A stretch of 64,000 nucleotides of DNA. Source: Eledone cirrhosa (taxonomy: Eukaryota). The stretch is taken from positions 37,634,001 through 37,698,000 of the forward strand of contig OZ024750.1 of assembly GCA_964016885.1 (NCBI GenBank), read 5' to 3'. The notes beneath the pieces are model-generated. The model did not search any database. It had not been told where the DNA came from and worked only from the letters and a program-made list of their open reading frames with translations. Positions 1 to 64,000 of this stretch are shown one piece after another. A program made the translations under genes and the position numbers. The first letter of the stretch is position 1, and each line of letters begins with the position of its first letter.

Positions 1-261
1 TGCAACTTCGTTTACTCGTGCTTTTCCAGTAAAACTATTGTAATGATTATGACGAGTTTATAGTGCCGTTTAATATTTGAAACTTTCTTCACGGCAATGG
101 TTTTCGAAGTGCTCAATGAAAAAATAGCTAAGTGTGCAGCCATCGTTAGAAGTTCGGCACTCCAAATCCACTTTTCTTTTCTTAGCTTCCATGGGCTTGT
201 TTTTGTTCAAACAAAAAAAGATTTATGGAAAGGAAAAAGAACAAAAAGTATAATAATCAGA

Positions 262-525
262 ATGAAGAAATAATTGTTTCTACTTTAGGCACAAGGCCAG
301 CAATTACCCAGTGCATTACTGGTACTTTATTTTATCGACCCCGTAAGGATGAAAGGCAAAGTCAACCTCGGCGGGATTTGAACTCAGATCGTAAAGGGAC
401 GTAATATGAAGAAATAATTGTTTCTACTTTAGGCACACGGCCAGCAATTACCCAGTGCATTACTGGTACTTTATTTTATCGACCTCGTAAGGATGAAAGG
501 CTAAGTCAACCTCGGCGGGATATGA
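262..525 (-). mobile_element. tRNA-derived SINE fragment, tandemly duplicated (144-bp period, second copy truncated)
   Basis: ATGAAGAAATAATTGTTTCTACTTTAGGCAC starts at 262 and again at 406. The minus strand carries a B-box-like GAGTTCAAAT. A closely related copy lies at 16986-17157. It resembles abundant octopus SINEs (recalled, not searched). Confidence 0.75.
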
Positions 526-1214
526 AAACAAATGTAAATGCAAATACAGTAATGCGATAAAATATGATAATTGTGAATATAAAACCAGGTTTCTGTTAGA
601 TCAGGGTTACCATTTGTTTTTTTAAACCACTTTTGGCCTAATTCTAATAATAATAATAATAATAATTTACACAATTTATCACAAATAATTAAATAAACGT
701 TATTATTGAATAAAGATACCTACTGTATAGTTGTTATACCACCAGACAACAAACTCAAATGAAAATACTCTGGGGAGGAAGGAACGAAGTAATTTTTCCC
801 AGGACAGCTTTACCTTGTGCCGGGGGGCACAGGTAAGGTCAGGCAAACGAAGACGACAATAATTCACGAGTGATTTTATTGAAAGACGATATGGGTATAA
901 AAGCGAGTCATACGATCCGTAGGGTAGTATACCTTCCAGTCGATGACGAAAATGCATACTTCCAACCAACATTTGTGTTTGTTGACTAGAACAAAAACAC
1001 ATACATGAAATCACAGGAAATAATACGGAAAGCCCAGAAAAAGACGGATAAGAGGAAATAATAATAAATGGAAAATATAATAAGGTTTAAAGGTATCTGT
1101 AAATATATACGTTATGAGCAGCGATTTGTGATGGGCATCAGGTCGACACAGCCTTGAAGTGTACTACTGTATCTATATTCGATACTAATTAGATAATTAG
1201 TGTCCAGTGTAAGA

Positions 1215-1274
1215 TGGCGGGCCGGACAAAAATCGCTCGAGGGCCGGATGTGGGCCGGGGGTTGCCGACCCCTG
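1215..1274. mobile_element. hAT (Charlie-like) MITE right terminus
   Basis: GGCGGGCCGGAC...GGGCCGGATGTGGGCCG...GTTGCCGACCCCTG is a typical hAT-MITE subterminal/TIR end. It is followed by TACTAGAG, a TAGA-core target. The left end was not located. Confidence 0.55.
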
Positions 1275-1329
1275 TACTAGAGTATCAAGGATTATAATGA
1301 TGGTATTTTGTTTGAATTTAGAACATTAG

Positions 1330-2530
1330 GTGGTTTCATCAATCACCAAAGATTTAAGGTGAAGACTCTTACTAGAACAAAAATGCTTCTTGTTTGCTGA
1401 TAATGCAGCTCTAAACCAATTTAAGAAGAGGCATAACACTACTTATGCCCCAAAACAGAGCACGTTAGGTAAAATTATTGTGGACAACAAGCCTCTAAAG
1501 TATGTGAAGTCTTTCACATACTGAGGAAGTAAAATCAATTCTAGTGATTCTCTAGACCAGTCTTGGGCAATCTGTGGCCCGTGGAGCTTTCTGAGTATCT
1601 CGCCTAAGTTACCTAAGTGAAATCTTTCTGCTTTTTTTACCCCGAGTTTTCAGTCGTAATTTATTATCTTTCTATCATCTTTACGATCGAGGAAAACAAC
1701 CTGAGTTACAGCCCTTTTATTTTAATGTGGGCACGAATGTAAATTAGCGCTTGCGGCCTGCCTGATGATGAACAATATCTCATGTGGCCCACTACTCGAA
1801 AAAGGTTGTCCATGCCTGCTCTAGACGATGAAATAGTGAATAAAATCACCAAGGCTATTGAGGCCTTCAGAAAACTGCAAGCATGGGTATGAAATAAGAG
1901 AGGATTGAGTTTGAAACCAAAATCTCAGTTTATCTTGCAAGTTGTCATCTCAATATTGCTGTATGAATCTGAATCGTGGGCACCATATAGAAAATATATC
2001 ACACAGGTACTTTCTACAAGAGATGTCTTAGAAATATCTGTAGTTTCACATGTAACACAAACCCTCTAATGAACAAACTCTTAAATGTGATATACAAAGC
2101 ATAGAAGCTTTCTTGATAAAGTCCCAATGGGCTGGCCATGTTGCGAGGATAAATGATGAAAGACTGCTGAAAATACTCATTTATTGCCAACTTCAGGCAG
2201 GACTGCATAATGTAGGAATACCTCTTCTTAGATACTAGGATAAGCTAAAGAATATATCAAGCATATTGAAATACAACCATCAGAATTTGAAGAATGTACT
2301 GCTACTGTAATAGGTTGAGGAAAAGCTGTCAAAATGGCATCAGCAGCCATGTCAACAAGGATTGAACACAGATAATCTGAAGCAAGGTGAAAGGAATGCA
2401 GTTTCTGTTGTGTGTGAAGGATGCGGTCTGATTTACAAAAGCAGGGCAGGTTTAATGTCTCACAGAAGACACAAACAGTAAAATGTGAAGTAAAGGGAGA
2501 GTAATATTTTGTTGGACTTCTTGCATTGAA
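1330..2530 (+). pseudogene. RTE-clade LINE, degraded RT C-terminal half, interrupted by a MITE
   Basis: Translation from 1501 gives YVKSFTY*GSKINSSDSLD|DEIVNKITKAIEAFRKLQAWV*NKRGLSLKPK, then ILLYESESW and QWAGHVARINDERLLKIL. These match the RTE ORF motifs FTYLGS, LLYGSE.W and WAGHV.R, with stops and frameshifts. Confidence 0.85.
1558..1818. mobile_element. hAT-family MITE, 261 bp, with 8-bp TSD CTCTAGAC
   Basis: CTCTAGAC occurs at 1550-1557 and 1819-1826. The imperfect TIRs CAGTCTTGGGCAATC and GGTTGTCCATGCCTG match at 11/15 positions. Removing the element and one TSD restores the RTE reading frame. Confidence 0.9.
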
Positions 2531-2801
2531 CACGACAAATGAGTCCATCATACATACATATATCACCAGTCAACATAAACTAACCAACATATGAACGCAA
2601 AACGTTAGACATTTCTATACCTTATATATTCATTCTGTCATTACAACAGTAAAGGTCCGATGAGCTTTTGATTCCAGAGTTGAGTCAGATCAATACAGAT
2701 CGAACCTTGAGCTGATCAATAGCGAAATGCACGTCACAATCAATAAATGTAATGAAGGCCTAACAAATCGTCCTTGTATTATTATAATATATATATATAT
2801 A

Positions 2802-2867
2802 TAGTGGATTGGGGTGTATATTTGGTTAAGAGGCACCTCTTAGCCAAATATACACCCCAATCCACTA
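2802..2867. repeat. Near-perfect 66-bp palindrome (32-bp arms, 1 mismatch, 2-nt spacer)
   Basis: TAGTGGATTGGGGTGTATATTTGGTTAAGAGG-CA-CCTCTTAGCCAAATATACACCCCAATCCACTA, adjacent to an (AT)n tract. Confidence 0.9.
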
Positions 2868-3039
2868 CCCCTACCCTATCCTTCCACTCCCACCAACACC
2901 ACCCTCTCTCTGTAAAGTTGGTACCACAACATCCTGTCCAAATAAATGAGATAATGAGATGGAGATCGTGTAGGTGTCACGACAAAAAAAACACACAGTC
3001 CACTCTGTAATGTGGCCATGTAGGTAACACGGTAAAAAC

Positions 3040-3221
3040 CTCCCAGTCCACACTGTAAATGTGGTTGGTGTTAGGAAGGGCATCCAGCTGTAGAAAACCT
3101 GCCAGATAGGCCTATATGAGCGAGACACGATCTCCCGACCAACCTTGCCTCAAGTGGGACAACTCCCGTCTAACCCATGCTAGCGTGGAAGATGGACGTT
3201 AAATGAAGATGATGATGATGA
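3040..3221 (+). mobile_element. SINE 3' part ending in a (GAT)n tail
   Basis: CACACTGTAAATGTGGTTGGTGTTAGGAAGGGCATCCAGCTGTAGAAA...GGACGTTAAATGAAGATGATGATGAT. The internal segment recurs at about 3445-3495. Confidence 0.65.
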
Positions 3222-3229
3222 TATAGCGA

Positions 3230-3500
3230 AGGTGCATGGCTTTGTGATTAGAGGATTGGGCTTGCAATCAAAAGGTTGTGAGTTCAATTCTCGGACCGGG
3301 TGATGTATTGTTTCCTTGAGCAAGACACTTTATTTCACATTGCTCCAGTTTACTCAGCTGTAGAAATGAGATGATAGGACTGGGGTCCCTATTATTCCAC
3401 TGCAATGTGGTTCTGTAGGTGCCACGGAAAAAAGCACCCAGCACTCACTGTAAATGAGGTTAATGTTAGAAAGGGCATTCAGCTGTAGAAATCTAGCCAG
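3230..3500 (+). mobile_element. tRNA-headed SINE (head, conserved central block and partial tail)
   Basis: A-box-like TGGCTTTGTGATTAGAG, B-box GAGTTCAATTC, then TTTCCTTGAGCAAGACACTT (CORE/Meta-like block), and a tail segment shared with 3040-3100. Confidence 0.7.
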
Positions 3501-3531
3501 TGGACAGAACTATTAATGCAAAGAGACAAAC

Positions 3532-5030
3532 ATGAGGAGGGTAAATGGTCCTGTGTGGAAAACTGATAGAGACAAATGCTATCAACAAGGTTTTTTAGAA
3601 AATGATGAGCATTGGGACCTTGTACTGACTGAAGCATTAGTGTCAGATTCTCCAAGGAAACTCCGTAACCTTTTTGTAATTATGCTGAACATGTGTCAAC
3701 TTGTCAGTCCCCTACAGCTTTGGATGAAACATCGTGAGGACATGGCTGAGGACTTAAAGCATGCAGTTCAACAGGCAAACCCAGATCTCAATATTCAGTT
3801 CTCTGAAAAAAGTTTTAACCAAGCACTGATTGAAATCGAGGATCAAGTTTTGGCCATAGGAGGCAAAAATTTGCAAGAGTCTGGCTCTGGACTGCCCAAA
3901 ACAAACCTTCAAGTTAGTGATTTAACTTCAAGAGACATAGCAAGAGAGACAAATTATGACATCACAGAGTTGGCTGCATTTGTGAATGAACATTAACCGA
4001 AACTTCTTCCAGAACAACGCTGGGCATATTATGAAATCATTTCGTCAGTCAGAGAAAAAAGTGGAGGAATTTTCTTTGTTGATACTCCAGGTGGCACAGG
4101 TAACATTTGTAACAACATTGCTTCTCTCCAAGGTAAGGCAGCAAAAAGAATTGCAGTTGCTGTAGCATCTCCCAGGAGGACAAACAGTTCATTCTGCTTT
4201 TAAATTACCGCTAAATTTGGTGACAAACGACAGGCCAGTTTGTAACAAGCAAAGGTTCAGGTTCAGCAGAAGTGTTGCGTCAATGCCACCTGATCATTTG
4301 AGATGAATGCGCCATGTCACATAGAGGTGCAATGGAAGATCTTGATAAGACCTTACAAGACATAAGAGGCAACAATAAATCTATGGGAGGAGTTACATTA
4401 GTTTTATCAAGAGACTTCAGACAGACATTACCAGTCATTCCGAGAGGAACAAGAGCTGATGAAATAAAAGCATGTATTAAGTCTTCGCAGCTATCGTATA
4501 AAGTACAGAAATTCTCCTTCAATACTAACATGCGATACTTATTATATGGGGACCAATGTGCAGAACAGTTTTCAACCCGACTCTTTCAATTAGAAAATGG
4601 GGCACTACCAATTGATGAGAATGGTGATATCAGTTTGTCACATATTGTTATCATGGTGGATTTCCCAGCTGAATTGAAGAACAGGGTATTTCCAGACTTA
4701 AGTAATCATTATAATTCACATAAATGGTTGTGTGAAAGGGCAATGCTTGCTCCAAAAATGAGACAGTAGCAAGAACTAACCATGAATTAATGAATAAGAT
4801 TCCAACAGTAATTAAGGAGTACAAATCAGTTGATTCAGTCATTGATGAAAATCAAGCTGTCCACTAACCAACAGAGTTCCTTAATTCTCATCAGCCAACT
4901 TTTTCTGAAGGTAGGAGTCCCAATAATGCTTCTATGAAATTTAGATCCTCCTAAATTATGCAATGGGACAAGGTTGATTGTGAAGACATTATCACCTAAT
5001 GTGATAGAAGCTACTATGGTTGATGGCAAG
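3532..5030 (+). pseudogene. Helitron RepHel, PIF1-like helicase region, disrupted
   Basis: GFLENDEHW..LTEA...SPRKLRNLF, Walker A remnant DTPGGTG at 4081, LII*DECAMSH, GGVTLVLSRDFRQTLPVIP, LCERAMLAPK and LKVGVPIMLL*NLDPPKLCNGTRLIV. It has multiple stops and frameshifts, and the C-terminal helicase motifs are absent. Confidence 0.92.
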
Positions 5031-5261
5031 GAACTATCATAACATCATCATCTAGATGAACATTCAATCACTTACCTGCACACACGCAATCACGTTGGTT
5101 TATGAATGAATGAAGAATTTACTTAATCATTTTTGTAATTCAGGAAAGTTTATTTAAATGTGTGCAGTAAATAAATATATACATATACACCAGGAACCAA
5201 ACTCTCACCGTCATTGATTCCGTTTTTCCTACTATTCCTATCTCTCACTATTATGAGCAAA

Positions 5262-6650
5262 TGGGGGGGGGGGGGGGTCCCAGCCCTGGTGGACAGAATA
5301 GAAGCGTTTCCCCGGAGGATGGTGAGGGAGATGCACTGGAAAAGCCATTCCAGCTTGCGAGGCTCACACCTGCGGCTGGCCAACTCTGTGCCGAGTCGGA
5401 AGGTGGCCCTAGGGCCAAAGACACCAGAAGTCTCCACTGCTACGGGTAGCCAACTCCGTGGTGAGTAGAGAGGTCGTCCTAGGGCCAAAGACACCAGAAG
5501 TCTCCACTGCTACGGGTAGCCAACTCCGTGGTGAGTAGAGAGGTCGTCCTAGGGCCAAAGACACCAGAAGTCTCCACTGCTACGGGTAGCCAACTCCATG
5601 GTGAGTAGAGAGGTCGTCCTAGGGCCAAAGACACCAGAAGTCTCCACTGCTACGGGTAGCCAACTCCGTGGTGAGTAGAGAGGTCGTCCTAGGGCCAAAG
5701 ACACCAGAAGTCTCCACTGCTACGGGTAGCCAACTCCATGGTGAGTAGAGAGGTCGTCCTAGGGCCAAAGACACCAGAAGTCTCCACTGCTACGGGTAGC
5801 CAACTCCGTGGTGAGTAGAGAGGTCGTCCTAGGGCCAAAGACACCAGAAGTCTCCACTGCTACGGGTAGCCAACTCCGTGGTGAGTAGAGAGGTCGTCCT
5901 AGGGCCAAAGACACCAGAAGTCTCCACTGCTACGGGTAGCCAACTCCATGGTGAGTAGAGAGGTCGTCCTAGGGCCAAAGACACCAGAAGTCTCCACTGC
6001 TACGGGTAGCCAACTCCGTGGTGAGTAGAGAGGTCGTCCTAGGGCCAAAGACACCAGAAGTCTCCACTGCTACGGGTAGCCAACTCCGTGGTGAGTAGAG
6101 AGGTCGTCCTAGGGCCAAAGATACCAGAAGTCTCCACTGCTACGGGTAGCCAACTCCATGGTGAGTAGAGAGGTCGTCCTAGGGCCAAAGACACCAGAAG
6201 TCTCCACTGCTACGGGTAGCCAACTCCGTGGTGAGTAGAGAGGTCGTCCTAGGGCCAAAGACACCAGAAGTCTCCACTGCTACGGGTAGCCAACTCCGTG
6301 GTGAGTAGAGAGGTCGTCCTAGGGCCAAGGACACCTGAAGTCTCCACTGCTACGGGTAGCCAACTCCGTGGTGAGTAGAGAGGTCGTCCTAGGGCCAAGG
6401 ACACCAGAAGTCTCCACTGCTACGGGTAGCCAACTCCGTGGTGAGTAGGGAGGTGGTCCTAGGGCCAAGGACACCAGAAGTCTCCACTGCTACGGGTAGC
6501 CAACTCCGTGGTGAGTAGGGAGGTGGTCCTAGGGCCAAGGACACCTGAAGTCTCCACTGTTACGGGCTCGACCAGAAACCTGTCGGAGTGTGACTGATAT
6601 TTGGCGAGTTTACTCTCCTTGGCCTAAAGTGCAGCAGAGCCTGGGTTAAT
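5262..6650 (-). mobile_element. CRE-like non-LTR retrotransposon 3' fragment (restriction-like endonuclease C-terminus), expanded by an internal tandem array
   Basis: The minus strand reads PGSAAL*AKESKLAKYQSHSDRFLVEPVTVETSGVLGP on the right of the array, and PVAVETSGVFGP...EPRKLEWLFQCISLTILRGNASIL on the left. This fits the K..KY...P.AVET.G...S....RGNA signature of CRE-type elements. Confidence 0.8.
5379..6566. repeat. 70-bp tandem repeat, about 16.5 near-identical copies plus a diverged partial lead-in
   Basis: Unit AGGGCCAAAGACACCAGAAGTCTCCACTGCTACGGGTAGCCAACTCCGTGGTGAGTAGAGAGGTCGTCCT at 5411, 5481 and so on up to 6531 (partial). Confidence 0.98.
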
Positions 6651-6834
6651 TAAAAGTTTTACACTGTAGCTTTCACCGACTTTTGCCTCTATGGCAGTAG
6701 GATCTTGTGTGAGGGAGATTTGTTTTCTATTTCTTTTAGGTACACCAACAGTTATAGTGGCTTCCATGACATACGTACATACATACTACATACACACACA
6801 TGTATGAGTGTGAGTGTGTGTGTGTAAGACTATT

Positions 6835-6990
6835 AACTGTGATTTGAAATGGATTTTGCTAATATTTCTAGTAGATCAAGGTTCCATACAATCTTTCCTT
6901 TTTGCTTCATACATATATACAGTAGACTGGGATTTGAAAGAAATTTGGCTGCTATTTCTAACAGGTCTAGTTAGCTACCATAAAAAGATC
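6835..6990. repeat. Two short related fragments, probably interspersed-repeat remnants
   Basis: CTGTGATTTGAAATGGATTTTGCTAATATTTCTAGTAGATC (about 6837) resembles CTGGGATTTGAAAGAAATTTGGCTGCTATTTCTAACAGGTC (about 6927). Confidence 0.4.
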
Positions 6991-7008
6991 TCACTTATAC
7001 TACTATAC

Positions 7009-7935
7009 ATAGCAGAGGTACCCAGGAATGTTTGTATGTTCTTCCAAAGTAACACTATGCAGTAAAGTTGCAACTTCAGAATTCCTTACAAACTATATGA
7101 CTAAGGAATTAATATCTATTGTTGTTATTGAAGGAGGTATTATGACATTGCTCATTCCAAAGCCTCTGGATAAACAACATTCTTGGTTTTGCCCTGTGGT
7201 ACTACAATGATGACACAATCAGGGTTTCCAACCCTTGTACCAACATAGAGTTGACCATGTGAAAAGACAGGATCTGCCAGGTTCAACCCAATGACTATCA
7301 ATGATTGTCCTTGAGATTTATTGGTCATGGCAAAACTGAGTCTGATAGGAAATTGAAGTCTTTGAAATTCAAATAGCAGAGGTATTCTGAGAATGAAACA
7401 ATTGTCACCAGCAAAATTTTCCAGACATGATTGTGACTTCTAGGGCATTGGGCAACATATTTTTAATGATGAGTCTTGTGACATAAGGCTGTCAAGGCTC
7501 ATTTTCATCCACAAACTTACGCAATGCTTCAATATCGTGGTTTGTCTCTTGAAAATCTTATTGTGTTACCTCCAGTTCTTCTGGTTCTGGCATCCCGCAG
7601 TGCTATTGATTGCCTGAACTCCATAAGACAGGTTGCAGAGAGCTTAACTGTTATTCCTGGAGGTATATTCCATATACATATTGCCATGATGTCTTTGGGT
7701 TTGGTGTAGATAGTCGTCCGACATACTGCTTTTGTATTTCTGCCAGAGCAGATGAGCTTTATCAATTCCACATGCTGTGAGTATAATAGCAAGCAACTAT
7801 CTTATCTGACTGGTTACTCAAGTGACTGCTGCTTCTTTTAAGCTCTTCTTCCAACGTCCATTGTCATGCAGGAGTCCATGCTGTTTACATGCTTCTTGGT
7901 ATGTTGTGCACACTCTTCCTCCAAATCCCCTGAGA
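7009..7935 (-). pseudogene. Second Helitron RepHel remnant, internally deleted, retaining the helicase C-terminus and a probable 3' end
   Basis: The minus strand reads TYQEACKQHGLLHDNGRWKKSLKEAA (pre-helicase region), then FEFQRLQFPIRLSFAMTNKSQGQSLIVIGLNLADPVFSHGQLYV and QGKTKNVVYPEALE* (stop at 7152-7154). A Helitron-like 3' end CCTGGGTACCTCTGCTAT lies near 7009-7026. Confidence 0.88.
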
Positions 7936-8084
7936 TATATACACACACACATGTATCTAAGAACGCTGACACACACACGCATGCACACATATATACACAG
8001 CCCATTACGACTTTTGTGAAAGAGACAGAGAAAAAGAAGTAACATTGAGGACGGAAGAGAGTTAAGAAGTGTGTAAAAAAAAAT

Positions 8085-8345
8085 GATTTCATTTATTGAC
8101 ATGTAGGGGACAATACAAAGATAGGGAGTGGGGGTTTACAATAAACTCGAGTAAAAGTGCACAATAGCAAAAACAATTTAACAATGAAATATATAAAATA
8201 AACTATGTATAAACATAAAAAAAATTCCCCAAAATTCCACCAATTCTGAACCACCCTGCACTTCTAGGGCACCCGAAGAGAGCACCCCTCTCCTCCTCAA
8301 ATTAATCAGCCTACAGGCGCATGGTCAGATGGGTTATTGACATTC
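8085..8345 (-). mobile_element. Possible LINE 3' UTR remnant
   Basis: The minus strand has a purine-rich segment, then a T-rich tract, ending TTTGTATTGTCCCCTACATGTCAATAAATGAAAT with an AATAAA signal. Family assignment is by resemblance only. Confidence 0.35.
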
Positions 8346-9368
8346 AAATACAGTGGGTTAAATAGATGAATGGCCGGAGTATAAAATAAAGAATAATGAA
8401 TAAAAAAAAAAATAATGGAGGTGAAGATTGATGGCGTGTATGAGAGGGTGTGTCTATAAAAAAGTATATCCGGGTGATATGGCCGATCGAATTATGTTTG
8501 TCGCAGTTTGTAGTTAGAGAATTTAGTGGCGGCTTTTTGTCTACAGAAAATTGTCCGTTCTATCTTGCTATTGCAGAGTCCACTGTGGTACATTCCATTT
8601 CTGTGTAGGCCCTTGCATTTGATAACTTTGACTAGTTAATTTCATATTCCTGATTAATGTCCTAAAGCTGCCATATTTTATTGGTCAGCGTCGTTGTATT
8701 ACCGAGTTTTCGTTTTTTTATGGAGGATCGATGCATATACCAATAGTGCACAGGTATCCCATACTGGACTCCAGGCATCTATTCTGTTGTGGGCAGGTGG
8801 CAGTTACATTTGGAGGGCTTCCTATGTACAAATTCCTCGTTATAGTTCGAGACAGGCTGGGATTTTGGGCAATAGGTGTTTTGTTATGATAGCTATACAT
8901 AACTAACACACACGCATATCTTCATTTTAAATATATTTATAGTTCAGTGACTGATAAAGAATATTTTTTTTGAGACATGCATATTGTAATATACAATATA
9001 CACTTGTAGTCTAGTAGGAAAACCAGTCAACATTGTCCTTGTTAAGTGCAATAAAAAAAAAACAATTTTCGTAATATAAAATGAGGTGGGGTCCCTTGTT
9101 TCCAGGCCTTCATGTGGAATGTAGGGAAAATAAAAGGCTGTATATTGTTTTTCTGGTCCGTTTATCCAGCCGAAAGTTCTTTAATAATTTTCAGTCCGTC
9201 CAGTGGTAAGGGTATGCAGTAAGTTTAACTAACCCCACAAGCGGGAAGTTTAGGGTGTATCCGTTGCCAGAATTTTTTCACAGAGAACATTTGGGAGCTA
9301 TTTTGATACAATTCCATTCAAGAACTCAACTTTTTCTGCTAATAGCTTCGTAGTACTCACTGCTTCGA

Positions 9369-10109
9369 CTAACAGCTATTAAATTCGATCAACTCTTGTA
9401 AAACTCTAGAGTTTTTAATATAATTTTTATTGATTTGCCAAAACTTTTGAAAGTTTTCGGGCATGTCTTCTATTTCAAGCAAAATGTTATAAACCTTCAT
9501 AAACAGTGACCTGGGATATGAAGTATCGTATTTTTTAAACACACTCTCCGTCCTTGTCCAGTTATTCTCGCTATCGTTAAACACGTCTAAATCCTTAAGC
9601 AGATATTCAAGTAGTTTTATACATTTTATACGTTCTGCAAATCTCACAAATTGAATGTTGCCTTTAAAATCATTCCCAGGAAACGGCTGTTTTTGGAATA
9701 TCTCCAAATTGTCAAAATTTTCTCGAGGTAAAATATTTCTATTTTCTCTCCACAAGTTAAAATCTTTTTCAATAATTTGACAACAATGGGATTTTCCAAT
9801 GCGGAAAAAAAAAAGTTTTAGTTCGTTCACAGTCTCCTCATCCCCAACATATTTCTTACAGATATAGTACTTAAGTAGAACAGAACATATACGACGTATA
9901 TTCTGAGGGTAAGTTTCTTCTACCTCACGAACAAAATGTGGATTAAAACCCATATATGCACTAAGTTTCACAATATCCTCCATATCATACACGTTTCTAG
10001 AAAGTTTTTCCAAGAAATCAATTTGAAAAAATCCGGAAGTAATATCTTCACCATTTCTATGGAGTGGTTCACCAGCCATCTCTATATCCAACATCACACT
10101 TTGTCGCAT
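9369..10109 (-). CDS. Uninterrupted 246-aa ORF with a death-domain-like N-terminal half and a possible second degenerate helical repeat
   Basis: It is the longest ORF in the window and is intact in AT-rich DNA. Residues ~30-116, FLEKLSRNV..EDIVKLSAYMGFNPHFVREVEETYPQNIRRICSVLLKYY...EETVNELKLFFFRIGKSHCCQIIE, follow the death-domain pattern LA..LG.....I..Ie..yp......mL..W....aT...L...L..igr.d. The true start may be M6 or M11. Confidence 0.6.
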   Translation of the reverse strand: MRQSVMLDIEMAGEPLHRNGEDITSGFFQIDFLEKLSRNVYDMEDIVKLSAYMGFNPHFVREVEETYPQNIRRICSVLLKYYICKKYVGDEETVNELKLFFFRIGKSHCCQIIEKDFNLWRENRNILPRENFDNLEIFQKQPFPGNDFKGNIQFVRFAERIKCIKLLEYLLKDLDVFNDSENNWTRTESVFKKYDTSYPRSLFMKVYNILLEIEDMPENFQKFWQINKNYIKNSRVLQELIEFNSC

Positions 10110-10209
10110 AGAATTACAGCCCTTTAGGATCTGAGTTCAAATAGAATTACAGCCCTTTAGGATCTGAGTTCAAATAGAATTACAGCCCTTTAGGATCTGA
10201 GTTCAAATA
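10108..10209 (+). repeat. 33-bp x3 tandem repeat derived from the SINE head (B-box)
   Basis: ATAGAATTACAGCCCTTTAGGATCTGAGTTCAA at 10108, 10141 and 10174. Its reverse complement matches SINE TTGAACTCAGATCGTAAAGGGACGTAA (378-404) and TTGAACTCAGACCATAAAGGGCCATAA (about 17095-17121). Confidence 0.9.
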
Positions 10210-10702
10210 CCGCAGCGATAAATTCAACAAGCACGGAAGTTATGTCAAGACATACCTGCCCAACCAAGTTTCAGCCAGTAACGCAGTGAATAAAGAAATA
10301 TTTTTTTTATCCCGTTAATAAAATAAGGTGAATTACCTTGAATAAATAATGAATGAATATTATATAATTTATCTACTAAATTTTGTAATACATGATTAAA
10401 CATAAATAATTTAATGTATTGCTTTATTTTAAAAAGTTTCAACTTCCGGTTATACTACCATACCAACACTATAAATAAAATTCTCCGGAGAAACGCCTTC
10501 TCCATTCTGTCCGTGAGGAGGCCAGCACGTGCGACCCCATTTGTTTACCATACAGTGATGGGGAGAGCGAGAGAGATGGACTCGATGACAGAAAACCTAG
10601 TTTCATTTTCGAGGACGTTAAACTTAACCTATGCCCATACATATATACATACACATGATGGCTGCCCCCCTCGTTATCGAGTATGGCCATTGCACGAGGA
10701 GA

Positions 10703-10763
10703 TAAAAAAAAAAAAAAATAAAAATAAATAAATAAATAAAAAATAAAATAAAAATAAAAAAAG

Positions 10764-10837
<74 letters not shown>

Positions 10838-10893
10838 TATATATATATACACACACACATATACATTAATAACAATAATAATAATAATAATAA
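10703..10893. repeat. Compound microsatellite: A-rich, (AT)n, (AC)n, (AAT)n
   Basis: Directly visible. The (AT)n run spans about 10768-10826. Confidence 0.95.
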
Positions 10894-13800
10894 CAACACA
10901 TAAGCAGGTAATACACACATCTAGGACCACATACAACACACAAGAAGGTAATACATACATCTAGGACCACATACAACACACCAGCAGGTAATACACACAT
11001 CTAGGACCACATACAACACATAAGCAGGTAATACATACATCTAGGGCTACATACAACACACAAGCAGGTAATACACACATCTAGGACCACATACAACACA
11101 CCAGCAGGTAATACACACATCTAGGACCACATACAACACACCAGCAGGTAATACACACATCTAGGACCACATACAACACATAAGCAGGTAATACACACAT
11201 CTAGGACCACATACAACACACAAGCAGGTAATACATACATCTAGGACCACATACAATACATACATAAGCAGGTAATACATACATCTAGGACAACATATAA
11301 CACACAACCAGGTAAAACACATATCTAGGACCACATACAACACATAAGCAGGTAATACACACATCTAGGGCCACATACAACGCACCAGCAGGTAATACAC
11401 ACATCTAGGACCACATGCACCACATAAGCAGGTAATACATACATCTCTAGGACCACATACAACACACAAGCAGGTAATACATACATCTAGGACCACATAC
11501 AACACACCAGCAGGTAATACACACATCTAGGACCACATACAACACACCAGCAGGTAATACATACATCTAGGACCACATACAACACACAAGCAGGTAATAC
11601 ATACATCTAGGACCACATATAACACACCAGCAGGTAATACACACATCTAGGACCACATACAACACACCAGCAGGTAATACACACATCTAGGACCACAAAC
11701 AACACACCAGCAGGTAATAGACACATCTAGGACCACATACAACACACAAGCAGGTAATACATACATCTAGGACCACATACAATACATACATAAGCAGGTA
11801 ATACATACATCTAGGACAACATATAAAACACAACCAGGTAAAACACATATCTAGGACCACATACAACACATAAGCAGGTAATACACACATCTAGGGCCAC
11901 ATACAACGCACCAGCAGGTAATACACACATCTAGGACCACATGCACCACATAAGCAGGTAATACATACATCTCTAGGACCACATACAACACACAAGCAGG
12001 TAATACATACATCTAGGACCACATACAACACACCAGCAGGTAATACACACATCTAGGACCACATACAACACACAAACAGGTAACACACACATCTAGGACC
12101 ACATACAACACACCAGCAGGTAATACACACATCTAGGACCACATACATCACACAACCAGGTAATACACACATCTAGGAACACATACAACACACAAACAGG
12201 TAACACACACATCTAGGACCACATACAACACACAAGCAGGTAATACACAAATCTAGGACCACATACAACACACAAGCAGGTAATATACACATCTAGGACC
12301 ACATACAACACACAAGCAAGTAATACACACATCTAGGAACACATACAACACACAAACAGGTAACACACACATCTAGGACCACACAACACACAAGCAGGTA
12401 ATACATACATCTAGGACCACATATAACACACCAGCAGGTAATACACACATCTAGGACCACATACAACACACCAGCAGGTAATACACACAGCTGGGACCAT
12501 ATACAACACACCAGCAGGTAATACACACATCTAGGACCACAAACAACACACCAGCAGGTAATACACACATCTAGGACCACATACAACACACCAGCAGGTA
12601 ATACATACATCTAGGACCACATACAACACACCAGCAGGTAATACACACATCTTGGACCACATACAACACATAAGCAGGTAATACATGCATCTAGGACCAC
12701 ATACAACACACAAGCAGGTAATACACACATCTAGGACCACATACATCACACAACCAGGTAATACACACATCTAGGACCACATACAACACAAGCAGGTAAT
12801 ATACGCATCTAGGACCACATACAACACACAAGCAGGTAATACACACACATCTAGGACCACATACAACACATAAGCAGGTAATACACACATCTTGGACCAC
12901 ATACAACACATAAGCAGGTAATACATACATCTAGGACCACATACATCACACAACCAGGTAATACACACATCTAGGAACACATACAACACACAAACAGGTA
13001 ACACACACATCTAGGACCACATACAACACACAACACACAACACACAAGCAGGTAATACACACATCTAGGACCACATACAACACATAAGCAGGTAATACAT
13101 ACATCTAGGGCTACATACAACACACAAGCAGGTAATACACACATCTAGGACCACATACAACACACCAGCAGGTAATACACACATCTAGGACCACATACAA
13201 CACACCAGCAGGTAATACACACATCTAGGACCACATACAACACATAAGCAGGTAATACACACATCTAGGACCACATACAACACACAAGCAGGTAATACAT
13301 ACATCTAGGACCACATACAATACATACATAAACAGGTAATACATACATCTAGGACAACATATAACACACAACCAGGTAAAACACATATCTAGGACCACAT
13401 ACAACACATAAGCAGGTAATACACACATCTAGGGCCACATACAACGCACCAGCAGGTAATACACACATCTAGGACCACATGCACCACATAAGCAGGTAAT
13501 ACATACATCTCTAGGACCACATACAACACACAAGCAGGTAATACATACATCTAGGACCACATACAACACACCAGCAGGTAATACACACATCTAGGACCAC
13601 ATACAACACACCAGCAGGTAATACATACATCTAGGACCACATACAACACACAAGCAGGTAATACATACATCTAGGACCACATATAACACACCAGCAGGTA
13701 ATACACACATCTAGGACCACATACAACACACCAGCAGGTAATACACACATCTAGGTCCACAAACAACACACCAGCAGGTAATAGACACATCTAGGACCAC

Positions 13801-14969
13801 ATACAACACACAAGCAGGTAATACATACATCTAGGACCACATACAATACATACATAAGCAGGTAATACATACATCTAGGACAACATATAAAACACAACCA
13901 GGTAAAACACATATCTAGGACCACATACAACACATAAGCAGGTAATACACACATCTAGGGCCACATACAACGCACCAGCAGGTAATACACACATCTAGGA
14001 CCACATGCACCACATAAGCAGGTAATACATAAATCTCTAGGACCACATACAACACACAAGCAGGTAATACATACATCTAGGACCACATACAACACACCAG
14101 CAGGTAATACACACATCTAGGACCACATACAACACACAAACAGGTAACACACACATCTAGGACCACATACATCACACAACCAGGTAATACACACATCTAG
14201 GAACACATACAACACACAAACAGGTAACACACACATCTAGGACCACATACAACACACAAGCAGGTAATACACAAATCTAGGACCACATACAACACACAAG
14301 CAGGTAATATACACATCTAGGACCACATACAACACACAAGCAAGTAATACACACATCTAGGAACACATACAACACACAAACAGGTAACACACACATCTAG
14401 GACCACACAACACACAAGCAGGTAATACATACATCTAGGACCACAAACAACACACCAGCAGGTAATACACACATCTAGGACCACATACAACACACCAGCA
14501 GGTAATACATACATCTAGGACCACATACAACACACCAGCAGGTAATACACACATCTTGGACCACATACAACACATAAGCAGGTAATACATGCATCTAGGA
14601 CCACATACAACACACAAGCAGGTAATACACACATCTAGGACCACATACATCACACAACCAGGTAATACACACATCTAGGACCACATACAACACAAGCAGG
14701 TAATATACGCATCTAGGACCACATACAACACACAAGCAGGTAATACACACACATCTAGGACCACATACAACACATAAGCAGGTAATACACACATCTTGGA
14801 CCACATACAACACATAAGCAGGTAATACATACATCTAGGACCACATACATCACACAACCAGGTAATACACACATCTAGGAACACATACAACACACAAACA
14901 GGTAACACATACATCTAGGACCACACACAACACACAAGCAGGTAATACGCCCATCTAGGACCACATACA
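10893..14969. repeat. 40-bp minisatellite array A, about 100 copies
   Basis: Unit CTAGGACCACATACAACACACAAGCAGGTAATACACACAT with small indel variants. It accounts for all the C/V/Y-rich minus-strand ORFs in this interval. Confidence 0.98.
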
Positions 14970-15460
14970 GCAAAAGGCAGGCGAAAGGGATTGACAAACG
15001 AACCGCTACCAGGGCAAAAGATAACAATATCGCAAGGAGCACTGGGAAACCTGTCTAATCATTTTTGAGGCAAGCAACACACTCGCACTCGGGTGATGGC
15101 GAGGCTGAGGTGCTGGAACAACCAAGCGCCTTCACGAGCATCACCACTTACCTCAGTTAGGCGAACCACCAGTGAAGATAAGAACTTCGCAGTCAGTAAC
15201 CCGACTCCTCCAAACGTCTTGAACACCACAGGCTGGATAATGGAGTTAGCCGACGGATCACGGTATTTTAGGATTATATTCCGTTCGGCTGCAGATGCAG
15301 TAGCTCTCGCCCTTAGCGCTACACCCAGGATCAGGGAAGAAGCAAAAAAGTCATTAACTGTGACATCCCAGATAAGGTACCTGCCTCTTGACCAGGGGTA
15401 CAGAGTAAGACTCTCAAATCTTTTCCTATCAATTCTGGACAACCCAGACGGTTCCAAAAT
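14970..15460 (-). mobile_element. Second CRE-like retrotransposon 3' fragment (restriction-like endonuclease domain and 3' UTR)
   Basis: ORF 15059-15457 reads EPSGLSRIDRKRFESLTLYPWSRGRYLIWDVTVND...AAERNIILKY...QPVVFKTFG...DAREGAWLFQHLSLAITR. This matches EP.GL.R.DGKRPDG.T..PW..G..L.WD.T..D with a degraded catalytic PD motif. Confidence 0.85.
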
Positions 15461-15714
15461 TGAGATGATGTTAAGTGGTAATAGGACAGTGTGTGTATGT
15501 GCAAGCGTGTGAGATTGTCGTCATTCTTAAATTAGAGACGTGTGTGTGTGTCATATATATTTATGTGTGTGTCACCGTTTTTAAGTTAGAGACATATGTA
15601 TGTGTGTATCCCTTTCCTTCCTTTTACACATACATACATTCACACAAACACGCACACACACACATTGTGTGACGGATGGATGGACAGAAGTCGCTCACAT
15701 TTATATACATGTGA

Positions 15715-16265
15715 ATGGAGTTCCACTGAGGTTCAAGTACCTCGGGGTCGTGTTCATGAGTGGTGGAATGCAGGAGGCTGAATTAAGTGCAAGAATTGCA
15801 AAAGCTGATGCAGTAATGCGCCAGTCTCAGCATTCAGCAATCAGCAGAAGGAGGTAGGTGTAAAAGCCAAACTCGCTGACTTCCTGGTATTCCTGCCAAC
15901 CCTTACCTAGGATCATGAATCTTGGGTAATGACCGAAAGAATACGATTGTAAATACAAGCGGCCGAAATGGGGTTCCTCTGAAGGGTCTTTGGAGTAACG
16001 TTATTCGATAAAGTGCATAACTCGGAGATCAAAGAGTCACTCCAGGTGGAGCCGCTACTTCTCCGGATTGAGAGATCACAGTTCCGATACTATGGGCATG
16101 TGGTTAGAATTGCTGGACAGATTTTACAGGCAAAACCAGCCAGCAAGAGACCTAGAGGTAGACCTTGAGTAAGATAGTTGAATTACATCCATGAGCTTCG
16201 CTGGTCACGCTTTGGGATCCTGCTGCATCAGTTGGAGATGTTTGCTTCTGACAGACTCGCTGGAA
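15715..16265 (+). pseudogene. RTE-clade LINE (Expander/Rex3-like) 3' fragment
   Basis: FKYLGVVFMSGG..EAELSARIAKADAVMR, then PTLT*DHESWVMTERIRL*IQAAEMGFL*RVFGVTLFDKVHNSEIKESLQVEPLLLRIERSQFRYYGHVVR and KRPRGRP. Confidence 0.9.
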
Positions 16266-16398
16266 GGAGTCAATTTACTTTTCAATTTACATATATTTAT
16301 ATGCATACATATTTGAGTATAATACTAATACTCACACTACATATGCCAGCAGAAAACTACCCAAAGGGCTATTCTTCTGGTAGTATACATAACGACCG

Positions 16399-16766
16399 CA
16401 GTTGCAAGGTACCCCTGCATCCACGGTCCCGGTTATTCGCGGAATTTTCCTTAGAACCTAACTAATAATTGTTCGTGGAAACCACCACATATTCGCGGAA
16501 TCGTAAATATTTTCAGTGATATTTTAATGGCTTATTTCGTGGCAATATATATTTTTTAACGCTAAACTATTAATAACAATATACCGTATTCGGCGACCTA
16601 TTGGATGCCCCTTCGTATAAGATGCTCCCTCTTTTTTATTATATTTTACATTATATTTTGACATTTATAGGCATTTTTTATGGACGATGTCCAATATACT
16701 CGGTTTTCAACTCTTCGCGGGTGCTCTAGGAACGTAAACCCTCGCGATAACCGGCGGACAACTCTA
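16399..16766. mobile_element. Tigger/pogo-like MITE remnant
   Basis: Left CCGGTTATTCGCGG is an inverted match to right CGCGATAACCGG. The right end GGAACGTAAACCCTCGCGATAACCGGCGGACAACTCTA resembles Tigger-MITE termini ending at TA. A second pogo-like terminus, TACCGTATT...TATAAGATGC, lies inside at about 16582-16625. Confidence 0.55.
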
Positions 16767-16985
16767 TATGCAAATATGCATTTACAAATACACAGGTATG
16801 AACCAGTTCATACATGTGCTTAATATATCTATATTAAGAAATTTATTACATACATTTATTTGCACAAAGAAACGCCTTAATAAAATGGCTTTATTCTTTC
16901 TACGCAAAGAAAGACGATTGCAAGCTGTTTGAGAAAGGATGCATGGATCAGGCAGGAACATAGAGAAGTCAGGCAGGAACATAGA

Positions 16986-17157
16986 GAAGAAATAATTGTT
17001 TTTACTTTTGGTACAATGCCAGCAATTATTCCAGTGTATTACTGGTACTTTATTTTATCGACTCCGTAAGGATGAAAGTTAACCTCGGTGGGATTTGAAC
17101 TCAGACCATAAAGGGCCATAACTCTGTGCTGCAAAGCATGGCGTCCACCCTCTAACG
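16986..17157 (-). mobile_element. SINE copy of the same family as 262-525
   Basis: GAAGAAATAATTGTTTTTACTTTTGGTACAATGCCAGCAATT...TTTTATCGACTCCGTAAGGATGAAAG...GGATTTGAACTCAGACC. It is preceded by a 21-bp tandem duplication, TCAGGCAGGAACATAGAGAAG x2 (16948-16989). Confidence 0.8.
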
Positions 17158-17197
17158 AGAAAGAGAAAGATGACGACAACATCAGAGACACGAGGGA

Positions 17198-17510
17198 ATG
17201 AATGAAGAACAGAGGTATATGGTTTTAGAGCAAGCTAGACTAAGACAACAGGAGGGAAGAGAAAATATACTTCAAGATAAATGTTAAGAATATCTGGAGA
17301 AACAAAGACTCAGACATAAAGAAAGAAGAAATAATTTGGTTCCAGAAGAACACGCATTACATTGCCAGCGTGGCCAGCTTAGGCAACAGGAAAGGAGAGA
17401 CCACATACATAGGAATGAATGAGCACATTATCTTGAGCAGCAGGGAGATGAACATAGACTTAGAAAAGAAATCATGAATGCTGAAGAACTACATAGTGAG
17501 CGACGTATGA
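17198..17510 (+). pseudogene. Decayed coding stretch with 23-aa periodic R/E/Q-rich repeats (STPR-like, as at the N-terminus of many Helitron RepHel proteins)
   Basis: One frame from ATG 17198 reads MNEEQRYMVLEQARLRQQEGREN / ILQDKC*EYLEKQRLRHKERRNN / LVPEEHALHCQRGQLRQQERRDH / IHRNE*AHYLEQQGDEHRLRKEI / MNAEELHSERRM. The period is exactly 23 aa, with two in-frame stops. Confidence 0.65.
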
Positions 17511-20500
17511 CTAACCTGTACACTGTATGTGATGTACCATGAAGCTATGGCTAACCTGTACACTGTATGTGATGTACCATGAAGCTATGGCTAACCTGTA
17601 CACTGTATGTGATGTACCATGAAGCTATGACTAACCTGTACACTGTATGTGATGTACCATGAAGCTATGACTAACCTGTACACTGTATGTGATGTACCAT
17701 GAAGCTATGGCTAACCTGTACACTGTATGTGATGTACCATGAAGCTATGACTAACCTGTAAACTGTATGTGATGTACCATGAAGCTATGACTAACCTGTA
17801 CACTGTATGTGATGTACCATGAAGCTATGACTAACCTGTACACTGTATGTGATGTACCATGAAGCTATGGCTAAGCTGTACACTGTATGTGATGTACCAT
17901 GAAGCTATGGCTAACCTGTACACTGTATGTGATGTACCATGAAGCTATGACTAACCTGTACACTGTATGTGATGTACCATGAAGCTATGACTAACCTGTA
18001 CACTGTATGTGATGTACCATGAAGCTATGACTAACCTGTACACTGTATGTGATGTACCATGAAGCTATGGCTAACCTGTACACTGTATGTGATGTACCAA
18101 GAAGCTATGACTAACCTGTACACTGTATGTGATGTACCATGAAGCTATGACTAACCTGTACACTGTATGTGATGTACCATGAAGCTATGACTAACCTGTA
18201 CACTGTATGTGATGTACTATGAAGCTATGACTAACCTGTACACTGTATGTGATGTACCATGAAGCTATAGCTAACTTGTACACTGTATGTGATGTACCAT
18301 GAAGCTAAGGCTAACCTGTACACTGTATGTGATGTACCATGAAGCTATGGCTAACCTGTACACTGTATGTGATGTACCATGAAGCTATGACTAACATGTA
18401 CACTGTATGTGATGTACCATGAAGCTATGACTAACCTGTACACTGTATGTGATGTACTATGAAGCTATGACTAACCTGTACACTGTATGTGATGTACCAT
18501 GAAGCTATGACTAACCTGTACACTGTATGTGATGTACCATGAAGCTATGACTAACCTGTACACTGTATGTGATGTACCATGAAGCTATGACTAACCTGTA
18601 CACTGTATGTGATGTACCATGAAGCTATGGCTAACCTGTACACTGTATGTGATGTACCATGAAGCTATGACTAACCTGTACACTGTATGTGATGTACCAA
18701 GAAGCTATGACTAACCTGTACACTGTATGTGATGTACCATGAAGCTATGACTAACCTGTACACTGTATGTGATGTACCATGAAGCTATGACTAACCTGTA
18801 CACTGTATGTGATGTACTATGAAGCTATGACTAACCTGTACACTGTATGTGATGTACCATGAAGCTATGACTAACCTGTACACTGTATGTGATGTACCAT
18901 GAAGCTATAGCTAACTTGTACACTGTATGTGATGTACCATGAAGCTATGGCTAACCTGTACACTGTATGTGATGTACCATGAAGCTATGACTAACCTGTA
19001 CACTGTATGTGATGTACCATGAAGCTATGGCTAACCTGTACACTGTATGTGATGTACCATGAAGCTATGGCTAACCTGTACACTGTATGTGATGTACCAT
19101 GAAGCTATGACTAATATGTACACTGTATGTGATGTACCATGAAGCTATGACTAACCTGTACACTATATGTGATGTACCATGAAGCTATGGCTAACCTGTA
19201 CACTGTATGTGATGTACCATGAAGCTATGAATAACCTGTACACTGTATCTGATGTAGCATGAAGCTATAGCTACGCTGTACACTGTATGTGATCTACCAT
19301 GAAGCTATGACTAACCTGTACACTGTATGTGATGTACCATGAAGCTATGACTAACCTGTACACTGTATGTGATGTACCATGAAGCTATGGCTAACCTGTA
19401 CACTGTATGTGATGTACCATGAAGCTATGACTAACCTGTACACTGTATGTGATGTACGTGAAGCTATGGCTAACCTGTACACTGTATGTGATGTACCATG
19501 AAGCTATGGCTAACCTGTACACTGTATGTGATCTACCATGAAGCTATGGCTAACCTGTACACTGTATGTGATGTACCATGAAGCTATGGCTAGCCTGTAC
19601 ACTGTATGTGATGTACCATGAAGATATGACTAACTTGTACACTGTATGTGATGTACCATGAAGCTATGGCTAACCTGTACACTGTATGTGATGTACCATG
19701 AAGCTATGACTAACCTGTACACTGTATATGATGTACCATGAAGCTATGACTAACCTGTACACTGTATGTGATGTACCATGAAGCTATGGCTAACATGTAC
19801 ACTGTATGTGATGTACCATGAAGCTATCACTAACCTGTACACTGTATGTGATGTACCATGAAGCTATGGCTAACCTGCACACTGTATGTGATGTACCATG
19901 AAGCTATGACTAACCTGTACACTGTATGTGATGTACCATGAAGCTATGGCTAACCGGTACACTGTATGTGATGTACCATGAAGCTATGGCTAACCTGTAC
20001 ACTGTATGTGATGTACCATGAAGCTATGACTAACCTGTACACTGTATGTGATGTACCATGAAGCTATGACTAACCTGTACACTGTATGTGCTGTACCATG
20101 AAGCTATGGCTAACCTGTACACTGTATGTGATGTACCATGAAGCTATGACTAACCTGTACACTGTATGTGATGTACCATGAAGCTATGACTAACCTGTAC
20201 ACTGTATGTGATGTACCATGAAGCTATGAATAACCTGTACACTGTATCTGATGTAGCATGAAGCTATAGCTACCCTGTACACTGTATGTGATCTACCATG
20301 AAGCTATGACTAACCTGTACACTGTATGTGATGTACCATGAAGCTATGACTAACCTGTACACTGTATGTGATGTACCATGAAGCTATGGCTAACCTGTAC
20401 ACTGTATGTGATGTACCATGAAGCTATGACTAACCTGTACACTGTATGTGATGTACGTGAAGCTATGGCTAACCTGTACACTGTATGTGATGTACCATGA

Positions 20501-23500
20501 AGCTATGGCTAACCTGTACACTGTATGCGATCTGCCATGAAGCTATGGCTAACCTGTACACTGTATGTGATGTACCATGAAGCTATGGCTAGCCTGTACA
20601 CTGTATGTGATGTACCATGAAGATATGACTAACTTGTACACTGTATGTGATGTACCATGAAGCTATGGCTAACCTGTACACTGTATGTGATGTACCATGA
20701 AGCTATGACTAACCCGTACACTGTATATGATGTACCATGAAGCTATGACTAACCTGCACACTGTATGTGATGTACTATGAAGCTATGACTAACCTGTACA
20801 CTGTATGTGATGTACCATGAAGCTATGACTAACCTGTACACTGTATGTGATGTACTATGAAGCTATGGCTAACATGTACACTGTATGTGATGTACCATAA
20901 AGCTATGACTAACCTGTACACTGTATGTGATGTACCATGAAGCTATGGCTAACCTGCACACTGTATGTGATGTACCATGAAGCTATGACTAACCTGTACA
21001 CTGTATGTGATGTACCATGAAGCTATGGCTAACAGGTACACTGTATGTGATGTACCATGAAGCTATGGCTAACCTGTACACTGTATGTGATGTACCATGA
21101 AGCTATGACTAACCTGTACACTGTATGTGATGTACCATGAAGCTATGACTAACCTGTACACTGTATGTGCTGTACCATGAAGCTATGGCTAACCTGTACA
21201 CTGTATGTGATGTACCATGAAGCTATGACTAACCTGTACACTGTATGTGATGTACCATGAAGCTATGGCTAACCTGTACACTGTATGTGATGTACCATGA
21301 AGCTATGGCTAACCTGTACACTGTATGTGATGTACCATGAAGCTATGACTAACATGTACAATGTATGTGATGTACCATGAAGCTATGACTAACCTGTACA
21401 CTGTATGTGATGTACTATGAACCTATGACTAACCTGTACACTGTAGGTGATGTACCATGACTCTATGACTAACCTGTACACTGTATGTGATGTACCATAA
21501 AGCTATGGCTAACCTGTACACTGTATCTGATGTACCATGAAGCTATGACTAACCTGTACACTGTATGTGATGTATCATGAAGCTATGGCTAACCTGTACA
21601 CTGTATGTGATGTACCATGAAGCTATAGCTAACCTGTACACTGTATGTGATGTACCATGAAGCTATGGCTAACCTGTACACTGTATGTGATGTACCATGA
21701 AGCTATGACTAACCTGTACACTGTATGTGATGTACCATGAAGCTATGACTAACCTGTACACTGTATGTGATGTACCATGAAGCTATGACTAACCTGTACA
21801 CTGTATGTGATGTACCATGAAGCTATGACTAACCTGTACACTGTATGTGATGTACCATGAAGCTATGACTAACCTCTAGACTGTATGTGATGTACCATGA
21901 AGCTATGACTAACCTGTAAACTGTATGTGATGTACCATGAAGCTATAGCTAACCTGTACACTGTATGTGATGTACCATGAAGCTATGACTAACCTGTACA
22001 CTGTATGTGATGTACCGTGAAGCTATGGCTAACCTGTACACTGTATGTGATGTACCATGAAGCTATGGCTAACCTGTACACTGTATGTGATGTACCATGA
22101 AGATATGACTAACCTGTACACTGTATGTGAAGTACCATGAAGCTATAGCTAACCTGTACACTGTATGTGATGTACCATGAAGCTATGGCTAACCTGTACA
22201 CTGTATGTGACGTACCATGAAGCTATGGCTAACCTGTACACTGTATGTGATGTACCATGAAGATATGACTAACCTGTACACTGTATGTGATGTACCATGA
22301 AGCTATGGCTAACCTGTACATTGTATGTGATGTACCATGAAGCCATGACTAACCTGTACACTGTATGTGATGTACCATGAAGCTATGAATAACCTGTACA
22401 CTGTATCTGATGTACCATGAAGCTATAGCTAACCTGTACACTGTATGTGATCTACCATGAAGCTATGACTAACCTGTAAACTGTATGTGATGTACCATGA
22501 AGCTATGGCTAACCTGTACACTGTATGTGATGTACCATGAAGCTACGACTAACCTGTACACTGTATGTGATGTACCATGAAGCTATGACTAACCTAAAGA
22601 CTGTATGTGATGTACCATGAAGCTATAGCTAACCTGTACACTGTATGTGATGTACCATGAAGCTATGACTAACCTGAAGACTGTATGTGATGTACCACGA
22701 AGCTATAGCTAACCTGTACACTGTATGTGATGTACCATGAAGCTATGACTAACCTGTACACTGTATGTGATGTACCACGAAGCTATAGCTAACCTGTACA
22801 CTGTATGTGATGTACCATGAAGCTATGGCTAACCTGTACACTGTATGTGATGTACCATGAAGCTATGACTAACCTGTACACTGTATGTGATGTACCATGA
22901 AGCTATGGCTAACCTGTACACTGTATGTGATGTACCATGAATCTATGACTAACCTGTACACTGTATGTGATGTACCGTGAAGCTATGGCTAACCTGTACA
23001 CTGTATGTGATGTACCATGAAGCTATGGCTAACCTGTACACTGTATGTGATGTACCATGAAGCTATGGCTAACATGTACACTGTATGTGATGTACCATGA
23101 AGCTATGACTAACCTGTACACTGTATGTGATGTACCATGAAGCTATGGCTAACCTGTACACTGTATGTGATGTACCATGAAGCTATGGCTAACCTGTACA
23201 CTCTATGTGATGTACCATGAAGCTATGGCTAACCTGTACACTGTATGTGATGTACCATGAAGCTATGGCTAACCTGTACACTGTATGTGATGTACCATGA
23301 AGCTATGACTAACCTGTACACTGTATGTGATGTACCATGAAGCTATGGCTAACCTGTACACTGTATGTGATGTACCATGAAGCTATGGCTAACCTGTACA
23401 CTGTATGTGATGTACCATGAAACTATGACTAACCTATACACTGTATGTGATGTACCATGAAGCTATGACTAACCTGTACACTGTATGTGATGTACCATGA

Positions 23501-26500
23501 AGCTATGACTAACCTGTACACTGTATGTGATGTACCATGAAGCTATGACTAACCTGTACACTGTATGTGATGTACCATGAAACTATGACTAACCTATACA
23601 CTGTATGTGATGTACCATGAAGCTATGACTAACCTGTACACTGTATGTGATGTACCATGAAACTATGACTAACCTATACACTGTATGTGATGTACCATGA
23701 AGCTATGACTAACCTGTACACTGTATGTGATGTACCATGAAGCTATGACTAACCTGTACACTGTATGTGATGTACCATGAAACTATGACTAACCTATACA
23801 CTGTATGTGATGTACCATGAAGCTATGACTAACCTGTACACTGTATGTGATGTACCATGAAGCTATGACTAACCTGTACACTGTATGTGATGTACCATGA
23901 AGCTATGGATAACCTGTACACTGTATGTGATGTACCATGAAGCTATGGCTAGCCTGTACACTGTATGTGATGTACCATGAAGATATGACTAACCTGTACA
24001 CTGTATGTGATGTACCATGAAGCTATGGCTAACCTGTACACTGTATGTGATGTACCATGAAGCTATGACTAACCTGTACACTGTATATGATGTACCATGA
24101 AGCTATGACTAACCTGTACACTGTATGTGATGTACAATGAAGCTATGGCTAACATGTACACTGTATGTGATGTACCATGAAGCTATGACTAACCTGTACA
24201 CTGTATGTGATGTAACATGAAGCTATGACTAACCTGTACACTGTATGTGATGTACCATGAAGCTATGGCTAACCTGTACACTGTATGTGATGTACCATGA
24301 AGCTATGACTAACCTGTACACTGTATGTGATGTACCATGAAGCTATGACTAACCTGTACACTGTATGTGATGTACCATGAAGCTATGGCTAACATGTACA
24401 CTGTATGTGATGTACCATGAAGCTATGACTAACCTGTACACTGTATGTGATGTACCATGAAGCTATGACTAACCTGTACACTGTATGTGATGTACCATGA
24501 AGCTATGACTAACCTGTACACTGTATGTGATGTACCATGAACCTATGGCTAACCTGCACACTGTATGTGATGTACCATGAAGCTATGACTAACCTGTACA
24601 CTGTATATGATGTACCATGAAGCTATGACTAACCTGTACACTGTATGTGATGTACAATGAAGCTATGGCTAACCTGTACACTGTATGTGATGTACCATGA
24701 AGCTATGGCTAACCTGTACACTCTATGTGATGTACCATGAAGCTATGACTAACCTGTACACTGTATGTGATGTACCATGAAGCTATGACTAACCTGTACA
24801 CTGTATGTGATGTACCATGAAGCTATGGCTAACCTGTACACTGTATGTGATGTACCATGAAGCTATGGCTAACCTGTACACTGTATGTGATGTACCATGA
24901 AGCTATGGCTAACCTGTACACTCTATGTGATGTACCATGAAGCTATGACTAACCTGTACACTGTATGTGATGTACCATGAAGCTATGACTAACCTGTACA
25001 CTGTATGTGATGTACCATGAAGCTATGGCTAACCTGTACACTGTATGTGATGTACCATGAAGCTATGGCTAACATGTACAATGTATGTGATGTACCATGA
25101 AGCTATGGCTAACCTGTACACTGTATGTGATGTACCATGAAGCTATGGCTAACCTGTACACTGTATGTGATGTACCATGAAGCTATGACTAACCTGTACA
25201 CTGTATGTGATGTACCATGAAGCTATGGCTAACCTGTACACTGTATGTGATGTACCATGAAGCTATGACTAACATGTACAATGTATGTGATGTACCATGA
25301 AGCTATGACTAACCTGTACACTGTATGTGATGTACTATGAAACTATGACTAACCTGTACACTGTATGTGAAGTACCATGACTCTATGACTAACCTGTACA
25401 ATGTATGTGATGTACCATAAAGCTATGGCTAACCTCTACACTGTATCTGATGTACCATGAAGCTATGACTAACCTGTACACTGTATGTGATGTACCATGA
25501 AGCTATGGCTAACCTGTACACTGTATGTGATGTACCATGAAGCTATAGCTAACCTGTACACTGTATGTGATGTACCATGAAGCTATGGCTAACCTGTACA
25601 CTGTATGTGATGTACCATGAAGCTATGACTAACCTGTACACTGTATGTGATGTACCATGAAGCTATGACTAACCTGTACACTGTATGTGATGTACCATGA
25701 AGCTATAGCTAACCTGTACACTGTATGTGATCTACCATGAAGCTATGGCTAACCTGTACACTGTATGTGATGTAACATGAAGCTATGACTAACCTGTACA
25801 CTGTATGTGATGTACCATGAAGCTACGACTAACCTGTATACTGTATGTGATGTACCATGAAGCTATGACTAACCTGTACACTGTATGTGATGTACCATGA
25901 AGCTATAGCTAACCTGTACACTGTATGTGATCTACCATGAAGCTATGGCTAACCTGTACACTGTATGTAATGTACCATGAAGCTATGACTAACCTGTACA
26001 CTGTATGTGATGTACCATGAAGCTATGGCTAATCTGTACACTGTATGTGATGTACCATGAAGCTATGACTAACCTGTACACCGTATGTGATGTACCATGA
26101 AGCTATGGCTAACCTGTACACTGTATGTGATGTACCATGAAGCTATGGCTAACCTGTACACTGTATGTGATGTACCATGAAGCTATGACTAACCTGTACA
26201 CCGTATGTGATGTACCATGAAGCTATGGCTAACCTGTACACTGTATGTGATGTACCATGAAGCTATGGCTAACCTGTACACTGTATGTGATGTACCATGA
26301 AGCTATGACTAACCTGTACACTGTATGTGATGTACCATGAAGCTATGACTAACCTGTACACTGTATGTGATGTACCGTGAAGCTATGGCTAACCTGTACA
26401 CTGTATGTGATGTACCATGAAGCTATGGCTAACCTGTACACTGTATGTGATGTACCATGAAGCTATGGCTAACCTGTACACTGTATGTGATGTACCATGA

Positions 26501-29500
26501 AGCTATGGCTAACCTGTACACTGGATGTGATGTACCATGAAGATATGACTAACCTGTACACTGTATGTGATGTACCATGAAGCTATGGCTAACCTGTACA
26601 CTGTATGTGATGTACCATGAAGCTATGACTAACCTGTACATTGTGTATGATGTACCATGAAGCTATGACTAACCTGTACACTGTATGTGATGTACCATGA
26701 AGCTATGGCTAACATGTACACTGTATGTGATGTACCATGAAGCTATGACTAACCTGTACACTGTATGTGATGTACCATGAAGCTATAGCTAACCTGTACA
26801 CTGTATGTGATCTACCATGAAGCTATGGCTAACCTGTACACTGTATGTGATGTACGATGAAGCTATGGCTAACCTGTACACTGTATGTGATGTACCATGA
26901 AGCTATGACTAACCTGTACACTGTATGTGATATACCATGAATGATATGACTAACCTGTACACTGTATGTGATGTACCATGAAGCTATGGCTAACCTGTAC
27001 ACTGTATGTGATGTACCATGAAGCTATGACTAACCTGTACACTGCATATGATGTACCATGAAGCTATGACTAACCTGTACACTGTATGTGATGTACCATG
27101 AAGCCATGGTTAACCTGTACACTGTATGTGATGTACCATGAAGCTATGGCTAACATGTACACTGTATGTGATGTACCATGAAGCTATGACTAACCTGTAC
27201 ACTGTATGTGATATACCATGAAGCTATGGCTAACCTGTACACTGTATGTGATGTACCATGAAGCTATGGCTAACATGTACACTGTATGTGATGTACCATG
27301 AAGCTATGACTAACCTGTACACTGTATGTGATGTACCATGAAGCTATGGCTAACTGGTACACTGTATGTGATGTACCATGAAGCTATGGCTAACCTGTAC
27401 ACTGTATGTGATGTACCATGAAGCTATGACTAACCTGTACACTGTATGTGATGTACCATGAAGCTATGACTAACCTGTACACTGTATGTGCTGTACCATG
27501 AAGCTATGGCTAACCTGTACACTGTATGTGATGTACCATGAAGCTATGACTAACCTGTACACTGTATGTGATGTACCATGAAGCTATGACTAACCTGTAC
27601 ACTGTATGTGATGTACCATGAAGCTATGGCTAACCTGTACACTGCATGTGATGTACCATGAAGCTATGGCTAACCTGTACACTGTATGTGATGTACCATG
27701 AAGCTATGACTAACATGTACAATGTATGTGATGTACCATGAAGCTATGACTAACCTGTACACTGTATGTGATGTACTATGAACCTATGACTAACCTGTAC
27801 ACTGTAGGTGATGTACCATGACTCTATGACTAACCTGTACACTGTATGTGATGTACCATAAAGCTATGGCTAACCTGTACACTGTATCTGATGTACCATG
27901 AAGCTATGACTAACCTGTACACTGTATGTGATGTATCATGAAGCTATGGCTAACCTGTACACTGTATGTGATGTACCATGAAGCTATAGCTAACCTGTAC
28001 ACTGTATGTGATGTACCATGAAGCTATGGCTAACCTGTACACTGTATGTGATGTACCATGAAGCTATGACTAACCTGTACACTGTATGTGATGTACCATG
28101 AAGCTATGACTAATCTGTACACTGTATGTGATGTACCATGAAGCTATGACTAACCTGTACACTGTATGTGATGTACCATGAAGCTATGACTAACCTGTAC
28201 ACTGTATGTGATGTACCATGAAGCTATGACTAACCTGTAGACTGTATGTGATGTACCATGAAGCTATGACTAACCTGTAAACTGTATGTGATGTACCATG
28301 AAGCTATAGCTAACCTGTACACTGTATGTGATGTTCCATGAAGCTATGACTAACCTGTACACTGTATGTGATGTACCGTGAAGCTATGGCTAACCTGTAC
28401 ACTGTATGTGATGTACCATGAAGCTATGGCTAACCTGTACACTGTATGTGATGTACCATGAAGATATGACTAACCTGTACACTGTATGTGAAGTACCATG
28501 AAGCTATAGCTAACCTGTACACTGTATGTGATGTACCATGAAGCTATGGCTAACCTGTACACTGTATGTGACGTACCATGAAGCTATGGCTAACCTGTAC
28601 ACTGTATGTGATGTACCATGAAGATATGACTAACCTGTACACTGTATGTGATGTACCATGAAGCTATGGCTAACCTGTACATTGTATGTGATGTACCATG
28701 AAGCCATGACTAACCTGTACACTGTATGTGATGTACCATGAAGCTATGAATAACCTGTACACTGTATCTGATGTACCATGAAGCTATAGCTAACCTGTAC
28801 ACTGTATGTGATCTACCATGAAGCTATGACTAACCTGTAAACTGTATGTGATGTACCATGAAGCTATGGCTAACCTGTACACTGTATGTGATGTACCATG
28901 AAGCTACGACTAACCTGTACACTGTATGTGATGTACCATGAAGCTATGACTAACCTAAAGACTGTATGTGATGTACCATGAAGCTATAGCTAACCTGTAC
29001 ACTGTATGTGATGTACCATGAAGCTATGACTAACCTGAAGACTGTATGTGATGTACCACGAAGCTATAGCTAACCTGTACACTGTATGTGATGTACCATG
29101 AAGCTATGACTAACCTGTACACTGTATGTGATGTACCACGAAGCTATAGCTAACCTGTACACTGTATGTGATGTACCATGAAGCTATGGCTAACCTGTAC
29201 ACTGTTTGTGATGTACCATGAAGCTATGACTAACCTGTACACTGTATGTGATGTACCATGAAGCTATGGCTAACCTGTACACTGTATGTGATGTACCATG
29301 AATCTATGACTAACCTGTACACTGTATGTGATGTACCGTGAAGCTATGGCTAACCTGTACACTGTATGTGATGTACCATGAAGCTATGGCTAACCTGTAC
29401 ACTGTATGTGATGTACCATGAAGCTATGGCTAACATGTACACTGTATGTGATGTACCATGAAGCTATGACTAACCTGTACACTGTATGTGATGTACCATG

Positions 29501-32500
29501 AAGCTATGGCTAACCTGTACACTGTATGTGATGTACCATGAAGCTATGGCTAACCTGTACACTCTATGTGATGTACCATGAAGCTATGGCTAACCTGTAC
29601 ACTGTATGTGATGTACCATGAAGCTATGGCTAACCTGTACACTGTATGTGATGTACCATGAAGCTATGACTAACCTGTACACTGTATGTGATGTACCATG
29701 AAGCTATGGCTAACCTGTACACTGTATGTGATGTACCATGAAGCTATGGCTAACCTGTACACTGTATGTGATGTACCATGAAGCTATGACTAACCTGTAC
29801 ACTGTATGTGATGTACCATGAAGCTATGGATAACCTGTACACTGTATGTGATGTAACATGAAGCTATGGCTAGCCTGTACACTGTATGTGATGTACCATG
29901 AAGATATGACTAACCTGTACACTGTATGTGATGTACCATGAAGCTACGACTAACCTGTATACTGTATGTGATGTACCATGAAGCTATGACTAACCTGTAC
30001 ACTGTATGTGATGTACCATGAAGCTATAGCTAACCTGTACACTGTATGTGATCTACCATGAAGCTATGGCTAACCTGTACACTGTATGTAATGTACCATG
30101 AAGCTATGACTAACCTGTACACTGTATGTGATGTACCATGAAGCTATGGCTAATCTGTACACTGTATGTGATGTACCATGAAGCTATGACTAACCTGTAC
30201 ACCGTATGTGATGTACCATGAAGCTATGGCTAACCTGTACACTGTATGTGATGTACCATGAAGCTATGGCTAACCTGTACACTGTATGTGATGTACCATG
30301 AAGCTATGACTAACCTGTACACCGTATGTGATGTACCATGAAGCTATGGCTAACCTGTACACTGTATGTGATGTACCATGAAGCTATGGCTAACCTGTAC
30401 ACTGTATGTGATGTACCATGAAGCTATGACTAACCTGTACACTGTATGTGATGTACCATGAAGCTATGACTAACCTGTACACTGTATGTGATGTACCGTG
30501 AAGCTATGGCTAACCTGTACACTGTATGTGATGTACCATGAAGCTATGGCTAACCTGTACACTGTATGTGATGTACCATGAAGCTATGGCTAACCTGTAC
30601 ACTGTATGTGATGTACCATGAAGCTATGGCTAACCTGTACACTGGATGTGATGTACCATGAAGATATGACTAACCTGTACACTGTATGTGATGTACCATG
30701 AAGCTATGGCTAACCTGTACACTGTATGTGATGTACCATGAAGCTATGACTAACCTGTACATTGTGTATGATGTACCATGAAGCTATGACTAACCTGTAC
30801 ACTGTATGTGATGTACCATGAAGCTATGGCTAACATGTACACTGTATGTGATGTACCATGAAGCTATGACTAACCTGTACACTGTATGTGATGTACCATG
30901 AAGCTATAGCTAACCTGTACACTGTATGTGATGTACCATGAAGCTATGGCTAACCTGTACACTGTATGTGATGTACCATGAAGCTATAGCTAACCTATAC
31001 ACTGTATGTGATCTACCATGAAGCTATGGCTAACCTGTACACTGTATGTGATGTACGATGAAGCTATGGCTAACCTGTACACTGTATGTGATGTACCATG
31101 AAGCTATGACTAACCTGTACACTGTATGTGATATACCATGAATGATATGACTAACCTGTACACTGTATGTGATGTACCATGAAGCTATGGCTAACCTGTA
31201 CACTGTATGTGATGTACCATGAAGCTATGACTAACCTGTACACTGCATATGATGTACCATGAAGCTATGACTAACCTGTACACTGTATGTGATGTACCAT
31301 GAAGCTATGGTTAACCTGTACACTGTATGTGATGTACCATGAAGCTATGGCTAACATGTACACTGTATGTGATGTACCATGAAGCTATGACTAACCTGTA
31401 CACTGTATGTGATATACCATGAAGCTATGGCTAACCTGTACACTGTATGTGATGTACCATGAAGCTATGGCTAACATGTACACTGTATGTGATGTACCAT
31501 GAAGCTATGACTAACCTGTACACTGTATGTGATGTACCATAAAGCTATGGCTAACCTGCACACTGTAGGTGATGTACCATGAAGCTATGACTAACCTGTA
31601 CACTGTATGTGATGTACCATTAAGCTATGACTAACCTGTACACTGTATGTGATGTACCGTGAAGCTATGGTTAACCTGTACACTGTATGTGATGTACCAT
31701 GAAGCTATGGCTAACCTGTAGACTGTATGTGATGTACCACGAAGCTATGGCTAACCTGTACACTGTATGCGATGTACCATGAAGCTATGGCTAACCTGTA
31801 CACTGTATGTGATGTACCATGAAGATATGACTAACTTGTACACTGTATGTGATGTACCATGAAGCTATGGCTAACCTGTACACTGTATGTGATGTATCAT
31901 GAAGCTATGGCTAACCTGTACACTCTATGTGATGTACCATGATGCTATGGCTAACCTGTACACTGTATGTGATGTACCATGAAGATATGACTAACTTGTA
32001 CACTGTATGTGATGTACCATGAAGCTATGGCTAACCTGTACACTGTATGTGATGTACCATGAAGCTATGGCTAACCTGTACACTGTATGTGATGTACCAT
32101 GAAGCTATGGCTAACCTGTACACTGTATGTGATGTACCATGAAGCTATGACTAACCTGTACACTGTATGTGATGTACCATGAAGCTATGGCTAACCTGTA
32201 CACTGTATGTGATGTACCATGAAGCTATGACTAACCTGTACACTGTATGTGATGTACCATGAAGCTATGGCTAACCTGTACACTGTATGTGATGTACCAT
32301 GAAGCTATGACTAACCTGTACACTGTATGTGATGTACCATGAAGCTATGGCTAACCTGTACACTGTATGTGATGTACCATGAAGCTATGACTAACCTGTA
32401 CACTGTATGTGATGTACCATGAAGCTATGGCTAACCTGTACACTGTATGTGATGTACCATGAAGCTATGGCTAACCTGTACACTGTATGTGATGTACCAT

Positions 32501-35500
32501 GAAGCTATGGCTAACCTGTACACTGTATGTGATGTACCATGAAGCTATGCTAACCTGTACACTGTATGTGATGTACCATGAAGCTATGGCTAACCTGTAC
32601 ACTGTATGTGATGTACCATGAAGCTATGGCTAACCTGTACACTGTATGTGATGTACCATGAAGCTATGGCTAACCTGTACACTGTATGTGATGTACCATG
32701 AAGCTATGACTAACCTGTACACTGTATGTGATGTACCATGAAGCTATGGCTAACCTGTACACTGTATGTGATGTACCATGAAGCTATGGCTAACCTGTAC
32801 ACTGTATGTGATGTACCATGAAGCTATGGCTAACCTGTACACTGTATGTGATGTACCATGAAGCTATGACTAACCTGTACACTGTATGTGATGTACCATG
32901 AAGCTATGACTAACCTGTACACTGTATGTGATGTACCATGAAGCTATGGCTAACCTGTACACTGTATGTGATGTACCATGAAGCTATGACTAACATGTAC
33001 AATGTATGTGATGTACCATGAAGCTATGACTAACCTGTACACTGTATGTGATGTACTATGAAACTATGACTAACCTGTACACTGTATGTGAAGTACCATG
33101 ACTCTATGACTAACCTGTACAATGTATGTGATGTACCATAAAGCTATGGCTAACCTCTACACTGTATCTGATGTACCATGAAGCTATGACTAACCTGTAC
33201 ACTGTATGTGATGTACCATGAAGCTATGGCTAACCTGTACACTGTATGTGATGTACCATGAAGCTATAGCTAACCTGTACACTGTATGTGATGTACCATG
33301 AAGCTATGGCTAACCTGTACACTGTATGTGATGTACCATGAAGCTATGACTAACCTGTACACTGTATGTGATGTACCATGAAGCTATGACTAACCTGTAC
33401 ACTGTATGTGATGTACCATGAAGCTATAGCTAACCTGTACACTGTATGTGATCTACCATGAAGCTATGGCTAACCTGTACACTGTATGTGATGTAACATG
33501 AAGCTATGACTAACCTGTACACTGTATGTGATGTACCATGAAGCTACGACTAACCTGTATACTGTATGTGATGTACCATGAAGCTATGACTAAACTGTAC
33601 ACTGTATGTGATGTACCATGAAGCTATAGCTAACCTGTACACTGTATGTGATCTACCATGAAGCTATGGCTAACCTGTACACTGTATGAAATGTACCATG
33701 AAGCTATGACTAACCTGTACACTGTATGTGATGTACCATGAAGCTATGGCTAATCTGTACACTGTATGTGATGTACCATGAAGCTATGACTAACCTGTAC
33801 ACCGTATGTGATGTACCATGAAGCTATGGCTAACCTGTACACTGTATGTGATGTACCATGAAGCTATGGCTAACCTGTACACTGTATGTGATGTACCATG
33901 AAGCTATGACTAACCTGTACACCGTATGTGATGTACCATGAAGCTATGGCTAACCTGTACACTGTATGTGATGTACCATGAAGCTATGGCTAACCTGTAC
34001 ACTGTATGTGATGTACCATGAAGCTATGACTAACCTGTACACTGTATGTGATGTACCATGAAGCTATGACTAACCTGTACACTGTATGTGATGTACCGTG
34101 AAGCTATGGCTAACCTGTACACTGTATGTGATGTACCATGAAGCTATGGCTAACCTGTACACTGTATGTGATGTACCATGAAGCTATGGCTAACCTGTAC
34201 ACGGTATGTGATGTACCATGAAGCTATGGCTAACCTGTACACTGTATGTGATGTACCATGAAGATATGACTAACCTGTACACTGTATGTGATGTACCATG
34301 AAGCTATTGCTAACCTGTACACTGTATGTGATGTACCATGAAGCTATGACTAACCTGTACACTGTGTATGATGTACCATGAAGCTATGACTAACCTGTAC
34401 ACTGTATGTGATGTACCATGAAGCTATGGCTAACATGTACACTGTATGTGATGTACCATGAAGCTATGACTAACCTGTACACTGTATGTGATGTACCATG
34501 AAGCTATAGCTAACCTGTACACTGTATGTGATCTACCATGAAGCTATGGCTAACCTGTACACTGTATGTGATGTACCATGAAGCTATGGCTAACCTGTAC
34601 ACTGTATGTGATGTACCATGAAGCTATGACTAACCTGTACACTGTATGTGATATACCATGAATGATATGACTAACCTGTACACTGTATGTGATGTACCAT
34701 GAAGCTATGGCTAACCTGTACACTGTATGTGATGTACCATGAAGCTATGACTAACCTGTACACTGTATATGATGTACCATGAAGCTATGACTAACCTGAA
34801 CACTGTATGTGATGTACCATGAAGCTATGGCTAACCTGTACACTGTATGTGATGTACCATGAAGCTATGGCTAACCTGTACACTGTATGTGATGTACCAT
34901 GAAGATATGACTAACCTGTACACTGTATGTGATGTACCATGAAGCTATGGCTAACCTGTACACTGTATGTGATGTACCATGAAGCTATGACTAACCTGTA
35001 CACTGTATGTGATGTACCATGAAGCTATGACTAACCTGTACACTGTATGTGATGTAACATGAAGCTATGGCTAACCTGCACAGTGTATGTGATGTACCAT
35101 GAAGCTATGACTAACCTGTACACTGTATGTGATGTACCATGAAGCTATGGCTAACCTGTACACTGTATGTGATGTACCATGAAGATATGACTAACCTGTA
35201 CACTGTATGTGATGTACCATGAAGCTATGGCTAACCTGTACACTGTATGTGATGTACCATGAAGCTATGGCTAACCTGTACACTGTATGTGATGTACCAT
35301 GAAGCTATGGCTAACCTGTACACTGTATGTGATGTACCATGAAGATATGACTAACCTGTACACTGTATGTGATGTACCATGAAGCTATGGCTAACCTGTA
35401 CACTGTATGTGATGTACCATGAAGCTATGACTAACCTGTACACTGTATGTGATGTACCATGAAGCTATGAATAACCTGTACACTGTATCTGATGTACCAT

Positions 35501-38500
35501 GAAGCTATAGCTAACCTGTACACTGTATGTGATCTACCATGAAGCTATGACTAACCTGTACACTGTATGTGATGTACTATGAAGCTATGGCTAACCTGTA
35601 CACTGTATGTGATGTACCATGAAGCTATGACTAACCTGTACACTGTATGTGTTGTACCATGAAGCTATGACTAACCTAAAGACTGTATGTGATGTACCAT
35701 GAAGCTATAGCTAACCTGTACACTGTATGTGATGTACCATGAAGCTATGACTAACCTGAAGACTGTATGTGATGTACCACGAAGCTATAGCTAACCTGTA
35801 CACTGTATGTGATGTACCATGAAGGTATGAATAACCTGTACACTGTATGTGATGTACCATGAAGCTATGACTAACCTGTACACTGTATGTGATGTACCAT
35901 GAAGCTATGGCTAACCTGTACACTGTATGTGATGTACCATGAAGCTATGGCTAACCTGTACACTGTATGTGATGTACCATGAAGCTATGACTAACATGTA
36001 CAATGTATGTGATGTACCATGAAGCTATGACTAACCTGTACACTGTATGTGATGTACTATGAAACTATGACTAACCTGTACACTGTATGTGAAGTACCAT
36101 GACCCTATGACTAACCTGTACACTGTATGTGATGTACCATAAAGCTATGGCTAACCTCTACACTGTATCTGATGTACCATGAAGCTACGACTAACCTGTA
36201 CACTGTATGTGATGTACCATGAAGCTATGGCTAACCTGTACACTGTATGTGATGTACCATGAAGCTATAGCTAACCTGTACACTGTATGTGATGTACCAT
36301 GAAGCTATGGCTAAACTGTACACTGTATGTGATGTACCATGAAGCTATGACTAACCTGTACACTGTATGTGATGTACCATGAAGCTATGACTAACCTGTA
36401 CACTGTATGTGATGTACCATGAAGCTATGACTAACCTGTACACTGTATGTGATGTACCATGAAGCTATGACTAACCTGTACACTGTATGTGATGTACCAT
36501 GAAGCTACGACTAACCTGTACACTGTATGTGATGTACCATGAAGCTATGACTAACCTGTACAATGTATGTGATGTACCATGAAGCTATAGCTAACCTGTA
36601 CACTGTATGTGATCTACCATGAAGCTATGGCTAACCCGTACACTGTATGTGATGTAACATGAAGCTATGACTAACCTGTACACTGTATGTGATGTACCAT
36701 GAAGCTACGACTAACCTGTACACTGTATGTGATGTACCATGAAGCTATGACTAACCTGTACACTGTACGTGATGTACCAGGAAGCTGTAGCTAACCTGTA
36801 TACTGTATGTGATCTACCATGAAGCTATGGCTAACCTGTACACTGTATGTGATGTACCATGAAGCTATGACTAACCTGTACACTGTATGTGATGTACCAT
36901 GAAGCTATGACTAACCTGTACACTGTATGTAATGTACCATGAAGCTATGACTAACCTGTACACTGTATGTGATGTACCATGAAGCTATGGCTAACCTGTA
37001 CACTGTATGTGATGTACCATGAAGCTATGACTAACCTGTACACCGTATGTGATGTACCATGAAGCTATGACTAACCTGTACACTGTATGTGATGTACCAT
37101 GAAGCTATGGCTAGCCTGTACACTGTATGTGATGTACCATGAAGATATGACTAACCTGTACACAGTATGTGATGTACCATGAAGCTATGGCTAACCTGTA
37201 CACTGTATGTGATGTACCATGAAGCTATGACTAACCTGTACACTGTATGTGATGTACCATGAAGCTATGGCTAACATGTACACTGTATGTGATGTACCAT
37301 GAAGCTATGACTAACCTGTACACTGTATGTGATGTACCATGAAGCTATGGCTAACCTGTACACTGTATGTGATGTACCATGAAGCTATGGCTAACCTGTA
37401 CACTGTATGTGATGTACCATGAAGCTGTGACTAACCTGTACACTGTATGTGATGTACCATGAAGCTATGACTAACCTGTACACTGTATGTGATGTACCAT
37501 GAAGCTATGGCTAACCTGTACACTGTATGTGATGTACCATGAAGCTATGAATAACCTGTACACTGTATGTGATGTACCATGAATCTATGACTAACCTGTA
37601 CACTGTATGTGATGTACCATGAAGCTATGGCTAACCTGTACACTGTATGTGATGTACCATGAAGCTATGGCTAACCTGTACACTGTATGTGATGTACCAT
37701 GAAGCTATGACTAACATGTACAATGTATGTGATGTACCATGAAGCTATGGCTAACCTGTACACTGTATGTGATGTACCATGAAGCTATGACTAACCTGTA
37801 CACTGTATGTGATGTACCATGAAGCTATGACTAACCTGTGCACTGTATGTGATGTACCGTGAAGCTATGGCTAACCTGTACACTGTATGTGATGTACCAT
37901 GAAGCTATGGCTAACCTGTACACTGTATGTGATGTACCATGAAGCTATGGCTAACCTGTACACTGTATGTGATGTACCATGAAGCTATGGCTAACCTGTA
38001 CACTGTATGTGATGTACCATGAAGCTATGGCTAACATGTACACTGTATGTGATGTACCATGAAGCTATGACTAACCTGTACACTGTATATGATGTACCAT
38101 GAAGCTTTAACTAACCTGTACACTGTATGTGATCTACCATGAAGCTATGGCTAACCTGTACACTGTATGTGATGTACCATGAAGCTATGGCTAACCTGTA
38201 CACTGTATGTGATGTACCATGAAGCTATGACTAACCTGTACACTTTATGTGATGTACCATGAAGCTATGACTAATCTGTACACTGTATGTGATGTACCAT
38301 GAAGCTATGGCTAACCTGTATGTGATGTACCATGAAGCTATGACTAACCTGTACACTGTATGTGATGTACCATGAAGCTATGACTAACCTGTACACTGTA
38401 TGTAATGTACCATGAAGCTATGACTAACTTGTACACTGTATGTGATGTACCATGAAGCTATGGCTAACCTGTACACTGTATGTGATGTACCATGAAGCTA

Positions 38501-41500
38501 TGACTAACCTGTACACCGTATGTGATGTACCATGAAGCTATGGCTAACCTGTACACTGTATGTGATGTACCATGAAGCTATGGCTAACCTGTACACTGTA
38601 TGTGATGTACCATGAAGCTATGACTAACCTGTACACTGTATGTGATGTACCATGAAGCTATGACTAACCTGTACACTGTATGTGATGTACCGTGAAGCTA
38701 TGGCTAACCTGTACACTGTATGTGATGTACCATGAAGCTATGGGTAACCTGTACACTGTATGTGATGTACCATGAAGCTATGGCTAACCTGTACACTGTA
38801 TGTTATGTACCATGAAGCTATGGCTAACCTGTACACTGTATGTGATGTACCATGAAGATATGACTAACCTGTACACTGTATGTGATGTACCATGAAGCTA
38901 TGGCTAACCTGTACACTGTATGTGATGTACCATGAAGCTATGACTAACCTGTACACTGTATATGATGTACCATGAAGCTATGACTAACCTGAACACTGTA
39001 TGTGATGTACCATGAAGCTATGGCTAACATGTACACTGTATGTGATGTACCATGAAGCTATGACTAATCTGTACACTGTATGTGATGTAACATGAAGCTA
39101 TGGCTAACCTGCACACTGTATGTGATGTACCATGAAGCTATGACTAACCTGTACACTGTATGTGATGTACCATGAAGCTATGGCTAACCTGTACACTGTA
39201 TGTGATGTACCATGAAGATATGACTAACCTGTACACTGTATGTGATGTACCATGAAGCTATGTCTAACCTGTACACTGTATGTGATGTACCATGAAGCTA
39301 TGGCTAGCCTGTACACTGTATGTGATGTACCATGAAGATATGACTAACCTGTACACAGTATGTGATGAACCATGAAGCTATGGCTAACCTGTACACTGTA
39401 TGTGATGTACCATGAAGCTATGACTAACCTGTACACTGTATGTGATGTACCATGAAGCTATGGCTAACATGTACACTGTATGTGATGTACCATGAAGCTA
39501 TGACTAACCTGTACACTGTATGTGATGTACCATGAAGCTATGGCTAACCTGTACACTGTATGTGATGTACCATGAAGCTATGGCTAATCTGTACACTGTA
39601 TGTGATGTACCATGAAGCTATGACTAACCTGTACACTGTATGTGATGTACCATGAAGCTATGACTAACCTGTACACTGTATGTGATGTACCATGAAGCTA
39701 TGGCTAACCTGTACACTGTATGTGATGTACCATGAAGCTATGAATAACCTGTACACTGTATGTGATGTACCATGAATCTATGACTAACCTGTACACTGTA
39801 TGTGATGTACCATGAAGCTATGGCTAACCTGTACACTGTATGTGATGTACCATGAAGCTATGGCTAACCTGTACACTGTATGTGATGTACCATGAAGCTA
39901 TGACTAACATGTACAATGTATGTGATGTACCATGAAGCTATGGCTAACCTGTACACTGTATGTGATGTACCATGAAGCTATGACTAACCTGTACACTGTA
40001 TGTGATGTACCATGAAGCTATGACTAACCTGTACACTGTATGTGATGTACCGTGAAGCTATGGCTAACCTGTACACTGTATGTGATGTACCATGAAGCTA
40101 TGGCTAACCTGTACACTGTATGTGATGTACCATGAAGCTATGGCTAACCTGTACACTGTATGTGATGTACCATGAAGCTATGGCTAACCTGTACACTGTA
40201 TGTGATGTACCATGAAGCTATGGCTAACATGTACACTGTATGTGATGTACCATGAAGCTATGACTAACCTGTACACTGTATATGATGTACCATGAAGCTA
40301 TAACTAACCTGTACACTGTATGTGATCTACCATGAAGCTATGGCTAACCTGTACACTGTATGTGATGTACCATGAAGCTATGGCTAACCTGTACACTGTA
40401 TGTGATGTACCATGAAGCTATGACTAACCTGTACACTTTATGTGATGTACCATGAAGCTATGACTAATCTGTACACTGTATGTGATGTACCATGAAGCTA
40501 TGGCTAACCTGTACACTGTATGTGATGTACCATGAAGCTATGACTAACCTGTACACTGTATGTGATGTACCATGAAGCTATGACTAACCTGTACACTGTA
40601 TGTAATGTACCATGAAGCTATGACTAACCTGTACACTGTATGTGATGTACCATGAAGCTATGGCTAACCTGTACACTGTATGTGATGTACCATGAAGCTA
40701 TGACTAACCTGTACACCGTATGTGATGTACCCTGAAGCTATGGCTAACCTGTACACTGTATGTGATGTACCATGAAGCTATGGCTAACCTGTACACTGTA
40801 TGTGATGTACCATGAAGCTATGACTAACCTGTACACTGTATGTGATGTACCATGAAGCTATGACTAACCTGTACACTGTATGTGATGTACCGTGAAGCTA
40901 TGGCTAACCTGTACACTGTATGTGATGTACCATGAAGCTATGGGTAACCTGTACACTGTATGTGATGTACCATGAAGCTATGGCTAACCTGTACACTGTA
41001 TGTTATGTACCATGAAGCTATGGCTAACCTGTACACTGTATGTGATGTACCATGAAGATATGACTAACCTGTACACTGTATGTGATGTACCATGAAGCTA
41101 TGGCTAACCTGTACACTGTATGTGATGTACCATGAAGCTATGACTAACCTGTACACTGTATATGATGTACCATGAAGCTATGACTAACCTGAACACTGTA
41201 TGTGATGTACCATGAAGCTATGGCTAACATGTACACTGTATGTGATGTACCATGAAGCTATGACTAATCTGTACACTGTATGTGATGTAACATGAAGCTA
41301 TGGCTAACCTGCACACTGTATGTGATGTACCATGAAGCTATGACTAACCTGTACACTGTATGTGATGTACCATGAATCTATGGCTAACCTGTACACTGTA
41401 TGTGATGTACCATGAAGATATGACTAACCTGTACACTGTATGTGATGTACCATGAAGCTATGTCTAACCTGTACACTGTATGTGATGTACCATGAAGCTA

Positions 41501-44500
41501 TGGCTAGCCTGTACACTGTATGTGATGTACCATGAAGATATGACTAACCTGTACACAGTATGTGATGAACCATGAAGCTATGGCTAACCTGTACACTGTA
41601 TGTGATGTACCATGAAGCTATGACTAACCTGTACACTGTATGTGATGTACCATGAAGCTATGGCTAACATGTACACTGTATGTGATGTACCATGAAGCTA
41701 TGACTAACCTGTACACTGTATGTGATGTACCATGAAGCTATGGCTAACCTGTACACTGTATGTGATGTACCATGAAGCTATGGCTAATCTGTACACTGTA
41801 TGTGATGTACCATGAAGCTATGACTAACCTGTACACTGTATGTGATGTACCATGAAGCTATGACTAACCTGTACACTGTATGTGATGTACCATGAAGCTA
41901 TGGCTAACCTGTACACTGTATGTGATGTACCATGAAGCTATGAATAACCTGTACACTGTATGTGATGTACCATGAATCTATGACTAACCTGTACACTGTA
42001 TGTGATGTACCATGAAGCTATGGCTAACCTGTACACTGTATGTGATGTACCATGAAGCTATGGCTAACCTGTACACTGTATGTGATGTACCATGAAGCTA
42101 TGACTAACATGTACAATGTATGTGATGTACCATGAAGCTATGGCTAACCTGTACACTGTATGTGATGTACCATGAAGCTATGACTAACCTGTACACTGTA
42201 TGTGATGTACCATGAAGCTATGACTAACCTGTACACTGTATGTGATATACCGTGAAGCTATGGCTAACCTGTACACTGTATGTGATGTACCATGAAGCTA
42301 TGGCTAACCTGTACACTGTATGTGATGTACCATGAAGCTATGGCTAACCTGTACACTGTATGTGATGTACCATGAAGCTATGGCTAACCTGTACACTGTA
42401 TGTGATGTACCATGAAGCTATGGCTAACATGTACACTGTATGTGATGTACCATGAAGCTATGACTAACCTGTACACTGTATATGATGTACCATGAAGCTA
42501 TAACTAACCTGTACACTGTATGTGATCTACCATGAAGCTATGGCTAACCTGTACACTGTATGTGATGTACCATGAAGCTATGGCTAACCTGTACACTGTA
42601 TGTGATGTACCATGAAGCTATGACTAACCTGTACACTTTATGTGATGTACCATGAAGCTATGACTAATCTGTACACTGTATGTGATGTACCATGAAGCTA
42701 TGGCTAACCTGTACACTGTATGTGATGTACCATGAAGCTATGACTAACTTGTACACTGTATGTGATGTACCATGAAGCTATGACTAACCTGTACACTGTA
42801 TGTAATGTACCATGAAGCTATGACTAACCTGTACACTGTATGTGATGTACCATGAAGCTATGGCTAACCTGTACACTGTATGTGATGTACCATGAAGCTA
42901 TGACTAACCTGTACACCGTATGTGATGTACCCTGAAGCTATGGCTAACCTGTACACTGTATGTGATGTACCATGAAGCTATGGCTAACCTGTACACTGTA
43001 TGTGATGTACCATGAAGCTATGACTAACCTGTACACTGTATGTGATGTACCATGAAGCTATGACTAACCTGTACACTGTATGTGATGTACCGTGAAGCTA
43101 TGGCTAACCTGTACACTGTATGTGATGTACCATGAAGCTATGGGTAACCTGTACACTGTATGTGATGTACCATGAAGCTATGGCTAACCTGTACACTGTA
43201 TGTTATGTACCATGAAGCTATGGCTAACCTGTACACTGTATGTGATGTACCATGAAGATATGACTAACCTGTACACTGTATGTGATGTACCATGAAGCTA
43301 TGGCTAACCTGTACACTGTATGTGATGTACCATGAAGCTATGACTAACCTGTACACTGTATATGATGTACCATGAAGCTATGACTAACCTGAACACTGTA
43401 TGTGATGTACCATGAAGCTATGGCTAACATGTACACTGTATGTGATGTACCATGAAGCTATGACTAATCTGTACACTGTATGTGATGTAACATGAAGCTA
43501 TGGCTAACCTGCACACTGTATGTGATGTACCATGAAGCTATGACTAACCTGTACACTGTATGTGATGTACCATGAAGCTATGGCTAACCTGTACACTGTA
43601 TGTGATGTACCATGAAGATATGACTAACCTGTACACTGTATGTGATGTACCATGAAGCTATGGCTAACCTGTACACTGTATGTGATGTACCATGAAGCTA
43701 TGGCTAACCTGTACACTGTATGTGATGTACCATGAAGATATGACTAACCTGTACACTGTATGTGATGTACCATGAAGCTATGGCTAAACTGTACACTGTA
43801 TGTGATGTACCACGAAGCTATGACTAACCTGTACACTGTATGTGATGTACCATGAAGCTATGAATAACCTGTACACTGTATCTGATGTACCATGAAGCTA
43901 TAGCTAACCTGTACACTGTATGTGATCTACCATGAAGCTATGACTAACCTGTACACTGTATGTGATGTACCATGAAGCTATGGCTAACCTGTACACTGTA
44001 TGTGATGTACCATGAAGCTATGACTAACCTGTACACTGTATGTGATGTACCATGAAGCTATGACTAACCTAAAGACTGTATGTGATGTACCATGAAGCTA
44101 TAGCTAACCTGTACACTGTATGTGATGTACCATGAAGCTATGACTAACCTGAAGACTGTATGTGATGTACCACGAAGCTATAGCTAACCTGTACACTGTA
44201 TGTGATGTACCATGAAGCTATGAATAACCTGTACGCTGTATGTGATGTACCATGAAGCTATGACTAACCTGTACACTGTATGTGATGTACCATGAAGCTA
44301 TGGCTAACCTGTACACTGTATGTGATGTACCATGAAGCTATGGCTAACCTGTACACTGTATGTGATGTACCATGAAGCTATGACTAACATGTACAATGTA
44401 TGTGATGTACCATGAAGCTATGACTAACCTGTACACTGTATGTGATGTACTATGAAACTATGACTAACCTGTACACTGTATGTGAAGTACCATGACTCTA

Positions 44501-47500
44501 TGACTAACCTGTACACTGTATGTGATGTACCATAAAGCTATGGCTAACCTCTACACTGTATCTGATGTACCATGAAGCTACGACTAACCTGTACACTGTA
44601 TGTGATGTACCATGAAGCTATGGCTAACCTGTACACTGTATGTGATGTACCATGAAGCTATAGCTAACCTGTACACTGTATGTGATGTACCATGAAGCTA
44701 TGGCTAACCTGTACACTGTATGTGATGTACCATGAAGCTATGACTAACCTGTACACTGTATGTGATGTACCATGAAGCTATGACTAACCTGTACACTGTA
44801 TGTGATGTACCATGAAGCTATGACTAACCTGTGCACTGTATGTGATGTACCATGAAGCTATGACTAACCTGTACACTGTATGTGATGTACCATGAAGCTA
44901 TGACTAACCTGTACACTGTATGTGATGTACCATGAAGCTGCGACTAACCTGTACACTGTATGTGATGTACCATGAAGCTATGACTAACCTGTACAATGTA
45001 TGTGATGTACCATGAAGCTATAGCTAACCTGTACACTGTATGTGATCTACCATGAAGCTATGGCTAACCCGTACACTGTATGTGCTGTAACATGAAGCTA
45101 TGACTAACCTGTACACTGTATGTGATGTACCATGAAGCTACGACTAACCTGTACACTGTATGTGATGTACCATGAAGCTATGACTAACCTGTACACTGTA
45201 CGTGATGTACCAGGAAGCTGTAGCTAACCTGTACACTGTATGTGATCTACCATGAAGCTATGGCTAACCTGTACACTGTATGTGATGTACCATGAAGCTA
45301 TGACTAACCTGTACACTGTATGTGATGTACCATGAAGCTATGGCTAACCTGTACACTGTATGTGATGTACCATGAAGCTATGACTAACCTGTACACCGTA
45401 TGCGATGTACCATGAAGCTATGGCTAACCTGTACACTGTATGTGATGTACCATGAAGCTATGGCTAGCCTGTACACTGTATGTGATGTACCATGAAGATA
45501 TGACTAACCTGTACACAGTATGTGATGTACCATGAAGCTATGGCTAACCTGTACACTGTATGTGATGTACCATGAAGCTATGACTAACCTGTACACTGTA
45601 TGTGATGTACCATGAAGCTATGGCTAACATGTACACTGTATGTGATGTACCATGAAGCTATGACTAACCTGTACACTGTATGTGATGTACCATGAAGCTA
45701 TGGCTAACCTGTACACTGTATGTGATGTACCATGAAGCTATGGCTAACCTGTACACTGTATGTGATGTACCATGAAGCTATGACTAACCTGTACACTGTA
45801 TGTGATGTACCATGAAGCTATGACTAACCTGTACACTGTATGTGATGTACCATGAAGCTATGGCTAACCTGTACACTGTATGTGATGTACCATGAAGCTA
45901 TGAATAACCTGTACACTGTATGTGATGTACCATGAATCTATGACTAACCTGTACACTGTATGTGATGTACCATGAAGCTATGGCTAACCTGTACACTGTA
46001 TGTGATGTACCATGAAGCTATGGCTAACCTGTATACTGTATGTGATGTACCATGAAGCTATGACTAACATGTACAATGTATGTGATGTACCATGAAGCTA
46101 TGGCTAACCTGTACACTGTATGTGATGTACCATGAAGCTATGACTAACCTGTACACTGTATGTGATGTACCATGAAGCTATGACTAACCTGTACACTGTA
46201 TGTGATGTACCGTGAAGCTATGGCTAACCTGTACACTGTATGTGATGTACCATGAAGCTATGGCTAACCTGTACACTGTATGTGATGTACCATGAAGCTA
46301 TGGCTAACCTGTACACTGTATGTGATGTACCATGAAGCTATGGCTAACCTGTACACTGTATGTGATGTACCATGAAGCTATGGCTAACATGTACACTGTA
46401 TGTGATGTACCATGAAGCTATGACTAACATGTACACTGTATATGATGTACCATGAAGCTTTAACTAACCTGTACACTGTATGTGATCTACCATGAAGCTA
46501 TGGCTAACCTGTACACTGTATGTGATGTACCATGAAGCTATGGCTAACCTGTACACTGTATGTGATGTACCATGAAGCTATGACTAACCTGTACACTTTA
46601 TGTGATGTACCATGAAGCTATGACTAATCTGTACACTGTATGTGATGTACCATGAAGCTATGGCTAACCTGTATGTGATGTACCATGAAGCTATGACTAA
46701 CCTGTACACTGTATGTGATGTACCATGAAGCTATGACTAACCTGTACACTGTATGTAATGTACCATGAAGCTATGACTAACCTGTACACTGTATGTGATG
46801 TACCATGAAGCTATGGCTAACCTGTACACTGTATGTGATGTACCATGAAGCTATGACTAACCTGTACACCGTATGTGATGTACCATGAAGCTATGGCTAA
46901 CCTGTACACTGTATGTGATGTACCATGAAGCTATGGCTAACCTGTACACTGTATGTGATGTACCATGAAGCTATGACTAACCTGTACACTGTATATGATG
47001 TACCATGAAGCTATGACTAACCTGTACACTGTATGTGATGTACCGTGAAGCTATGGCTAACCTGTACACTGTATGTGATGTACCATGAAGCTATGGGTAA
47101 CCTGTACACTGTATGTGATGTACCATGAAGCTATGGCTAACCTGTACACTGTATGTTATGTACCATGAACCTATGGCTAACCTGTACACTGTATGTGATG
47201 TACCATGAAGATATGACTAACCTGTACACTGTATGTGATGTACCATGAAGCTATGGCTAACCTGTACACTGTATGTGATGTACCATGAAGCTATGACTAA
47301 CCTGTATACTGTATATGATGTACCATGAAGCTATGACTAACCTGAACACTGTATGTGATGTACCATGAAGCTATGGCTAACATGTACACTGTATGTGATG
47401 TACCATGAAGCTATGACTAATCTGTACACTGTATGTGATGTAACATGAAGCTATGGCTAACCTGCACACTGTATGTGATGTACCATGAAGCTATGACTAA

Positions 47501-50500
47501 CCTGTACACTGTATGTGATGTACCATGAAGCTATGGCTAACCTGTACACTGTATGTGATGTACCATGAAGATATGACTAACCTGTACACTGTATGTGATG
47601 TACCATGAAGCTATGTCTAACCTGTACACTGTATGTGATGTACCATGAAGCTATGGCTAGCCTGTACACTGTATGTGATGTACCATGAAGATATGACTAA
47701 CCTGTACACAGTATGTGATGAACCATGAAGCTATGGCTAACCTGTACACTGTATGTGATGTACCATGAAGCTATGACTAACCTGTACACTGTATGTGATG
47801 TACCATGAAGCTATGGCTAACATGTACACTGTATGTGATGTACCATGAATCTATGACTAACCTGTACACTGTATGTGATGTACCATGAAGCTATGGCTAA
47901 CCTGTACACTGTATGTGATGTACCATGAAGCTATGGCTAACCTGTACACTGTATGTGATGTACCATGAAGCTATGACTAACATGTACAATGTATGTGATG
48001 TACCATGAAGCTATGGCTAACCTGTACACTGTATGTGATGTACCATGAAGCTATGACTAACCTGTACACTGTATGTGATGTACCATGAAGCTATGACTAA
48101 CCTGTACACTGTATGTGATGTACCGTGAAGCTATGGCTAACCTGTACACTGTATGTGATGTACCATGAAGCTATGGCTAACCTGTACACTGTATGTGATG
48201 TACCATGAAGCTATGGCTAACCTGTACACTGTATGTGATGTACCATGAAGCTATGGCTAACCTGTACACTGTATGTGATGTACCATGAAGCTATGGCTAA
48301 CATGTACACTGTATGTGATGTACCATGAAGCTATGACTAACCTGTACACTGTATATGATGTACCATGAAGCTATAACTAACCTGTACACTGTATGTGATC
48401 TACCATGAAGCTATGGCTAACCTGTACACTGTATGTGATGTACCATGAAGCTATGGCTAACCTGTACACTGTATGTGATGTACCATGAAGCTATGACTAA
48501 CCTGTACACTTTATGTGATGTACCATGAAGCTATGACTAATCTGTACACTGTATGTGATGTACCATGAAGCTATGGCTAACCTGTACACTGTATGTGATG
48601 TACCATGAAGCTATGACTAACCTGTACACTGTATGTGATGTACCATGAAGCTATGACTAACCTGTACACTGTATGTGATGTACCATGAAGCTATGGCTAA
48701 CCTGCACACTGTATGTGATGTACCATGAAGCTATGACTAACCTGTACACTGTATGTGATGTACCATGAAGATATGACTAACCTGTACACTGTATGTGATG
48801 TACCATGAAGCTATGGCTAACCTGTACACCGTATGTGATGTACCCTGAAGCTATGGCTAACCTGTACACTGTATGTGATGTGCCATGAAGCTATGGCTAA
48901 CCTGTACACTGTATGTGATGTACCATGAAGCTATGACTAACCTGTACACTGTATGTGATGTACCATGAAGCTATGACTAACCTGTACACTGTATGTGATG
49001 TACCGTGAAGCTATGGCTAACCTGTACACTGTATGTGATGTACCATGAAGCTATGGGTAACCTGTACACTGTATGTGATGTACCATGAAGCTATGGCTAA
49101 CCTGTACACTGTATGTTATGTACCATGAAGCTATGGCTAACCTGTACACTGTATGTGATGTACCATGAAGATATGACTAACCTGTACACTGTATGTGATG
49201 TACCATGAAGCTATGGCTAACCTGTACACTGTATGTGATGTACCATGAAGCTATGACTAACCTGTACACTGTATATGATGTACCATGAAGCTATGACTAA
49301 CCTGAACACTGTATGTGATGTACCATGAAGCTATGGCTAACATGTACACTGTATGTGATGTACCATGAAGCTATGACTAATCTGTACACTGTATGTGATG
49401 TAACATGAAGCTATGGCTAACCTGCACACTGTATGTGATGTACCATGAAGCTATGACTAACCTGTACACTGTATGTGATGTACCATGAAGCTATGGCTAA
49501 CCTGTACACTGTATGTGATGTACCATGAAGATATGACTAACCTGTACACTGTATGTGATGTACCATGAAGCTATGTCTAACCTGTACACTGTATGTGATG
49601 TACCATGAAGCTATGGCTAGCCTGTACACTGTATGTGATGTACCATGAAGATATGACTAACCTGTACACAGTATGTGATGAACCATGAAGCTATGGCTAA
49701 CCTGTACACTGTATGTGATGTACCATGAAGCTATGACTAACCTGTACACTGTATGTGATGTACCATGAAGCTATGGCTAACATGTACACTGTATGTGATG
49801 TACCATGAAGCTATGACTAACCTGTACACTGTATGTGATGTACCATGAAGCTATGGCTAACCTGTACACTGTATGTGATGTACCATGAAGCTATGGCTAA
49901 TCTGTACACTGTATGTGATGTACCATGAAGCTATGACTAACCTGTACACTGTATGTGATGTACCATGAAGCTATGACTAACCTGTACACTGTATGTGATG
50001 TACCATGAAGCTATGGCTAACCTGTACACTGTATGTGATGTACCATGAAGCTATGAATAACCTGTACACTGTATGTGATGTACCATGAATCTATGACTAA
50101 CCTGTACACTGTATGTGATGTACCATGAAGCTATGGCTAACCTGTACACTGTATGTGATGTACCATGAAGCTATGGCTAACCTGTACACTGTATGTGATG
50201 TACCATGAAGCTATGACTAACATGTACAATGTATGTGATGTACCATGAAGCTATGGCTAACCTGTACACTGTATGTGATGTACCATGAAGCTATGACTAA
50301 CCTGTACACTGTATGTGATGTACCATGAAGCTATGACTAACCTGTACACTGTATGTGATGTACCGTGAAGCTATGGCTAACCTGTACACTGTATGTGATG
50401 TACCATGAAGCTATGGCTAACCTGTACACTGTATGTGATGTACCATGAAGCTATGGCTAACCTGTACACTGTATGTGATGTACCATGAAGCTATGGCTAA

Positions 50501-53500
50501 CATGTACACTGTATGTGATGTACCATGAAGCTATGACTAACCTGTACACTGTATATGATGTACCATGAAGCTATAACTAACCTGTACACTGTATGTGATC
50601 TACCATGAAGCTATGGCTAACCTGTACACTGTATGTGATGTACCATGAAGCTATGGCTAACCTGTACACTGTATGTGATGTACCATGAAGCTATGACTAA
50701 CCTGTACACTTTATGTGATGTACCATGAAGCTATGACTAATCTGTACACTGTATGTGATGTACCATGAAGCTATGGCTAACCTGTACACTGTATGTGATG
50801 TACCATGAAGCTATGACTAACCTGTACACTGTATGTGATGTACCATGAAGCTATGACTAACCTGTACACTGTATGTAATGTACCATGAAGCTATGACTAA
50901 CCTGTACACTGTATGTGATGTACCATGAAGCTATGGCTAACCTGTACACTGTATGTGATGTACCATGAAGCTATGACTAACCTGTACACTGTATGTGATG
51001 TACCATGAAGCTATGGCTAACCTGTACACTGTATGTGATGTACCATGAAGCTATGGCTAATCTGTACACTGTATGTGATGTACCATGAAGCTATGACTAA
51101 CCTGTACACTGTATGTGATGTACCATGAAGCTATGACTAACCTGTACACTGTATGTGATGTACCATGAAGCTATGGCTAACCTGTACACTGTATGTGATG
51201 TACCATGAAGCTATGAATAACCTGTACACTGTATGTGATGTACCATGAATCTATGACTAACCTGTACACTGTATGTGATGTACCATGAAGCTATGGCTAA
51301 CCTGTACACTGTATGTGATGTACCATGAAGCTATGGCTAACCTGTACACTGTATGTGATGTACCATGAAGCTATGACTAACATGTACAATGTATGTGATG
51401 TACCATGAAGCTATGGCTAACCTGTACACTGTATGTGATGTACCATGAAGCTATGACTAACCTGTACACTGTATGTGATGTACCATGAAGCTATGACTAA
51501 CCTGTACACTGTATGTGATGTACCGTGAAGCTATGGCTAACCTGTACACTGTATGTGATGTACCATGAAGCTATGGCTAACCTGTACACTGTATGTGATG
51601 TACCATGAAGCTATGGCTAACCTGTACACTGTATGTGATGTACCATGAAGCTATGGCTAACATGTACACTGTATGTGATGTACCATGAAGCTATGACTAA
51701 CCTGTACACTGTATATGATGTACCATGAAGCTATAACTAACCTGTACACTGTATGTGATCTACCATGAAGCTATGGCTAACCTGTACACTGTATGTGATG
51801 TACCATGAAGCTATGGCTAACCTGTACACTGTATGTGATGTACCATGAAGCTATGACTAACCTGTACACTTTATGTGATGTACCATGAAGCTATGACTAA
51901 TCTGTACACTGTATGTGATGTACCATGAAGCTATGGCTAACCTGTACACTGTATGTGATGTACCATGAAGCTATGACTAACCTGTACACTGTATGTGATG
52001 TACCATGAAGCTATGACTAACCTGTACACTGTATGTAATGTACCATGAAGCTATGACTAACCTGTACACTGTATGTGATGTACCATGAAGCTATGGCTAA
52101 CCTGTACACTGTATGTGATGTACCATGAAGCTATGACTAACCTGTACACCGTATGTGATGTACCCTGAAGCTATGGCTAACCTGTACACTGTATGTGATG
52201 TACCATGAAGCTATGGCTAACCTGTACACTGTATGTGATGTACCATGAAGCTATGACTAACCTGTACACTGTATGTGATATACCATGAAGCTATGACTAA
52301 CCTGTACACTGTATGTGATGTACCGTGAAGCTATGGCTAACCTGTACACTGTATGTGATGTACCATGAAGCTATGGGTAACCTGTACACTGTATGTGATG
52401 TACCATGAAGCTATGGCTAACCTGTACAATGTATGTTATGTACCATGAAGCTATGGCTAACCTGTACACTGTATGTGATGTACCATGAAGATATGACTAA
52501 CCTGTACACTGTATGTGATGTACCATGAAGCTATGGCTAACCTGTACACTGTATGTGATGTACCATGAAGCTATGACTAACCTGTACACTGTATATGATG
52601 TACCATGAAGCTATGACTAACCTGAACACTGTATGTGATGTACCATGAAGCTATGGCTAACATGTACACTGTATGTGATGTACCATGAAGCTATGACTAA
52701 TCTGTACACTGTATGTGATGTAACATGAAGCTATGGCTAACCTGCACACTGTATGTGATGTACCATGAAGCTATGACTAACCTGTACACTGTATGCGATG
52801 TACCATGAAGCTATGGCTAACCTGTACACTGTATGTGATGTACCATGAAGATATGACTAACCTGTACACTGTATGTGATGTACCATGAAGCTATGGCTAA
52901 CCTGTACACTGTATGTGATGTACCATGAAGCTATGGCTAACCTGTACACTGTATGTGATGTACCATGAAGCTATGGCTAACCTGTACACTGTATGTGATG
53001 TACCATGAAGATATGACTAACCTGTACACTGTATGTGATGTACCATGAAGCTATGGCTAAACTGTACACTGTATGTGATGTACCACGAAGCTATGACTAA
53101 CCTGTACACTGTATGTGATGTACCATGAAGCTATGAATAACCTGTACACTGTATCTGATGTACCATGAAGCTATAGCTAACCTGTACACTGTATGTGATC
53201 TACCATGAAGCTATGACTAACCTGTACACTGTATGTGATGTACCATGAAGCTATGGCTAACCTGTACACTGTATGTGATGTACCATGAAGCTATGACTAA
53301 CCTGTACACTGTATGTGATGTACCATGAAGCTATGACTAACCTAAAGACTGTATGTGATGTACCATGAAGCTATAGCTAACCTGTACACTGTATGTGATG
53401 TACCATGAAGCTATGACTAACCTGAAGACTGTATGTGATGTACCACGAAGCTATAGCTAACCTGTACACTGTATGTGATGTACCATGAAGCTATGAATAA

Positions 53501-56500
53501 CCTGTACGCTGTATGTGATGTACCATGAAGCTATGACTAACCTGTACACTGTATGTGATGTACCATGAAGCTATGGCTAACCTGTACACTGTATGTGATG
53601 TACCATGAAGCTATGGCTAACCTGTACACTGTATGTGATGTACCATGAAGCTATGACTAACATGTACAATGTATGTGATGTACCATGAAGCTATGACTAA
53701 CCTGTACACTGTATGTGATGTACTATGAAACTATGACTAACCTGTACACTGTATGTGAAGTACCATGACTCTATGACTAACCTGTACACTGTATGTGATG
53801 TACCATAAAGCTATGGCTAACCTCTACACTGTATCTGATGTACCATGAAGCTACGACTAACCTGTACACTGTATGTGATGTACCATGAAGCTATGGCTAA
53901 CCTGTACACTGTATGTGATGTACCATGAAGCTATAGCTAACCTGTACACTGTATGTGATGTACCATGAAGCTATGGCTAACCTGTACACTGTATGTGATG
54001 TACCATGAAGCTATGACTAACCTGTACACTGTATGTGATGTACCATGAAGCTATGACTAACCTGTACACTGTATGTGATGTACCATGAAGCTATGACTAA
54101 CCTGTACACTGTATGTGATGTACCATGAAGCTATGACTAACCTGTACACTGTATGTGATGTACCATGAAGCTATGACTAACCTGTACACTGTATGTGATG
54201 TACCATGAAGCTACGACTAACCTGTACACTGTATGTGATGTACCATGAAGCTATGACTAACCTGTACAATGTATGTGATGTACCATGAAGCTATAGCTAA
54301 CCTGTACACTGTATGTGATCTACCATGAAGCTATGGCTAACCCGTACACTGTATGTGCTGTAACATGAAGCTATGACTAACCTGTACACTGTATGTGATG
54401 TACCATGAAGCTACGACTAACCTGTACACTGTATGTGATGTACCATGAAGCTATGACTAACCTGTACACTGTACGTGATGTACCAGGAAGCTGTAGCTAA
54501 CCTGTACACTGTATGTGATCTACCATGAAGCTATGGCTAACCTGTACACTGTATGTGATGTACCATGAAGCTATGACTAACCTGTACACTGTATGTGATG
54601 TACCATGAAGCTATGACTAACCTGTACACTGTATGTAATGTACCATGAAGCTATGACTAACCTGTACACTGTATGTGATGTACCATGAAGCTATGGCTAA
54701 CCTGTACACTGTATGTGATGTACCATGAAGCTATGACTAACCTGTACACCGTATGTGATGTACCATGAAGCTATGGCTAACCTGTACACTGTATGTGATG
54801 TACCATGAAGCTATGGCTAGCCTGTACACTGTATGTGATGTACCATGAAGATATGACTAACCTGTACACAGTATGTGATGTACCATGAAGCTATGGCTAA
54901 CCTGTACACTGTATGTGATGTACCATGAAGCTATGAATAACCTGTACACTGTATCTGATGTACCATGAAGCTATAGCTAACCTGTACACTGTATGTGATC
55001 TACCATGAAGCTATGACTAACCTGTACACTGTATGTGATGTACCATGAAGCTATGGCTAACCTGTACACTGTATGTGATGTACCATGAAGCTATGACTAA
55101 CCTGTACACTGTATGTGATGTACCATGAAGCTATGACTAACCTAAAGACTGTATGTGATGTACCATGAAGCTATAGCTAACCTGTACACTGTATGTGATG
55201 TACCATGAAGCTATGACTAACCTGAAGACTGTATGTGATGTACCACGAAGCTATATCTAACCTGTACACTGTATGTGATGTACCATGAAGCTATGAATAA
55301 CCTGTACGCTGTATGTGATGTACCATGAAGCTATGACTAACCTGTACACTGTATGTGATGTACCATGAAGCTATGGCTAACCTGTACACTGTATGTGATG
55401 TACCATGAAGCTATGGCTAACCTGTACACTGTATGTGATGTACCATGAAGCTATGACTAACATGTACAATGTATGTGATGTACCATGAAGCTATGACTAA
55501 CCTGTACACTGTATGTGATGTACTATGAAACTATGACTAACCTGTACACTGTATGTGAAGTACCATGACTCTATGACTAACCTGTACACTGTATGTGATG
55601 TACCATAAAGCTATGGCTAACCTCTACACTGTATCTGATGTACCATGAAGCTACGACTAACCTGTACACTGTATGTGATGTACCATGAAGCTATGGCTAA
55701 CCTGTACACTGTATGTGATGTACCATGAAGCTATAGCTAACCTGTACACTGTATGTGATGTACCATGAAGCTATGGCTAACCTGTACACTGTATGTGATG
55801 TACCATGAAGCTATGACTAACCTGTACACTGTATGTGATGTACCATGAAGCTATGACTAACCTGTACACTGTATGTGATGTACCATGAAGCTATGACTAA
55901 CCTGTACACTGTATGTGATGTACCATGAAGCTATGACTAACCTGTACACTGTATGTGATGTACCATGAAGCTATGACTAACCTGTACACTGTATGTGATG
56001 TACCATGAAGCTACGACTAACCTGTACACTGTATGTGATGTACAATGAAGCTATGACTAACCTGTACAATGTATGTGATGTACCATGAAGCTATAGCTAA
56101 CCTGTACACTGTATGTGATCTACCATGAAGCTATGGCTAACCCGTACACTGTATGTGCTGTAACATGAAGCTATGACTAACCTGTACACTGTATGTGATG
56201 TACCATGAAGCTACGACTAACCTGTACACTGTATGTGATGTACCATGAAGCTATGACTAACCTGTACACTGTACGTGATGTACCAGGAAGCTGTAGCTAA
56301 CCTGTACACTGTATGTGATCTACCATGAAGCTATGGCTAACCTGTACACTGTATGTGATGTACCATGAAGCTATGACTAACCTGTACACTGTATGTGATG
56401 TACCATGAAGCTATGACTAACCTGTACACTGTATGTAATGTACCATGAAGCTATGACTAACCTGTACACTGTATGTGATGTACCATGAAGCTATGGCTAA

Positions 56501-59500
56501 CCTGTACACTGTATGTGATGTACCATGAAGCTATGACTAACCTGTACACCGTATGTGATGTACCATGAAGCTATGGCTAACCTGTACACTGTATGCGATG
56601 TACCATGAAGCTATGGCTAGCCTGTACACTGTATGTGATGTACCATGAAGATATGACTAACCTGTACACAGTATGTGATGTACCATGAAGCTATGGCTAA
56701 CCTGTACACTGTATGTGATGTACCATGAAGCTATGACTAACCTGTACCCTGTATATGATGTACCATGAAGCTATGACTAACCTGTACACTGTATGTGATG
56801 TACCATGAAGCTATGGCTAACATGTACACTGTATGTGATGTACCATGAAGCTATGACTAACCTGTACACTGTATGTGATGTACCATGAACCTATGGCTAA
56901 CCTGCACACTGTATGTGATGTACCATGAAGCTATGACTAACCTGTACACTGTATGTGATGTACCATGAAGCTATGGCTAACCTGTACACTGTATGTGATG
57001 TACCATGAAGCTATGGCTAACCTGTACACTGTATGTGATGTACCATGAAGCTATGACTAACCTGTACACTGTATGTGATGTACCATGAAGCTATGACTAA
57101 CCTGTACACTGTATGTGATGTACCATGAAGCTATGGCTAACCTGTACACTGTATGTGATGTACCATGAAGCTATGAATAACCTGTACACTGTATGTGATG
57201 TACCATGAATCTATGACTAACCTGTACACTGTATGTGATGTACCATGAAGCTATGGCTAACCTGTACACTGTATGTGATGTACCATGAAGCTATGGCTAA
57301 CCTGTACACTGTATGTGATGTACCATGAAGCTATGACTAACATGTACAATGTATGTGATGTACCATGAAGCTATGGCTAACCTGTACACTGTATGTGATG
57401 TACCATGAAGCTATGACTAACCTGTACACTGTATGTGATGTACCATGAACCTATGACTAACCTGTACACTGTATGTGATGTACCGTGAAGCTATGGCTAA
57501 CCTGTACACTGTATGTGATGTACCATGAAGCTATGGCTAACCTGTACACTGTATGTGATGTACCATGAAGCTATGGCTAACCTGTACACTGTATGTGATG
57601 TACCATGAAGCTATGGCTAACCTGTACACTGTATGTGATGTACCATGAAGATATGACTAACCTGTACACTGTATGTGATGTACCATGAAGCTATGGCTAA
57701 CCTGTACACTGTATGTGATGTACCATGAAGCTATGACTAACCTGTACACTGTGTATGATGTACCATGAAGCTATGACTAACCTGTACACTGTATGTGATG
57801 TACCATGAAGCTATGGCTAACATGTACACTGTATGTGATGTACCATGAAGCTATGACTAACCTGTACACTGTATGTGATGTACCATGAAGCTATAGCTAA
57901 CCTGTACACTGTATGTGATCTACCATGAAGCTATGGCTAACCTGTACACTGTATGTGATGTACCATGAAGCTATGGCTAACCTGTACACTGTATGTGATG
58001 TACCATGAAGCTATGACTAACCTGTACACTTTATGTGATGTACCATGAAGCTATGACTAATCTGTACACTGTATGTGATGTACCATGAAGCTATGGCTAA
58101 CCTGTACACTGTATGTGATGTACCATGAAGCTATGACTAACCTGTACACTGTATGTGATGTACCATGAAGCTATGACTAACCTGTACACTGTATGTAATG
58201 TACCATGAAGCTATGACTAACCTGTACACTGTATGTGATGTACCATGAAGCTATGGCTAACCTGTACACTGTATGTGATGTACCATGAAGCTATGACTAA
58301 CCTGTACACCGTATGTGATGTACCATGAAGCTATGGCTAACCTGTACACTGTATGTGATGTACCATGAAGCTATGGCTAACCTGTACACTGTATGTGATG
58401 TACCATGAAGCTATGACTAACCTGTACACTGTATGTGATGTACCATGAAGCTATGACTAACCTGTACACTGTATGTGATGTACCGTGAAGCTATGGCTAA
58501 CCTGTACACTGTATGTGATGTACCATGAAGCTATGGGTAACCTGTACACTGTATGTGATGTACCATGAAGCTATGGCTAACCTGTACACTGTATGTTATG
58601 TACCATGAAGCTATGGCTAACCTGTACACTGTATGTGATGTACCATGAAGCTATAGCTAACCTGTACACTGTATGTGATCTACCATGAAGCTATGGCTAA
58701 CCTGTACACTGTATGTGATGTAACATGAAGCTATGACTAACCTGTACACTGTATGTGATGTACCATGAAGCTACGACTAACCTGTACACTGTATGTGATG
58801 TACCATGAAGCTATGACTAACCTGTACACTGTATGTGATGTACCATGAAGCTATAGCTAACCTGTACACTGTATGTGATCTACCATGAAGCTATGGCTAA
58901 CCTGTACACTGTATGTGATGTACCATGAAGCTATGACTAACCTGTACACTGTATGTGATGTACCGTGAAGCTATGGCTAACCTGTACACTGTATGTGATG
59001 TACCATGAAGCTATGGCTAACCTGTACACTGTATGTGATGTACCATGAAGCTATGGCTAACCTGTACACTGTATGTGATGTACCATGAAGCTATGGCTAA
59101 CCTGTACACTGTATGTGATGTACCATGAAGATATGACTAACCTGTACAATGTATGTGATGTACCATGAAGCTATGGCTAACCTGTACACTGTATGTGATG
59201 TACCATGAAGCTATGACTAACCTGTACACTGTATATGATGTACCATGAAGCTATGACGAACCTGTACACTGTATGTGATGTACCATGAAGCTGTGGCTAA
59301 CATGTACACTGTATGTGATGTACCATGAAGCTATGACTAACCTGTACACTGTATGTGATGTACCATGAAGCTATAGCTAACCTGTACTCTGTATGTGATG
59401 TACCATGAAGCTATGACTAACATGTACACTGTACGTAATGTACCATGAAGCTATGGCTAACCTGTACACTGTATGTGATGTACCATGAAGCTATGGCTAA

Positions 59501-62500
59501 CCTGTACACTGTATGTGATGTACCATGAAGCTATGGCTAACCTGTACACTGTATGTGATGTACCATGAAGCTATGGCTAACCTGTACACTGTATGTGATG
59601 TACCATGAAGATATGACTAACCTGTACAATGTATGTGATGTACCATGAAGCTATGGCTAACCTGTACACTGTATGTGATGTACCATGAAGCTATGACTAA
59701 CCTGTACACTGTATGTGATGTACCGTGAAGCTATGGCTAACCTGTACACTGTATGTGATGTACCATGAAGCTATGGCTAACCTGTACACTGTATGTGATG
59801 TACCATGAAGCTATGGCTAACCTGTACACTGTATGTGATGTACCATGAAGCTATGGCTAACCTGTACACTGTATGTGATGTACCATGAAGATATGACTAA
59901 CCTGTACAATGTATGTGATGTACCATGAAGCTATGGCTAACCTGTACACTGTATGTGATGTACCATGAAGCTATGGCTAACCTGTACACTGTATGTGATG
60001 TACCATGAAGATATGACTAACCTGTACACTGTATGTGATGTACCATGAAGCTATGGCTAAACTGTACACTGTATGTGATGTACCACGAAGCTATGACTAA
60101 CCTGTACACTGTATGTGATGTACCATGAAGCTATGAATAACCTGTACACTGTATCTGATGTACCATGAAGCTATAGCTAACCTGTACACTGTATGTGATC
60201 TACCATGAAGCTATGACTAACCTGTACACTGTATGTGATGTACCATGAAGCTATGACTAACCTGTACACTTTATGTGATGTACCATGAAGCTATGACTAA
60301 CCTGTACACTGTATGTGATGTACCATGAAGCTATGACTAACCTAAAGACTGTATGTGATGTACCATGAAGCTATAGCTAACCTGTACACTGTATGTGATG
60401 TACCATGAAGCTATGACTAACCTGAAGACTGTATGTGATGTACCACGAAGCTATAGCTAACCTGTACACTGTATGTGATGTACCATGAAGCTATGAATAA
60501 CCTGTACGCTGTATGTGATGTACCATGAAGCTATGACTAACCTGTACACTGTATGTGATGTACCATGAAGCTATGGCTAACCTGTACACTGTATGTGATG
60601 TACCATGAAGCTATGGCTAACCTGTACACTGTATGTGATGTACCATGAAGCTATGACTAACATGTACAATGTATGTGATGTACCATGAAGCTATGACTAA
60701 CCTGTACACTGTATGTGATGTACTATGAAACTATGACTAACCTGTACACTGTATGTGAAGTACCATGACTCTATGACTAACCTGTACACTGTATGTGATG
60801 TACCATAAAGCTATGGCTAACCTCTACACTGTATCTGATGTACCATGAAGCTACGACTAACCTGTACACTGTATGTGATGTACCATGAAGCTATGGCTAA
60901 CCTGTACACTGTATGTGATGTACCATGAAGCTATAGCTAACCTGTACACTGTATGTGATGTACCATGAAGCTATGGCTAACCTGTACACTGTATGTGATG
61001 TACCATGAAGCTATGACTAACCTGTACACTGTATGTGATGTACCATGAAGCTATGACTAACCTGTACACTGTATGTGATGTACCATGAAGCTATGACTAA
61101 CCTGTACACTGTATGTGATGTACCATGAAGCTATGACTAACCTGTACACTGTATGTGATGTACCATGAAGCTATGACTAACCTGTACACTGTATGTGATG
61201 TACCATGAAGCTACGACTAACCTGTACACTGTATGTGATGTACCATGAAGCTATGACTAACCTGTACAATGTATGTGATGTACCATGAAGCTATAGCTAA
61301 CCTGTACACTGTATGTGATCTACCATGAAGCTATGGCTAACCCGTACACTGTATGTGATGTAACATGAAGCTATGACTAACCTGTACACTGTATGTGATG
61401 TACCATGAAGCTACGACTAACCTGTACACTGTATGTGATGTACCATGAAGCTATGACTAACCTGTACACTGTACGTGATGTACCAGGAAGCTGTAGCTAA
61501 CCTGTACACTGTATGTGATCTACCATGAAGCTATGGCTAACCTGTACACTGTATGTGATGTACCATGAAGCTATGACTAACCTGTACACTGTATGTGATG
61601 TACCATGAAGCTATGACTAACCTGTACACTGTATGTAATGTACCATGAAGCTATGACTAACCTGTACACTGTATGTGATGTACCATGAAGCTATGGCTAA
61701 CCTGTACACTGTATGTGATGTACCATGAAGCTATGACTAACCTGTACACCGTATGTGATGTACCATGAAGCTATGGCTAACCTGTACACTGTATGTGATG
61801 TACCATGAAGCTATGGCTAGCCTGTACACTGTATGTGATGTACCATGAAGATATGACTAACCTGTACACAGTATGTGATGTACCATGAAGCTATGGCTAA
61901 TCTGTACACTGTATGTGATGTACCATGAAGCTATGACTAACCTGTACACTGTATATGATGTACCATGAAGCTATGACTAACCTGTACACTGTATGTGATG
62001 TACCATGAAGCTATGGCTAACATGTACACTGTATGTGATGTACCATGAAGCTATGACTAACATGTACAATGTATGTGATGTACCATGAAGCTATGACTAA
62101 CCTGTACACTGTATGTGATGTACTATGAAACTATGACTAACCTGTACACTGTATGTGAAGTACCATGACTCTATGACTAACCTGTACACTGTATGTGATG
62201 TACCATAAAGCTATGGCTAACCTCTACACTGTATCTGATGTACCATGAAGCTACGACTAACCTGTACACTGTATGTGATGTACCATGAAGCTATGGCTAA
62301 CCTGTACACTGTATGTGATGTACCATGAAGCTATAGCTAACCTGTACACTGTATGTGATGTACCATGAAGCTATGGCTAACCTGTACACTGTATGTGATG
62401 TACCATGAAGCTATGACTAACCTGTACACTGTATGTGATGTACCATGAAGCTATGACTAACCTGTACACTGTATGTGATGTACCATGAAGCTATGACTAA

Positions 62501-64000
62501 CCTGTACACTGTATGTGATGTACCATGAAGCTATGACTAACCTGTACACTGTATGTGATGTACCATGAAGCTATGACTAACCTGTACACTGTATGTGATG
62601 TACCATGAAGCTACGACTAACCTGTACACTGTATGTGATGTACCATGAAGCTATGACTAACCTGTACAATGTATGTGATGTACCATGAAGCTATAGCTAA
62701 CCTGTACACTGTATGTGATCTACCATGAAGCTATGGCTAACCCGTACACTGTATGTGATGTAACATGAAGCTATGACTAACCTGTACACTGTATGTGATG
62801 TACCATGAAGCTACGACTAACCTGTACACTGTATGTGATGTACCATGAAGCTATGACTAACCTGTACACTGTACGTGATGTACCAGGAAGCTGTAGCTAA
62901 CCTGTACACTGTATGTGATCTACCATGAAGCTATGGCTAACCTGTACACTGTATGTGATGTACCATGAAGCTATGACTAACCTGTACACTGTATGTGATG
63001 TACCATGAAGCTATGACTAACCTGTACACTGTATGTAATGTACCATGAAGCTATGACTAACCTGTACACTGTATGTGATGTACCATGAAGCTATGGCTAA
63101 CCTGTACACTGTATGTGATGTACCATGAAGCTATGACTAACCTGTACACCGTATGTGATGTACCATGAAGCTATGGCTAACCTGTACACTGTATGTGATG
63201 TACCATGAAGCTATGGCTAGCCTGTACACTGTATGTGATGTACCATGAAGATATGACTAACCTGTACACAGTATGTGATGTACCATGAAGCTATGGCTAA
63301 TCTGTACACTGTATGTGATGTACCATGAAGCTATGACTAACCTGTACACTGTATATGATGTACCATGAAGCTATGACTAACCTGTACACTGTATGTGATG
63401 TACCATGAAGCTATGGCTAACATGTACACTGTATGTGATGTACCATGAAGCTATGTCTAACCTGTACACTGTATGTGATGTACCATGAACCTATGGCTAA
63501 CCTGCACACTGTATGTGATGTACCATGAAGCTATGACTAACCTGTACACTGTATGTGATGTACCATGAAGCTATGGCTAACCTGTACACTGTATGTGATG
63601 TACCATGAAGCTATGGCTAACCTGTACACTGTATGTGATGTACCATGAAGCTATGACTAACCTGTACACTGTATGTGATGTACCATGAAGCTATGACTAA
63701 ACTGTACACTGTATGTGATGTACCATGAAGCTATGGCTAACCTGTACACTGTATGTGATGTACCATGAAGCTATGAATAACCTGTACACTGTATGTGATG
63801 TACCATGAATCTATGACTAACCTGTACACTGTATGTGATGTACCATGAAGCTATGGCTAACCTGTACACTGTATGTCATGTACCATGAAGCTATGGCTAA
63901 CCTGTACACTGTATGTGATGTACCATGAAGCTATGACTAACATGTACAATGTATGTGATGTACCATGAAGCTATGGCTAACCTGTACACTGTATGTGATG
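17506..64000. repeat. 40-bp satellite array B, over 46 kb, about 1,160 units, running off the window end
   Basis: Consensus CTAACCTGTACACTGTATGTGATGTACCATGAAGCTATGR, head-to-tail with low divergence and only a few indels. No insertions or inversions were seen. Confidence 0.99.

What the first reader, a model, noticed from the sequence alone, without database searches (positions are those of the whole stretch)
5379..64000. Four tandem arrays of increasing size, each starting in or against a transposon
Seen: a 33-bp x3 repeat copies a SINE B-box region (10108). A 70-bp x16.5 array copies CRE endonuclease coding sequence (5379-6566). A 40-bp x~100 array lies at a CRE 3' end (10893-14969). A 40-bp x>1,100 array starts inside an STPR-like decayed ORF (17506). 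Shorter duplications (144 bp at 262, 21 bp at 16948) also involve or abut SINE copies. Established: satellites can arise from TE sub-sequences, including Helitrons. Inference: this locus repeatedly turns TE fragments into arrays and preserves stages from 3 copies to over 1,000 copies with HORs, together with the parental flanks.
Basis: partly seen in the sequence, partly recalled or inferred. Interest (0 to 1): 0.75.

Follow-up and report, generated by a model that had tools for sequence, protein, structure and literature searches.

The report
Giant satellite grown inside dead Helitron
All four repeats are copies of pieces of jumping genes, and the largest is a 794-kb array of one 40-base stretch of a Helitron gene, flanked by matching parts of that Helitron and likely split by an inversion, but the clustering of the four is probably ordinary for this repeat-rich genome rather than a special hotspot.

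Summary
The four arrays are real, and each unit is a single, non-tandem stretch in other copies of a transposon. The 40-bp giant copies Helitron RepHel coding DNA on the opposite strand. It runs unbroken for 794,160 bp (19,858 units), and its head-to-tail junction word occurs only at this locus (8,954 + 33 matches genome-wide, all here). Helitron sequence surrounds it: the 5′ part in the window, then an inverted middle piece, a 61-copy sister array and the next Helitron stretch 794 kb away. It was likely born in place, then split by an inversion; one half likely did most of the growing. The 'locus factory' and 'preserved stages' readings are not supported. The two CRE-like units are tandem at other loci too (≥78 kb on C1, ≥16 kb on C3), and three arrays in 17.5 kb is within the small-contig background (P 0.23). 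A count limited to arrays with a traced parent leaves some local excess (P 0.01, biased). The higher-order repeats are irregular local duplications, not one fixed period. This scan already noted similar Helitron-born satellites elsewhere in this genome (unchecked).

The parts
262..533 (-). Partial SINE doublet, 144-bp period, 1.8 copies
   Evidence: Local alignment (about 120 near-identical bases); SINE doublets also occur in unrelated loci L044 and L110
5200..6760 (-). Decayed 3′ part of a non-LTR retrotransposon with a C-terminal endonuclease-like domain (CRE-like; clade name recalled), family 1; ends approximate
   Evidence: Translations match the C-terminal region of reverse-transcriptase proteins, E 4e-15 within the 62 fetched proteins; 5,977 first-look candidates in the genome
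5379..6566 (-). 70-bp x17 array: the family's 79-bp endonuclease-coding segment minus 9 bp, with both parental flanks in place
   Evidence: units differ by 1.3 of 70 bases on average; the same stretch is tandem in 2 of 30 and 5 of 20 anchor-picked copies
10087..10224 (-). Short SINE fragment holding the 33-bp x3.1 array (10108-10209), which ends in the B-box-like word (box name recalled)
   Evidence: Unit plus flanks match SINE copies at 76-84% over 49-55 bases; 0 of 52 SINE cores in 400 kb of random DNA had a neighbour within 60 bp
10893..14969 (-). 40-bp x~101 array from the 3′ untranslated end of CRE-like family 2; the element's own tail is missing and microsatellites lie there instead
   Evidence: Single copy at the matched site in 23 of 24 best family copies, 2 copies in L063; 5 copies in L083; 11 in L298 and a ≥78-kb array on C1
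14930..16270 (-). High-copy composite element, CRE-like family 2 (endonuclease-like tail plus further shared sequence)
   Evidence: One alignment over about 1,340 bases in 15 of 24 loci at 80-83%; 4,296 first-look candidates; match to C-terminal regions of the fetched proteins, E 1e-29
16383..17505 (+). 5′ part of a dead Helitron, including the N-terminal repeat region of RepHel
   Evidence: 79-85% to L081 and L085; family copies hit Pfam Helitron_like_N and PIF1
16948..16989 (+). 21-bp perfect duplication in Helitron sequence, directly before the SINE insert
16992..17158 (-). SINE copy inserted in the Helitron
   Evidence: The Helitron alignment breaks here and resumes at 17158; the insert matches SINE copies at 82-88%
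17505..17507 (.). Inferred inversion breakpoint: Helitron N-terminal coding sequence joins the array at a unit boundary with 1-2 shared bases
   Evidence: Family copies continue into the Helitron ORF here; junction printed
17506..64000 (-). First 46.5 kb of the 794,160-bp 40-bp satellite (array A); the unit is Helitron RepHel coding sequence (KLHGTSHTVYRLA region) on the minus strand
   Evidence: ends at G000:C10:38,445,665

Best explanation
Each of the four arrays repeats a short stretch of the transposon family it sits in, and each likely began as an independent local duplication in a dead copy and grew in place by ordinary recombination or replication errors. For the giant: a 40-bp stretch of Helitron RepHel coding DNA was likely duplicated inside one copy on C10 and became a small array. 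An inversion then likely broke once in the Helitron's N-terminal coding region (losing about 340-410 bp) and once inside the array. That left the shown order: 5′ Helitron, inverted array A (794 kb), inverted middle Helitron piece (1.7 kb), array B (61 copies, sense), next Helitron stretch. A likely did most of its growing afterwards, through repeated 2-20 kb local duplications. The neighbouring arrays are likely background: small contigs of this genome carry about 9 such arrays per 100 kb, and the CRE-like units tandemise at other loci. Shown: unit origin, flanks, order, size, single locus. Inferred: one Helitron copy, the inversion, its timing, the growth mechanism.
For: Unit origin: 6 single monomers in 5 inspected Helitron loci differ from the array consensus at 3-4 of 40 bases; 38 of 68 rows are single ~40-bp hits away from this locus. 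Flanks: the far end of A runs straight into the parental Helitron bases, and B's end into the next codons. The three Helitron pieces tile reference copy L081 in order (1880-2816, 4685→3158 inverted, 4645-5186), sharing only the unit itself. Single locus: the genome-wide junction count (8,954 forward, 33 reverse; reversed control 0) equals the count in this locus. Continuity: no N and no gap over 70 bp in 794 kb, where random DNA would hold about 103 SINE cores. Separate histories: two variants at 10 and 9 of 54 units in B are at 0.2% and 0.7% in A; two at 15.5% and 12.7% in A are at 1 and 0 of 54 in B. A uniform break in a finished array would fall this near an end with chance 0.006. Growth: 47% of 12-monomer words recur, and block similarity falls with distance. 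Background: 19 arrays in 200 kb on small contigs, 8 in 200 kb on large, 8 and 9 per 100 kb in the flanks; P(≥3 in 17.5 kb) 0.23.
Against: Counting only arrays whose unit I could trace to a single copy elsewhere (5 of 19 on small contigs, 6 of 17 in the flanks), three in 17.5 kb has P 0.01-0.016. That library was 0.97 Mb and enriched for the window's own families, so the rate is a lower bound, and the window was picked from 1,671 noted windows; a mild local excess is still not excluded. Counting the giant as a fourth array gives P 0.06-0.09. Variant spectra also drift within A (its first 500 units nearly lack one variant common in the rest), so the A-B difference alone does not date the inversion. 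The Helitron unit has only 1 bp of flanking identity, so the first duplication step is unexplained. The missing 340-410 bp and the helicase part of this copy were not found within 100 kb on either side.
Confidence: 0.8

Rival explanations
1. This locus is a hotspot that repeatedly converts transposon fragments into arrays, and the four arrays show stages of it.
For: All four units trace to transposons. Against the traced-only background P is 0.01-0.016. Two more traced arrays (50 bp x58, 94 bp x5.6) lie about 25 kb before the window and a 79-bp x8.6 array just after the far end.
Against: Total array density is not above background (P 0.19-0.23). The 100-kb flanks match random small-contig DNA. 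The same CRE-like units form larger arrays on C1 and C3. The four arrays share no sequence or parent.
Confidence: 0.1
2. The Helitron made or carried the array itself (rolling-circle over-replication or template switching at insertion), with the inversion a product of the same event.
For: The array lies within Helitron sequence with an inverted internal piece. Aberrant rolling-circle amplification is a proposed route (PMC12628747, passages).
Against: No tandem junction word exists at any other locus. Units differ by 2.4 of 40 bases pairwise while the flanks are 15-20% from other copies, so the array was homogenised long after insertion. The route described in those passages repeats truncated elements with many 5′ ends, not one inner 40-mer.
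Confidence: 0.07
3. A ready-made satellite was pasted into a Helitron from elsewhere.
For: At the window junction the array abuts unrelated coding sequence in the opposite orientation. An earlier unchecked note proposes this route for another locus.
Against: At both outer ends the array runs into the exact parental neighbours of the unit, and no donor array exists in the assembly.
Confidence: 0.02
4. For the two CRE-like arrays only: the seed was a short tandem already carried by a subfamily master, not a new duplication at this site.
For: Many copies share the 79-bp boundaries. Three 40-bp arrays elsewhere start with a similar variant first unit.
Against: Units of 68, 69, 71 and 95 bp with other boundaries occur over the same stretch, which points to repeated independent duplications. 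Most anchor-picked copies are single.
Confidence: 0.35

Closest known systems
Satellites formed from sub-segments of transposons (review PMC12628747; 12 passages read)
   Same: [quoted passage not shown]
   Different: Here size, both parental flanks and an internal inversion are all visible in one assembly.
Helitron/Helentron central-repeat satellites: DINE-TR1 in Drosophila, Cg170 and others in the Pacific oyster (passages in PMC12628747 and PMC6947457; primary papers seen only as search listings or reference entries)
   Same: Satellite grown from within a Helitron.
   Different: Those start from tandem repeats already carried by many elements. This unit is single-copy RepHel coding DNA in the family copies inspected, and the tandem form exists at one locus only.
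Maize CRM1TR and CRM4TR (PMC3648361; abstract and outline only)
   Same: Arrays derived wholly from a transposon; two nearby loci hold distinct variants and are homogenised locally; similar regions of related elements are tandemised more than once.
   Different: LTR retrotransposon parent and much longer units; here a 40-bp unit, a Helitron parent, and the two arrays are halves of one inferred original.
SINE- and LINE-derived minisatellites, Haber-Louis short-flanking-repeat model (passages in PMC6947457)
   Same: The 33-, 40- and 70-bp arrays are minisatellites inside retroelement copies.
   Different: Shared bases at the unit ends are about 1-4 here, below the 5-10 bp of that model.

Membership tests
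Transposon-derived satellite | Unit present as a single, non-tandem stretch inside dispersed copies of an element | tested here: met
   Helitron 40-mer: 6 monomers in 5 of 5 inspected loci. CRE-like 40-mer: 23 of 24. 79-mer: single in 25 of 30, tandem in 2, no core found in 3. 33-mer: SINE copies.
Transposon-derived satellite | Array continuous with the unit's parental neighbours (born in place) | tested here: met
   Both sides for the Helitron array, the 70-mer and the 33-mer; one side only for the CRE-like 40-mer.
Helitron (parent element) | RepHel coding: Rep/HUH region followed by PIF1 helicase | tested here: met
   Family copies hit Helitron_like_N (E 2e-14) and PIF1 (E 6e-16). The C10 copy aligns to them at 79-91%; its helicase part was not found.
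Helitron (parent element) | 5′ TC, 3′ hairpin and CTRR termini (recalled) | not tested
   Termini were not mapped; this copy is cut at the 3′ side.
DINE-TR1-type central-repeat satellite | Short tandem array already carried by many dispersed elements | tested here: not met
   The tandem junction word occurs only at this locus.
CRE clade of non-LTR retrotransposons | Reverse transcriptase followed by a C-terminal restriction-like endonuclease region | tested here: met
   Window translations align to the C-terminal region of proteins with RVT_1; the endonuclease label rests on recalled motifs.
CRE clade of non-LTR retrotransposons | Groups with named CRE elements in a reverse-transcriptase tree | not testable with these tools
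   No named transposon library is held; the clade name is recalled.
tRNA-derived SINE | Dispersed short element with A and B boxes | tested here: inconclusive
   High copy number shown (52 cores in 400 kb); box words read by eye from recall.
Canonical higher-order repeat array | One multi-monomer period repeated along the array | tested here: not met
   The best lag differs in nearly every one of 20 blocks, with match fractions 0.12-0.45 against 0.03 shuffled: local duplications, no fixed period.
Centromeric satellite | CENP-A occupancy | not testable with these tools
   Needs chromatin data.
STPR repeat | Match to the STPR profile | tested here: inconclusive
   No Pfam hit at E ≤ 10 on a family copy; a 23-residue rhythm is visible.

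The most novel reading that the evidence does not exclude
One inversion split a newborn Helitron-derived array into twins of the same age and origin; one stayed at 2.5 kb while the other swelled 320-fold into a chromosome-specific 794-kb satellite with no transposon insertion, because it became the young centromere or a selected heterochromatin core of this chromosome.
Probability: 0.1. Interest if true: 0.8.

Novelty: new member of a known kind. Interest (0 to 1): 0.4.

Why it matters
Satellite origins are usually erased. Here the parent sequence, both flanks, the breakpoints and a small sister array survive around a 794-kb single-locus satellite, so two arrays of likely common origin can be compared after very unequal growth. 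That makes growth rate and homogenisation testable once relatives or second haplotypes are at hand. The route itself is well described, and this genome seems to use it often, so the locus is a clean example and not a new mechanism.

Tried and rejected
Locus hotspot: tested against 400 kb of random stretches and 200 kb of flanks; not supported overall. The random draw used 17 contigs and lower-bound lengths, so it is rough. Small versus large contigs for the 79-mer: 5 of 20 against 2 of 18, Fisher P 0.41; no support. The 8 of 19 tandem loci are biased, because that query ran into the second unit, and were not used as a rate. Fixed higher-order period: not found. Other individuals: RAD-seq runs X12-X14 gave almost only parental single-copy reads, with one tandem read in X13; the CRE-like satellite was equally thin in those runs, so no verdict. 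Other organisms: shares of 0.04-0.07 in eight runs; one laid (X4) gave a single 151-base contig at depth 2.9, not taken as evidence. No RNA holder listed. Contig depths in X1 and X2 are very high over the unit but are no copy number, and that sample may be the assembly's source. The ORF at 9369-10136 stayed unnamed; an atlas look-alike search gave no answer. A solved-structure search of the CRE-like tail found nothing useful. Literature: the search for satellite + Helitron + RepHel + inversion and two CRE searches returned no papers; searches listed no paper whose title or abstract start concerns octopus satellites of this kind. Most subscription papers are not searched, so this is no proof of absence. 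No supplements were read.
Full report
Setting. The window is G000:C10:37,634,001-37,698,000 in a 3.0-Gb assembly; C10 is 55.3 Mb. The SINE family looks like that of octopuses (recalled; earlier notes also say 'likely octopus'). No related genome is held.

Observation. Tandem Repeats Finder confirms the four arrays and the 21-bp duplication at the stated places; the 144-bp duplication is a 1.8-copy SINE doublet.

The giant array: origin. The 356 bases before 17506 belong to a dispersed family (55 matches from 40 of 111 candidates scored). In other copies the sequence after the junction continues into an ORF and not into the repeat. Family copies hit Pfam Helitron_like_N and PIF1 (4 of 8 ORFs, 3 above the curated cut-off). 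A search with three units found 38 single ~40-bp hits away from this locus among 68 rows. In five Helitron loci examined, the unit lies as an isolated stretch of RepHel coding sequence about 1.8 kb past the junction (in L081), on the opposite strand, 3-4 bases from the array consensus.

The giant array: extent. I fetched the whole region. Array A spans C10:37,651,506-38,445,665: 794,160 bp and 19,858 units, with no N, no gap over 70 bp and one inverted monomer. Random DNA of that length would hold about 103 SINE cores. The exact head-to-tail junction word has 8,954 forward and 33 reverse matches in the whole assembly, and the same numbers within this locus, so this tandem form is confined to it.

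The far side. A ends in the parental Helitron bases. Then follow 1.7 kb of inverted Helitron, array B (38,447,364-38,449,845; 61.5 copies, opposite orientation to A) and the next Helitron codons in sense. On reference copy L081 the pieces map to 1880-2816, 4685→3158 and 4645-5186; on L085 the order is the same. I infer one Helitron copy, an array born at the unit, and an inversion with one break in the N-terminal coding region (about 340-410 bp lost) and one inside the array. The joins show 1-2 shared bases or one extra base, as end-joining repair would leave (inference).

Timing and growth. Units of A differ by 2.4 of 40 bases pairwise; the flanks are 79-91% identical to other copies and carry stops and a SINE. 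So homogenisation is much younger than the insertion. A and B have different common variants, and a uniform break would fall this close to an end of a finished array with chance 0.006. I put about 75% on most growth coming after the inversion. Against this: variant spectra also drift within A. A has no single higher-order period; lags of about 40-500 monomers recur locally, 47% of 12-monomer words occur more than once, and 40-kb blocks share words mainly with neighbours. That fits repeated local duplication by unequal exchange or repair synthesis, which I did not test apart.

The three small arrays. The 70-mer is a 79-bp endonuclease-coding segment of a CRE-like element minus 9 bp, with both flanks. 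Its junction word has 634 matches genome-wide. The stretch is tandem in 2 of 30 anchor-picked copies on C1-C2 (3 had no core) and 5 of 20 on smaller contigs, with units of 68, 69, 79 and 95 bp, and forms a ≥16-kb array on C3. The 40-mer at 10893-14969 is a single stretch near the 3′ end in 23 of the 24 best copies of a second CRE-like family (24 of 4,296 candidates). Its junction word has 3,364 matches, 18 of them here, and a ≥78-kb array on C1 keeps the intact element tail. The 33-mer is part of a 140-bp SINE fragment.

Is the cluster special? With period ≥25, ≥3 copies, ≥85% identity and a complexity filter, 20 random 10-kb stretches on small contigs held 19 arrays (21% of bases; 3 stretches wholly satellite), 20 on large contigs held 8, and the 100-kb flanks 8 and 9. 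Three arrays in 17.5 kb give P 0.19-0.23; counting the giant as a fourth, 0.06-0.09. Restricting to arrays whose unit I could trace (5 of 19; 6 of 17) gives P 0.01-0.016, but the 0.97-Mb library favoured the window's own families and the window was selected from 1,671 noted windows. I read the cluster as background with at most a mild excess. The four arrays have four unrelated parents, so they are not stages of one lineage.

Reads. Three runs of one sample hold half the sampled words and may be the assembly's source. RAD-seq of other individuals under-samples both satellites, so presence and size elsewhere stay open.

Comparison. Tandemisation of almost any transposon part is described (PMC12628747, 12 passages), as are SINE-derived minisatellites (PMC6947457, 12 passages) and locally homogenised retrotransposon-derived arrays in maize (PMC3648361, abstract and outline). 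The giant works like these and is a member of transposon-derived satellites. It is not of the DINE-TR1 type, because the tandem is not carried by dispersed elements. Earlier unchecked notes of this scan report other Helitron-born satellites in this genome, one from coding DNA at 160 kb; none near this locus or with the small 40-mer.

Verdict. Observation confirmed; transposon origin shown; hotspot and stage series not supported. The lasting value is one unusually complete record of satellite birth, with a small twin array. New member of a known kind; interest 0.4.

Noticed in passing
window 9369-10136 (-): Open frame of 255 codons (246 from the ATG at 10109) with no Pfam or database match; one weak relative at C5:49,698,709 (E 5e-5) inside a 387-codon open frame. 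Its first codons overlap the SINE fragment beside the 33-bp array.
   Followed up: partly
window 3517-4950 (+) and about 7050-7900 (-): Decayed PIF1 helicase fragments (Pfam E 1e-20 for 4302-4769), likely of another Helitron family; no DNA match to the family that made the big array.
   Followed up: partly
G000:C25:26.4-27.2 Mb and C18:25.0-25.1 Mb: The single 40-bp Helitron stretch recurs every 10-100 kb on one strand, suggesting long tandem duplications that contain a Helitron copy.
   Followed up: no
G000:C1 from about 14,444,700 to past 14,523,000 (L297, L300): Array of the CRE-like 40-mer, at least 78 kb and under about 116 kb, with the element's tail intact on its left; continuity only sampled.
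   Followed up: partly
G000:C3 from about 19,451,800 to past 19,468,000 (L299, L305): Array of the CRE-like 79-mer, at least 16 kb.
   Followed up: partly
G000:C10:37,838,570: One inverted monomer with a short partial duplication inside array A, at the unit's palindromic word.
   Followed up: partly
L117, L121, L182, L172, L225: Other segments of CRE-like family 1 also form arrays: 77-78 bp and 228 bp from the 3′ end, 71 and 95 bp from the endonuclease region.
   Followed up: partly
L149, L169, L170, L182: Random 10-kb stretches filled wholly or mostly by unrelated satellites of 40, 80, 38 and 228 bp; small contigs had 21% of sampled bases in arrays against 4% on large ones.
   Followed up: no
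G000:C10:38,450,535-38,450,975 (approx.): A (TA)n tract flanked by an inverted repeat of about 75 bases just past the Helitron's cut 3′ side.
   Followed up: no

Follow-up and report, generated by a model that had tools for sequence, protein, structure and literature searches.

Organization of the locus

The window analyzed here is a 64,000-nucleotide stretch of the Eledone cirrhosa genome (contig OZ024750.1, positions 37,634,001 to 37,698,000 of the forward strand). Short coordinates are window positions, and longer ones are given on the same contig, denoted C10. Sequence was covered without a break over C10:37,574,001-38,540,000 (966 kb, window included) in a genome of 3.0 Gb. The sole N gap in these 966 kb lies at 37,594,872, and 37.60-38.54 Mb is free of N. 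Relatives of the element were collected by a genome search with 17150-17505 as the query, which gave 55 matches; the sister set comprises the best 20 of these 55 loci, the window itself among them.

The leftmost surviving piece of the element is a Helitron 5′ UTR remnant on the + strand (16374-16409), where similarity to copies L078 and L079 begins at about 16374-16383. It is followed by a high-copy MITE-like insertion with decayed inverted ends and a TA site (16410-16766, bounds approximate), which is shared with L002 and L003. These two are the only matches of 16383-16942 by blastn, the other copies lack the insertion, and contig depth is very high over its stretch 16423-16742. The RepHel start codon and first R/E-rich codons occupy 16885-16996 (+), with one stop and a 21-bp local duplication at 16948-16989. 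The ORF is then interrupted by a 161-bp SINE-like insertion (16997-17157), which is missing from the aligned sister copies and has very high read and contig depth. This SINE-like element is found in the repeat region of at least three family copies (the window, L018, and L020), each time directly after a GAAGA(A/G)ATAAT stretch that resembles the SINE’s own end, which suggests insertion at short homology.

The decayed RepHel N-terminus continues at 17158-17505 (+), with four 23-residue units from 17198, and corresponds to about aa 45-165 of P0006, the RepHel of an intact relative. It ends at a putative breakpoint (17504-17509), placed by comparison with L079 and L002 and by the array phase, where the N-terminus and a reversed array share a 2-bp TA overlap (17506-17507). 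The remainder of the window (17506-64000) is a 40-bp satellite on the - strand, antisense to RepHel, which runs on with no gap to C10:38,445,664. Beyond it lie a reversed RepHel piece that includes the Rep/HUH domain and is interrupted by 226 bp of inserted sequence (C10:38,445,665-38,447,362, - strand, aa about 816 to 306), a small block of 62 monomers in sense orientation (C10:38,447,363-38,449,845, + strand), and a sense RepHel piece of aa ~831-999 (C10:38,449,846-38,450,341, + strand), where the element breaks off. Neither Helitron terminus (5′ TC, 3′ hairpin/CTAG) was found at this locus: the 77 kb leftward hold no 5′-terminal match, and neither the helicase domain nor the 3′ end was found in the 90 kb past C10:38,450,341.

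The N-terminal frame and its 23-residue repeats

A sequence-only reading of this DNA had described a + frame at 17198-17542 that has two internal stops within its repeats and ends in ...SERR-MTNLYTVCDVP*, and this frame is as described. The same reading counted four exact 23-residue repeats. The spacing is indeed exact at 23 residues; however, pairs of units are identical at only 3-8 of 23 positions. The period is non-random, with lags 46 and 23 ranking at the top, and the lag-23 score is reached by 0 of 2000 shuffles at that lag and 0 of 300 at any lag. A 23-residue tandem period is also present in L002 and P0006, with 0 of 2000 shuffles each, the same as in the window. The R/E-rich stretch before the SINE-like insertion was suspected to belong to the frame, and it is part of the same ORF: array-free copies lack 16997-17157, and the L002 ORF spans both parts. 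Starting at the ATG equivalent of 16885, that ORF crosses the repeats and extends to a Cys-rich region, interrupted by a single stop.

The proposed relationship to STPR repeats does not hold up in a HMMER search, as PF21107 matches none of six proteins (P0001-P0006: the window protein, four sister copies, and the intact relative). L093, a Helitron ORF of another family in this genome, served as the positive control and scores 165 bits. The window is also absent from the PF21107 matches of the genome, among the matches listed (150 of 176). An hhalign comparison of five family copies with seven genomic STPR sequences, both shallow profiles, gives a weak match, with a probability of 13% and an E value of 0.002, and puts the repeats in register over 52 columns. 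The STPR domain is reported almost solely in HLE1 elements (PMC11417382, in the part available). The repeat of this family shares with STPR the 23-residue period, the R/E-rich composition, and the N-terminal position in RepHel, but lacks a PF21107 score even in P0006. It is best described as STPR-like in period and position and not as a demonstrated STPR member.

The positive control is itself of note. L093 2175-7313 (C2:315.526-315.531 Mb) holds an uninterrupted 1712-aa RepHel ORF of that other family. Its N-terminal STPR array consists of about 12 units of 69 bp that are nearly identical (97% matches), and the element is a candidate young autonomous Helitron.

Family identity

The attribution of the frame to the N-terminus of a Helitron RepHel is borne out, in a decayed copy of the canonical type (HLE1). 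P0006 carries Helitron_like_N and REP matches and is 53% identical to the L002 ORF; a protein homology search confined to the “longer” length class gave one match among 555 candidates. Residues 306-830 of P0006 match the reversed piece on the far side of the array, including the region of the HUH motif. A PIF1 helicase lies downstream of Rep in the family (P0006, L078, L080, L082, and L086), and the studied copy stops at aa 999, without this helicase.

The ends of the family are of a recognizable kind. At the 5′ end, TC is present in four of the five distinct copies bearing the end motif and is preceded by A in three of these four. At the 3′ end, a palindrome, judged by eye to form a hairpin, is combined with CTAG in three of the four copies shown and with TTAG in the fourth, and is followed by T in all four. 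A TC 5′ end and a 3′ end with a palindrome and CTRR are features of HLE1 (PMC11417382, in the part available). With Rep/HUH, the PIF1 helicase, and both end types found at the family level, the sequence places the family among the canonical Helitrons (HLE1).

The 794-kb array

The array (37,651,506-38,445,664) measures 794,159 bp, or about 19,850 monomers of 40 bp, and makes up 1.4% of its contig. Parsing of the array yielded 19,741 monomers, and the length is 40 bp in 19,576 of these. No N and no non-satellite run of at least 45 bp occurs in the array. A lone reversed patch of 32 bp (C10:37,838,574-37,838,605; L069 ~570-605) lies between short monomer palindromes and looks like a local template switch. 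The monomer folds as DNA at only -1.8 kcal/mol, a value obtained without a shuffle control, and strong secondary structure was rejected as the driver of amplification on this account.

The satellite is present at one locus only in the assembly. An exact 25-base pattern across the tandem join occurs 9047 times forward and 35 times in reverse in the whole assembly, with 0 for a reversed control; this locus alone gives equal counts (9047 + 35), and all 9082 matches therefore lie here. Many single monomers, 9-15 kb or more apart, are found at C25:26.47-27.20 Mb and C18:25.01-25.11 Mb. They belong to a tandemly duplicated segment that bears a Helitron fragment of the studied family.

Monomers differ by 3.6% from their own consensus, whereas the divergence of the flanking Helitron arms from the sister-copy majority is 10.5% (18 copies) and 7.6% (14 copies). 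The present array sequence is therefore younger or more homogenized than the dead element. When informative five-monomer words are compared among 40-kb bins, it is mainly neighbors that have them in common, and sharing falls with distance. No regular higher-order repeat was found in the array; the lags are weak and shift, with lengths from tens to hundreds of monomers. The most frequent variant in the small block occurs in 0 of 19,576 monomers of the big block, and 0 of 46 informative four-monomer words are common to both sides of the break. The 4A,5G variant, to which 14% of the big-block monomers belong, recurs in one edge monomer of the small block, a weak hint that the array was already polymorphic when it was broken.

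The satellite is very abundant in sequencing runs X1-X3. Summed contig depth on the monomer, which is not a copy number, is ~6 x 10^5 in X1, ~5 x 10^5 in X2, and 54 in X4, which carries another organism label. The X4 value is within the range of the neighboring Helitron arm, and thus suggests that the array is absent from the organism of X4. Run X6 is a reduced-representation RAD-seq run and is not informative on array size.

Origin of the monomer and the junction at 17505/17506

The array starts at 17506 without a degenerate zone, and its first monomer equals the consensus, as the earlier description stated. The proposal that the monomer is a piece of Helitron sequence is likewise correct: it is RepHel coding DNA, from the opposite strand, and its coding counterpart is aa ~817-830 of P0006 (KLHATSHTVYRLAI). 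However, this source (L078 5645-5684) is well downstream in RepHel, at ~650 codons and ~1.83 kb from the junction. A single monomer is found at ten sites in nine array-free loci, always between the same two flanks and with 3-5 mismatches in 40 to the array consensus; three of these loci (L081, L083, and L084) look like duplicates of one another.

The further suggestion that the satellite was amplified in frame at 17506 fails, since array-free copies continue normally there and the monomer has its own site elsewhere. Among the 19 sister loci (from the best 20 of 55), 17 carry the normal continuation motif at the equivalent of 17506, leading into the Cys-rich region, and none carries a monomer at that position. 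The sole monomer match in this set is in L011, on the opposite strand, ~620 bp downstream of the junction equivalent. This comparison with array-free copies had been fixed beforehand as the decisive check, and it came out against amplification at 17506. Because sister loci continue with normal sequence and none with a monomer, the junction 17505/17506 is interpreted as a rearrangement breakpoint. The notion of a shared frame also loses its meaning. A 40-bp unit is not a multiple of three, so the + frames cycle through the array; the reading ends 11 codons into the monomer, the longest stop-free run on the + strand of the array is 51 codons, and the true frame is on the other strand. The read-through peptide (MTNLYTVCDVP*) is an antisense, chance product with no function implied.

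In a different copy, L010, which belongs to a subfamily with a 27-bp deletion, an insertion ~30 bp past the 17506 equivalent runs into a ~19-copy, 72-bp tandem array.

The far end of the array and a probable inversion

It had been suggested that the element might resume at the far end of the array. RepHel sequence does resume there, but the first resumed piece is reversed. Mapped on P0006, the order is aa 1-165 in + orientation (arm A), the reversed array, aa about 816-306 in - orientation (arm B), 62 monomers in + orientation, and aa 831-999 in + orientation (arm C). The three arms are complementary, non-overlapping parts of one RepHel by tblastn with P0006, and blastn with L078 and L086 agrees. 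At its outer end, each array block is joined, with base precision, to the flank that borders a single monomer in array-free copies. Reversal of 37,651,506-38,447,362 (~796 kb) restores an ordinary element with the array at the monomer’s own place.

What is missing at the breakpoints amounts to ~430 bp of RepHel, which correspond to the Cys-rich region (aa ~163-305), together with 19 bp (modulo 40) of the array. In the copies that are measurable and have both marker motifs, the corresponding stretch is 431-443 bp long in seven of ten and 341-388 bp in three of ten; the other nine of the 19 sister loci are not measurable and were left out. Both array blocks carry a T where ten of ten array-free monomers have C, and this private T therefore points to one origin for both blocks. 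Substitutions do not tie arms A and B to one insertion, as the sister copies are star-like, and the 27-bp deletion common to L002, L003, L010, and this locus marks arm A only.

These observations are most probably explained by a single canonical Helitron copy, now dead, whose RepHel supplied the 40-bp piece that grew into a satellite, and in which a later inversion likely flipped most of the array against the N-terminus with the 23-residue repeats. Amplification would have taken place at the monomer’s own site within RepHel, not at 17506. The first 40-bp duplication could have arisen by replication slippage, given that the unit ends overlap by 1 bp only, and the array would then have grown after the element’s death through unequal exchange and the duplication of local blocks. 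The N-terminus and the interior of the array would each have suffered a double-strand break, and the ends would have been rejoined by end joining, with a 2-bp TA overlap on the left and none on the right, to produce the ~796-kb inversion with a loss of ~430 bp. Each block presumably kept turning over separately afterward. The right edge opens with a monomer bearing six changes, whereas the left edge monomer is perfect. That the left edge is so clean could be due to a deletion that later removed sequence from the N-terminus into the array, to loss at the break, or to turnover that reached the edge.

Alternative explanations

A different history would bring together two copies of the family, the satellite having arisen in one (arm B, array, and arm C) and the N-terminus of the other having been placed beside it by deletion or translocation. 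Both outer ends of the element are truncated, no substitution links A to B, and the genome contains at least 55 matches to the family, all of which would be compatible with two copies. On the other hand, A, B, and C complement each other on P0006 without overlap, and A is oriented like C, where a single inversion predicts it to be. Even with two copies, the opposite orientations of B and C on either side of the array call for an inversion. This history is considered very unlikely. The in-frame origin, with a monomer that follows the repeats in the parent gene and is amplified at 17506, draws on the 11 codons over which the frame enters the first monomer with no degenerate zone. It is practically discounted by the normal sequence of 17 of the 19 sister loci (best 20 of 55) at that point, where none has a monomer, and by the coding of the monomer on the opposite strand at aa ~817-830.

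The same anatomy could also have been reached by rolling-circle over-replication driven by RepHel instead of host recombination, and tandemization of Helitron parts by rolling circle has been proposed (PMC12628747). However, the model, in the part of that source available, multiplies truncated elements that bear the 5′ end, and the unit here is a 40-bp internal piece without a terminus. Neither end is left in the decayed host copy, the array occupies one locus, and its variants are layered in local blocks; this route is accordingly given a very small probability. An equally small one is given to an assembly error in the left junction or in the array orientation. The left junction, the only one compared, was tested with short-read contigs of the runs and one RAD-seq run, and no bridging record was found among the contigs compared. 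The window’s own bases at two positions, 17451 and 17472, do not occur in the X1 and X2 contigs, one X1 record fits a switch into the sister copy L012 at a common 35-mer, and a perfect contig record near the junction in one comparison stands against zero cover there in another. Contigs are unreliable near this junction. The absence of a read-level bridge and of the window’s own bases would fit an error. Against it, 37.60-38.54 Mb has no N gap, a false join would need to have selected the very piece of this Helitron gene that fits, the satellite is very abundant in X1-X3, and the 62-copy block has variants of its own. A single Helitron copy, expanded at the monomer’s own site and later inverted, remains the preferred explanation.

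Relation to known satellites and inversions

Satellites from transposon coding DNA are already known, and the mechanism is not new. The closest precedent is CficCl-61-40 of Chenopodium, whose starting monomer is a ~40-bp fragment of the tnp2 domain of the CACTA element Jozin; it is pan-chromosomal and is proposed to arise repeatedly from active CACTA elements (PMC7320549, in the part available). As there, the monomer is a ~40-bp fragment of a transposase gene and the array is still attached to the parent element. Unlike CficCl-61-40 as described in that part, the donor is a Helitron RepHel, the array is confined to one locus, both original flanks are kept, and the array is split by an inversion. 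The resemblance is in origin, not in spread.

Helitrons have supplied the monomers of other large arrays, namely, the Drosophila DINE-TR1 and 154TR and oyster Cg170 satellites, which derive from central repeats of Helitrons or Helentrons (PMC12628747; PMC9659126; both in the parts available). According to these accounts, those monomers are internal tandem repeats of non-autonomous elements and were spread by transposition, whereas the present one is a single-copy coding segment without spread. Similarity to transposon coding sequence is likewise shared with satellites from retroelement ORFs, such as chicken HinfI (CR1 ORF2), Phodopus PROsat (L1 ORF2), and a gag-derived satellite of rye (PMC9659126, in the part available). 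For these, the available account reports sequence similarity, whereas at the present locus both sides of the birth site can be placed to the exact base. A literature search, with most subscription journals and supplements outside its scope, found no case of a satellite derived from the coding part of RepHel.

Inversion breakpoints that lie in satellite arrays are also found in the deer mouse, where satellite-mediated inversions are attributed to ectopic recombination between two arrays (10.1101/2024.05.29.596518, in the part available). In contrast to those cases as described there, one break here is in the array and the other is in unique Helitron sequence. The 2-bp overlap and the break in unique sequence therefore point to end joining.

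Satellite origins are usually inferred from loose similarity. The present locus brings together a birth site, both native flanks, a single-copy ancestral state, layered turnover, and a probable later inversion. It offers a test case for the transposition-free growth of 40 bp of coding DNA to 0.8 Mb, and for the question of whether an array can break its own chromosome as it grows. The array is insertion-free in a SINE-rich genome, has layered variant blocks, occupies a single locus, and is not amplified in X4. It could conceivably be a centromere, or the seed of one, that is young and specific to this chromosome, and belong to a group of Helitron-derived satellites that provide the chromosomes of this lineage with private centromeric DNA; this is unlikely. 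If it were so, the inversion would record breakage at that centromere, which is an equally unlikely part of the same reading.

Other elements in the window

Several other repeats accompany the element. Decayed helicase-region remnants of other Helitron families lie at 3532-5045 (+) and at 7158-7385 and 7701-7934 (-), with 28-52% identity to P0006. They were considered as the missing 3′ half of the studied copy and rejected, given this low protein identity and no blastn match to L078 or L086. The stretches 15720-16260 (+) and about 1330-2200 read like decayed LINE reverse-transcriptase C-termini.

A 70-bp GC-rich tandem array occupies 5379-6566 (17 copies, 97% matches). A second 40-bp tandem array with a different unit is found at 10893-14969, where ~101 copies form two blocks. 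Five copies of that unit, together with the following 300 bp, are also present in L081 (6893-7389), and a short repeat within a different dispersed element is the likely starting point of this array.
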